A stretch of 64,000 nt of DNA. Origin: Azolla caroliniana (taxonomy: Eukaryota; Plantae; Polypodiophyta). Each line of letters opens with the position of its first letter. The stretch's first letter is position 1. Where the stretch lies: contig JBHGNT010000003.1 of the NCBI GenBank assembly GCA_043228905.1, positions 7,378,001-7,442,000 on the forward strand, read 5' to 3'. Below the pieces are notes generated by a model. It had not been told where the DNA came from. It did no database searches and worked only from the letters and a program-made list of their open reading frames with translations. Both the position numbers and the translations under genes were made by a program. Below are positions 1 to 64,000 of the stretch, one piece after another.

Positions 1-775
1 TGTTGGTTTATGTGTGAGAATTGGTGTTAATTCTCAACCATTATTCCCTAATAACATTGCAAGTAATTAAGATCATTCCATCCATTAAAATATTAATTGC
101 ATAAAGTTCTATGGATCTGATGACTTATGTACCCCATCAATCAGGTTAAAGGACAATTGACATGCTAATGGGCTTAGATCTAGTGTGTCAGCGAGCACAC
201 TCGGCTTCCATGGAAACCTTTCATTCTTATGTGCTGAATTCTTGTTGGAACCTTGCTGACTACTCATGGACATATATATATGTACTACAAATTCAAGTTT
301 TCCATCGATTTATTCTTGCACAAGTTGATCGATTTCCAAAGGCTCATGTATCCTACCAAATCTAGTCTTGTCCCAATGCCAACAATGGAAGAAGAACAAC
401 AACATAATTCGATACAAATCGAGGACAAGTAGAGGGATTCCATACCATGCATAGAAATTGGTCCCCTATGATAGTTTTGCCCAAGTGTTGGAATGATCCA
501 AAAATAAGGTGCGTTTAATACTATGGGACCATATGGCAAGGACTTGGACCACATAATTGCTTCAAGTTGCACCATAATAAGTGCTCCTTGAGAGGAGCAG
601 GCATTTTACTTGGAATTAAACGAAAACTCGTGATCATTTTTACGGGAAACAAAGAAAGAATCGAGGGCATTCTGCGGCAAAATAAACAAAAAAAACTTGA
701 GGGTATATATATCATTGCAAGGGATGGGGTAAAAACTTATTTTTCATTTGGATGGGATTGGAGAATTATATTGAC

Positions 776-1212
776 CTCGGGGAAGCACAGATGAGCACGA
801 GTTTAGAGAAGCGATGGGGATGCGAGAGGGCCGCGAGGCACCCGATCATAGCGGACATGGAATGGCCCACGAAGATGCAAGACGACACGACAAGTTCATC
901 CAACAAGCGCACAAGGATGTCCGCGAAACCATGGAACACATCAATGTCTTGATCTCCTCCATTGTAACCACAAGTAGGCCTATTGCCATTGGTAATGTTG
1001 TCATTATTGTCATCACATTGGAAGGAGGAGGAGGAGCCAGGCCAATCCCATAAGATTACCTTTAGAGAGCCTCCATTGAAGGTGAGGAGGGAAGGGAGTG
1101 TAGAGTCCCACAAGGATTGTGTGCAACCAAAGCCATGTGCAAGGGCCACAACTTGTGAGCCATTGCCCAACACCCTCACATTCATGGAAGAAGATAGATT
1201 ATTGGGAAACAT
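776..1212 (-). CDS. First coding exon of a KAI2/D14/DLK2-family (karrikin/strigolactone receptor-like) alpha/beta-hydrolase; exon 2 not found in window
   Basis: ATG at 1212. Motifs MNVRVLGNG, LAHGFG, QSLWD, CIFVGHSMSAMIG (nucleophile elbow) and FSKLVLICASPR. The reading ends at AG|GT (donor 775-774), the conserved ASPR^Y intron position. GHSMS and the DW motif resemble DLK2/DDK more than canonical KAI2. Confidence 0.93.
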
Positions 1213-4200
1213 CAAGATATGGGCAAACCAAGAGGAATTGATTTGGGAGGGGGAGGGGGGCTAAAAGTAGTGTGTATTCCCTTGTTGTTACTCTACTACT
1301 CGGAGTTGGGAGAGAGAGAAGTGAGAGAGCTATGTATGAAGTCCTACAATGTTGGGAAGGAGGAGATCTATTGGGCTTTCTTTATAGACACACCAAAACC
1401 ACTCTTTTTAACTTTGGAAGGTGGTTTCCAAGGCTTAGGCCTAACACCCACACCTCCTAGTGGTTTCACATTGTGTGTATGTGAGTGAGAGAGACAAAGA
1501 CATAGATCAAAGATATCAAAGAGACAATTATACAGGGATCGATTTTAAATTGGTCATTCCACTTCATGGTTGTATATTTGGGAATCGTTAATGTCCACTA
1601 GTCTACGGTTGCGAAATTCATAGCTAATGGAACGAGATTGGAATATTAGGAGAATTCTATATCCAAAACAATTTGTCTAAGAGCCACTTCAAAAGTTACC
1701 AATATGCGCCAACGATTTGGTGTATAAGAATATGGCTCTACATGTTACAATTTTTTATACTCTTGTTTTTCTAACTGAATCTTACTATTATTAGCTACCT
1801 TTACTATATGAAAATGCTTTGTAATTGATATGTTGGGGATCTTATCTGTTTCTTTTTTCATCGTTATGTAATGTCGAAAGATTTTGTTTCTTTTAAGTGT
1901 TGCACTTTTCTTTATAACTGTGAGAAGAAAGGCATATTTTTTTATCCTTGCCTACAAAAGGGCAACATCAATTTTATATTCTAGGATTGTTAGGGAGAAT
2001 AATTATTCTTTCTTTATAATCACCCTTCTAATAATACATGGTTCCTAAAGCACTCAATGCAAAAGTAGGCTTGACCATTTATCACATGGTCTATATGTTA
2101 ACATAAAGAAAAAAAATTCACCACTAGGAAATTATTATGATATAGATTTGTGTTTATGAAATGATAATCACGACATTATTATTCCAGAAAGGTATGTTAC
2201 ATGTGGTTCCAAGAAGAATAGTTCTATTATCCACTTATATTGTTACAGGAATGCCTGATCACTTATTATCAATCCATTTGAAGGGGTTTCATGGTTGCAT
2301 AGATTGTTATGTTGTACATGGTTTGATGAGATCTTATCATCAAAGATACCAATTGGAGGGGATTACAATTTATTGAACCATTTGGCACTAGAAGTTATGT
2401 GGTCATTTCCTAGTGAGCAAGGGATGGGGTGTTGTAGATCGGAAGGTATGTGATGTTGTAGAATCAGACAACATTGAGCTATAGGGGTATCAAAACATAA
2501 AGGAGACTTATTTCACCAAATCTTACCATACTTGAAAGTGGTTACCAAGAGAAATGGCAAACATTTCTTGTGATGATGCATAAGGTGGTTTGGTGGATTC
2601 TTAATAATATTTACCTCTACCAACCTTAAGCTTGGCCATAGTATTCGGTAAATTTTCTGTCCGCTACCTCAATTGCTCAATGACAAGACTAATCTTTTAG
2701 CATTTCATATTGTCCTTCATCTTTTTCATGAAAATGGCCCTAAAAGGTGTAACTCGCTTTGTACCTATAGCCAAGTTAATTTGAAAAAGGTAAAATGATG
2801 AGAAGTCTTCACCTCCTTCATGTACTTGCCACCAAATTGATTTGTTAGATAACAATGATTGATGCTTTAGGTAGCTCTCAATATATTGAAGAAACCAATA
2901 ATGAATGTAGTTCCAAAACATACTTTTCTCCTTTGCGCATTTAGATTCCTAGCCATGTGAATGTGGCTATGTCATCAATATGACATCACAATTGCATTTC
3001 CTTCTCATTTGTGTAGAGCTCGTTGTGTGATGCTTTTTTTCTTCATATCATGTAAGCAATCACTTTTTAAGATGACCATTTTCTTAATGAAAAGTGCATG
3101 GCTTGTGTTCATTGTTGGCAATTCGTGATTAGATTTTATGAACTTACATTCTAGATCAATGAAAGAAACGTTAGTTATAATTTTCACATGCTTACGGAAT
3201 GGAGGAAAAGGAGAGAGAATCAATATTGTTTTTGGAGGTTACAACTAATACTCCATGGTTTCAATTGTCATTCATGGTTGGAGGCCTTTCTATGGGTTCC
3301 TAAATTCAAGACATAAAAGGCATATCAAATTTCAACTGATAGATAAAATATACTACATTCCTTTGGTTATTGAGGCATAAACAAAGTTATGCATGTCTTT
3401 ATGAATATTTTGCCAAGTTTAGTTGTAAAATAAGTCACTTAGAACCACATAAATATATAAACATTCAAGTTTCAACTACACACATTAAGAAAACATTATT
3501 TGAAGCCAAAAAAAAGTTATACTACATGTGTGCTTGAACATTGTGTAGGGCCTCTAGTGTCTATAATCAATGTGTAACCATGCATGTGAGAGATGTGTAT
3601 ACTTGTCTAATTTGCCTAGGATGTTGAATATAAGGTTGTCTCAACCTACAACATGACGAGTGTTCTCACTAATACACTCAATTGTTGCTATAGTTATGGG
3701 AGTCACGTGGGAACCAATAAATTAAAACATTTTCCAAATGACTACTAAATTATAGCAGTCACATGATCAACTTCAGGAATACTCGTAACACAAGACATAC
3801 TTTTGGGAATAATAGATTAAAAGATGTTTTCTTTTCTTTCTTGTGTGGATCAACCACACGACAAAATCATATATCAGTTGTTTTGATGTCAAAATAGGAA
3901 GATGAAAGTTAGGGATTTTGTTTCAAGCATGCCCAAAAGGGCAACAGCTTTCCATAGTGGACAATGTGAATTTCTCTAGTGAAAATTTGCATCTTCTACT
4001 ATTGTGCATGTATGAACATTGGAGATGCCTTTTCAAACATTCACTGGCCTTTGAAAATCCTTTGGCACAAAGAGAACCCGCATATTTAATTCCAAAAGTT
4101 AGTATATTTTGCTACCAATAATCATATGGCCAAGATCTTCCTTTTCATCAAGACCTAGTGTTTTATGTTAAACAAATGTTATAACTTTTTGAATTGAAGT

Positions 4201-7200
4201 TCATTTAATAGCCTTTGAAATAAATATCAAAAGCTACATTGAACGACACACAAGCGTACAAACATTGATAGAAATCTACCATCTGCCGTTGCTTTGTATT
4301 TGGACTCTATGCCACAATCAATATAATCTGCCACATGTTTAACAAAACACATAATGATAAGCATTTGCCAATTTGTATTGGAATGGTAAGGATGCTTGTC
4401 AATAACTAAGAATGCTAGTTATCTCCGAATGCATGTAGATATTTTATAAATGAGACCTTTGGGAACACATTAAAGTTTTAAATTCAGAAACTTTCTCCTG
4501 TGTGAGAATAATGATTTTTACCATTGTCCATTCCTTCCCCTTAACCTAAGCCAATTATGTTTGCTATGACGTTTCCTATTTTTCACACACCCTTCATGCA
4601 TGAACATGCAACCATTAGCTCTACAACATTAAATATTATAAGGCATGCAATGAAAACATTTCAACTTGTCTTCACACAAAAAAATACATCTAGTGATGCT
4701 TCTCGTATACAGACAAAGAATACCAAAACTTCAAGGGTATAAAGTTGTTTCTTATGAAGATTAAACATGATAACATTTGTTCTTTTGAAAACCTAGTTGC
4801 ATCAATATTATTTGACATTAAATAAATTTTAATGAAGGTGTACAAAGCAATATGATGTAACTATTGTGGTCCATATGGAGATAGTAGCAATTGCTAAATC
4901 ACAATGTGAAAGCATTGGTTTCTATGTCAACAAGAATAGAACCAATTATTGGTTAATAGTCAATGTTCTCAAAATGATATATCTATGCTCAAGATGAATG
5001 ACATAAAGCCAAAGGTTACACAATGAAATAACTTAATTATATGCATATCAGGTTTAGCCTTATCTTGCTTTATGCTAATAATAACCTAATTATATGCAGA
5101 TCATGTTATTAAAGTTTATATGTTAAACTCTCATTAATTAATCATTAATAGTGAAAATAACCATCAAAACTATTAAGAATCTTGGGACCTTTGTTTAGTA
5201 AAATATAAATAGTTGACTTACCAACATGCAATATGGAAGCTTTTCATGCAATTAAATGTTCAATTAAGGACAAACTAATACCGACTATGTGAAGGATAGC
5301 ACATGATGATATGACATCATTGGAGTAGGAAGGTGACAGTGTGCAAGTTGTCGTTGGTCGATGTAAAGATGTTGTGTGTGCAAAGTATTGCCCATTGATT
5401 CACTAACCATTGTTGAGTATGGAAATACAATGTATCCTAATGAAGGTACAAGAAAGTACATATAGTTGAGTATTAGTAGCATCTAAAGATAACCAAGTGA
5501 GTGTCTACATTGCTAATGAATACAAAAAGGAAATAATAAAATCAATTACAAAACAATCATATATGAGATCAATAAAAACATACACTAAATGAATGCATAT
5601 AGGATCATGTATAAACCTTTAAAGCTTGATGTATACCCTCCTCATCTTACCTTTGTACAAACTCGATTAATTTTTTTTTTCTTATCTAGCATTTCCAAGA
5701 TGACCGATACATAATGGCACTAAGATTAGTAAAGCATAATATCTAATACAAAATTGTAAAACATTGAGATGAAGAACGCCAAATAAAGGGAAAATCAATA
5801 TCAACATTTAAGACTTTCCAAATCTATCTAAAGCAACTGAATCAATGAGGTACACAATGCTGAAGTCTTTTTTATGTTTCCAAAGCACACTGACAAATCT
5901 CCACAATTTTGGAAACCTCAGGTGGGTCACGTAATGTGATAACCTTCCATTGCATTTTGGATAGATATGATTCTTTAAGAGATGTGTGCTTTGTCATATC
6001 CTTAATGAGTCCACTTAAAGGGAGGGTTAGAATACATAATTATAGGGGAAAAATTAGGAATGTTTAAAGACTTGAGGACATTGAAATGCTTTCCAATGTG
6101 ACTAAACCATATCCAATATTCACTAAGCTACGCTCATCCATAGCAATATCAAACATAATATTAAAGAAGATTTTTTTCTGAGATATATGAGAACTTGTAA
6201 TATATATGCAATAACGAAGGTTAATAACAGTATGAATTTGTGCTCCCTCAAAATCACAACAATCTAAAAACTTTATCATCACTAGCTATCCTTATCAATC
6301 AAGAAGCCTAGTTTGGAACATTTTCACAAAGCCTCTTTTCCTTTATGCTGAGAAGATAGTGAGGTTCTTGCTATTGTTAGCAAGTAGATGTTAGTATAAA
6401 ATTACATAAACTTTTCTTATTGAACAAATTTGGATGGGTATATTATGATGTAATATTGATTCTTCACTTTTTGACCCCCTAGTATATAATCTATATTTCT
6501 AACTCAAATTTTAATGGGCCACAACTTCTCAACTTAATCAAGAATCACAAAGTGTGGAAGCGTATAAGGACTTCTATGTTGACACTATACATACATCACA
6601 TAGAATATACACCACAAATTTCGAAAGCTAATTGAGTGAAGTATATATCTCAATATTTTGCTTATTCTTTGAAGTTACAAAGCCTCAAATTTTTAAGTCA
6701 AATAATGGGGTGGATAAAATCCCTTGACATGTGGAGGCTCTAGGTGGGTTGTCGGAACTTGAATAACAATACTTTGATGATGTCTTAGAACCTTTTCAAA
6801 AAGTTTCCAATAATCGATGGTGACCATTTGCAAATGAACACTTTCAATGGTCATTCATAGGATATCTATTTGAAAATGTAATCAAATGGCAAGATGATAT
6901 AAGAATTCTATGAGGAATTATAAGCTTTGTTTATGCCATTGGTCTTAGTTTAAATATCAAAAAAAAGGAAAGAGTTCTCGAGAATTCGACAAAAGTAAAC
7001 GTCGATCTCACTTGGTTATTGACATAAAGGACTTAAGGACATTCTATCTTTTGTGACTCGACATCTCGAAAGTACTAACATAACTTTCTCAATTCTATAT
7101 TCATGAAAAAGACTTGCCAACCCCTAAGATTACTAACAAAAAGAAATATTGTTATAATATGGTGCTATGATGTAGTCATGAAAAAAGTTTGCCAACCCTA

Positions 7201-8713
7201 TAGTGCTAATATAAAAATAGATGAGGCAATACATATCAGGTGGTTGTATAACAAATAGAAATTACCAACCGACAACATTTATTGTTGTTATGGTACATTA
7301 AACTAGATGTTACAATGGGCATGGCTCTCAAAAGAAATTCATATATATAAATCGAAATTCCAAATCATGCTTAGCCTTATCATAATCGATAAATTCTAAG
7401 AGTTTTGTGAACTCGCATGCCTAAATACATCATCGAAGATTGGTACTAGCAGATATTTGGATTGGTTTCAAATAAGCTAAGTTTTAAGAATTGTACAACA
7501 TGGTTGGTGTGAAAGGAGTTAATAATTAACGAAGCAACAAAGAGAAATCTAACCACCATATATTGTAGAGTTAGACAGATGCAGAGGGAAAGCCATTTTT
7601 TCCAATAGAAAAGATGGTTTTTGGTATGTGGACAAACTCTTCATCTACATTTGCGCGCCAATGGATTATAATTTGCATTGAATTATTGTATTTTATCGAC
7701 ATCATCATTATTGAGTATTATTACATCATCCCTATCCAAAATTTATTCCACGTAAGTACCTATTATCCATTTGACTATTTGAACATTTCATCGATTTTCT
7801 AGGGGGAATGTGTTGGAAGGTTTTACCTTCGAATGAGCGATTATGGGAAAATAACACAAATCTATAGAAAATATATTAGAAAGTTGAAACGTTACTTATT
7901 TCTATTCTCAATTTCAAAACTCCAACAAGTGTTTTTACCAATAAGGGTGGTCTATGGTCCAAACTCTATATTAGCGCGTTTCATTTAGTATGTTCAACAT
8001 CTTACATATCAAGTACTAGGTTTAAACGTATTCTATGACCGTTGTCATTATCATTTGATGATGGGATCACTATATTAAAGGCAATTCCAACTATATTCTA
8101 ATAATGTTATATCCCATATCCCGCTTTATATTTAAATACATTTGATAGATTTCTAAGTACTTGGGTTTTAAGTGAAGTATTAACAAATAAAAGATTCTTC
8201 TAGGACGATCAACCAAGACACGAACCTCTTCACAAACTTCAATAACGGAACTTGAGATGCGCTAACCACCTCCTATTTAAAGACCAATCTTGTGAAGAAT
8301 CAAGATTAACTAAACATATAATGGTCAAGTGTATTCTAAGAATAATCTAGATTCTTCTAGCCCTCTAAGTTGTATTTGTATTCATGAATTTAGGAGCATG
8401 TTTTCCATTGTGACAAACGTTGTCGTGAAGTGCGTGTCAGACATGCGTGGACAAGCACTGAGCCTCTATCCGCAAGTGGTGACGAAAGAGCGAAAAGATG
8501 GCTCTAAAGGATTATTTTTTCCAAGATAGGTCTCAAGTTCGTGAACTTTGAGATGGATTAAATCATTACCACCAATAATCTAAAACAATCCTTGAATAAA
8601 ATTTTATTATTTATATATATATTAAACGATGAACGTATATATATTAAATGACTTAAATAAACATACTCAAATGGAAAGATTTGATTGTATTAGTTAACGT
8701 GAACTTACACCTC

Positions 8714-9240
8714 AGATTTCAACTTTCCTTTCGCAATTTTTTGAGCGACACTACTCTTTTATTCTCCTTGACACATAGGCATTTGTTTTATTTTTCTTTC
8801 TTCCGTTCTTTTCCCTCCCCCCTTTACATAATATTAGAACACCTTCACATAGGGTCTCACATGCATTCAAGGTTAGGAGCATGTCACCACTTAGCAGTCA
8901 TACTTTAGCTGGCATACAATAATCATATTGACTACATATTTAAGAACATGTTTTTTAACATATTATATATTTATATTAGATTTCAACCATCCTTTCGAGA
9001 ACGTTTGAGACATGTTGATGTTTTATTCTACCCGAGACATAGATATTGTTTTGTTTTTCTTTCTTCCCTTCTTTCTCCTTCCCTCTTCACATAACACAGG
9101 AACACCTTTATATAGGGTCTCACATGGATTAAGGCCTAAGAGCATTTCGTCACTTAGCTTTATGGTTTAGTTGACATATAATAATCGTATTAACTCCATA
9201 TTTAAGAATACACTTTTCACATATAAAATATTTATATTAG
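8714..9240. repeat. Diverged tandem duplication, 2 x ~265 bp
   Basis: Both units run atttcaac..cctttcg ... gaacacctt..atagggtctcacatg ... catatttaagaa ... tatttatattag (8714-8979, 8980-9240). Confidence 0.85.
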
Positions 9241-10124
9241 AAATAGTTACATTCCTTTAGAGAGGAAGTGTATCGCGTTCGAATCATGCTCTTTGTGTTT
9301 ATTTTAAAATAGATAACTACTCGCTTTGGAGGTGGTTTCCTATCATGTGCCATGGGCAACATGGCAATGTTTATAAATTATAATCATGCCTAGTCCACTC
9401 ACTTTGCTTCATTTTCTATACATAGTAACTGTTTGACAAAAGCTTCATTTTCTAGATACACTAACTATTTGAGGAAACTATGATGATTATAACTACACAT
9501 TCTAGAAGTTCAAGATGACCGCTTTATTGAACTCCTATGAATAACTTGACATTTTGTTAAGTCTTTTCTTAAAGACGAAACGTGAAAGGCATAAATTGAT
9601 GGAGAAGCAACTAGATTGTCTATTGATAAGGAGGAATTTTTCTTGTACAACTATTTAAGAGAATGCACTATCAAAAGAAATTCCACGGCAACTAATGCCC
9701 ACACATACTCCTCAAGAATGGAGTCATGGAACATCTAAATTAGACTAGTATTACAATGTTGAGATGTGTGCTTAGAGAAATGGAGTTGCAAAATTTCTTT
9801 TAAAAAAGGTTGTAGGTGCTACCATCTACATACTCAATAAGGTTCAAAATAGTTTTGGAGAGGACGGCGTTGTTGTAACCTTATTCAAGGAAGAAACCTT
9901 CCTTGAATAAGCTTACAACAACTTCCTTGGATAAGCTTACAACAAAGTCATCCACTAGGTACGTATGCCGAGAGTAAGATGCCTCTTTGTTAGATATAAG
10001 CCAATGTTTGGAGCCTATATTGGTGTTATTATCTATCATGCATGTCACATCCCAGGATCCCTTATGACATTTGGCACATATGATAGGTACATATGCCAAG
10101 AGTAAGATGCATTTCGTTAGATAT

Positions 10125-10419
10125 TGTTGAGAATCGAACTCAACTTCTCATAGATAGGTTTCACACTAGCTTATGGACACTCCAAGCTAGTTTTGTAAAT
10201 AGTAGAAAGGGCGATTGCCCTAGCTTAGTTGGTATATAAACCAACTCATTGTAACTTAGTCATTGTTGGATGTATTTTCGTTTTGATAATATTATATACA
10301 CTTTTGTCTATCTCTGTCACTTGAGCTCTCTCTCTCTCTCTCTCTGTGATGTTGCACACACACACATACATTCACCTTCCGCTGCATTGCAACCACTCTT
10401 GCCTTCCGTTTTCTTAACA
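10125..10419 (+). repeat. Copia-1 5' LTR
   Basis: tgttgagaatcg...ttcttaaca. About 8 substitutions plus a microsatellite length difference versus the 3' LTR (counted by eye). Confidence 0.95.
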
Positions 10420-10431
10420 TGGTATCAGAGC
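10420..10431 (+). promoter_or_regulatory. Primer-binding site (tRNA-iMet) of Copia-1
   Basis: TGGTATCAGAGC immediately after the LTR. Confidence 0.95.
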
Positions 10432-10521
10432 GTGTGGTTGCCTGATCAAGCATTTTTCGACTGTGTTGTGTTGTGTGCCGACGATCAACAAAACCGGCCC
10501 ATCGACAGAGAAGAAATCACC

Positions 10522-13500
10522 ATGAATACTCAAATGGGAAGCGCTCTTCCTACCGAGAAGCTCGACAGAACAAACTTTGCATCTTGGGAATACAAGATGC
10601 ATCAATATCTTGTCGGACAAGGTTACTGGAGCTACATCGAAGGAGCTCACGAATCACACCCCAACCCAACACACACCGACTATCCCGCTTGGGAGCAGGC
10701 CACAGGCCGTGTGCTGTATTGCCTTACATCATGCGTTCATGATCACATGCTTGGCTACATTCGAGAGGCAAAAATGCCGAAGCAGGTGTGGGAAAATCTG
10801 AAAAAAAAATTCGCAGCCAACACGGCCACACGCAAGCTACAGCTTCGTCTGGAGCTGAATAACATCCAACAGAGGGACATGTCAATCTCAACATATACCT
10901 TGAAGATCAAATTGGTGCAGATATGCCTCAAAGGCTTAGCACCGCGTATCAGCGCGATTAGATCGGCTATTCTCGCAAGGGAGAACCCTCCCTCCTTCTT
11001 CGACCTTCAGTCGATATTGCTGGTCGAAGAGAATCACGCCCGACAGAGGAGCAACGCACCAGATGGTCATATGCTCTACTCTTAGTCAGATGACAGAAGG
11101 AATTTCGGCCGAGGTCACAGAGGTCGCTTCGGACAAGGTCATAATGATTAGCAAAATCAAGAACGTAACTCTGACCAATGGCAAACGGACAGAAATGGTC
11201 CCAGAGAGTTCGGCGGAAGGGGGAGTCATAACGCTGGACCGAGCAATCACCAAAACCCAGTCGAATGCGGGTATTGCCGAAAACCCGACCACTACGAAGA
11301 GGAAAGAAATGTGAGGCAGGCCGACAACTGACAAATTACGCCACGAACTCCAACTACGACGACCGTGGCGGAATGTTCATAATGAAGCACGAAGCACACT
11401 CGATGTCTGCATTTGCAACAACCAGTGCCTCCACTCCTAATAGTGTATGGTTTGTCGATTCAGGAGCTTCCAATCACATGACTTCCCATGAAGATTGATT
11501 TCGGGAATTACGGAAGCCCGAATGTCCCGGATATGTCGAAACATGCGATGATATGACTCATCCAATATAGCATATCGGGAATGTCCCATTCGGAAACGAC
11601 GGCGAACAGACCTACCTCAAGAACGTACTGCATGTTCCCACCATCACGAAAAATCTGGTCTCGGTCGGCCAAATTGTAGAACAAGGAATGCAGGTATGCT
11701 TCAACAACGATGGGTGCTTCATTGAAAAAGGTGATCAAATCGTAGCTCACGATAGACGAGAAGGTCATATGTTCATCCTAGAGTCAAGTGAAGTAAAGTC
11801 GGCTATGTACGCAAAGGGCGAGAAAGTCAAAACCGACTTAAAATTGTGGCCACATCAATCTCCAGAAGCTTTAGAACATTTAGACAAAAGGAATCGTAAT
11901 CGGACTCCCAAACTTTACGGCAAAGGAGATCACGGGCGTCTGCGAAGCATACCAATTTGGAAAGCAACGCCGTCATCCATTCCCAAAAGAGCGGAATGTA
12001 AGCAAAGGGATCCTGGATGTCATACAGATGTGTGGGGACCAACCCAAACAACTACTTTCGGCGGATGCCGTTACTATGTCACGTTCATTGAAGATTTCTC
12101 CAGAAATACCTGGATTTATTCAACGAAGCAAAAGAGTGAAGTGTTCGGCAACTTCTAGAAGTTCAAAGCCGAAGTGGAAAAAGCCACGGGCCGGCATGTA
12201 CACTGCTTTCGATCAGATGAAGGCAAAGAATATTTTTCGGATGAGTTCTCAGCGTATCTCCGCAAGGAAGGAATCCGACGAGAGTTCTTGTGTCGACATA
12301 CACCTCAGCAAAACGGCGTAGCTGAGCGTAAAAACCGCCACATAGTAGAAGTTGCACGAGCCATGATGAATGAGAAGAACCTGCCGAAATCGTACTGGGC
12401 AGAAGCAACAAATATGGCCGCATACCTCATGAACAGGTCCACAACCTTAGGAGTACACAACATAACTCCACATGAGAAGTTTTTCGGGAAGAAGCCGAAC
12501 TTATCGCATGTCCGCATTTTCGGCTCTATCGCCTACGTACATATTCCCGACGATATGCGGCAAAAGCTTGACCCAAAGTCAGAGAAATGTATCCTCATAG
12601 GATACTCACTCGAAAAGAAGGGGTACAAATGCTACAACCCATCTACCCGTAAGGTTTGACCCAGTCGAGACGTAGTCTTCGACGAATACACATCCTGGTA
12701 CGCACCAGAGAACACTGCGACTCCTACCCCACTCAACGCGGATGACACCGGAATAAGAATAGAATCCGAAGATCATCTCACGCATTTGCATGAAGAAAGT
12801 CCAATTTCGACATGGCTAAGTGGACCACAAGAACTCCCAAGTGATCAAAGCACATCTCGGCCAAGTCCACTACTAGATAAAGGCAAGGCGAAAATGTAGG
12901 AGTATGAAGATAATTTCGATCTCGACAGTGAGTTCGATGGCCTTGACATCCACACGGACGGCGTGAAGAATCCCCTAGAATCCGCAAATGACAAGCCATG
13001 CCGATTCATGCACGAGAAGAACGGACCCCATAAACCACTACGGCTACGACGAGTACATGGCGTATCATTACGCATTCATGATGAAGGTAGCGTTAGTACG
13101 GGAACCGGAAATACTTTCCGAAGCCGCAAAGGATTCACGATGGGTCAACGCAATGAATGAGGAGATGGAAGCGTTATGCAAAAATGAGACTTGGGATCTC
13201 GTTCCTCACCCCCTGAACAAGAAACCAATTGGTTGCAGGTGGGTTTACAAGGTGAAGCACAATGCCGATGGCTCTGTAAATCGCTTCAAAGCATGGCTCG
13301 TTGCAAAAGGCTACACACAGACACACGACGTAGACTACGAAGAAACCTTTGCACTGGTGGCAAAGATGACGACAATACGAACTGTAATCGCGCTAGCAGC
13401 CGCAAAAAGGTGGCACCTCCATCAGATGGACGTGAAAAATGCTTTCCTCCAAGGAGATCTAGAAGAAGAGGTGTATATGACACAACCACCTAGATTCAAA

Positions 13501-14679
13501 TTGCGTAATCATCCGCACGCCGTATGCCGACTCAAGAAGCCACTCTACGGCCTCAAACAAGCACTGCGTGCTTGGCATTCGAAGATCACGCAGTATCTTC
13601 ACCAAGTCGGCTTTCGGATGTCAAAATCCGATACATCTCTGTACATCCGAAATGAGTCGGATAGCCCGATAGTCATCATTCTATATGTGGATGACTTAGT
13701 TATCGGAGGAAAGGATCTCGCCGAGATTAACAAAGTTAAATCATTTCTTTCCGGCAGATTCGAAATGAAGGACCTGCATGAACTTCATTACTTTCTAGGT
13801 ATTGAAGTAATTCAGACACCAGTCGGGATCATGATCACACAACGGCACTACATTCTCAACTTACTCTACAAGTTCGGAATGATAGAGTGCAAACCTGTGA
13901 CTACCCCTCTTGAACGTAATCTCAAGATCGATGCCAGTTCTGGCATGGCCGCGAGCGAGTCGACTCAGTATCGTCAACTGATCGGCAGTCTAATCTACCT
14001 AACCATTACGCGACCCGACCTCAGTTATTCTGTCGGCCTACTTAGCCAATTCATGCAGAACCCAAGAAACCTTCACCTCGACTGCGCTAAGAGGATACTA
14101 CGGTATGTCAGCACAACTGTGGATTATGGCATCTTGTATAAGTCGAATACGACCATTCGACTTGAAGGATACACAGACGCGGACTGGGCAGGATACAAAG
14201 CGGATAGACGATCCACATCCGGATTCGTCTTCTCCCTTGGCAGCGGAGCGATCTCCTGGAGCAACAAGAAATAGCCGACAGTCACACTATCGAGCACGGA
14301 AGCCGAATATAGGGGCGCGGCAGTCGCCGCATGCGAAGCTATATGGCTTAAGCGTATACTAAAAGATCTGGGCGTACCCATCAAAGATCCAATATGCCTG
14401 TACTGTGACAACATGAGCAGTATCTACCTTGCGCGTAACCTCGTATTTCATGCGCGGACTAAACATGTTGAAGTGCACTACCACTTCATCCGCGAGCGCA
14501 TCTAGGCCGGAGAGATTGACTTCCAACACATCAACACACACCTACAAATCGCTGATATCTTTACGAAGGCCTTAGGCATCGACAAGCTCGGGCAATTTAC
14601 ATCGAATCTTGGCCTCACGACGTCCACATTGCCGAGCTTGAGGGGGAGTACGCAACATACGCAGACACAACACGGATAG
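10522..14679 (+). pseudogene. Copia-1 gag-pol polyprotein with stops and frameshifts
   Basis: Gag KLDRTNFASWEYKM, protease WFVDSGASNHM, integrase DVWGP/RSDEGKEY/PQQNGVAERKNR, RT QMDVKNAFL/LYVDDL, RNase H GYTDADWAG. Confidence 0.95.
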
Positions 14680-14768
14680 GCTACACAATACGCAACATAG
14701 CCGACTAGACAAATCGAAGTACGAACCGAACGACTTTCTGACAGATGGAAGTTGTGTTCGAAGGGGCG

Positions 14769-14966
14769 TGTTGAGAATCGAACTCAACTTCTCATAGATA
14801 GGTTTCACATTAGCTCATGGACACTCCAAGATAGTTTTGTAAATAGTAGAAAGGGCGCTTGCCCTAGCTTAGTTGGTATATAAACCAACTCATTGTAACT
14901 TAGTCATTGTTGGATGTATTTTCGTTTTGATAATATTATATACACTTTTGTCTATCTCTGTCACTT

Positions 14967-15004
<38 letters not shown>

Positions 15005-15075
15005 ATGTTGCACACACACACATATGTTCACCTTCCGCTGCATTGCAACCACTCTTGCCTTCCCTTTTCTTAACA
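14769..15075 (+). repeat. Copia-1 3' LTR
   Basis: Direct repeat of 10125-10419, preceded by gaaggggcg. Confidence 0.95.
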
Positions 15076-15660
15076 GATATAAGCTAACTTTTGGAGCCTA
15101 TATTGGTGTTAATTATCTATTGTGCATTCCACATCCCATGACATTTGGCACAAATTCTAGGTACATATGCTAAGAGTAAGATGCATCTTTGTTAAATATA
15201 AGTAAACTTTTGGAGCCTATAGGGGTGTTAATTAACTATCGTCCATTTCAAATCCCATGACCCCCAATGACATAACAATGACTTAGATAACCGAAGGAAA
15301 CTTCTAGATAAAAGTAAAGGATGGAAATAGACAAAGACTTTCTGTCCACTATAGTATGGAAGGGCTTAAAGAAGTAACACACTATAAAGGTAAGATTTAG
15401 TGCATTTTGAAGCTTCCCTTTTTTTTTCCAAAAAAAAAACTACTTCCATTAGTTAAGGCAATGTACAAGGGATAATTTACAACTCATATCTTACAAGCCA
15501 TCTTGCATGTCAAAAGAAAATAATATGTGTAGATGAAACAACAAAAGAACAACTCCAAAACACCATAACACTCGATGCGCATAGCATTACCCGAACACAT
15601 ACTCTACAAAACAGAATTCAGCATAGATGTCCTCCATTTGCTTCTCATGGAAACACCCAT

Positions 15661-17688
15661 CTAGATGTTAGGTACACTCGGGGGGAACAACCACCATGGT
15701 GGTTGATAATTCCACTTCACTTTACCATCCACCATCTGCAGCATCGACGAACCACTCCATTTCAGAAGGAAATGAGCTCTAGCTTCTTCACTTGCGTTAG
15801 AGGGCCCTTGAAGACTTTCAAACTCTCCTCGTAATGTAGAAATAAGATTAAACCAGATCATCATTAAATTCTCAACTGGTGGGGTTCGCTTACCTACAAA
15901 AGTCTCCTTGCACCTTGATACCCACACTTGCCAGACCGTAAGGCCGACCACTAATAACCATATGTCCACGTAGCGTTCTTGTAAGACGAATGAACCTCCT
16001 TGCATTGGTTGCACAGATCCTTGCATCACCTTTAAAGGACTATTTCCATTCCACCCTTGAAACCACGAAGCCGATTCAGTGGCCAACCAAGTGACTGCTG
16101 CGCTCGATACATGAACCTCAACCCCGAACCGAGCCAAGATTCTTAAGCTCCTCAACCAAATTTCTTGCGCTCGTGGGCAGCACCACAAACAATGAGCGAT
16201 GTCCTCCAAGCTCGCACTATAGGCCTTGCAACCACTCATGCCGCCTCTTTTCCCAAGCCACTCTCCTGTTGGGACAACCCGATGGGTGATTAACTAGAAA
16301 AACACTTTGATTCGCTTGGGAAGGGATGAGTTCCATATCTTGCGCCTGGTTCTATCCACGAACATTGAATCGACAGCTACATGGGCCCACTTGTTGGCAC
16401 ACTTCTCACGATACGAACCTAACTTTCTCCCAAAGTGCGTCGAGTATTCGAAGAAACCTAATGATTTATCTTGTTCTCCCTTCCACATATATTCAGCGGG
16501 ATCCCATTCTAAGCACTCGAGAGGCTTGCCTTCAACCACGTACAAGATCCAGTCCTCCTCACCCTCTTCGACTAGTGGATTCACCTTCCATTTCTTTCCG
16601 TCTCTTGCCACAATTCTAATCGGGTACCAGCATGCACTTTCATCTATTAATCCCATATGGACGATCTTCCCATTCTCTCCTAGACCCCTGACATTAATAA
16701 TTTTTCCGGTATCATCACATTGTCCGGACCATTCACCCTCTTCCTCATTACGAATAGGAAACGAGGAGACAACTGTATTGACTAGGTCAAGCATTTTTCT
16801 ACCATTTCTGACCTTTCCCACGTCTTCAAATAATTTATCACGATTATTGCCGAACAACTACCTCCAATCTACCATTGAGTGAATCCCTGGACAATACAAT
16901 ACCACCCACGACATACGCTTGCTTTGTCCAAGCATCGTTCCTTTTGGCGATTGTATGGTCTCGTTCCATAATAGGGGTTGGCACATCCATTCAACACTAG
17001 TACTTGGACAATTCCGACTTAGATGCCCACGGAGCATACTCCACGCCTGCATCACTGACATACAAGTACGATCAGCCAACCGGTTAGATTTCCTCAACTT
17101 TAAGTCCATACAAAAAGGCCATGCTTTGTGTGACTTGCATTGCCCACCCAATCTTGGACTCTAGAGAATGCTCCTATTATCTATCAATGTTTTCCATAAC
17201 TCGTTACCGAGTAGCAAGCTCCTTACCAATACCTTACATAACAATGCCTGACTCTGCAATCCAGGGTCAATCATTCCTAAAACCCCCTTACTCTTGGGAA
17301 GAACCAACGTAGACCATGATACTTTGGCTGCCGCGTTGTCTTTCCTCATCCCAGCCCATAGGAATCCCCTAATACACACTTTAACAGTACGAATAGCTTG
17401 CTTGTCAAACATCCACACTGAAACTGCATGCCATAACATAGATAAGAGCACATGGTTAGCTACTATGATCCAGCCAGCCAATGATAAGTTCATCCCTGAA
17501 CAGTTGCGAATTTTGTCACAGATTTTGCTTTGAATTTGTTGCAACTGAATTCCTTTGTTGATATCTACTCCAATCCACGTTCCCAGATACCTAGTGGCTT
17601 CCCCGTTTGCAATCCATTTGAATTTAGCATTTGGCTTCCAAAAAGGCTTGGACTCCAAGTTGATCCAGAAACCCTTGGACTTATTTCC
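15661..17688 (-). pseudogene. LINE ORF2 post-RT region and C-terminal zinc finger (zf-RVT-like)
   Basis: NKSKGFW, RYLG, AKVSWSTLVLPKSKGVLG, KIWNSSLPKRIKVFF, C..EDIAHCLWCCPRAQEIW. Confidence 0.85.
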
Positions 17689-17689
17689 A

Positions 17690-19409
17690 ACCTCAATCTG
17701 TGTGATCATCTTTTGCGATTCAGTATTCCTAATGTCCACTTCACTTTCCTTGTCTTTCCCTTTCCTGATCTAGGACTTAACCATTCTCAGGTCTGATGAG
17801 AATCTATTGCCACGACCCTCAGAGGGCTCAATGAGTGTTTCGTGGGTTTCGACTCGTGGCAGTAAATCAAATGGAGTTGCTAAAATTATTTTGTCTTCCT
17901 AAGGTTCCATTTGTGATAGGATGTCAAATCTATTCGAAATGGAACCTCCACTTGTAGGTGGGCAAGTAGGACCATGGAGGTTAGGCTTGGCCCCTTTCCT
18001 CGGCGATATCCATCCTTTTTCCTTTACTACTTGCTTTCCATCATGAACCAGGACCATGTGGCTTGCCGTCCTGACTTTGGGATATCCGGCAACTTGATGC
18101 CTTGTTGTCCCCTATCCGCTCTTGCATTCCCATACAGAGGGCAGTGTTTGGCCATATGGCCCATCTCCTTACATGCAAAACATTGACCTGGCAAGCCTTC
18201 ATAACCAACCTTCACCACCCTTAGGACAAAGTCCTCCATGTGGACTCTAATCTCCGATGGTAGTTTTTTAATGTCACTGACCAACACCTTCATCTTGGGC
18301 ATTTCAGCTACCTTATCTGCAAATGAAGGTTTCGTTGTACATACCATCCCTATATTGAGTGCGACCTTTGGGATCAAATGGTGGAGTTGGAAGGGTAGGT
18401 CTGGGAAGCATATTGTAATGACCATCGGTGTGCATGCTTTTTTATTCTCTTCCTTTGCATCAAAGTCTAGACTCCATTCCAAAATCATGCCTTTGCCATA
18501 CTTGAGTGTAATCCATTTGTGGTCCAGAATTTCTTGCACATTATGGCCTTCTTCTAAGATCACATGGTAGTAGTTGAGGCCCATTCTCAAAATGTTCTGG
18601 ATAGGTGGCATTTTATCCAAAAGGGTTACTTGCAACATGTCCCTAAGCAACCCTTTACTTGGTCATCCTCCTAGCAGCCGACATATGAACGAGGAACACT
18701 TCAACCGGCCCACTTCTTCCATTAATCTTCGATTCTCTATTGGAGAAAGATAAAGGTCGATCCCTTTTCTTCCATCAATGCCCTCCGCCTCCGGCTTCTC
18801 TTGAACTTGGCCAATGTCTTTATTCTTCTTTACTATCAAGACATTGCCCAAGCCTTCCTTGGTGTTCATTTTGGAATGTGCCATGGTCAGCCCCCCGCCT
18901 ATGTGCTCCTCATTCTGCGGGTCTGGATGCATACCTGTACCTAGTATTTCGGCAGGGGGGTACGAATCCATACCTGTTCCAACTATGTTTGTTGGAGGAA
19001 GCTTAAGCATATCCATCTCCAAAAGATTGCCGCCGCACTCGTTGATTGCGGAATGTGGTGTGAGCATGTGGCGCCTTCCTAATGTTCTAGCCTCCAATGC
19101 TGCAGACTTGTCAAGTGCCTTCCCTAGCTGTCCCGATCTCAAGCGCGCAATTCGACGAGAGGTTTGTTGCCGCAGGGGAAGGGACGACCAACGAGGACGA
19201 TGGGAGGACGCCTTTCCTTTTGTAGAAACACCGTCATTCACTTTCCGCATCTTCCCTGCCTCACATCGTCTCCTCAAAGTGATTCCGTTTGGCTTTGTTA
19301 AGACTGGCTTGCTTATCTGTCTATCTCTCGCTTGCTCTCCAGGTAATTGAACTACATGGATCCTATGCGAAGACATCTCCATCTCCATCTCCATCATCTT
19401 AACCTCCAA
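17690..19409 (-). pseudogene. LINE ORF1 (gag-like, CCHC zinc knuckle) with premature stops
   Basis: ORFs 18663-19409 and 18027-18650 are in frame across one TGA. GYEGLPGQCFACKEMGHMAKHC is typical of plant L1 ORF1. Confidence 0.85.
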
Positions 19410-19597
19410 AATCCTTCACCATCATCGTTTCCATCTTCGTCTTCTTCGCTGTGCTCCGGATTTCCTGCTGCATCATCGCATTCGCCTGTGTCGTCGTTTC
19501 CTCTGCGTCATGCGTGCAACTCCTTCACCATCATCGTTTCCATCTTCGTCTTCTTCGCTGTGCTCCGAATTTCCTGCTTCATCATCGCATTCACCTA
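19410..19597. repeat. Two ~77-bp direct repeats in the LINE 5' region
   Basis: tccttcaccatcatcgtttccatcttcgtcttcttcgctgtgctccg...catcatcgcattc at ~19411 and ~19520. Confidence 0.85.
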
Positions 19598-20189
19598 AAT
19601 CACATCTCCATGCAATAGCGCATGTCTATATCATCAATTATTCTATGTCATCCATGTTTTGAAACACATTAAAGCATCAAATTTCTAAAGGGTAAGGATC
19701 TAAAGAAGGATAAGGTAATCCATCTTTTGAAGCTTCCTTTTCACTTTTGAACTTTAAGTTAGAGTCTTCCCCCTTTTCGATGTCTCTCCCACATAATTTC
19801 TAATCTTTTATCTAGGAGCTGAAGCCTTAACTCTACCTATATCAATGTTGGTGGTGAAATATATTAAGCATGGTGGTTGTTATGTATGATTTCTTGTTTG
19901 TATTTCTCATCACTTATTTAATTAAAGTGGTAGCATTAGTTAAGCTTACTCTCATTTCCTCTTTATTAGTTAATTGCCATCATTGGTGAGCTTATGTAGG
20001 AGGTTCTCTTAAGTGATATTTCATTTCATTGGACATGCTCAAAGAAGTTTGACAACTATCTCTATCCCTTTGGTCAATATCATGATAGGTATCTATTCCT
20101 GCACTACGAACCTAACTAGGATGAAGGTCATTATCAGAATGGTTAAGTAGAAATATATTTAACAATTGTCCATTGGGGATGTTACAAAT

Positions 20190-20640
20190 TTTGGTTAATG
20201 AATGTAGGAAACGAGTGTGGGACAAGATTTAACCTAAACTAACACAAGAAATGAAGGTTGCATTAAATAAGTCCTTTGACATTATGGAAATACATGATGC
20301 ACTTAAAGCTTTGAGTCTTATGACTTAACTACATTTTTTCCTACATTTGAGTCCTTTGACAAGAGAGGATGAAATTATTCTACATTTTTTTCTCAAATAT
20401 TGGAGAAGACTTAACTAACGCTTATCGAAATTTTCTTTATATTGGATATGCCTTGTATTATAGTAGTTGGATAGATTTATTTAATACCTAAGGGTGAGGG
20501 TATATATTAGATGATATTAGAAAATGGAGACCAATAACTTTTCCATTCTGATTTGATTCATGTTAAGTAGACATGTTTCTTTTGAGAAAGAAGTATTATG
20601 GATAATCTCTTCTTTTTTGGGGAGAACACTGGGACATTTG
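20190..20640 (+). pseudogene. Heavily decayed L1 ORF2 fragment (pre-RT / RT start)
   Basis: Manual translation gives KLTQEMKVALNKSFDIMEIHDALKAL, FFLKYW, IYLIPKG, DDIRKWRPIT. Confidence 0.75.
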
Positions 20641-22984
20641 AAATAGCCAATATGTTGTGTTCTCTTTTTTACTTCTAGGGAAATGTTAAAAAATGGCTTA
20701 TTTCAGCACAATTTTACAATGGTATGACGTATGTATACATGGTTTCTTAAAACATACTAAAATTTACAACTAATTTTCATGACAAGAAAATGAATAGTTT
20801 CATATTCCATCTATCATATTCTTTTATCCAAATTTGAGATATGGAATGGAATTCCATACAAGCTTAATTGTATTAAGCCCGATTTTGCAGATTATGAAAA
20901 TGGTACCACAATGGACAAATTTTACAATGCTAAATTTATGTATATATATATAGAATGTATATCTTAGTATTAAATGCAATCCGCTATGTTATTGGTTTGT
21001 CTCAAAATGTAGACCTTGGTTCTCAACTTGCTGTCATGTTTAGAACTTCATTTCAAAATAAGTCTGTTGTAACTTGGTTTAGACCAAGATGCATTACCAT
21101 GGAAGAGGCGACCATTGGTAGTCCACATATTTAGTTTTTTTTTTGCATTTTAAAATTATGTGTAGAGTTTATAGTTACATGGAAAGATTGAATAATTCCC
21201 ATATTCTTGTAAGGCTCTTAATAGTTACATGTGAAACAGGTTACATAGAAATATTGAATAATTCCCATATTCTTTAAATACTCTTAATGGATACATGTGG
21301 AATGGGATTATTATAAAATTCTTTAATGGTTATCAAGCATTATACGAGTAAATAGAATAATTGTCATATTCTTGAATTACTAATATTGTCATATATGTAT
21401 GATGTGGCAGTTCTTGAACCAAACTTATGGTCTACCAAGATTTATAAATGGTTAGTTCAAGTATGAACCATGAACCTAAATAATGTAATAGAATCCTATA
21501 AATAGAGATACAAACCAAAACCTGAGGCACTGGTTAATTGGGTGAATCATTCTGAGCATTTTACATTGGTGGAGACTACGGGCAATCAACCACCTGCCAC
21601 TCTGCATGACGCCACAACCGCTAAGCAACAACCACTAACCCACAAATAGAAGAGTCGAGCCATAATCGTCCTCACCCACCGCCAAGACACAAATAGAAGA
21701 ACTGACCCATAATCGCCCTCATGTTCAGCAGGTCAACCTGCCTTCATCACACAAAGCAATCAAATGCAACAACAAGAAGGCGACAACACAACAAGTATGC
21801 AACCCGAATTCGGAGAACATACATCGATGCATACAACCATGGAGCAAATGTTCCAAGCAATGTCTACAATGATGATTCAGGTAAATCACGCAAACCAAGC
21901 ACTCATGACATGGCTCACCTCTCAATCTCAATCCACAGGAACAATAAATGATCAAAGAAAAGATTCCCGGATATGTCCAGGATCATTCTCTAGCCTCCCC
22001 ACAGAGGATGTACTAGCTTGCCTAGATCATTTTGACCTCGTCGCAGGCTATCATGATTGGAATGATGAAAGAAAGGCATTGGAATGATGAAAGAAATACG
22101 TATTTTACATATAGTACGTTAAATACTTCTAGAATTTGAAAATTACTTATGTTTCAAAAAAATATTTGTAATATTGTAAAAAGCATTGATGTTTACACAA
22201 TTTTGTGATGTACATTATAGTTCTACATCCTAAAATGCATATAAGACATTTGAACATTTCACATCCTAAAATACTTATTAATATGAATGTTGACATTCGC
22301 TTGTTCTATAAATTAGTGTGTGTATCACGATGTTCTACTTCAAATTGCAATTATTTACGATTATGCCCTTATAGATTGAAGAATCGTCTGCGATTATCAC
22401 ACTCACTTTACGTTTCTGTCTTCTTTTCTCCCTTCTTCATTATCTTCTTCATCATCCTTCTTCTTCTATCTTATGTGATTATCACACTTAGAGTCAGGAC
22501 AGGTTTCAGTCTTCTTTTCTCTCTTTTTCTTCTTCTTCTTCGTCGTCATCTCTTTTGTTCTTCTTTCTTCCTTCTTTTTGCTTCTTTTTCACTAATTTGT
22601 TTTTTCTTTTGCTTTTTGTTGGGGTTTGACTTACATTTTTTTATAAATACGTATTATACCTGTTTTTCAAATGTACATTAAATACCGTATTGGACAAATG
22701 CACATGATATTTGACTGAACAACATTGAGGTATAATACGTACTTATGAGGTATTATACGTATTTAAACGTTAAATATGGGTACGTAAACAACCATGGTGC
22801 CACGACCATGTTAAAAAAAATTGTAGGAAATTTGTGACATCTAAACACCATCAAAATGCTCAAGTACAATTGGTTGATTCTACATCACTTGCTGAGGTAC
22901 AGGGAAACCACCGAGCGGGAAACTGATGGAGGAGAAGTTACCGCACATTTAAGCCACAACCTCTTCCAAACGATTGGTATGTTC

Positions 22985-23621
22985 TATTAGAAATATTGAG
23001 AATCGATTAGATAGGTATATGGAGTTACAACAAAAGAGATGGATATATGAAAACAAAACTACTATTACATATGAGAGTAGCTCACAATGGTAGTTCACAC
23101 ATGTGCTCACACTTTGGAGCTTAGATGGGATTTGGACCAACTCACTACAAAATTAGTGGGGACTCATGATCGATCCACCATTGTGTAAGAGACTGGATTA
23201 TATTCTCTGTTTGGTATGAGTGTAACATTAAATGTGCATGTCAGGTGATAGTAGTGGAGATATTCCTTTTTTGTCATTTGACTTGTCATTTAATAAGACC
23301 CAACTCCCTAGATACAGGCTAGTGCTAGATAGTACTTATCTTGAAGTCAATGGCACATACTTCAAGACTAAGTACATTGTAACTTGCCCACAAAATATTC
23401 TAGTTGACTTGATTAGCCAATCCTATTACCTATTTTTCTCTTTCCTAAATCCATTGTGTCCTACGCATCTACGGTTTCCTAGATTAACACCTTATTGACC
23501 CATGTGGTCGAGTTGCACACTAGCTGCTCCTCATTTGGGGTGCTATCACAAAATGTGCACTCTAAGAGCACATATGGGGATAGATTTACAACTTGGGGCT
23601 GATCATTGATTATATCTAACA
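22985..23621 (-). repeat. Copia-2 3' LTR
   Basis: Matches 27806-28364, plus ~77 bp that the other LTR lacks. Confidence 0.93.
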
Positions 23622-23629
23622 TGCCCCCT

Positions 23630-26600
23630 CAATGGTCAACCCGTTGAGTTCACTTGGAATTGGGCTAACTCCTAGTTGTCGAAGGTGTTGATGTAGCTAT
23701 TCTGCTCCAAGCGCCTTTGTGAAGATTTCCGGAACATTTTCTGATGTTGGACAATAATCAAGCTCCACAGTCTCATAATTTATTAGCTCCCGCACATAGT
23801 GATACTGAATCTCTATGTGTTTAGTACGTGCATGAAATATGGGGTTCTTGGCAATGGCCATGCAACTCTGATTGTCACACCTCAATACCATTGCCATTCT
23901 TATTGGAACCGCCACATCCATAAGGATTCTTCTTAGCCAAACTACCTCACATGCCACTATGCATGCTACTTTGTATTTTGCCTCTGTTGAAGATAGTGCC
24001 ACTGTTGGTTGTTTTTTACTACTCCCTGAAATAGCTCCAGAGCCTATTGAAAAACAATATCTAGAAACTGATTTTCTAGAATCACTATCTCCAATCCAGT
24101 CGGAGTCGCAATATCCACTATGTTCGTCAATTGTTGTGTTGTAGAAGATTTTGTAATTTAAAGTACCCACAATGTACTTTAATACACGTAGTGCAGCTTT
24201 CCAATGAGTCTCCTTCGGCTTGTTGCTGAATCGACTCACCACACCGACTGCAAAACAAATATTCGGCCTAGTGTTGCATAGGAAAATTAGACTTCCTACT
24301 AGCAGTCTATACTTCCTTATGTCAACCATTGGTGACAGGTCTTCTTGGGATAACTTGCAGTTTGACTCCATTGGAGTCGACTTTGACTTGCTGTCCATCA
24401 TCCCAAAGGTCTTCAAGATCTCTGTTGCGTACTTTCTTTGTGCAATGAAGATGCCAACCGAGGTTTACCAAGCCTCAATTCCAAGGAAGTAGTGTAAAAT
24501 CCCCAAGTTTGTCATTTCAAACTCAGTTTTCAAACACTCTTGTATTTGGCCAATACACTCTTCATGGTCACTAGTAAGTACTAGATCATCCACGTAAATG
24601 ATGATGATGACTTGTTTCCCGTCCTTCATTTTGACATACATACTTGCATCCGAAGCACATTGCTTAAAGTTGATTGATTGGAAGAAGCTGTCTATCCTCT
24701 TCTTCGAAGCTCTTGGTGCTTGATTTAGACCATACAATGCCTTCTTCAACTTGCAAACTTTGTTTTATGAATTCGGCATCTCAAACCTTGGTGGTTGTGT
24801 CACATATACCTCCTCCTTGAGATGCCCATTCAGAAATGCCGATTTGACATCCATTTGATAAATCGGCCATCCTCTTGAAGCAGCCAACGCTATGGCCATT
24901 CGAATTGTTGTCATGCGAGCTGTCGGGGCAAATGTTTCTTGTACATCGAACCCTTCAATTTGGGAGCATCCTTGCACTACTAGTCTGGCCTTAAATTTCT
25001 CCAAAGAACCATCAACTTTATACTTTACTTTCCACACCCACTTTGTGCCTATCACCTTCCTCTTTGTTGGCCTCTCTACCAACTCCCACGTGTCATTTTT
25101 CATGATGCTATTGTATTCTGATATCATCACCTCTTTCCACTTCGGGTAGGCCATGGCTTCCTCCACCGAGGTCGGCTCACTCACTGAGCCTATGATGTCC
25201 ACCATCAGAGTCATGTTGACAATGTGGTCAGAGGTTCTCCCTTGCTCCTGTATTCTTCTTGAGCTTCGTAATCCATCAGTTGAAGTTTCAAGAAACTCAA
25301 CTTTAGGAGTACGGTCATTGAAGAGTTGTTGAACCCACTTAGGTATTTTCTTTACATGTGGCACTGGCATAGGCTGAACTAGTGAGCCATTGCCATCAGA
25401 TGATTCAGCTTCCTTTTTGGATAGTGGGTCGAGATTGGGGGGAATACTTCTTCGGTTGATGAGATAACTTGAGAATCACTATTCTCAGCTAGCTGTAGTT
25501 GTTCCTCATCGAACACCACATCGCGACTTGTCAATACCTTTCTTGCCTCTAGATCGTAGAGTCGATAGGCCTTTGACTCTTCACTATAACCGAGAAAGAT
25601 ACACTTCTTGCTTTTAACATCCAACTTCTTTCTACTCACATCTGGAACATGTGCGTAGCACGTCACGCAAAGGTTCTAAAGTGCAGCACTGAAGGTTTCT
25701 TGCCTGAATAAGCTTCTTGGGGTGTTTTCCATTGAAGTGCCTTTGTGTAGCTCCTATTGAGGATGTAAATTGCTGTATTCACTCCTTCAGCCCAGAATCA
25801 GTCGGGTAGCGCTTGTGCCTTCAACATACACCTAGCCATCTCGACAACTGTTTGGTTTTGACGTTCGACAACACCATTTTGTTGTGGGGTGTAGGCATTT
25901 GTAAGTTGGCACTTAATTTCATGCTCTTTGCAATACTCAGAGAATTCTATTGATAAGAATTCTCCACCTTGATTAGAGCGTAATTCCATCACTAACTTTC
26001 CGGACTCCCGCTCGATAAACTTATGCCATCTTTTGAAGATTTTAAAAGCTCCAGCCTTCTCCCGAAGGAAGTAAACCCACATCTTTCTACTGAAGTCATT
26101 GACTACTAGCATATAGTAGAGAGATCCACCCATTGCAGGAGTCACCATTTTTCCAGAGAGGTCAATGTGTATTAGCTGTAGAGGAGTCTTTGTCCAATTT
26201 TGACTCTCTTTTGGAATAGCCGATCTTTGATGGTTGCCCATCATACAAGCATCACAAACATGATTTAAGTCAGATAGGGTTGGCAACCCAACTACCATAT
26301 TCGACTTCTTCATCTCCTTCAATACAACAACATTGAGATGCCCAAATCTCTCATGCCATTTCTTTGTGTTAGTACTTGTGTTGTGGTCAGTAGAAATTGT
26401 AAACACGCTTAGCTCATATAGGTTGTTGCGCTTTACTCCTATTCCTACAACCTTGCCAGTAGAATCTATTATTTCTGCATCCGACTTCTTGAATTGAACA
26501 TCAAGACCCTTGTTGGTAAGTGTAGAAATGGACAATAGATTCTTCTTGAGATCTGGCACGTACAATACTTGAGACATATGCTTTGTCCCGCCGGTCGTTG

Positions 26601-27700
26601 CTTTGAGGGAGACGGTTTTGGTTCCTTTGGTTGGACATCGAGCATTGTTCCCAACCACAACATTGATGGGCTCTTGTAGAGGTGTCCAAGAGCTGTACCA
26701 GTCACAATTACTGGTCATATGTCAGGATGCTCCACTATCAAGAATCCAAGAGTCGTTGACACCTTGAGTGTCAACTGAAGAACACACTTCTTCAGTTGTG
26801 ACCCATAACTCAAGCTCATCTACGACATTATTGGCGGACTCGGGCTCTCTCAAAGAAGTCTTACTAGAACCATTCTTCTCATCCGCCATCTTCTTCTGAC
26901 AATCTTTGATTGTGTGACCCTTCTTGTCACAGTAGAAACACGATCCATTGAACTTCTTCTTCTTTGGTATCCTATTCACATTGTTTTAATTGGATGCCCC
27001 TTTACCCTTAGTCCTAGAGACAAATGCCGAATCTTCCCTTCCTTCTCTTGTCTTCACCTGAAGCTCCTCTTCAAGCAACATTGCACATAGTTCATCAAAT
27101 TTTAAAAGAGTGAGTGTTCAATGCTATCACAATGCCATCATAGTTGGAAGGAAGTACTCGAATGCATTGACGAGCCATATCCTCTGGAGAGACAACTACT
27201 CCAATAGTTGCCAGCTGATCTTGAAGATCCAAGTTAATCCTTTTTACAAAGGATTCTACTTTCTCTCAATCAAGGAGCTTCTATGCAGCAAGCTGATTTT
27301 TGAGGTTTTGTATCCTTGTATAGTTTTTGGTTTCATACTAGCTGACCAATATGCTCCAAGCTTCATGTGCCCTGGTGGTATATTGCACTAATGTTAGTAC
27401 AGAGTCACATACACCAATGATTATGGTACACAACACATCAACATTCCTTCTCTTCCAGGATCGAAGTAGATCAACATTTGGAGGGATTGATGTGGTAGGG
27501 TGTGCAGGGTCAAAGGTCACCATGGGCTCAGGGTCTCCCCCTGTTGGTCCCATGATTGTCTCCAACAACTTGTAAGAGTCCGAAATGGCAGACATTTTGA
27601 ACTTCCATAGAGTGTAGTTGGTTCCATCTAGATTTCCATCAGACAATGGAGGTGGACAAATGTGCATTGGAGCAGCTGCAACATTCATGGACAAGGCCAT
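23630..27700 (-). pseudogene. Copia-2 gag-pol, fragmented
   Basis: LDGTNYTLWK, CFYCDKKGHTIKDC, WILDSGAS, WHERFGH, PQQNGVVER, QMDVKSAFL, IYVDDL, GYCDSDW. Confidence 0.93.
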
Positions 27701-27702
27701 TG

Positions 27703-27735
<33 letters not shown>

Positions 27736-27805
27736 TTCTCTGTGCTGCTAGACAACAACTACCCATATATACCTAATCTAGATTAACCTCTCAGCTCTGA
27801 TACCA

Positions 27806-28364
27806 CGTTAGAAATATTGAGAATTGATTAGCTAGGTATATGGAGTTACAACCACAGAGATGGATATATGAAAACAAAACTTGTATTACATATGAGAGTA
27901 GCTCACAATTTTAGTTCACCCATGTGCTCACACCTTGGAGCTTAGATGGGATTTGGACCAACTCACTACAAAATTAGTGGGGACTGATGATCGATCCACC
28001 ATTGTGTAAGAGAGTGGATTATATTCTCTGTTTGGCCTGAGTGTAACATTAAATGTGCATGTCAGTTGATAGTAGTGGAGATATTCCTTTCTTGTCATTT
28101 GACTTGTCATTTAATATGACCCAACTCCCGAGATACAGGCTAGTGCTAGATAGTACTTATCTTGAAGTCAATGGCACATACTTAAAGATTAAGTACATTG
28201 TGTCCTACGCATCTATAGTTTCCTAGATTAACACCTTATCGAACCATATGGTCGAGTTGTACACTAGCCGTTCCTCATTTGGGGCGCTATCACAAAATGT
28301 GCACTCTAAGAGCACATATGGGGATAGATTTACAACTTGGGCTGATTATTGATTATATCTAACA
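27806..28364 (-). repeat. Copia-2 5' LTR
   Basis: Adjacent to the PBS. Internal deletion between two cattgt repeats. Confidence 0.93.
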
Positions 28365-29774
28365 TGTTCCATGTTAGCACGAATAGATAGCACATCACAC
28401 AAGGCTCTCTTAGATTTAGGAAGCACGATCTCTTCTATTAGCATACATTTAATCAATTCATTAAACTTACCCACGTCCCCAGTAATACCAATACATGTAG
28501 TCTTTGGTGATAAACAACGAGTCTACCAATCGTCCACACAAGCACATTGCACCTTCCTTTTAGCACAACATAAGTTCCTACATTCATTTTATGTATTACC
28601 ACGCCAATTATTTCCCATGACATTAGGTTGCGATTGGTTTATCAAAACTGGTGCATAACTACATTTTGATACTCAATCACTAGTTCTACCATCCCTTAAG
28701 CCGTTCACAAAGATTCCCTTGCTTAACTCACCACAACTTAGCAAGCACATAATGCATACACAAGTTCATCTAGAATCAACCATAGTACGGACCGTTGACA
28801 TCCAAGTACGACCTGTACCCGCTTCCACGCGCGGATGATCTATTGGATCAAGTCAGGAAGTCCAAATATTTCACATCACTAGACCTTGCATCAGGCTATT
28901 GATAGATCCATTAAGCCCTACAGACAAATGTACAACTCCAATGGGGCGCTACTACATTAAAATTGTTGGGTTTCATCATATTCGGCACAAGAATCCGGAT
29001 GGACCCTGCAAAGATCAAGGCAATCACTGATTATCCGCAACCGGCGAATGTCAAGTCACTCCAAAGCCTCTTAGGTCTTGTCAACTTCTCTCTCTGGTTT
29101 GTTCCACAACTCGCAACCATCACACAACCGTTGTGCCTCTTAATGAAGAACGACACACCATTCTCTTGGTCCAAGGCTTGCATAGAGAGTTTTAGACAAA
29201 GCAAACAAATCATTCAAGAAGCCGTCCAATTAGCATTTCTGGATTTTAGCAAGACATTTCGCCTACAAACGGACGCATCAAATACAAGAATCGATGTTGT
29301 TTTGGTATAGCTGGATCACTTAGACGATTGGCGATCGCCTACATTAGTCAAGCTGTCATGAAGGCCAAGCTGAACTACTCAACTACAGAAAAGGAATTCT
29401 TGGCAATGGTTTGGGCCTTCCAAAAATTTCACCCATATTTGCATGGGACCACAGTTTAGGAAGAAACGGACCATCAAACCTTAGTATAATTGATACACAA
29501 AAGCCATCCACTTGATCGTTTATTGCGCTGGGCATTAACATTAGAAGAGTACAGATTCACCATGACCTACAAACATGGCATCACTAATATAGTAGTTGAT
29601 TCACTATTTCGCATAGAGCATTAGGCGACCCATGGATAGAAACTGAACTACAATAACTTTCCAATCATAGAAAAAATGACAATTTACTCCACAAGAAACC
29701 CCAAACTAGAATGGAATATGTACCCACTAAGCTCTCAACGTCAAGGGAGATATTGGGGGAATTTTTTTTAAAAA

Positions 29775-30752
29775 CTTAGATTTTCAACTTTTACTCTATA
29801 AATCTAGAATCCAATGTAGTGCACTGGATTTAAGTTGAAAATCTATGATATTTTCATTTTTTTTTACTGTTTTCCATTTTTTCCATAAAAAATAAAAACA
29901 AAAAAAATCTTGGATTCATCGGATTTTACTCCATACATCTAGAATTTGATGCATTGCATTGGATTTTCAGTTGAAAATCTACAATTTTATTATTATTTTT
30001 CATTTTTTCCATAAAAAAAATAAATCTTGGATTTTCAACTGAAATCCAATGCATTGCATCGGATTTTACTCAATACATCTCGAATTTGATGCACTGCATT
30101 GGGTTTCAGTTGAAAATCTACGTTTTTAAAAGAAAAATCCATTTTTTTCATGGATTTTCAACTGAAATCCGATGCACTACATCAAATTTTACTCTATACA
30201 TCTAGAATTCGATGCAGTGCACCATATTTCATTTGAAAGTTATTTTTATTTCTTTTCATTTTCTTTTATTTTTTTCATATTTTCCATAAAAAATAAAAAA
30301 ATCTTCAATTTTCAACTGAAATTTGATGCACTACATTGGATTTGAATTGAAAATCCAAAATTTTGTAATTTTTTAAATTTTTTTCCATAAAATAAAAATA
30401 AAACAAAAAACTCTTGGATTTTCAATTGAAATCCAATGCACTACATCGGATTCTAGATGTATAGAGTAAAATCTGATGTAGTGCATTGTATTTTAGTTGA
30501 AAATCCAATTTTTTTTTATTTTTCTATGGAAAAAAATGGAAAACATTTTAAAAAATGGGAAAAAATAAAAAAGATTGTAGATTTTCAACTAAAACCGATG
30601 TAGTGCATTGGATTTCAGTTGAAACTCCAAGATTTTATAAAAAATTTTTTTTTTTTAATGGGAAAAATGAAAAAGAAGAAGAAATTGTAGATTTTGAACT
30701 GAATTCTGATGCAGTGGCTTAGATTCTAGATGTATAGAGTAAAATCCGATCA
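29775..30752. repeat. Foldback array of ~8 palindromic units separated by A/T tracts
   Basis: Arms gattttcaactgaaatccaatgca / tgcattggatttcagttgaaaatc flank a core ggattttactctatacatctagaat. The core is forward in the left units and reversed in the right units. Confidence 0.85.
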
Positions 30753-31307
30753 TATGAAACGTGAAAGTGTGGACCCATCCACCTACATCCAATAAATACA
30801 GAACTACATATTAATGCATTCGAATGAGCATACACAACAGAAAGAAAAGGCCTACATAGTCCCTTTCTGGGATTAGTATATAAGATTCTCAACTGTAAAA
30901 TTTTAAAACTAATGGAAGGAGTTTTTTTTTTCCAAAAAAATTACTACTTTCATTAGTTAAGTCAATGTACATAGGATAATATACAACTCATATCTTACAG
31001 GCCAACTTGCATGGCTACAAAGAACCCAACATGTATAAAGAAAGGAACAAAAACTCATAATCACTGCATCATCCGATGAACATAGAATTACTCGACCGCA
31101 TATTCTCAACATGAGCGTCATACAACCCTAATTCAGCATAGACATCCTCCAATCTTTTCACGTGGCAACACCCACCTATATATTTGGTACCCTCGGAGGG
31201 AACAACCACCGTGGTGGCTAATAAATCCACTTTGCATTGTCATCCACCATCTGCGGTATCAGAGAACCTCTCCATTTAAGAAGGAAACGACCTCTAGAAA
31301 TAAGATT

Positions 31308-31745
31308 TGTTAAGTAATTAGGTAATTAACTAGGGTTAATTAGAGACTAATTATATGGTTACGTTAAGCAGCGGAAGATTAGTATGATATGCGGGTGAGA
31401 GTGTGTGAGAGGAAGAGAGAGAGAGAGGAAGTTACACTTGAACACAAAAATAAATGGGGGATGATTGACTATATTGAAAAGTGTCATCAACATACAAAAA
31501 TACCCACAATGAGGTATATATACAACCCATGTGCAAAGGTGCACACGTGTGTGTAGAACATAGGTACTTATGTGTAAGTCCTACATTAAATGTACTAAGG
31601 AGTGGAGGATCTAGAATATCCCACTTAAGTACAAGGTTCTATTTAAGGCTTAAGGTCAACACATTAACTAGATTCGATCTAGGTAACTACTAAGTTACAT
31701 GTGTTGACTAACTAGATTAAACTAGTTGAGCTTGATATCTCAACA
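31308..31745 (-). repeat. Copia-3 3' LTR
   Basis: Near-identical to 35658-36095. Confidence 0.95.
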
Positions 31746-31814
31746 CGCCCCCTCAAGCTCAAGTGTGAGGCGTCCAACGTCCGGTTTAGCTTCCTTTGGC
31801 TTCCTCGGCATCGG

Positions 31815-32140
31815 TGCAGCTTGCGGGTTTCTTCGTGTCTTCGCGGCTTCGTTGCGCGGCTCTCCGCAACTTTGTTGCGCGGTGTTGTGCGGCTCTCCGC
31901 GGCTTTGTTGCGCGGTGTTGCACGGCTTTCTTCGCGTCTTCGCGGTTCGTTGCGCGGTTCTCCGCGGCTTTGTTGCGTGGTATTGCGCGACTCTCCGCGG
32001 CTTTGTTGCGCGGCGTTGCGCGGCTTTCTTCGCGTCTTCGCAACTTCGTTGCGCGGTTCTCCGCGGCGGCGTTGCGCAGCTTTCTTCGCGTCTTCGCAGC
32101 TTCCTGCAGCTTTGTTGCGCGTCGTTGCGCGGCTTTCTTC
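31815..32140. repeat. GC-rich minisatellite in the Copia-3 3' region
   Basis: Repeated ctccgcggctttgttgcgcgg and gctttcttcgcgtcttcgc blocks. Confidence 0.85.
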
Positions 32141-33242
32141 TCCCCCTCAAGCCTGTGATGAAGGCTTGGATCCTCGGGCTCTTGATCGGCCACTACCTTC
32201 ATCTCGAGGGCATAGTGATGGGCCATATACTCGTTGTAAGCGTAACGAGTGACTTGGGTCTTCGCTCGTGATGAGCAGCGGAGTTTCTCGTTTGTCGATG
32301 TGATTGCCTTCTTTACTCCAGGTGTCCTCATGATGGGTACACCGAACTCACTGTCTAGTGAGCGAGCCGAATCATCCGAATCACGGTCGTCGGGGTGGAC
32401 CTCGACTTCGTATTCGGGCATCTTACCTTTGCCTTTGTCCGATGTCGGACTTGGCCGTGACGTGTTTTCATTGCGTGGAGGCTCTTGCGGGCCAATTAGC
32501 TCGGTAGAGCTTGGATTGTCCTTCGGTGGAGGACTTGGCTGAGTTTCATCGTTCGAGTTGGCGTTCAACTCTTCCTCGATCGGGTCGGATGGAGTCGCAT
32601 CGGGCTTATACCAAGATGCCGATTCGTCAAAAACGACGTCGCAACTTATCCGCACCGCTCGGGTCGAAGGGTTGAAGCATTTGTACACCTTTTTCGCGGA
32701 CAAGTATCCTATGAGGATACATTCTTCTGACTTCGCGTCGGGGTTCTCTCGACTTTCGTTCGGGATGCGTACATTCGCAATGCTTCCGAACACCTTGAGG
32801 TGAGAGAGGATGGGCTTTCTTCCAACGAAGATCTCGTATGGAGTAAGGTCGTGCACGCTATTTGTGGTGCATCGATTCATGAGATAGACTGCCGTGGATG
32901 CCGCGTCCGCCCAATAGAAGTTCGGCATGTGCTTCTCACGCATCATGGTGCGTGCTACCTCGAGTATTTGCCGATTCTTTCTCTCGGCTACTCCGTTTTG
33001 TTGGGGAGTTTGTCGGCATGAGAATTCTCTACGAATGCCTTCACCTTGGAGGTAGGAGATGAACTCGTCGGAGAAGTACTCCTTTCCTCCATCCGATCGT
33101 AGGCATCGAATGTGCCGACCGGTTTCTTTCTCCACTTGGCTTTTGAGCCTTTGAAAGTCTTCTTCATCGGGTATATCCACGCGTAGCGCAAGTGGTCGTT
33201 GATGAAGGTGACGTAGTAGCGGCATCCGCCGAGCGTCGGCGT

Positions 33243-33904
33243 CATAGATTGACATATTCGCATTCGTGGGGTTTCCCATTCGAATGCAAATGAATACGAA
33301 TACGAATGGTTAGTCAAGTATTCGTTTACCCCCCCCCCCCCCCCCCCCCCCCCCTTCCCAAAAAAAAAAAACTTAAAAAAATAAAATTCCTAAGATAAAT
33401 AAAAAAGAACTTAACAATAAATAGGGATAATAAAAGAGGGACTTTTGGGACTTGACACTACTAAAATTTTATAATAAATGTATAGTCGTTTTATTTTTAA
33501 TAAATAAATAAAATAAAATAAAGGCTGATTAATTTCTCACTTTTTATTTCCTCAAAATTTATGGATATTTTTATCTTGACATTAAAAATGGTACTTCAAA
33601 CTAATTATATCTTCAAAGTTCATACTAATAGTAATCATATTTGTATAATAAATATAAAAATATTCATTTAAAAAAAATTAATTAATTAAAATAAGTTTCA
33701 TAAACTCTCTTGACACTATAATCTATTAATGAATAATTGTTTTTTTTTGGTGAAATACATTTATTTAAATAAATAAATAATTTTTTATATTTATTTTACA
33801 AAACGAATGGTTTTTTAATATTCTTGGGGCCATTTTGTATTCTCGAATATTGAGAATATTGCGCATGGAGAATAACACAAATATCACACATGTGTCAATC
33901 TATG
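33243..33904. mobile_element. Non-autonomous hAT-type DNA transposon (MITE, 662 bp) inserted in the Copia-3 integrase
   Basis: TIRs catagattgacatat / atgtgtcaatctatg (14/15 match). 8-bp TSD GTCGGCGT at 33235-33242 and 33905-33912. AT-rich interior. Removing it restores WGPAQTPTLGGCRYY. Confidence 0.93.
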
Positions 33905-35657
33905 GTCGGCGTTTGAGCCGGTCCCCATACATCTGAGTGGATTATGTCAAGGAGGCCTTTGCTTGCGAAGCTCTCCTTCAGGAATGGGAGTCGATGTTGT
34001 TTGCCGAGTTGGCATGCTTCGCACACTCGGTCGACTCGTTTCGATTCGAAGGCCGGAAGTCTGATTACGACTCCCTTTGATTGCATTCCGCGAAGCCGTT
34101 GGAGGTTTACGTGGCCGATTCGCTTGTGCCACAACTCGATGTTTGTCTCGGTCTTGAGACCTTTGGCGTACATGGCCGATTTTACCTCGTTTGAGTCGAG
34201 GATGAACAAGCGACCGTCTCTCCGTCCCTTGGCTATGAGTCGGCCGTCTTTCTTGATGAAGCAACCTTCATTGTTGAAGCGGACTTGCATGCCTTCCTCC
34301 ACGATTTGGCCGACCGAGACCAAATTCTTTGTTATTGTGGGCACGTGCAAGACATCTTGATGCAGGTTTGCTTGCCTTCTTTCCCAAATGGGATGCGGAG
34401 TGTCGTCTCCGGTCTCTATGTAGACGGGTCGATCTGGCGTTCGCAAGTCACGAAACCACTCTTGGTGCGACGTCATGTGGTGCGAGGCGCCGGAGTCTAC
34501 GAACCACGCGTGTTCGGAGTTGGAGGTGCTTGCGGAGTTTGTGGGATCGGAGGCCATCATAGAGTTCGCTCTATGCCTCATCACGAAGAGTCCACCGTAG
34601 TCCGCGTATTCCGCGTTCGCGGCGTAATTTGTGAGTTGCTGGCTTGTTGAAGCCGACTCGCTTCGTCTTTTTCAGCACTCCTCTTCGCGATGGCCGATTT
34701 TGCTGCAATAGTTGCACGTAGGTGGTGTCATTCCCCGACCTTGTTTGGCATGGAAGCTCCCCCTTCTTGTGAAGGTTCCTCGATGGCTTCCGTTTCCTTG
34801 CCGAAATTGTGAATTCCCTTCGTGGGATAGGTGGAATTGACCTCTTCCGCGTTGACCTCGTCTATGGGCACCATCCGTATCGGAGAAGAGCATGGTGTTG
34901 GTCTTTGGTTGAACATGGTTTTCTTCGACCAATAGCATTGACTGGAGGTTGAAGAATGAGGGAGGGGTATCTCTCGCCAAGATTGTCGTTCTCAACGGGT
35001 TGAATCGTTGTGCGAGGCCGCCCAAGCATACTTGCACCATCTCGTCCTCGTCGATGTTGACGTTGATGGAGCAAAGAGAGTCGCAAATGCTCTTGATCTT
35101 GGCGGTGTAGTTCATCACGGACATTTCTTTTTGTCGTATGTTGTTCAACTCTTGCCAGAGTTGAAGCTTGCGCGCGGATGTGTCCGCGGCGAAAATCTTC
35201 TTGAGATTTTCCCACGCCTCTTTGGGCGTCTTGGCGTCACGAATGTGGCTAAGCATGTGGTCGTTTACACATGTTGCCAAGCAATACATTACCTGACTTG
35301 CGCCTTGCTCCCACGTTGGGTAGTTGGCGTTTGTGGTTTCGGGTTTGCTTTCTTGTGCGCCGTTGATGTAGCTCCAATACCCTTGGCCGACAAGGTATTG
35401 ATTCATCTTGTACTCCCAAGATGAATAGTTGCTTCGGTCTAGCTTTTCACTAGGGAGCGAGCTTCCCATTTGTTTGTTCATGTTGATTGTTGTGTCTTCC
35501 GTTTTGTTTTTCTTCTCTTGGTCGCGTACACGTCCTTCGTAGCGGCACTACGGTAGCGGATAGCGAATAGCTGGGATTTGTCGTCGGCGTCTCGAACACA
35601 CAATCACGAATAAGCGGTGGGCTTAGTGGATTTCCTAAACCACGCGCTCTGAGACCA

Positions 35658-36095
35658 TGTTAGGTAATTAGGTAATTAACTAGGGTTAATTAGAGACTAA
35701 TTATATGGTTATGTTAAGCAGCGGAAGATTAGTATGATATGCGGGTGAGAGTGTGTGAGAGGAAGAGAGAGAGAGAGGAAGTTACACTTGAACACAAAGA
35801 TAAATGGGGGATGATTGACTATATTGAAAAGTGTCATAAACATACAAAAATATCCACAATGAGGTATATATACAACCCATGTGCAAAGGTGCACATGTGT
35901 GGGTAGAACATAGGTACTTATGTGTATGTGCTACATTAAATGTACTAAGGAGTGGAGGATCTAGAATATCCCACTTAAGTACAAGGTCCTATTTAAGGCT
36001 TAAGTTCAACACATTAACTAGATTCGATCTAGGTAACTACTAAGTTACATGTGTTGACTAACTAGATTAAACTAATTGAGCTTGATATCTCAACA
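35658..36095 (-). repeat. Copia-3 5' LTR
   Basis: Adjacent to the PBS; TG...CA termini. Confidence 0.95.
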
Positions 36096-37923
36096 AGATT
36101 AAACTAGATCATCATTAAACTCTTAGCCGATGGGGTTCGCTTATTTGTGAAAGACTCCTTGCACCTAGATACCCTCACTTGCCAAATTGTAAGGCCGACC
36201 ACTAATAACCAAATGTCCACATACCGTTGTCGTGTGTAGAACGAACCTCCTTTTGCTTAAGGTTGTACAGTTCCATGCTCCACCTTTAAAGAACTTGGAC
36301 TATTTCCATTCCATCAATGAAACCACATAGCTGATTCAGTAGCCAACCAAATAGTTGTTACGCTTGATACATGAACATCAACCCCGCACTGAGCCAGGAT
36401 TCTTAAGCTCCTCGTCCAAACTTCTTGGGCTCACGGGCAACTACACAAACAATGTGCAATGTCCTCCGAACTCGCTCCACATGCCTTGAAATTACTCAGG
36501 CCACCCCTTTTCCCAAGCCACTCTCTGGTTGGAACCGCCTAATGGGTGATTAACCAAAAAGACACTTTGACCCTCTCGAGGAGGGATGAGTTCCATATGC
36601 TGTTCCTGGTTCTATCCACGAAGACCGAATCGATAGCTACATGGGCCCATTTATTGGCGCACTTGTCATGATGCAAGCATAACTTTCTCCCCAAGTGTGT
36701 CGAGTACTCGAAGAAACCTATTGATTTATTTTGTTCTCCCCTCCACTTATATTCTGCAAGATCCCATTCTAAACACTAGAGTGGATTACCTTCAACCACG
36801 TACAAGATCCAATTCTCCTCAACCTCATCGACTAGTGGATTCACCTTCCATTTCTTACCATCTCGTGGCACAATTCTATCGGGTACCAACTTGCAACTTT
36901 ATCTATTGATCCCAACTGAATGATCGTCTCGTTCTTTCCTAGACCCTTGGCATTGATAATTTATCATGTATCATCACATTGTTTGGACCATTCACCCTCT
37001 TCCCCATTATTGATAGGAACAAAGTATACAACTGTATTTACTAGGTCAAGCATCTTCTTGCCATTTTTGAACTTTCCCAAGTCATCATATAATTTCTCAC
37101 GATTACTGGCGGATAGTTGCATCCAATTTTCCATTGAATGAATCTTTGCATAGTACAATATAGCCCACGGCATACCCTTGCTCCATCCAAGCATCTTTCC
37201 CTTTGTCGACGTTAAGGTCTCGTTCCATAGTAGGGGTTGGTGCATCCATTCAACATTAGTACTTGGACCTATCCGACTTAGATGCCCACAGAGCGTACTC
37301 CACACCTTCATCACTGACATACATGTGCGATCAACCAACCGATTAGATTTCCTTTGCTTTAAGTCCATACAAAATAGCCATGATTTATGTGGCTTCTAAT
37401 GCCCACCAAGTCGCGGACTCCAGAGGATGCTCCTATTATGAATCAACATTTTCCATAACTCATTTCCGGGCAGCAAGCTCCTTACTAATACCATGCATAG
37501 CAATGGCTAACTCTGCAATGCAAGGTCAATAAATCCTAAACCCCAATTACTTTTGGGAAGAATCAACGTAGACCATGACACTGTAGTTGCCGCGTTGTCT
37601 TTCTTGTTCCCCGCCCATAAGAATCCCCTGATACACACCTTAACAGTATGAATAGCATGTCTGTCAAATCAATGGAGCATCTTGAACAAGTTCCATAAGC
37701 TCCCATTTTATCAGGGAGCTCTTTTACAATGTTTACAACCCCTTAGTCTCGTTTTTAGATGTAAGGTATCGGATACACTCTTCTGCCCCGTTATAAAACG
37801 TCTTCAAGGACGAGCTTTCTTCCCTTTCATCTTCCAAATCAGGCTCTAAGTCAAAAGAACATCCGGTCTCTACTCTACCTGAGTTGTTATTGATGAGGAC
37901 CATATGTGCTCTACTCCAACCGT

Positions 37924-38553
37924 TGTCGTGAAGAAAACCGGCCCGAAGAGGAATCAAGGAATTAAAGGCGTGAACTTGCCCTTGCACGAGTGTGCACGAA
38001 TTGATACATTGTACATAACTAGGAATAGGACGGCTAATGTAAATATACTAGGTGTAACATATTTATTAATTAGGGAATCGATGCGTATCTCTGTTCAAAG
38101 GGACAGAGAATAATGTTGACATGTTTTGATGTAACGGCCTCCTCGGTGACCTATAAAAGGGAAGGGGAATAGGAGAAGGGTATTACATTTTGGGGAGGGA
38201 AGAAGGAGGTGCTATTGGACTGGAAACTGAGCTCTCTCTTCCTCTATCATCATTCTCTGCAGGGTTGCAACCGTTGTAATTGCGATTGTTATTGTAATAG
38301 AATCTCTTGTTTCCGCCGATCCGTGTTATATGTGTTCAGGAAGTCTCTTCTTTCATCTCTCTTGAGTGTGCTCTTTGATTGAGTCGGTATATGCGTTGGT
38401 GGTCCAATCAGCCCGTAAGTGTCGCCGGTTGCTGATAGGTCTAGTAGCCCTCGCACTGTCGCGCTCCTCACTTCCTCTTGTCTCTCTTGCTCCTCGGTTC
38501 AGGGCCCCCATAGTCCCGCCTTATTTCACACATGCATGCGTAATAACGCGACA
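37924..38553 (+). repeat. Gypsy-A 5' LTR
   Basis: Direct repeat of 44222-44853. TATA-like ctataaaag near 38151. Confidence 0.95.
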
Positions 38554-38557
38554 TATT

Positions 38558-38574
38558 TGGTGAACCCGACGTGA
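38558..38574 (+). promoter_or_regulatory. Primer-binding site complementary to the tRNA-Trp 3' end
   Basis: TGGTGAACCCGACGTGA, complement of ...UCACGUCGGGUUCACCA (tRNA-Trp, from memory). Identical copy at 56024-56040. Confidence 0.8.
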
Positions 38575-38598
38575 AACCAGGTGGCAGAGGAGTCGAAG

Positions 38599-41500
38599 AT
38601 GAGGGGATCGGAGCTCGCCGAAGCCATGGCAGCAGCAGTCGATCGGATAGTAAGTGCTTGCGAGGGCACAAGTGCCCTCGACAGGGCCATTGAAGAAATT
38701 GTCGGCACAATAGGCCGATTCGGTGGGAAAGATGCCACGAGCTATTTGGTGGCCTACCGGGCCGAGACGGTGATGAGAGACATTCCGGAGAATAGGCGTA
38801 TGTCCGGGTTCCCTCGGCTGGCGACACCAGCCATCCACGTAGAGGTGCTTGAGGTACAGGCTGGATGCCGGACCCGGGGAGAATTTGAAGCACGTCTTCT
38901 CGAGAGGTACGGGCTTGATGACACGCTTCGGTTATCGAGGCGGGACTTCATGGAGTGGGTGGAAACCCCCGGGAAGGGGAGGAATGCATCTGCGCTCCTC
39001 CAGGAGTTCGAAGAACGCTTCACACGGCTCTCAACGCTGAACAGGACCGTGCTGGACACGAGCTGTGTCCTGTTGTTTGTTAAATCGGTGGACGTGCGGG
39101 ATAGGGGCCAGGTGGGTCTCCTGTTGGAGGCAGATGATGGGCTGACGACCGTCTGGGCTGTGGTCAAAGGGGTCTACAACCGCTTCGACAAACAGCGAGA
39201 CTGGGGAGAAGTCGTCGGTGACGGGACCCACCCCGGCAAGGAAGTTTGACGAGCCTTCGCCGGCACGAAGGGAGGAAACCCGGGATTGGATTGAAACTGG
39301 CCGAACGTCGACCGGAGCGGTCAAGGGCCCATCCAGGGGAGCGGCTCTTGAGGAGCTGACACAAATGGTGCGCGACCTGCAGATAGCGCAAGACCAAACA
39401 GATAGTGGAGGGCAGCCACGCGACCGAAGGCCACCAGCTGGACAACGGTGTATGTGGTGCGACACGGTCGGGCATAACCGGCGAGACTGCGTGGATTTTG
39501 CTGAAGCCCTCAGGGGTACTGTGGTGTAACTATGGAATGGATGGGTGCACGCCGGTGATACTCGGAGAGCCATGGAGACAAATTTTGGGCGTGGCAGGAT
39601 GAAGCGGCTAACGGAAGAAGTGGAAGCGCACCATACGGAGGCAGTCCATTATTCGGCATCGGCCAAAATCCGGGTGGGAGGTGACGAAAACCAGAAAACG
39701 AAGGACTCTGGCTTCTAGCCCTCGGTGCTAGAAGGCCTCTCTGGCGCATGACTGAAGAAGGAGAAAGCGAGTCGCTCAGAGTAGCGGGTCCAAGGGGTCA
39801 CTGGATGGGACGATCCGGTTGAGGAGAAGATCGGTCTCGTGGAAGCCGTGTGCTAGAACTATGAGGTTCTGGTAAAAGACAAGTGCGGTATGAGACCCGG
39901 TTCGGGCAGAAGCAAAACGATGCCGGCAACCTCGGCGCACCGGACAAAACGAAGCGGGCTGGTTACCGGTTGAGCATGGAGATCAAGAGATGAACGGACC
40001 TGCGGAAGGTCCTCGAAGAACGGATCCTCGACAGCAAGGTGGAGCTGTCGCTAAGGGAGGTTCTTGGGATCGCCAAGAAGGAGTTCCACGATTCCATCGT
40101 GGACTTGGTGAAGTGGAAACGGCTGTCGATGGAGCCGGAACCAGAGAAGCCCATGGAGGTGCGAATCACGCACCTAGAGGACATGGCCCTGGATGACGAG
40201 TTGGCGGAAAGCCACTATTCGAGGTCGCACTGGGCCAGGGCCACTACGGAGACCCTTGTTCAGATCCGGGATGTCCAAGAGCCTGTGGTGGCATTGATAG
40301 ACCATGGCTCGGAGATCAACCTGATGTCCATGGACTTCTATAGAAAGGGGAAGTGGCCGATCAACACCAAGCAGGGCTGGAAAATACGTGCGACGACCCA
40401 TGCTACGGAGGAGCTAGACGGTGCTTGCCTGAATGTACGCGTCAAGATCGGCGACGTCGAGATCGATCAACACTTTTTCATGCAGGAGACGTCCTCGCAC
40501 CCGATGATACTCGGCGCGCCATACATTCCACCGACGCGTATGGAGACAAGGGTGTTGGATAACGGTTCGGCATATGCGCGCGTAAAGAGCCAAGATGGAC
40601 TGCACTCCGTCCAATTCCTGATCGTACGACCGAACCATGAGCGGAACTGAGAAACCCTCGGCACCGGCGAATGAGGGGATTTTTAGAGAGGGCTATCAAG
40701 GTGTGGGGCCACGATAGTCCGAACACCCCGGAGGATCCCCACACATGTACCATAGGTAGGAAATTTTGGTTGTCCAATAACGGAGGTTGTAATATAGCCA
40801 TCATTAGCGGCCGGGAGAAGAAGCGGGTAGAGAAACGACTCAGGACATGCGGAATCCTCGACCCCGATGAGGAAATTAGTGGCGCCGTGGAGGCGCTCTC
40901 TTTTGATGACACCCTTGGGGAAATCGGGAAGATGATCGAAGAAGGCCTCAGTGAAGAGCGGATGATTCCGGTTAACTCGGTGGGAATGTACGAAGTCATC
41001 GCCGACTTCAGAGAAAGGGTCAGGTCGGACCGAACGACCTGCGTGCATACAAGGTACAAGACTGTGGACCGGAAGGTGCGGCCAGTCGCGGCACCCTTGC
41101 CGGAAGCCAGTGAGGAACGAATAAAGGGGGTCGCGTGGGACCCAAGTTTGCGGAATCCGGCCGGCATAGGACACGGGTTCACCAACATAACGTTACGGGA
41201 GCTCAAGGTCGGTGGGGCTGGCTTCCTACTGCCGGCGGAGGAGGAGAGGTTTCAGAGAATGATCGGAAGGCACGGGAAGGCCTTCGCGTTCACGCCGGGG
41301 GAGATCGGGTTCGTGGACCCAACGATCGTGGAACCAATGGTGATTTTCACAGTACTGCATGTTTCGTGGAATCTCAAGCCAATTCCGGTACCTAGAGCTC
41401 ACATCCCGGAGTTGGTGAAGCTGCTGAAACGGAAGGTGGAAATGGGCATCCTCTAGCCATCGAGTGCGCCATATTCAAACCGGTGGTTTATGGTGCCAAA

Positions 41501-44147
41501 GAAGAACGACATGTTGTGCTTCATTCAGGACTTGCAACTGGTCAATAAATTGACTATTCGAAATGCAGGTATCGGGCCGACCATGGACAAGTTTGAAGAG
41601 GCCTTCGCCGGAAGGTCGATCTATTCAGTCGGGGATCTATACTCGGGGTACGACAGTTCCAACTAGCCATGGAGAGCAGGGATATTACGACGATGCGGAC
41701 TCCTCTCAGCCTAGTGCGGATGTGTACCTTGCCGCAAGGAGGGACCAACTCGGTGGCACACATGGTGAACACTATGAACAAAGTGCTAAGGGACTGCATC
41801 CCAGACATAACCATGCTGTTTTTGGACGACATACTGATAAAGGGATGTCCGGTGGAAGAGAAGGATGAGTCGGTTGCACCGGACGGTTGCCGGAGGTTTG
41901 TTGTGGACCACATCAAAGACTGCGAGAAAGTGCTACAAAGGCTTGAGAACGCGCGACTCACCTTCTCCAAAGAGAAGTCATCTTTCGGCCAGTCGGAGAT
42001 CCTAGTAGTCGGGCACTTGTACGGGCCTTACGGCCGGAAACCGTCTCCGACGAAGGTGGAGGCCATCTCCATGATGAAGGATGAATGCAGGTCGGTTACA
42101 GAGGTCTGAAGGTTCTTGGGGGTGTGTGCGTTCTATCACATCTGGGTTCCGCACTATGCACGCGTCGCAGAACCACTATACGGGTTGCTGAAAAAGGGGC
42201 GTAAGTTCGAATGGGGCAAGGAGCATACTGAGTCGATCCGGACACTAATGGAGGCGCTTACTGCGGCACCGACTCTCCGGAAAGCGGTTTACGGCAAGGA
42301 GGTCCCAATCTACATAACCGTAGATACGAGCCCGACCGGGATAGAATGGGTGGTCAATCAGGAGGACACGAGTGGCACGTTGTTCCCGATCCGGTTCGGG
42401 GCGAAGGTTCTCAGTGAGCGACAACGAGGATATGCCCAAGTTAAGTGCGAACTGTGGGGTATTGTTTCGGCAATCAAGGCCGACAAGGACTATCTAATCG
42501 GGACAGAAGTAATAATCGAGACAGACTGCCTACCGATTCTCGGTATGGTTTCCGGATGCGCGACTCCGAACCTGGCAATGCTCAGGTGGATTGCGTACAT
42601 CAATTCTCTAAATCTGGAGATACGACACATCTCCGATAAAGACAACACCATGGCCAATATGCTTTCAAGAGTACGGTTTGACGACGAAGACGACATGGTT
42701 TCGGAGAATGAAGAGATTGGCAAGGACTTCTTCGAGTCGGCTCACATAGCGGCGAGGGTTGGGAGCACTTCGGTGCTTAACGAGTTTGATGAGAGCAAGT
42801 ACAAAGGAGAGTGGCTCCAGATCGGTGGGTTCCTGAAGACGATGACGCCGGGAGTAGCGTGGACAAGGGAAGAGGCTAACCGGATCAGGAAGAAAGCGTA
42901 CCGATTCTTCCTGCGAGACAAAAGCATATGGAAGCACCCGAAGAAGCAAAATAGAGTCCCGCTCCGGGTGGTGGCAAGGAAGGAGGAGCAGGAAGCATTG
43001 CTAATGGCGTACCACGAGAGTCCTTGGGTCAGGCACCAAGGGACATGGGCCACGTTCGAGAAGCTGAAGGAGAAGTACTGGTGGTCGGGATTATACCGGG
43101 ACATGCATTGGTTCGTAACAACTTGCAAAAGCTGTCAGATGCATTCCATAGTCCGACATCGGGACGAGCTGCACCCGATTTACCCGTCGACCGTCCACTT
43201 CAAGTGGATGGTGGATCTGGTGGCGATACCGATGGGGGTAGGGCAGATGCGGTACCTGGTGCATTCACGAGAAGATCTGAAGAACCAGGTGGAGGGTTGA
43301 GCATTACTGAACAAAACGATCGCGGTCGTATGCCGGTTCCTAATTGAGGAGGTGGTGTGTCGGTACGGGTGCGTAGGAAAGATCGTATCGAACCGCGGGG
43401 AACTGGATGCACATGAGGCCGAAGAGCTGTTTGGACGGTTAGGGGTTAAACTCTCGCTCACTATGGCGTATAATCCGGAGGCAAACTGGAAGGTGGAACG
43501 CTGACACGGTCCGATCGTAAAGGCGTTGGTACGAGCCTACAGAGGCCAGGTCGGGAATTGGCCATGGCTCCTACCCTAGGCCCTATGGGCAGACCGAACG
43601 ACGCATAGTTCGGGGAGCGGGTACATGTCGGTGGAGCTGATGTATGGGCAGAAACCGGTCATGCTGGTGGAACGAACGATTTCCTCGTGGGCAGTGATAG
43701 ATTGGAGGAACGAGGTGAGCGGGAAGAGTTGTTGGCATTGCGGATTCGACAGTTGGAGTGAAGACCGGAGGACGTGGAGAGGGCAAAGACAAAGCTACAA
43801 ACGATGAGGAGAGGAACAAAGGTCGGTTCGACCGAACACACCGGCTACGGCCAAAGAAGATTGAGGATGGCGACTAGGTGTTGGTGTACGACAGCAGCCT
43901 CGACAACCAGCACAAGGCAACGCGTAAATTCATGAGGAGGTGGTTTGGACCCTACGCCGTAATGAGTGCGAATGACAATAGGACATATCATCTTGCGGAG
44001 CTCGACGGGATGCGATTAACAGTGCTGGTAGCTAGGAAACGGGTCAAGGCGTTCAAGAAGCGGCATGAGGACGAGCCAGATATGGGAAGCGTGACCGACG
44101 ACGACGACCGGTTCAGAGCAGACGAGAATTCGGGAAGTGACGGATGA
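38599..44147 (+). pseudogene. Gypsy-A gag-protease and pol, fragmented
   Basis: CMWCDTVGHNRRDC, ALIDHGSEIN, LPQGGTNS, FLDD, TVDTSPTG, ETDCLP, HESPW..H..C..C, WFGPY. Confidence 0.93.
40677..40744 (+). promoter_or_regulatory. Putative -1 ribosomal frameshift signal (G_GAU_UUU plus pseudoknot)
   Basis: The gag frame ends GAT TTT TAG and pol continues in -1 (GGA TTT TTA GAG). Stems 40690-40697/40713-40720 and 40701-40708/40737-40744. Confidence 0.72.
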
Positions 44148-44221
44148 TTACGGGCCGATCTTGTTTGGCAATTTTTAGTGTCTAGCACATATCGGTGGAT
44201 GTGTGGTTTGGTGGGGGTGGA

Positions 44222-44853
44222 TGTCGTGAAGAAAACCAGCCCGAAGAGGAATCAAGGAATTAAGGGCGTGAACCCGCCCTTGCACGAGTGTGCGCGAATG
44301 GATACATTGTACATATAACTAAGAATACGAAGGCTGATGTAAATATACTAGGTGTAACATATTTATTAATTAGGAAATCGATGTGTATCTCTGTCCGAAG
44401 GGACAGAGAATAATGTTGACATGTTTTGATGTAACGGCCTCCTTGGCGACCTATAAAAGGGAAGGGGAATAGGAGAAGGGTATTATGTTTTGGGGAGGGA
44501 AGGAGGAGGTGCTATCGGACTGGGAACTGAGCTCTCTCTTCCTCTGTCATCATTCTCTACGGGGTTGGAACCGTTGTAATTGCCACTGTTATTGTTATAG
44601 AATCTCTTGTTTTCGTCAATCCGTGTTATATGTGTTCAGGGAGTCTCTTCTTTCATCTCTCTCGAGTGTGCTCTTTGATTGAGTCGGTATACGCGTTGGT
44701 GGTCCAATCAGCCGGTAAGTGTCGCCGGCTGCTGATAGGTCTAGCAGGCCTCGCACTGTCGCGCTCCTCACTTCCTCTTGTCTCTCTTGCTCCTCGGTTC
44801 AGGGCCCCTGCAGTCCCGCCTTATTTCACACACACACGCATAGTAACGCGACA
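44222..44853 (+). repeat. Gypsy-A 3' LTR
   Basis: Direct repeat of 37924-38553. Confidence 0.95.
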
Positions 44854-47217
44854 CCGTGAACTCTGACCTTGGGATACCAATGTTCACCGCGACCTTGGGT
44901 ACCTACATAACTTGCGTCCTCCATTCTTTCAACATAACAACCTCAACTCCCACAATCGAGGGATTTCCTTCCTCAATCCGTGCTATAATTTCTACAATTC
45001 ACTATTCCCAATGTCTGCTTTACTTTCCTTGCCCTTCCCTCTCCTGATCCACGCTTTAACCATTCTCAACTTTGATGAAAATCTATGCCCCGGCCTTCGG
45101 ATGGCTCTACAAGTGTTTTGTGCGTCTTAACTCTTGGAAGTAATTCGATTGGATTTGTTAAAATTTTCTCGCATCCTTGGGTCTCCTCTTCCATTTGTGA
45201 GAAGATATCAAATATGTTCGAAGTGGAACCACCACTTGTAGGTGGACCATTAAGACCATAAATGTCAGGCATGCCCACTTTCCTTAGTGATACCCATCCT
45301 TCTTCCCCAACTACTTGCTTCCCATCATGAACCAGGATCATCTGGCCTCCCATCATGAACCAGGATCATTTGGCCTCCCATCATTGACTTTGGGTTATCT
45401 GGCAAGTTGATGCCCGGATTTCCCCTACCTTCTCTTTTCTTCCAATACAGAGGTCAGAGTTGGGCCATATGGCCCATCTCCTTACATGCAAAGCACTAAC
45501 CTGGCAAGACTTCCCACTTCAACTTGCCTATACTTCTTCTAACAACCTTCGATTCTTTGCCGGAGAAAGATAAAGGTCGATTCCTTTTCTTTCAACAATT
45601 GCCCTCCTCCTTCGGCTTCTCTTGGACTAAACCAATGCCATTATCCTCCTTTTCCATCATGACATTGTCCATGACTTCCTTGGTATTTGTTTCGGCATGT
45701 GCTGTGTTCGGCTCCCCGCTTATCTGCTTCTGATCCTTCAGGTTCGGATGCATACTTGTACCTACTATGTCCATTGGAGGGTTTGGATACATACCTATTC
45801 CTACTATGTCCACTGGAGGAAGCTTGGCCATTTCCCATCTCCAAAAGATTGTCGCCTCTTTCATTGATTTGGGCTTGCAACATGAACATTTGACGCCTTC
45901 CTAACATTCTGCCTCCTGTTGTTGAAGACCTATCACATGCCTTCACTGTTAGTCTTGTTCTCAAGTGTGCGATTCGATGAGAGGTTTGTTGTCGTAGGGG
46001 AAGAGAAGGCCATTGAGGACTATGGAAGGAAGCTTTTCCTTTCGTGGGAACTCCTTCATCCACTTTCCACATCATCCCCCTCCTGCATCAACATAAGGTT
46101 CTTGTGTTTGGTCTCAAGGGAAAAAGATTTTTGAATTGCACATATTATCACACAGTAGTCTCCATAGCAGCCTCGGTGGCAACTGCATGAGATTAGGAGT
46201 TTTGTTCTTTAGAAAAACAAGGCCTTACAAAGGAAGCTCCACCTTTAAAAAAAGGATTTTGAAGAAGCAAAAAAAATCCTAACTCATTTGCTAATTCCTA
46301 CAAACTTTGATTGGCAACATCATCAACTTTTCTTCCATGGTTAGTACCTCAATTGTTGCACTCTATATTTCACATTTATGCTTGAATTTTAGAAACATCA
46401 AAACATTCCTTAAAAGGTGTCATGTGATTTCGTGTTGGCTCCACTATTACAACACATGTTCCATACATCGGATCTCTCAAAATTAACAAATTCATATTTT
46501 AGTAATACTATTACAAATGGAAGTCATTATGACAATTTTGGTAGACAATCCCACATTTAAACATATAGATAATGTCTGGTCAAATTTTAAGATAAAATAT
46601 GAAGCCAAGAAACATAAAACATGGAATAAGATTAGATATTTAAAGTCAATTTTCAATTTAAATGAATAAATATTAACTTGTCCAATCATTCTAATAAATT
46701 ACAATATACCATTATATCTAGGAATAAAAAAAGTATGCTTAATGGTTAATGGAACGTATATTCAATATTCTAGTTGATGACCTTCAATCATTTTGGAGCC
46801 AGAACGATGTCATTGATGCATGTACACAAAAAGGAAAACAAGATTTAAACCTTTGTGAAATGTTTGCACGAACTACTTATAACTACCTTGGATGTGGGTC
46901 TTTTTGAGGTCTAGGGACAAAAGGCTCAAAAGCTTGCCCTCTTTTTTAGTATTAAAAACATCTGAAGATTACAAGTTGAAGTTATCTGCCCAAAGGCTTA
47001 CAACGTAGAATAAAAGACATTGTATGTACACCAAAACCTGTACATACAAAAACAACTTATAAAGGGGTGATGAACCTTGATATGATACATTGCCATGATG
47101 TACTAATAATCAAGGAAGGGTCCATGGAAGTTGATAGTTTCAAGAAAGCTTGCCCATTGTGTGGTAATTGGTTGAGATCAACCTATTGTAAAGTCTTAAA
47201 GAAGTTTGTGTGTATAA

Positions 47218-47712
47218 GAATGTTTTTTACCTAAACCCCCCACAAACTAAATCCCATGCACATAATTTTGATTGGAAAATCAAGAGAGAAAGAGATTGGC
47301 TCAACAAAGCTTGCAAGAGTGGGAAAAGAAGTGACAAATTGGATGTCCAATTGATACAAATGTAGATATTTTATATAATGGCGGTGATCGATACATCCAA
47401 AAAGAGAAGATGTAACCTATTATGTCCATATGCTTATATTAGAATATTGGAAGGATCTAAAGGAATGTCATTGTTTTTCACCAAAACACCCTACAAACTA
47501 AATCCCATGCACATAATTTTGATTAAAAAATCAAGAGAGAAATAGATTGACTCAAGAAAGCTTGCAACATTGAAAAAAGAAGGGACAAATTGGATGTCTA
47601 ATTTATACGAATGCAAATATTCTATATAATGGTGGTGATTGATGCATCGAAAAAGAGAGGATGTAACCTACTGTGTCCATATGCTTATATTTGAATATTG
47701 GAAGGATCTAAA
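47218..47712. repeat. Tandem duplication, 2 x ~250 bp
   Basis: acaaactaaatcccatgcacataattttgatt ... gaatattggaaggatctaaag occurs twice. Confidence 0.9.
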
Positions 47713-48369
47713 GAAATATAATTTATTATATATAATGCATATAATTATGAATGTAGATCACTTGCTTTGAAGACCTCTTGAGGTTTTCAAAGACACTCCT
47801 ACAGCAAGAGCATCTTAGAATATTGTGATTTGAAAAGATACCTCTAACCTTCAAGGAACCATGATAGGGGTACACTTAAATCTCAACAAACTCCTACATC
47901 AAGAGCATTCTACGCTAGATTTCAGGTGTTAAAACTTATGGAATTATATTTATTAAATCTCAAGATAAGATGAATTCAAACACAAACAAGACATGATGTT
48001 TCATTGTGAAGCTATTTTACAATAGATAACATGGCTCTCTCAAGACTAAAATGATAGTTACATAAATTTATTGAGGCAATATTGATTCAACTTAAATTTA
48101 AATTAATGGCTACTCAAAATTAATAAACAATGTGCTAACAACAAAATATTGCTTATGTAATATAGCATGTGTTTTCCCTTAGCCATAAACAAATTCAACA
48201 TGAGATATGTAAGATCATATATCATATATCTCTTGGGGTCATTGGCCACATCGATTTCCTAGATGCAAATATATTTTGTGTGAAATATCACAAACAAAGA
48301 AGTTAGATTGAGTTTGTATGTTTAATGGCGAAATAATGGACTATATATTTCTTTGATATTCAAGTGGTG

Positions 48370-49139
48370 TTAGCTATGGGCCCGGTTTTGCCCCAAACCG
48401 AACCAAACCATTAAGTCATGGTTTAATAGTTTATGGGATCCAAAACAAATTTAATGGTTTGGTTTGGATTGGATTATTGATAAACGGTTCGATTTTAGTT
48501 CAGTTTGGTTCTAAAACTCAACTATATCGTTAAACCAAAACTATTTAAACCGAACCATTAGGTAAAAATCCAATTGCGGTTTCATGGTTCGGTCAAGATT
48601 CAATTCAATTTTAACATTTTTCATTATTTCAAATTTTAATTTTTGAAAATTTTAAAGATTTTTCCTAAAATGTGAGATTGAAATTAAAATTTAAAATAAA
48701 TTAAAAACCATTAAACAGTTAAATTGTTTAAATCACAGTTTCAAACATTAAAACCGAATTGAACTGAACCATTTTTTAAAACTTGAACTTGAACCGAACC
48801 GAACTGTTTAAACCGTTAAGCCCTTAAGCTAAAATTTCACATTTTGGATCGGTTCAATTGTTAGTTTTAGGTTAACTTTTTTTCCTTTAATGGTTTAATT
48901 AAAGTTTTTTTATTGATTTAATATATTTAAATTAAATTCTTATTTAATATAATGTGTTTTTGTTTATTTATTTATTTAATTAATTTGACGTAAATGGTTG
49001 CGTTTAAATTTTTTATTAAATGGTTCGATTTGTTTTCAACTTTTCTCTAAATTGTTTTGGTTTAAATGGCTTGAGAGTGCATAAATGGTTTGGTTTGGTT
49101 TCAAGGCAAAGAATCAAACCGAACGGGGCCCATTGCCAA
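48370..49139. mobile_element. Probable MITE or non-autonomous DNA transposon with AAACCG/CGGTTT repeats
   Basis: Imperfect TIRs ttagctatgggccc / gggcccattgccaa. Many aaaccgaacc / ggttcggttt motifs in both orientations. No TSD recognised. Confidence 0.6.
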
Positions 49140-49458
49140 ATGTCGTTAATACTTAATGGATGTTTTAGGGGGTGGATCTATGTGCATGTTGAAGAGGTTT
49201 TGGCGTCAAAAAATCATGGTGAAAAGGATCAATAATGGAGGGATGTGATGTACTATCTTTCCAAGTGTTTCCCTAATATACACGAAGATGCACCTCTTAT
49301 ATGATGCATGACTAGGCAAGCCCAATGTTTGTGAAAGCAGCTTGTGGCAAAGGGGCATCATTTTGATTTTCACACAAGGAATAACATAATGCATTAGCAT
49401 TGATTATAAAAAGTTATAATGCATGGAAACTATGGAGAATCAAACTCAACTTCCCTAG

Positions 49459-49920
49459 TGTGGGAAGGCACCCTAGTGTGTGAACACCCCACCACCTACT
49501 ATAGTAACCACCTCTCTTTAGTTAAAAGGTGGTTGTAGAAAGAGAATAGTGGGAAGGTGACTATATAAGTGCGCTCTCACCACCCTTGTAATATTCCGGA
49601 TAGGTGTGGGGTTTCTGTCTCCCAGTGTGTGTGTCTCTCCTGAGAGCGCTAAGTGTTGTTGTCGATCGCGCCCGGTTGTACTTTTTGGATTCTCTGTTAA
49701 TCATTAGTTTGTTGAGTCCCCAATGTTGGGGTTTTTGTGTGGTTCCTACTTGTCATTTGTTGGCTGTGCTCTGAGCTTGTGTCTTATTCCCGTCTTTAAT
49801 TTGTTGCGTGCTCTTACGAGTCTGCGAGCCTGTGTGCTTGCCGCCACTCCCTAGCATCTTGACCGGGGGAAGATACACTCCCTCAGGCCGGTGAGTAGGT
49901 CCGCTCTGATCCAGGTACCA
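49459..49920 (+). repeat. Possible partial LTR of an unrelated family
   Basis: Abrupt GC increase, TATA-like ctatataag at ~49561, TG/CT-rich downstream sequence. No partner copy or PBS. Confidence 0.3.
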
Positions 49921-49924
49921 TTCT

Positions 49925-52431
49925 GTATCCGAGACGCGACCAGTTGGTCTCCTCTTGGAGACGGATGAAGGGCTCACGACCGACTAGGCCTTGGTCAAAA
50001 GCGTTTGCAGCCGTTTTGACAAACGACGCGATTGGCATGACACGGGGTCATCGAGGACTGGCGTGGGTGCCGGGACGAAGCTAGAGGAACCGGTTCGAAC
50101 GAGAGCGGACGAAACGAGACGGTGGCTCGATTCAGGCATGACGCGGACCAATGTGGTTGCAGGACCGTTCGGGGGCGCAACTCTTGAGGAGCTGACTAAG
50201 ATGGTGCATGATCTCTAGATTGTGCAAGCACGGAGGGACGGTGGGGGTCAGTCGCGCGACCGGAGGTCGCCGTTCGACCAGAGGTGCATGTGGTGCGATG
50301 TTGTCGGCCATGTCTGGAGGGACTGTGCCAACTTCGCTAAGGTGCTTAAGAGTAACGTGGTGCACGTTTGGAATGGTCGGGTACACGCCAATGATACGCG
50401 AAGGGCCTTGGAGCTAAATATTGGCCGCGGTGGAATGAAAAGGGTAATGGAGGAAGCTGTAATGGAGGGGATAGGAGTGTCGACTATGAATTCTAGCCAC
50501 TAGTGTTGGGAGGCTTGTCAGGGGTAAGACTGAGAGAGGAAGAGGCGGACCTCGTGGAGAAGTGGGTCCAGAAAGTCATCGGGTGGAGTGACTCGGTCGA
50601 AGAAAAGATTGGCTTCGTGGAGGTTGTGTGCCAGAACTACGAAGTTCTGGTAGAAGACAAACGAGTCTGGAAGAGCGGAGGAGTCGGACCGTCGAACCGG
50701 TACGATACCCGTAGTGCGCAGAAGAAGAATGACAGAGGTCCGACATGGCCACGGGGCGGGACAAAGCTGACGAGCTTCTGGTTGAGCTCGGAGATAGAGA
50801 GGGCAACGAACCTACGGAAGATCGTAGAGGAGTGAATCCTTGAAGGAAGTGCTAGGGATCACAAAGAAGGAGTTCCACGACTTCATTATGGATTTGGTAA
50901 AATGAAAGCGACTCTCGATAGAGCCTAAGCTAGAGAAGCCCGTAGAGGTGAGAGTAGCACACATCGACGAGGCGGTCGTGGAAGACGAGTTCTTGACCAG
51001 CCACTATATGAAGCCGCACTAGACGAGAGCGACAACAGAGACACCAGTTCGGATCGGGAACGTAAAAGATCTAGTGGTGGATTTGATTGACCATAGGTCT
51101 GAAATTAACCTGATGTCCATGGACTTCTACAAGAAAGGGAAATGGCCGGTCAACACCAAGCATGGGTAAAAAATATGCACGGCAACCCACACCACGAAGG
51201 AGCTACACGGGGCATGCTTGAACGTCTGAGTGAAGGTCGGGGATGTTGAGATCGACCAACACTTCTTCGTGCAACAGAGATCCTCCCATCCGATCATCCT
51301 CGGCTAACCTTAGATTACGGTAGCTTGAATGGAAATGAAGGTGTTGGACAATGGCTCAGCCTATGCTAGGGTGAAGAGTCGGGATGGTCAGCACTCCGTT
51401 CAGTTCTTGATAGTCCGACCGAACCACGAGTGGAATCACGAGTCTCTCGGCAACAACGGCCGAGAGGATTTTTAGAGGGGGCTATCAAGGCGTGGGGTTG
51501 TGATAGTCTGAACAACTGGAAGAAACCCCACACCTATACCATAGGTAGGAAATTTTGGCCCTCCATTAATGGAGGTTGTACCATAACTGACATTACCGGC
51601 CGGGAGAAGAGACCGGTCGAAGAACTCTTGAGGGCATGCGGCGCCTTGGGCCCCGGTGACGAGATTGGTGGCACCGTGGAGGCGGTTTCATTCGATGACA
51701 CCCTTGGAGAATTCACGAGGGTAGCCGACGAGGATCTGAGCGAACATCAGATGATTCCGGTCAATTCAATGGAGATGTACGAAGTCATCGCGGATTTTGG
51801 GAGGATATTCGGTTTAGATCGGACGGCCCGACTTGACACCCAGTATAAGACTGTGGACTGGAAGGTGAGGCCAATTATGGCTCCCTTGCCGGAGGACAGC
51901 TGGGAACGGATGCAACGGGTCGCGATAAACCTGAGTTTATGAGATCCGGCCGACATAGGATACCGGTTCACCCACGAGACGCTGCGGAAGCTCAAGATCG
52001 GTGGGGATGGCTTCCTACTGCCCGCGGAGGAGGACTGGTTTCGGAGGATGCTCGAAAGGCACGAGAAAGCCTTTGCATTCTTGCAGAGGGAGATCGGTTG
52101 CGTCGACTCGACTATCGTTAAACCGATTGTTATCTTCACGGTACAATATGTGTCGTGGTGTCTCAAACCGATTCTAGTGCCGAGGGCTCACATTCCGAAG
52201 CTAATGGAGCTGCTCAAACAGAAAGTGGAGATGGGCATCCTCGAGCCGTCGAGCATCCCGTATTCGAATTGGTGGTTTATGGTGTCCAAGAAGAATGACT
52301 CAGTGCGCTTCATCCAGGACCTGCAACCGATCAACAAGGTGACCATTTGGAATGCAGGAATCAGGCCGACGATTGATGAGTTTGCAGAGGCCTTCGCCGG
52401 AAGGTCGATCTACTCAGTCGACGATTTGTAC
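49925..52431 (+). mobile_element. Truncated Gypsy-D (same lineage as A/B): mid-gag to RT start
   Basis: GLLLETDEGLTT, CMWCDVVGHVWRDC, decayed protease, FIQDLQPINKVT, ending at YSVDDLY. No LTRs. Confidence 0.88.
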
Positions 52432-55096
52432 ATTGGGATCGGTTTGAGGTTCCACGGTACATGCGGTACCATGAAGATCACCATTGGTTCTACCATCGTT
52501 GGGTCTACGCACCCGATTTCCTCCGGCAAGAATGCGAAGGCCTTTCCGTGCTCCCTGAGCATTCTCCGAAACCGGTCCTCCTCCGCCGTCAGTAGAAAGC
52601 CACCCCCACCTATCTTGAGCTCTCGTAGCGTTATGTCGGTGAACCGGTGCCCTCTCGTAAACTCGGGTCGGACGCGACCCCTTTCATCTGTAACTCGTTG
52701 CCCTCCGACAAGGGTGTCGTGACTGGCCTCACCTTCCGGTCCACAGTCTTGTACTTTATATCCACTCGGGCCGTCCGATCCGACTCGAGTTCTCTACTGA
52801 TGTCGGCAATGACTTCGTACATCTTTTCCGAACATACCGGAATCGTCTGGTCTTCACTAAGGCCTTCTCCGAACACCTCCCGTAGCTTCCCCAAGGTGTC
52901 ATCGAAAGAGACCGCCTCCACGGCTCCGTTAATTTCCTCTCCGGGGCCAAGGACTCCGCATGCCCTGAGTCACTCTTCTGCCCGCTTCTTCTCCGGGGCC
53001 AACGACACCGGTTATTATACAACCTCCGTTGTTGGAGAACCAAAACTTCCTACCTATGTTATAGGTTCTTCTGCCTACCGTACATGTGTGGGGTTTTTCC
53101 AGAGTGTCCGGACTATTGCGTCCCCACGCCTTGATATCCCTCTCTAAAAATCCCCTCGGCTTTCGCTACCGAGGGTCTCTTGGTTCCGTTCATGGTTCGG
53201 TCGTACTGTCAAAAACTGGAAGGAGTGACGCCCATCCTAGCTCTTGACTCGCGCGTACGCCGAACCGTTGTCCAACACCTTCGTCTCCATTCATGCCATT
53301 GTGATGTACGGTTTCCCGAGTATCACCGGATGTGAGGATGTCTCCTGCACAAAGAAGTGTTGATCGATCTCGACATCACCGATTTTCACTCGTACATTCG
53401 GGCAGGCTCCGTGTAGCTCCTCCATGGTGCGCGTCGCCGTTCGTATTTTCCACCCGTGCTTGGTGTTGATCGGCCACTTGCCCTTCGTGTAAAAGTCCAT
53501 GAACATCAAGTTGATTTCCGAACCGTGGTTTACCAACGCCACCACCGGCTCCTGGACATCTCCGATCTTAACAGGGGTCTCCATAGTGGCCCTAGCCCAA
53601 TGTAGGCTCGAGTAGTGGCTTTCTGCCAACTCGTCTTCCAGGGCCATGTCTTCTAGGTGCGTCATTCGCACATCCACCGGCTTCTCCGGCTCCGTCGAAA
53701 GCCTTAAATCTGCTTCACGAAGTCTATGATGGAGTCGTGGAACTCCTTCTAGGCAATACCAAGCACCTCCCTCAGCGACAACTCCATTTTGCTGTCAAGG
53801 ATCCGTTCCTCTAGGACCTTTCGTAGGTCGGTGGTCCTTTCAATCTCTGTGCTCAACCGGTAACCGGCCTTCTTAGCCTTGTCCAGTGCGTCGGATGCAC
53901 CAACATCATTCTGCTTCGGCCCGAATCGGGTCTCATACCGTTATGAGAGTCCAGCCCCCCCGATCTTTCCCGTGCACTTGTCTTCCACTAGAACCTTGTA
54001 GTTCTGGCACGCGGCTTCCACGAAGCCCGTCTTCTCTTCAACCGGGTCACTCCACCCGGTTACCTCCCAGACCCGTCTTTCCGCGTGATTCCCTTCCTCT
54101 TTCCTTAACCGTACACTAGCTAGGCCTTATAGCACCAACGGCTAGAACCCGGAGTCCTTTGTTTTCCGAACTTCGTCACTCCTGACCCAGATTCCTGCCG
54201 ACGCCGAGTAGTGGATGGTCTCCGCGTGACGAGCCACTGCTTCCTCCATCAGCTGTTTCATCCCCCCTCGTCCGACGTTCAAGCCAGGGCCCTCCGGGTT
54301 TCGCTAGCGTGTACCCGCTTGTTCCATAGGTACACCATGTTGGCCCTTATCGCTTGGGCGAAGTCCCCGCAGTCCTTTCGGGCGTGGCCAACTGCGTCGC
54401 ACGACAAGCACCGATGCCCAATCGGATGCCTTCGGTCGAGGACTAGTTCGCCGCCATCGCTCCGTGCCTGTGCAATCTGGAGGTTCCTCACCATCTGAGT
54501 TAGCTCCTCCAGATGAGCGTTTGGCCACGCCCATCGAAGTCGACCAGGCCTCGAGCCAGTGTCGGGTCTCCTCCCTTCACGCCGATGGGGGTACCTCGAG
54601 CTTCCTTGCCGCAACAGAGCACGCCCCCGACGAGCCTTTATCGACCCACTCCCGCCATTTGTCGAAACGGCCGCAGACTGTCTTCACCACGACCCAGTCG
54701 GCCGTTAGCCCGTTGTCATGAAGAAAACCGGCCATAGGCGGATTCGGGCAAAAAGGCGCATGAACCGGCTCTTACACGGATAGATGCATGACTTGATATT
54801 TTGATATTGATTCATAAATGGATCAACTGATGTAAATACTAAGTATTGCACATTTATTAGGAGGGATTGTGCGTATCTCTGTCAGAAGGGACAGGGAATA
54901 AAGCAATTTGACTAGGGAAAAGGGCACCCCTTTTTTTGGGAACTATTTAAGGAGAGGAGAGAAGGAAGAGAAGGGGGATTGCGTGTTAAGGAGGAGGAAG
55001 TGCTGCAGGACCGAGGGCGGAACTCTCTGTCCTCCTCCGATCGTCATTCTCTGTGGGAGCGGGGAGTTCGACGCCTCTGCTTTGTGGGTAGCCCGT

Positions 55097-55741
55097 TGTC
55101 GTGAAGAAAACCGTCCCTTAGCGCAATCGGTGCATAGCGCGCGTGAACCGGCTCTTCACGCGTGCGCGCCCTTTAATGTATATAATAAAGAATTAGGTAC
55201 AAAGGTATATCCGAGGTAGTTAGATTCGGTAGGTAGGAAGTTAATGAGGGAAACGGCTCCCTTCTTGAAGCTATAAAAGAGAGGGAGACAAGGGGAGACA
55301 AGGGGCATTGGGGAGGACAAAGTGCTGTCGGACCGAAACCGAACGCTTCTCCTCTGTTCATTCTCCATCGCTCTTCTCTGCAAGTTTTCGGGAGGCTCAC
55401 GTTGCTTCGAGGAACGCCCGTGTGCTTTCGGCAGCACCTCCATCCTATCCCGTTCGTGCGCAGACGAGCAGGCATCGGCATCTGTTCGCCGACCTATTCG
55501 GTTGTAACCGCTCGCGTGCTCTGTTGTTTTTTTGTCATTCGTTAATATACAAACATTCGTGTCTCTCTGTCTCTGTGTCCATTCGTGTCTTCCGCGTTGA
55601 CGGGCCGTGTCCCTGTGTTCCTTTGCTCATACGTAACCGAGTGTCTCTCTCTTTCTCTTTCCCCTTCTATCACCTACTCTTCGGTTCAAGACCCCGATGG
55701 TCCCGCCTCATTTTTCCACGCATGCGCGTAGTAACGCGACA
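55097..55741 (+). mobile_element. Solo LTR of a third subfamily, nested in the Gypsy-B 5' LTR
   Basis: Termini tgtcgtgaagaaaaccg...gtaacgcgaca. TSD CCGT at 55093-55096 and 55742-55745. The empty site is visible in the 3' LTR (ggtagcccatgcgctg, 62091-62106). Confidence 0.93.
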
Positions 55742-56064
55742 CCGTGCGCTGCCAGCAGAGGCTTTTCCTTCGACATTTCTCTGGGTCTAGTGTGTTCCGT
55801 ATGTGTGCGTGAGTAGGGTCCCCGTGTTGGGCCCATCGCTGCCTTGCCGATTGTAACCGTCGTAGTTTGTAATCTCTTGTTATTGTAATCAAGCGTTCCG
55901 TTTATATCTCTCCTGCTCGCTTCTGCGTGTCTGTGAATCTCTCTCTCTCTCTCTCGCTCCTCGGTCCAAGACTCCCGTGGTCCCGCCCCTTCTATGTGCA
56001 CGCGCGTAACAACGCGACATATTTGGTGAACCCGACGTGAAACGGGCGACAAAGGAGTCGAAAG

Positions 56065-59000
56065 ATGAGTTGATCGGAGCTAACAGAGGCAATGGCGGTA
56101 GCCGTCGACCGGCTGGTAAGCGCTCGTGAGGGAACGGGTACGCTCGACAGAGCCATTGAATCGATCGTCGGCTCTATAGGCCGGTTCAAAGGGAAAGACG
56201 CCACAAGTTATTTGGAGGCTTATCGGGCCAAAATGATCATGAGGGATATCTTGGTAGACAAGCGGTTGTCCGGATTCCCTCGGGTGGTGACGTCGGGCAT
56301 CCACGCGGAGGTGCTTGAGGTGCTGGCTGGATGCTAGACTTGGGAGGAGTTCGAGCTGCAGCTCCTTGAGAAGTACAGGTTTGACGACTCACTTTGGCTG
56401 TCGAGGCGGGACTTCATGGCGTGGGTGGAAAGCCCCGGAAAAGAGAGGAACACGTCGGTGCTCCTCTAGGAGTTCGAAAAATAGTTCGCGCGGCTACCGG
56501 CGCTGGACCGGACGGTGCTCGAAACGAGTTGAGTACTACTGTTTGTCAGTTCGGTGGACGCGCTCGACAGGGAAAAGGTGGGTCCCCTATTGGAAACGAA
56601 CGAAGGGCTCACGACAGACTGGGCCGTGGTAAAACGGGTCTGCAGTCGTTTCGACAAATGGCGCGATTGGAACGACGGAAGCTCGTCGGGGTCAGGGCCG
56701 GTCCCGGGGAAGAGGCTCGAGGAGCCGATATCGGTGCCGGCCGATAGGAAGGAAGAGACCCGAATCTGGCCAGAGTTGGGGTCGGCATCGAACGACGTGG
56801 TCAGAGGCCCATATGAAGGAGCGGCTCTGGAGGAGCTGACACAGATGGTGCGCGACCTGCAAATCGCACAGGCCCGGAGAGACAACGACGAACAACCTCG
56901 CGACCGGAGGCCGCCAGCTGGGCAGCGATGCATGTGGTGTGATGTGATCGGTCACATTTGGAAGGATTGCACGGATTTCGCCGGCGCACTCAGGACCAAC
57001 GTGGTGTACCTCTGGAATGGGTGGGTGCACACGAGCAAGACCCGGAGAGCCCTAGAACTGAATACGGGGCGCGGCGGAATGAAGAAGTTAATGGAAGAGG
57101 CCGCGGCACGGCATGTAGAAGCCGTTAACTACTCAGTCTCGGCGGGAATTCGGGTAGGAGGTGAGCATACCCAGAAGGCGGAGGACTCCGGATTCTGGCC
57201 GCTAGTGCTAGAAGGCCTCTCCGGAGTTCGGTTGAAGAAGGAAGAGGCGGACCGCGTGGAACAGCGGGTCCAGGAGGTCACCGGATGGGACGATCCGGTC
57301 GAAGAGAAAACGGGCTTTGTAGAAGCCGCTTGCCAAAACTACGAGGTTCTAGTGGAAGACAAACGGGCAAGAAAAGCCGGAGGGGTCGGTCCCCCGCAGA
57401 GGTATGAGACTCGGTTCGGATCGACACCGACCGGTGCCGGCAACCCAAGCGCGGCGGACGGAAAAAAGCAGGCGGGGTTTCGGTTGAGCACCGAAATCGA
57501 AAGGACCACAGACCTGCGAAAGGTCCTGGAGGAACGTATCCTCAACAGTAAAGTGGAGTTGTCGTTGCGGGAGGTGCTGGGAATCGCCAAGAGGGAGTTC
57601 CACGACTCCATCGTAGACCTGGTGAAGCGGAAGAGGCTCTCAACGGATCCAAAACCAGAGAAGCCGGTGGAGGTGCGGACTACGCACTTAGAAGACGTGG
57701 CCCTAGAAGACGACTTGGTGGAAAGCCACTACGTGAAGCCGCATTGGGCCAGGGCAACTACGGAAACCCCTATGCGGATCGGCGACGTTCCGGAACCGGT
57801 GGTGGCCTTGGTAGACCATGGATCCGAAATCAACCTTATGTCCATGGATTTCTACAAGAGGGCTAAATGGCCGATCAACACCAAGCATGGGTGGAAGATA
57901 CGTGCGGCGACGCGTGCTACGGAGGAGCTACATGGCGCGTGCCCGAATATATGCGTAAAGGTCGGTGACGTCGAGATATATCAACATTTCTTCGCGCAGG
58001 AAACATCCTCGCACCCGGTGATTCTCGGCGAACCATACATTACGGCAGCACGCATGGAGACGAAGGTGCTGGAAAACGGTTCGGCGTATGCACGAGTCAA
58101 GAGCCAGGACGGTCGGCATTCCGTCCAATTCATGACCGTATGTTCGAACCATGAGAGGAATCGCGAGACCCTTAGCGGCGACAACCGAGGGGATTTTCAG
58201 AGAGGGCTATCAAGGCGTGGGGCCGCGGTAGTACGGACATACCGGAAGAACCCCACACATGTACAGTAGGTAGGAAGTTTTGGTTTTCTGAAAACGGAGG
58301 TTGTACTATAGCCAGCGTCAGCGGTTGAGAAAGGAAGCGAGCGGAGGAGCGGCTCAGGGATGCAGAGTTCTCTCCCCCGACGAAGAGATCAATCGCGCCA
58401 TGGAGGCGGTCTCTTTTGACAACACCTTGGGCGAGCTGTGAAAGGTGACTAGTGAAAACCTTAGAGAAGACCGGACCATTCCGGTTAGTTCGATGGGAAT
58501 GTACAAAGTCATCGCGAACTTCCGAGAAAGGATCGGGTCGGATCAGACGGCCCGCGTGGATACAAAGTACAAGACTGTGGACCGAAAGGTGAGGCCAGTC
58601 GCGGCACCCTTGCCGGAGGGCAGCGAGGAGCGGATAAAAGGGGTCGCGTCGGACCCAAGTTTACGGAATCCGGCTAGCATAGGGCACCGGTTCACCAACA
58701 TAACGCTACAGGAGCTCAAGGTTGGTGGGGGTGGCTTCCTACTGCCAGCGGAGGAGGACAGGTTTCGGAGAATGCTCGGAAGGCATGGGAAAGCCTTCGC
58801 GTTCTCACCGGAGGAGATCGGGTGCGTGGACCCGACGAGCGTCGAACCGATGGTGATCTTCATGGTACCACATGTACCGTGGAATCTCAAACTGATTCTG
58901 GTGCCCAGAGCTCACATCCCGAAGTTGATGGAGCTTATGAAGCAGAAGGTGGAGATGGGCATCCTCGAACCGTCGAGTGCCCCGTATTCGAATCGGTGGT

Positions 59001-61648
59001 TTACGGTGCCGAAGAAGAACGGCACACTACGCTTCATTCAGGACCTCCAACCGGTCAACAGGGTGACCATCCGTAATGCAGGAATCAGACCGACCATAGA
59101 CGAGTTCGCGGAGGCCTTCGCTGGAAGATCGATCTATTCGGTCGGTGACGTATACTCGGGGTACGACCAGTTCCAGCTAACCGTAAAGAGCAGGGATATC
59201 ACGACAATGCAAACTCCTCTCGGCCTGGTACGAATGTGTACCCTACCACAAGGAGAGACAAATTCGGTGGCGCATATGGTGAACGCAATGAACAAGGTGC
59301 TTAGGGACTGCATCCTGGACATCACCATGCCATTCTTGGACGACATCTCGATAAACGGGTGTCCGGTGGAAGATGCAAATGAGAATGTCGGGACAGACGG
59401 ATGCCGGAGGTTCGAAAACGCCCGACTGCGAGAAGGTGCTACAGAGGCTCGAAAACACACGACTCACCTTCTCCGGAGAAAAGTCGGCGTTCGGGCAGTC
59501 AGAGATCCTACTGGTCGGACACTTGTGCGGGCCTTACGGTAGGAAACCGTCTCCGGCAAAGGTAGAGGCCATCTCCACGATTAGGAACGATTGCAGGTCG
59601 GTTACGGAGGTCCGCAGATTCTTGGGTTTCTACCACATCTGGATCCCGCACTACGCACATGTCGCAGAACCCCTCTACAGACTATTGAAAAAGGGGCGTA
59701 GCTTTGAGTGGAGGACGGAGCACAGAGTCAGTACGGAGACTAAAGGAGGCGCTTAGGGTAGCACCGGCTCTCCGAAAAGCGGTTTACGGCAAGGATGTCC
59801 CCATTTGCGTGATGGTGGACACGAGCCCGACCGAGATTGGGTGGGTAATCAGTTAGGAGTACAAGGACAGTGTACGGTTCCCGATCCGGTTCGGGGCGAA
59901 GGTATTGAGCGAGCAGCAGTGAGGATACACCCAAGTTAAGCGCGAGCTTTGGGGTATCATTTCGGCAGTCAAGGCCGACAAGGACTATCTGATCGAGACG
60001 GAGGTGATCATCGAGACGGACTGCCTGCCGATACTCGGCATGGTTTCCGGATGCGCGACGCCGGACCTAGCAATGCTCCGGTGGATAGCGTACGTTAAGT
60101 CCCTGAACCCGGAGATACGACACATATCCGAAAAAGATAATGTCATGGCCGACATGCTTTCGAGAGCGAGGTTCAACGACGAAGATGACATGGTTTCGGA
60201 TGACGAAGAAGTCGGTGAGGACTTCTTCGGGTCGGCTAACGTAACGACGAGGAAAGGGGACACTCCGGCACTTAACAAATTTGACGAAAGCAGGTACGAC
60301 GTGGAGTGGCTCCAAATTGGGAGGTTCCTACGGGCAATGACGCCGGATGCAGCATGGACGAGAGAAGAGGCAAGCCGGGTACGGAAGAAGGCGTACCGAT
60401 TCTTCCTGCGGGACGGGTGTATATGGAGGCACCCAAAGAAGAAAAACGGCATTCCGCTCCGAGTAGTGGCAAGGAAAGAAGAACAAGGGGGACTACTGGC
60501 GGCATTTCACGAGAGTCCCTGGGCCGGGCACCGCGAAACGTGGGCCACATTCGAGAAGTTGAAGGAGAAATATTGGTGGTCGGGACTGTACCGGGACGTG
60601 CATCGGTTCGTAACAACTTGCGAAAGCTGTCCAATGCACTCCGTGGTCCGACATCGGGACGAGCTACACCCGACCTACCCGCCTACGGTCCATTTCAAGT
60701 GGGTGGTAGACTTGGTGACGATGCCGATGGGAGTAGGACAGATGTGATACCTGGTGCTTGCGCGAGAAGACTTAACAAACCAGGAGGAAGGTCGTGCATT
60801 GCAGAACAAGACAACCGCGGCGGTATGTCGGTTCCTGATCGAAGAGGTAGTGTCGGTACGGGTGCGTCGGGAGGATCATGGCGGACCGGTGAGAGCTAGA
60901 TGCGAGGGAGGCTGAGGAGCTATTCGACCGGCTAGGGGTCAAACTCTCCCTCACTACGGCATACAATCCGAAGGCGAACGGAAAGGTAGAACGTGGGCAT
61001 GGGCCGATCGTAAAGGCGTTGGTGCGTGCATGCGGAGGGCAGGTCGGGAATTGGCCAAGACTCCTTCCTTACGCACTATGGGCGGACCGAACTACACACA
61101 GTTCGGTAACAGGGTTTATGCCGGCTGAGCTTATGTATGGATAGAAGCCGATCATGTCGGTGGAACAGACGGTTTCTTCGTGGGCGGCGGTAGATTGGAA
61201 GGACGAGATGAGCCGGGAGGAGTTGCTGGCGGCGTGGATTCGGCAACTCGAGCGGAGGCCGGAGGACATGAAACGGGCAAAGGAGAAGCTGCGGGCGGCA
61301 AGGGAACGGAACAAGACCCGGTTCAACCAGATGCACCGGTTGCAACCAAAGAAGATCGAGGAAGGCGACTGGGTCTTGGTGTACGACAGCAACCTCGACA
61401 ATCAGCACAAGGCGGTGCGAATGTTCGCGAGGAGATGGTTCGGGCCCTACACGGTGACGAGCGCAAACAACAACGACATGTACCACCTCGCGGAACTTGA
61501 CGGGACACGACTACCAGTACCGGTGGCCGGGAAGCGGATCAAAGCGTTCAAGAAGCGGTTCGAGGACGAGCCGGACCCAGAGGGCGCGGAGGAGAGCGAC
61601 GATGACGATCAGTTCGGGCCCGGCAAAGAATCGGAGAACGCCGACTGA
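56065..61648 (+). pseudogene. Gypsy-B gag-protease and pol, fragmented
   Basis: 571-aa gag-PR ORF (CMWCDVIGHIWKDC, ALVDHGSEIN), RT PFLDD, RNase H, integrase HESPWAGH..CESC, WFGPY, acidic tail. Confidence 0.93.
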
Positions 61649-61717
61649 AGCCGGTTTTCTTCGGTATCAACCCGTCTCTGGCGCATGCCGGTGGATGCGC
61701 AGTATGGTGCGGGCGGA

Positions 61718-62374
61718 TGTTGTGAAGAAAACCGGCCATAGGCGGATTCGGGCAAAAAGGCGCATGAACCGGCTCTTACACGGATGGATGCATGACTTGA
61801 TATTTTGATATTGATTCATAAATGGATCAACTGATTTAAATACTAAGTAGTGCACATTTATTAGGAGGGATTGTGTGTATCTCTGTCAGAAGGGACAGGG
61901 AATAAAGCGATTTGACTAGGGAAAAGGGCATCCCTTTTTTTGGGAACTATTTAAAGAGAGGAGAGAACGAAGAGAAGGGGGATCGCACGTTAAGGAGGAG
62001 GAAGTGCTGCAGGATCGAGGGCGGAACTCTCTCTCCTCCTCCGACCGTCATTCTCTATGGGAGCGGGGAGTTCGACGCCTCTGCTTCGTGGGTAGCCCAT
62101 GCGCTGCCAGCAGAGGCTTTTCCTTCTACATTTCTCTAGGTCCAGTGTGTTCCATCTGTGTGCGTGAGTAGGGTCCCCGTGTTGGGCCCATCGTCGCCTT
62201 GCCGATTGTAACCGTTGAAGTTTGTAATCTCTTGTTATTGTAATCAAGTGTTCCATTTATATCTCTCCTTCTCGCTTCTGCGTGTCTTTGAATCTCTCTC
62301 TCTCTCTCTCGCTCCTCGGTCCAAGACCCCCGTGGTCCCGCCCCTTCTACGCGCACGCGCGTAACAACGCAACA
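61718..62374 (+). repeat. Gypsy-B 3' LTR
   Basis: Matches 54714-55096 plus 55746-56019. Confidence 0.95.
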
Positions 62375-62853
62375 CCGTCATCGGTCTCCAGCAGGAGGCC
62401 CACTTGCTCCCTGTCTCTCACGTCCACCAATTTAACAAATAAAAGGACACGACTTGTGTCCAGTATGGTCCGGTCCAACATCGAAAGACGCGCGAAGCGT
62501 TCTTCAAACTCCCGGAGGAGCACCGACGCATTTCTCCCCTTTTCGGGGGTCTCCACCCATTCCATGAAGTTCCGCTTCAATAGCTGAAGCGCGTCATCAA
62601 GCCCATATTTCTCAAGAAGCCGACCTTCAAACTCTTCCCAGGTCCGGATCTTAGCTCGTACCTCGAGCAACTCCGCATGGATGCCCGACATCGCCACCCG
62701 AGGGAATCGGGCTAGTCACCTATCTTCCTGAATGTCCCTCATCACCAGTTCGGCTCGGTAGGCCTCCACGTAGCTTGTGGCGTCCTTTCTACTGAACCGG
62801 CCTATCGTGCTGACGATTGCTTCAATAGCCCTGTCGAGGGCGCCTGTGCCTTC

Positions 62854-62953
62854 NNNNNNNNNNNNNNNNNNNNNNNNNNNNNNNNNNNNNNNNNNNNNNN
62901 NNNNNNNNNNNNNNNNNNNNNNNNNNNNNNNNNNNNNNNNNNNNNNNNNNNNN
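62854..62953. other. Assembly gap (100 N)
   Basis: Run of exactly 100 N; true size unknown. Confidence 0.99.
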
Positions 62954-63613
62954 AAGGAAGAAATAGAACTACTTTTTGCGGAAATAGCGAAACTTAAGGT
63001 AGACAATGTGAATCTCCGAAAACAAGTTAAGGACCTCGAGATATCTAGGGAAGATGGTGAAATATCTTCCCTAGAGGATATTAAGGACGAGATAAAAAAG
63101 GTTAAAGAAGAGGTTAAAAGTGATATGGAATTAGCTAAAACTGGGTGGGTTGATGTAGTAAAACGCAATATTAAAAAAGAACTAAAGGATGAAAACATTG
63201 TAAACACTACCCTCGAGGAAGAAAAAATGCGTCAAGCTCGACGCCTAAATGTACGCGTTACTGGGCTCAAGGAAGGGGCATCTCCGGATGAAGATGCACA
63301 AACATTAGGGAAAATGTTAGGGTACGAAGCCCTACCAATCACTAAAACCTGGAGGGTAGGGCGTGACACAACTAGGAAAAGAGCTTTAGTCCTTCAGTTT
63401 AAGGACTCAGAATCTAGAATCGCCTTTTTTAAAAAAAGACCAATTCTTCGAGGCTTGGGCGGGGAGCCTATCTACCTCGATGAAGACTTGACCAAGATGC
63501 AAATTGAGCATCGTAAAACTTGTATGCCGCGAGTCATACAAGCTCGTAAAGAGGGGCATCGTGCTTTCTACCGGGACGGACGTGTCATAATAAATGATCG
63601 TGCCGCCAATTGA
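62954..63613 (+). CDS. LINE ORF1 (coiled coil + RRM + CTD type), 5' end lost in the gap
   Basis: Open frame: heptad-rich start, RRLNVRVTGLKE, TWRVGR, LVLQF, IYLDEDLT, GRVIIN. Confidence 0.82.
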   Translation, partial: KEEIELLFAEIAKLKVDNVNLRKQVKDLEISREDGEISSLEDIKDEIKKVKEEVKSDMELAKTGWVDVVKRNIKKELKDENIVNTTLEEEKMRQARRLNVRVTGLKEGASPDEDAQTLGKMLGYEALPITKTWRVGRDTTRKRALVLQFKDSESRIAFFKKRPILRGLGGEPIYLDEDLTKMQIEHRKTCMPRVIQARKEGHRAFYRDGRVIINDRAAN

Positions 63614-64000
63614 CGGCGTGTGGCCCATGTGACAGATAATAAACTTAGGATCACTTTATGGAACTGTAACGGCGCACTTTGGACACATCCTGGCCGTCTA
63701 GAGGAGATTTTGAAAGTATCTGATATACTTTTTGTAGTAGAAACACATCAAAGCCCAAATCGAGGACTGCCACGAGTTGACGGTTTTCGTTGGGAATCTG
63801 TCTTTAGACAAACCTCACGTCGACACACTACTAGAGGGTCTGGGGGGGTTGCGATATTATTTCGGAAAGAGATAAATAATAGGATAGAAATACTAAAGTC
63901 AGACCCAGAAGCCCGTTTTATGTGGGTGAAAGTCCTCACTAGTAAGGATCAGGTGATATTTATCGCAGTTTGTTACTTCCCCCCGAAAGGGTCCCGCTAC
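63614..64000 (+). CDS. LINE ORF2 N-terminal APE endonuclease; runs off the window
   Basis: Manual translation, open to 64000: KLRITLWNCNG, DILFVVETH, RGSGGVAILFR, FMWV, IAVCYFPP. Confidence 0.88.

What the first reader, a model, noticed from the sequence alone, without database searches (positions are those of the whole stretch)
37920..62378. Ty3/Gypsy lineage appears to integrate specifically into CCGT, in a fixed orientation
Seen: three independent insertions (Gypsy-A 37924-44853, Gypsy-B 54714-62374, solo LTR 55097-55741) are each flanked by the same 4-bp duplication CCGT, on the same strand relative to the element. The targets are unrelated: a LINE, a gag gene and an LTR. CCGT is not part of the LTR, because internal junctions read aca|tatt and gga|tgt, and both checkable empty sites have a single copy (62097-62100 as ccat; restored LLETDDGLT). 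The three LTRs share only their termini, so the preference spans diverged subfamilies. Two sites share tagcCCGT. Under uniform base composition, three identical oriented 4-mers have probability about (1/256)^2. Known: most plant Gypsy make 5-bp TSDs with weak preference, and sequence-preferring insect errantiviruses use near-palindromic targets. Inference: the integrase ends in GPY/F plus an acidic tail with no chromodomain, and may read an asymmetric motif. CCGT contains both a CG and a CHG site, so it could steer insertions into methylated, TE-rich DNA.
Basis: partly seen in the sequence, partly recalled or inferred. Interest (0 to 1): 0.85.

Follow-up and report, generated by a model that had tools for sequence, protein, structure and literature searches.

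The report
Known CG-targeting Phygy-type retrotransposons
Three related jumping genes in this window did each land on CCGT, but relatives elsewhere landed on ACGT, ACGG, TCGT and GCGT as well, so this is likely the already published preference of the Phygy lineage for four-letter sites with CG in the middle, not a new one-way CCGT rule.

Summary
In detail: two full elements (37924-44853, 54714-62374) and a solo LTR (55097-55741) are each flanked by a CCGT duplication. Nine independent outer junctions of related LTRs from metagenome contigs read CCGT x2, ACGG x2, ACGT x2, TCGT, GCGT, ATGC: 8 of 9 are NCGN, only 2 of 9 are CCGT, and its reverse complement is as common, so neither CCGT exclusivity nor fixed orientation holds. 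Sequencing-run contigs gave 11 and 13 more flanks ending in CGT without the first C. A 4-bp NCGN duplication is the published mark of the Phygy lineage (Neumann 2019), and these elements fit it: no chromodomain, no extra RNase H, Physcomitrium homologues; no tree against reference Phygy was possible. With the observed base bias, three identical sites have a 3-6% chance, not 1.5e-5. What may be new is small: all 12 sites have A first or T last (40% of background NCGN), hinting at a CGT half-site read in either direction, and the integrase has an invariant Glu at a known target-contact position.

The parts
37920..37923 (+). Left TSD copy of element A (CCGT)
37924..38553 (+). Element A 5' LTR, 630 bp, 92.7% identical to its 3' LTR
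38558..38574 (+). Element A primer-binding site; assignment to tRNA-Trp is recalled, not shown by a call
   Evidence: tests found no tRNA gene to compare
38575..44147 (+). Element A gag-PR-RT-RH-INT, broken by stops and frameshifts; no chromodomain, no extra RNase H
44222..44853 (+). Element A 3' LTR, 632 bp, preceded by a G-rich tract ending GGA
44854..44857 (+). Right TSD copy of element A (CCGT); the target is a LINE remnant
52435..54709 (-). Older minus-strand element of the same group (gag end to RT start), the host of B; on its own strand the target reads ACGG
54710..54713 (+). Left TSD copy of element B (CCGT)
54714..56019 (+). Element B 5' LTR (657 bp without the nested solo LTR), 94.5% identical to its 3' LTR
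55093..55096 (+). Left TSD copy of the solo LTR (CCGT)
55097..55741 (+). Solo LTR, 645 bp, third subfamily, nested in B's 5' LTR
55742..55745 (+). Right TSD copy of the solo LTR (CCGT)
56024..56040 (+). Element B primer-binding site, same sequence as in A
56041..61648 (+). Element B gag (DUF4100)-PR-RT-RH-INT, broken; integrase ends in WFGPY plus acidic tail
61718..62374 (+). Element B 3' LTR, 657 bp; holds the empty solo-LTR site as CCAT at 62097-62100
62375..62378 (+). Right TSD copy of element B (CCGT)
62379..62853 (-). 5' part of the host element's gag, running to the assembly gap (62854-62953)

Best explanation
These are three diverged subfamilies of a non-chromoviral Ty3/gypsy group, likely of the Phygy lineage, whose integrase makes 4-bp duplications centred on CG in either orientation, and three CCGT sites in one window are likely a chance draw from that biased set. 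Shown: 4-bp duplications, CG centre, both orientations, and a bias to A first / T last. Inferred: the symmetric intasome cuts with a 4-bp stagger and has to kink the target at the central step. CG is a flexible pyrimidine-purine step, as in the 4-bp retroviral intasomes, and base contacts would narrow the choice from any YR to CG and favour A/T at the edges. Inferred consequence: because CpG is several times denser in these elements than in AT-rich spacers, the rule would passively steer insertions into other transposons without a chromodomain.
For: Independent junctions: 8 of 9 NCGN, against a 4.3% background in the window (p about 1e-10) and 6 of 59 in chance-match control loci. The ninth, ATGC, is one CpG-type transition from ACGC. 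CCGT 2 and ACGG 2 of 9; no orientation bias (4 v 3, p=1.0; with the window 7 v 3, p=0.34). Run contigs laid on the solo-LTR start: 11 (X1, of 292 laid) and 13 (X2, of 194 laid) diverge just before CGT with heterogeneous flanks whose majority last letter is A. Three identical sites have p=0.03-0.06 under the fitted symmetric bias. Published Phygy profile: 186 elements, 4 bp (100%) NCGN, tRNA-Trp 81%, no extra domain (PMC6317226 text passage and Additional file 5). Ten Physcomitrium patens proteins match gag-PR and the start of pol, best E 6e-106 by tblastn. Central YR preference of 4-bp intasomes: PMC4422553 passages. CpG density.
Against: Only 9 independent junctions, all single-sided, from short-read contigs of three assemblies; in two (L060, L064) the two flanks of one LTR differ, so they are not verified duplications. 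Those LTRs are about 67-86% like the window's and may come from another species. P(three times CCGT specifically) is still only 0.002-0.005, and CCGT/ACGG together are over-represented (4 of 9 against 10% of NCGN, p=0.009). One search hid 27 rows, so the CCGT share in the runs is unknown, and X1 may be the window's own sample. Elements A (6930 bp) and B (7012 bp without the solo LTR) are shorter than the published Phygy range (7656-9968 bp). No tree with reference Phygy sequences could be built.
Confidence: 0.8

Rival explanations
1. The integrase reads one asymmetric half-site, CGT, which may lie on either strand, so targets are NCGT or ACGN and the palindromic average ACGT is a mixture. This refines the best explanation rather than replacing it.
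For: All 9 independent sites and all 3 window sites have A first or T last, against 40% of background NCGN (0.4^9 = 2.6e-4). The full palindrome ACGT is only 2 of 12, below the roughly 34% expected if both edges were independent. Precedent: a non-palindromic motif in both orientations for retroviruses (bioRxiv 10.1101/034991, abstract read).
Against: The ACGT deficit is not significant (p=0.17). The pattern was noticed after seeing the data, one of the nine (ATGC) is counted as a decayed ACGC, and one search suggests ACGT flanks are common.
Confidence: 0.3
2. One reading: this lineage integrates specifically into CCGT in a fixed orientation, at least in this host.
For: 3 of 3 window sites are CCGT across three subfamilies; CCGT is also 2 of 9 elsewhere; p of three CCGT under the symmetric model is 0.002-0.005.
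Against: 7 of 9 independent junctions are not CCGT and 2 are its reverse complement; p of at most 2 CCGT in 9 is 3e-6 for a 90% rule and 0.025 for a 60% rule. In runs that hold this DNA, 11 and 13 contigs have CGT without the first C.
Confidence: 0.04
3. The integrase selects methylated CG, reading 5-methylcytosine or the DNA shape it causes, and so actively targets silenced DNA.
For: Indirect only. The elements carry the mark of CG/CHG methylation after insertion: 31 of 38 transitions between A's LTRs and 23 of 27 between B's are in CG or CHG context. All 3 window targets lie in other transposons. The residue aligned with foamy-virus Ala188 is Glu in 118 of 118 integrases where the motif was found.
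Against: Sequence cannot show methylation at the time of insertion. CpG density alone explains the nesting. Ala188 contacts bases three places outside the joining points (PMC4422553), not the central CG, and those flank positions show no strong bias in 15 half-sites.
Confidence: 0.1
4. Artefact: CCGT belongs to the LTR ends, or the three sites are not independent insertions.
For: Two sites share TAGC upstream.
Against: Internal junctions lack CCGT; empty sites hold one copy; the targets are unrelated sequences; other flanks differ.
Confidence: 0.01

Closest known systems
Phygy clade, non-chromovirus Ty3/gypsy (Neumann et al. 2019, PMC6317226; passages and Additional file 5 read; Additional files 1 and 3 too large to read)
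   Same: 4-bp duplication matching NCGN, no extra polyprotein domain, coding region spanning nearly the whole internal part, homologues in Physcomitrium patens, PBS that I recall as tRNA-Trp.
   Different: About 7.0 kb against 7.7-10.0 kb; Physcomitrium proteins are clearly diverged (mostly 30-65% per segment), so these are other families, likely in another seed-free plant. The A-first/T-last bias is not stated in the passages I could read.
TatI clade (same paper, Additional file 5)
   Same: 4-bp duplication and tRNA-Trp primer.
   Different: TatI carries an extra archaeal-type RNase H (100%) and is about 9.1 kb; none is found here, and no CG motif is given for TatI.
Drosophila errantiviruses of the ZAM/Tirant group (PMC5408687, passages read)
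   Same: Sequence-biased target containing CG (CGCG).
   Different: Insect elements with AGT...AnT ends and a palindromic target; here TG...CA ends and a degenerate N-CG-N site.
Prototype foamy virus intasome (PMC4422553, passages read; PDB matches)
   Same: 4-bp stagger and a central pyrimidine-purine step; with Ty3, the only solved integrase matched (E 5e-20 for P0001).
   Different: Any YR is accepted and T first / A last are disfavoured among the 4-bp viruses; here the centre is nearly always CG with A first / T last, and Glu replaces Ala188.

Membership tests
Phygy | Ty3/gypsy order GAG-PR-RT-RH-INT filling the internal region | tested here: met
Phygy | 4-bp target-site duplication | tested here: met
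   3 of 3 two-sided in the window; empty sites checked for 2 of 3
Phygy | Duplication matches NCGN | tested here: met
   3 of 3 in the window, 8 of 9 single-sided junctions elsewhere
Phygy | Dominant PBS tRNA-Trp | tested here: inconclusive
   PBS seen at 38558 and 56024; the Trp assignment is recalled; no tRNA gene in the window or in L072 to compare
Phygy | No chromodomain and no extra RNase H | tested here: met
   No such Pfam family or in the 120 listed hits of each; median 75 residues from the GPY motif to the end in 83 relatives, one outlier of 194
Phygy | Groups with reference Phygy in RT/RH/INT phylogeny | not testable with these tools
   Reference FASTA too large to read. Indirect: homology to 10 P. 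patens proteins; that those are Phygy is inferred
Phygy | Length 7656-9968 bp (observed range; the authors call size of low value for classification) | tested here: not met
   6930 bp (A) and 7012 bp (B without the solo LTR); this is why membership is given as likely, not settled
TatI | Extra archaeal-type RNase H domain | tested here: not met
Chromovirus (Tcn1, Galadriel and others) | Chromodomain at the integrase C-terminus | tested here: not met

The most novel reading that the evidence does not exclude
Phygy-type integrases across mosses, liverworts and ferns are near-obligate CpG-reading enzymes that recognise one CGT half-site in either orientation, with an invariant Glu at the Ala188/Ser119 position, and use this (possibly as methyl-CG) instead of a chromodomain to insert into transposon DNA. 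That would be sequence-encoded heterochromatin targeting and a tractable sequence-selective plant integrase.
Probability: 0.2. Interest if true: 0.55.

Novelty: new member of a known kind. Interest (0 to 1): 0.2.

Why it matters
As found, it matters little: it likely extends a published rule (Phygy, NCGN) to further families and hints at a sharper motif (A first or T last). If the half-site or methyl-CG reading held up, it would explain how a chromodomain-less plant retrotransposon avoids genes and would offer one of few plant LTR integrases with real sequence selectivity. I found no mechanistic study of the Phygy rule in the searches (listings seen; most subscription papers are not held).

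Tried and rejected
No genome is held for this window, so the genome-wide logo could not be made. Viral contigs: 59 matches to the 16-base LTR start, none similar to the window by blastn, used only as a chance control; protein scans found no relative. GTDB contigs: no LTR match; 3 internal fragments without usable junctions. Dropped before counting junctions: L063 and L065 5' and L067 3' (internal PPT/PBS junctions), L066 (same flank as L064); L061, L062, L065, L066, L068 gave no LTR end. The depth profile cannot be split into base frequencies and was not used. Flank positions -6 to -1 pooled over 15 half-sites show no clear bias, and TAGC does not recur. The paralogous LINE does not cover A's site. 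The PBS could not be tied to a tRNA gene. The inverted-tRNA-for-PPT design noted elsewhere in this genome is absent here: the tract before the 3' LTR is G-rich and ends GGA. No structure was predicted (an alignment was made and not used), since a model without DNA would not decide the question. Passages of PMC6911290, PMC7466625, PMC12885004 and PMC11899658 added no per-site Phygy data; PMC6911290 reports GC-rich centres with AT-rich surroundings for pooled 4-bp duplications, and PMC12885004 reports Phygy in a liverwort. Additional file 1 of PMC6317226, which lists each element's duplication and may already show the A/T edge bias, could not be read.

Full report
Observation. Element A (37924-44853), element B (54714-62374) and a solo LTR nested in B's 5' LTR (55097-55741) each begin TGTC(G/A)TGAAGAAAACC, end in CGC(G/A)ACA and carry CCGT on both sides. 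Internal junctions are ACA|TATTTGG and GGA|TGT, so CCGT is target DNA. B's 3' LTR has the empty solo-LTR site once, as CCAT. Contigs from public runs join across that site with one copy (4 in X1, 1 in X3, 1 in X5, none in X2) and run from 54713 straight into B's host (10 in X1, 9 in X3, one sample). A's empty site could not be checked. LTR pairs are 92.7% (A) and 94.5% (B) identical. The three subfamilies' LTRs are 71-75% identical over aligned columns and homologous in their interiors, not only at the termini; A and B align at 76% over 6.0 kb. Three copia elements in the same window have different 5-bp duplications without CG (GATAT, TGTTC, AGATT), so the CG pattern belongs to this lineage and not to the region.

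What the elements are. Both full elements encode broken gag (DUF4100)-protease-RT-RNase H-integrase. Named relatives come from Riccia sorocarpa, R. fluitans, Adiantum nelumboides and Physcomitrium patens; most hits are unnamed metagenome proteins. Ten P. patens proteins match gag-PR and the start of pol. No chromodomain and no extra RNase H family appears or among the 120 listed hits, and the integrase ends a median 75 residues after its GPY motif in 83 relatives. The PBS is TGGTGAACCCGACGTGA, which I recall as plant tRNA-Trp; I could not confirm this by a call. Neumann et al. 2019 (PMC6317226) state that Phygy elements alone among plant lineages have an insertion preference, for NCGN (passage), and list Phygy as 186 elements, 4 bp (100%) NCGN, tRNA-Trp 81%, no extra domain, 7656-9968 bp (Additional file 5). 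The elements here fit except for length (6930 and 7012 bp). No tree with reference Phygy was possible, so membership is likely, not proven.

Test of the CCGT rule. No genome is held, so I sought junctions elsewhere. A 24-base LTR-start pattern found 9 metagenome contigs, all similar to the window's LTRs. Two were internal PPT junctions and two shared one flank, leaving six 5' flanks: TCGT, CCGT, ACGG, CCGT, ACGT, ACGT. Three outer 3' flanks were GCGT, ACGG, ATGC; one further LTR end was an internal PBS junction. So 8 of 9 are NCGN (background 4.3%, p about 1e-10; 6 of 59 in chance-match loci), but only 2 of 9 are CCGT and 2 are its reverse complement. First base A 5 and C 2 mirrors last base T 6 and G 2; the orientation test gives p=1.0 on these nine and 0.34 with the window added. 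Independently, contigs of two runs that hold this DNA were laid on the solo-LTR start: 11 of 292 laid (X1) and 13 of 194 (X2) match through CGT and then diverge into unrelated flanks, the majority letter before CGT being A. Limits: these junctions are single-sided; L060 and L064 have unlike flanks on the two sides of one LTR and are probably chimeric; the host species of the contigs is unknown; one search hid 27 rows and is biased to flanks ending in CGT; X1 may be the window's source.

Chance. (1/256)^2 rejects random targeting, which is right. Given NCGN, three identical sites have p=0.004-0.005; given the observed edge bias, 0.03-0.06; three CCGT in particular, 0.002-0.005. With 264 windows of this genome already noted in the scan, one such triple is unremarkable. 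A 90% CCGT rule would give at most 2 of 9 with p=3e-6.

Mechanism. Shown: 4-bp stagger, CG centre, both orientations. Inferred from retroviral intasomes: a 4-bp stagger needs a sharp kink at the central step, and flexible pyrimidine-purine steps are selected there (PMC4422553, passages); CG is such a step, and base contacts would have to narrow YR to CG. The residue aligned with foamy-virus Ala188 is Glu in 118 of 118 relatives where the motif was found. It is a candidate for target contact, but Ala188 touches bases outside the duplication, where 15 half-sites show no clear bias. CpG is 56-89 per kb in these elements and 11-20 per kb in the AT-rich spacers, so the rule alone would favour nesting. 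LTR differences are mostly CG/CHG transitions (31 of 38 in A, 23 of 27 in B), consistent with methylation after insertion; this says nothing about methylation at target choice.

What may be new. All 12 sites have A first or T last, against 40% of background NCGN (p=2.6e-4 on the nine, noticed after the fact), and CCGT/ACGG are over-represented (4 of 9, p=0.009). This would fit a CGT half-site read on either strand, as proposed for retroviruses (bioRxiv 10.1101/034991, abstract), but the expected shortage of ACGT is not significant (p=0.17), and the unread Additional file 1 of PMC6317226 may already show the bias.

Verdict. Real feature, known rule: likely Phygy-lineage elements with a CG-centred 4-bp target, not a one-way CCGT-specific integrase. 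Interest 0.2.

Noticed in passing
window 10125-15075, 22985-28366, 31308-36095: Three copia elements with ordinary, different 5-bp duplications (GATAT, TGTTC, AGATT); the first sits inside a tandem repeat of roughly 130 bp.
   Followed up: partly
window 49943-52431: A fourth, degenerate plus-strand fragment of the same Gypsy group (gag end to RT) with no LTR of the family's type found beside it; it abuts the minus-strand host element at about 52431-52435.
   Followed up: no
window 15400-19400 and 36092-37919 / 44858-46100: Two LINE-like copies, 74-82% identical where they align; one is split by element A and also by the copia at 31308-36095.
   Followed up: partly
P0001-P0360, integrase core: The residue three places after the second catalytic Asp is Glu in 118 of 118 sequences where the motif was found (D-R-G-E in 105); foamy virus has Ala and Ty3 Val there.
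   Followed up: partly
L069, L070, L071: Contigs in three bacterial genome assemblies encode relatives of this retrotransposon polyprotein (54%, 57%, 32% identity); likely eukaryotic contamination of those assemblies.
   Followed up: no
window 29770-30750: AT-rich array of diverged 114-150-bp units with inverted arms, resembling a foldback or satellite-like element.
   Followed up: no
window 62954-64000: After the 100-N gap the sequence is unrelated to the Gypsy host; it holds an ORF to 63613 followed by what looks by eye like the start of a LINE endonuclease.
   Followed up: no
window 766-1260, minus strand: Alpha/beta hydrolase coding stretch, the only host-like gene signal among the 24 window ORFs scanned.
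   Followed up: no
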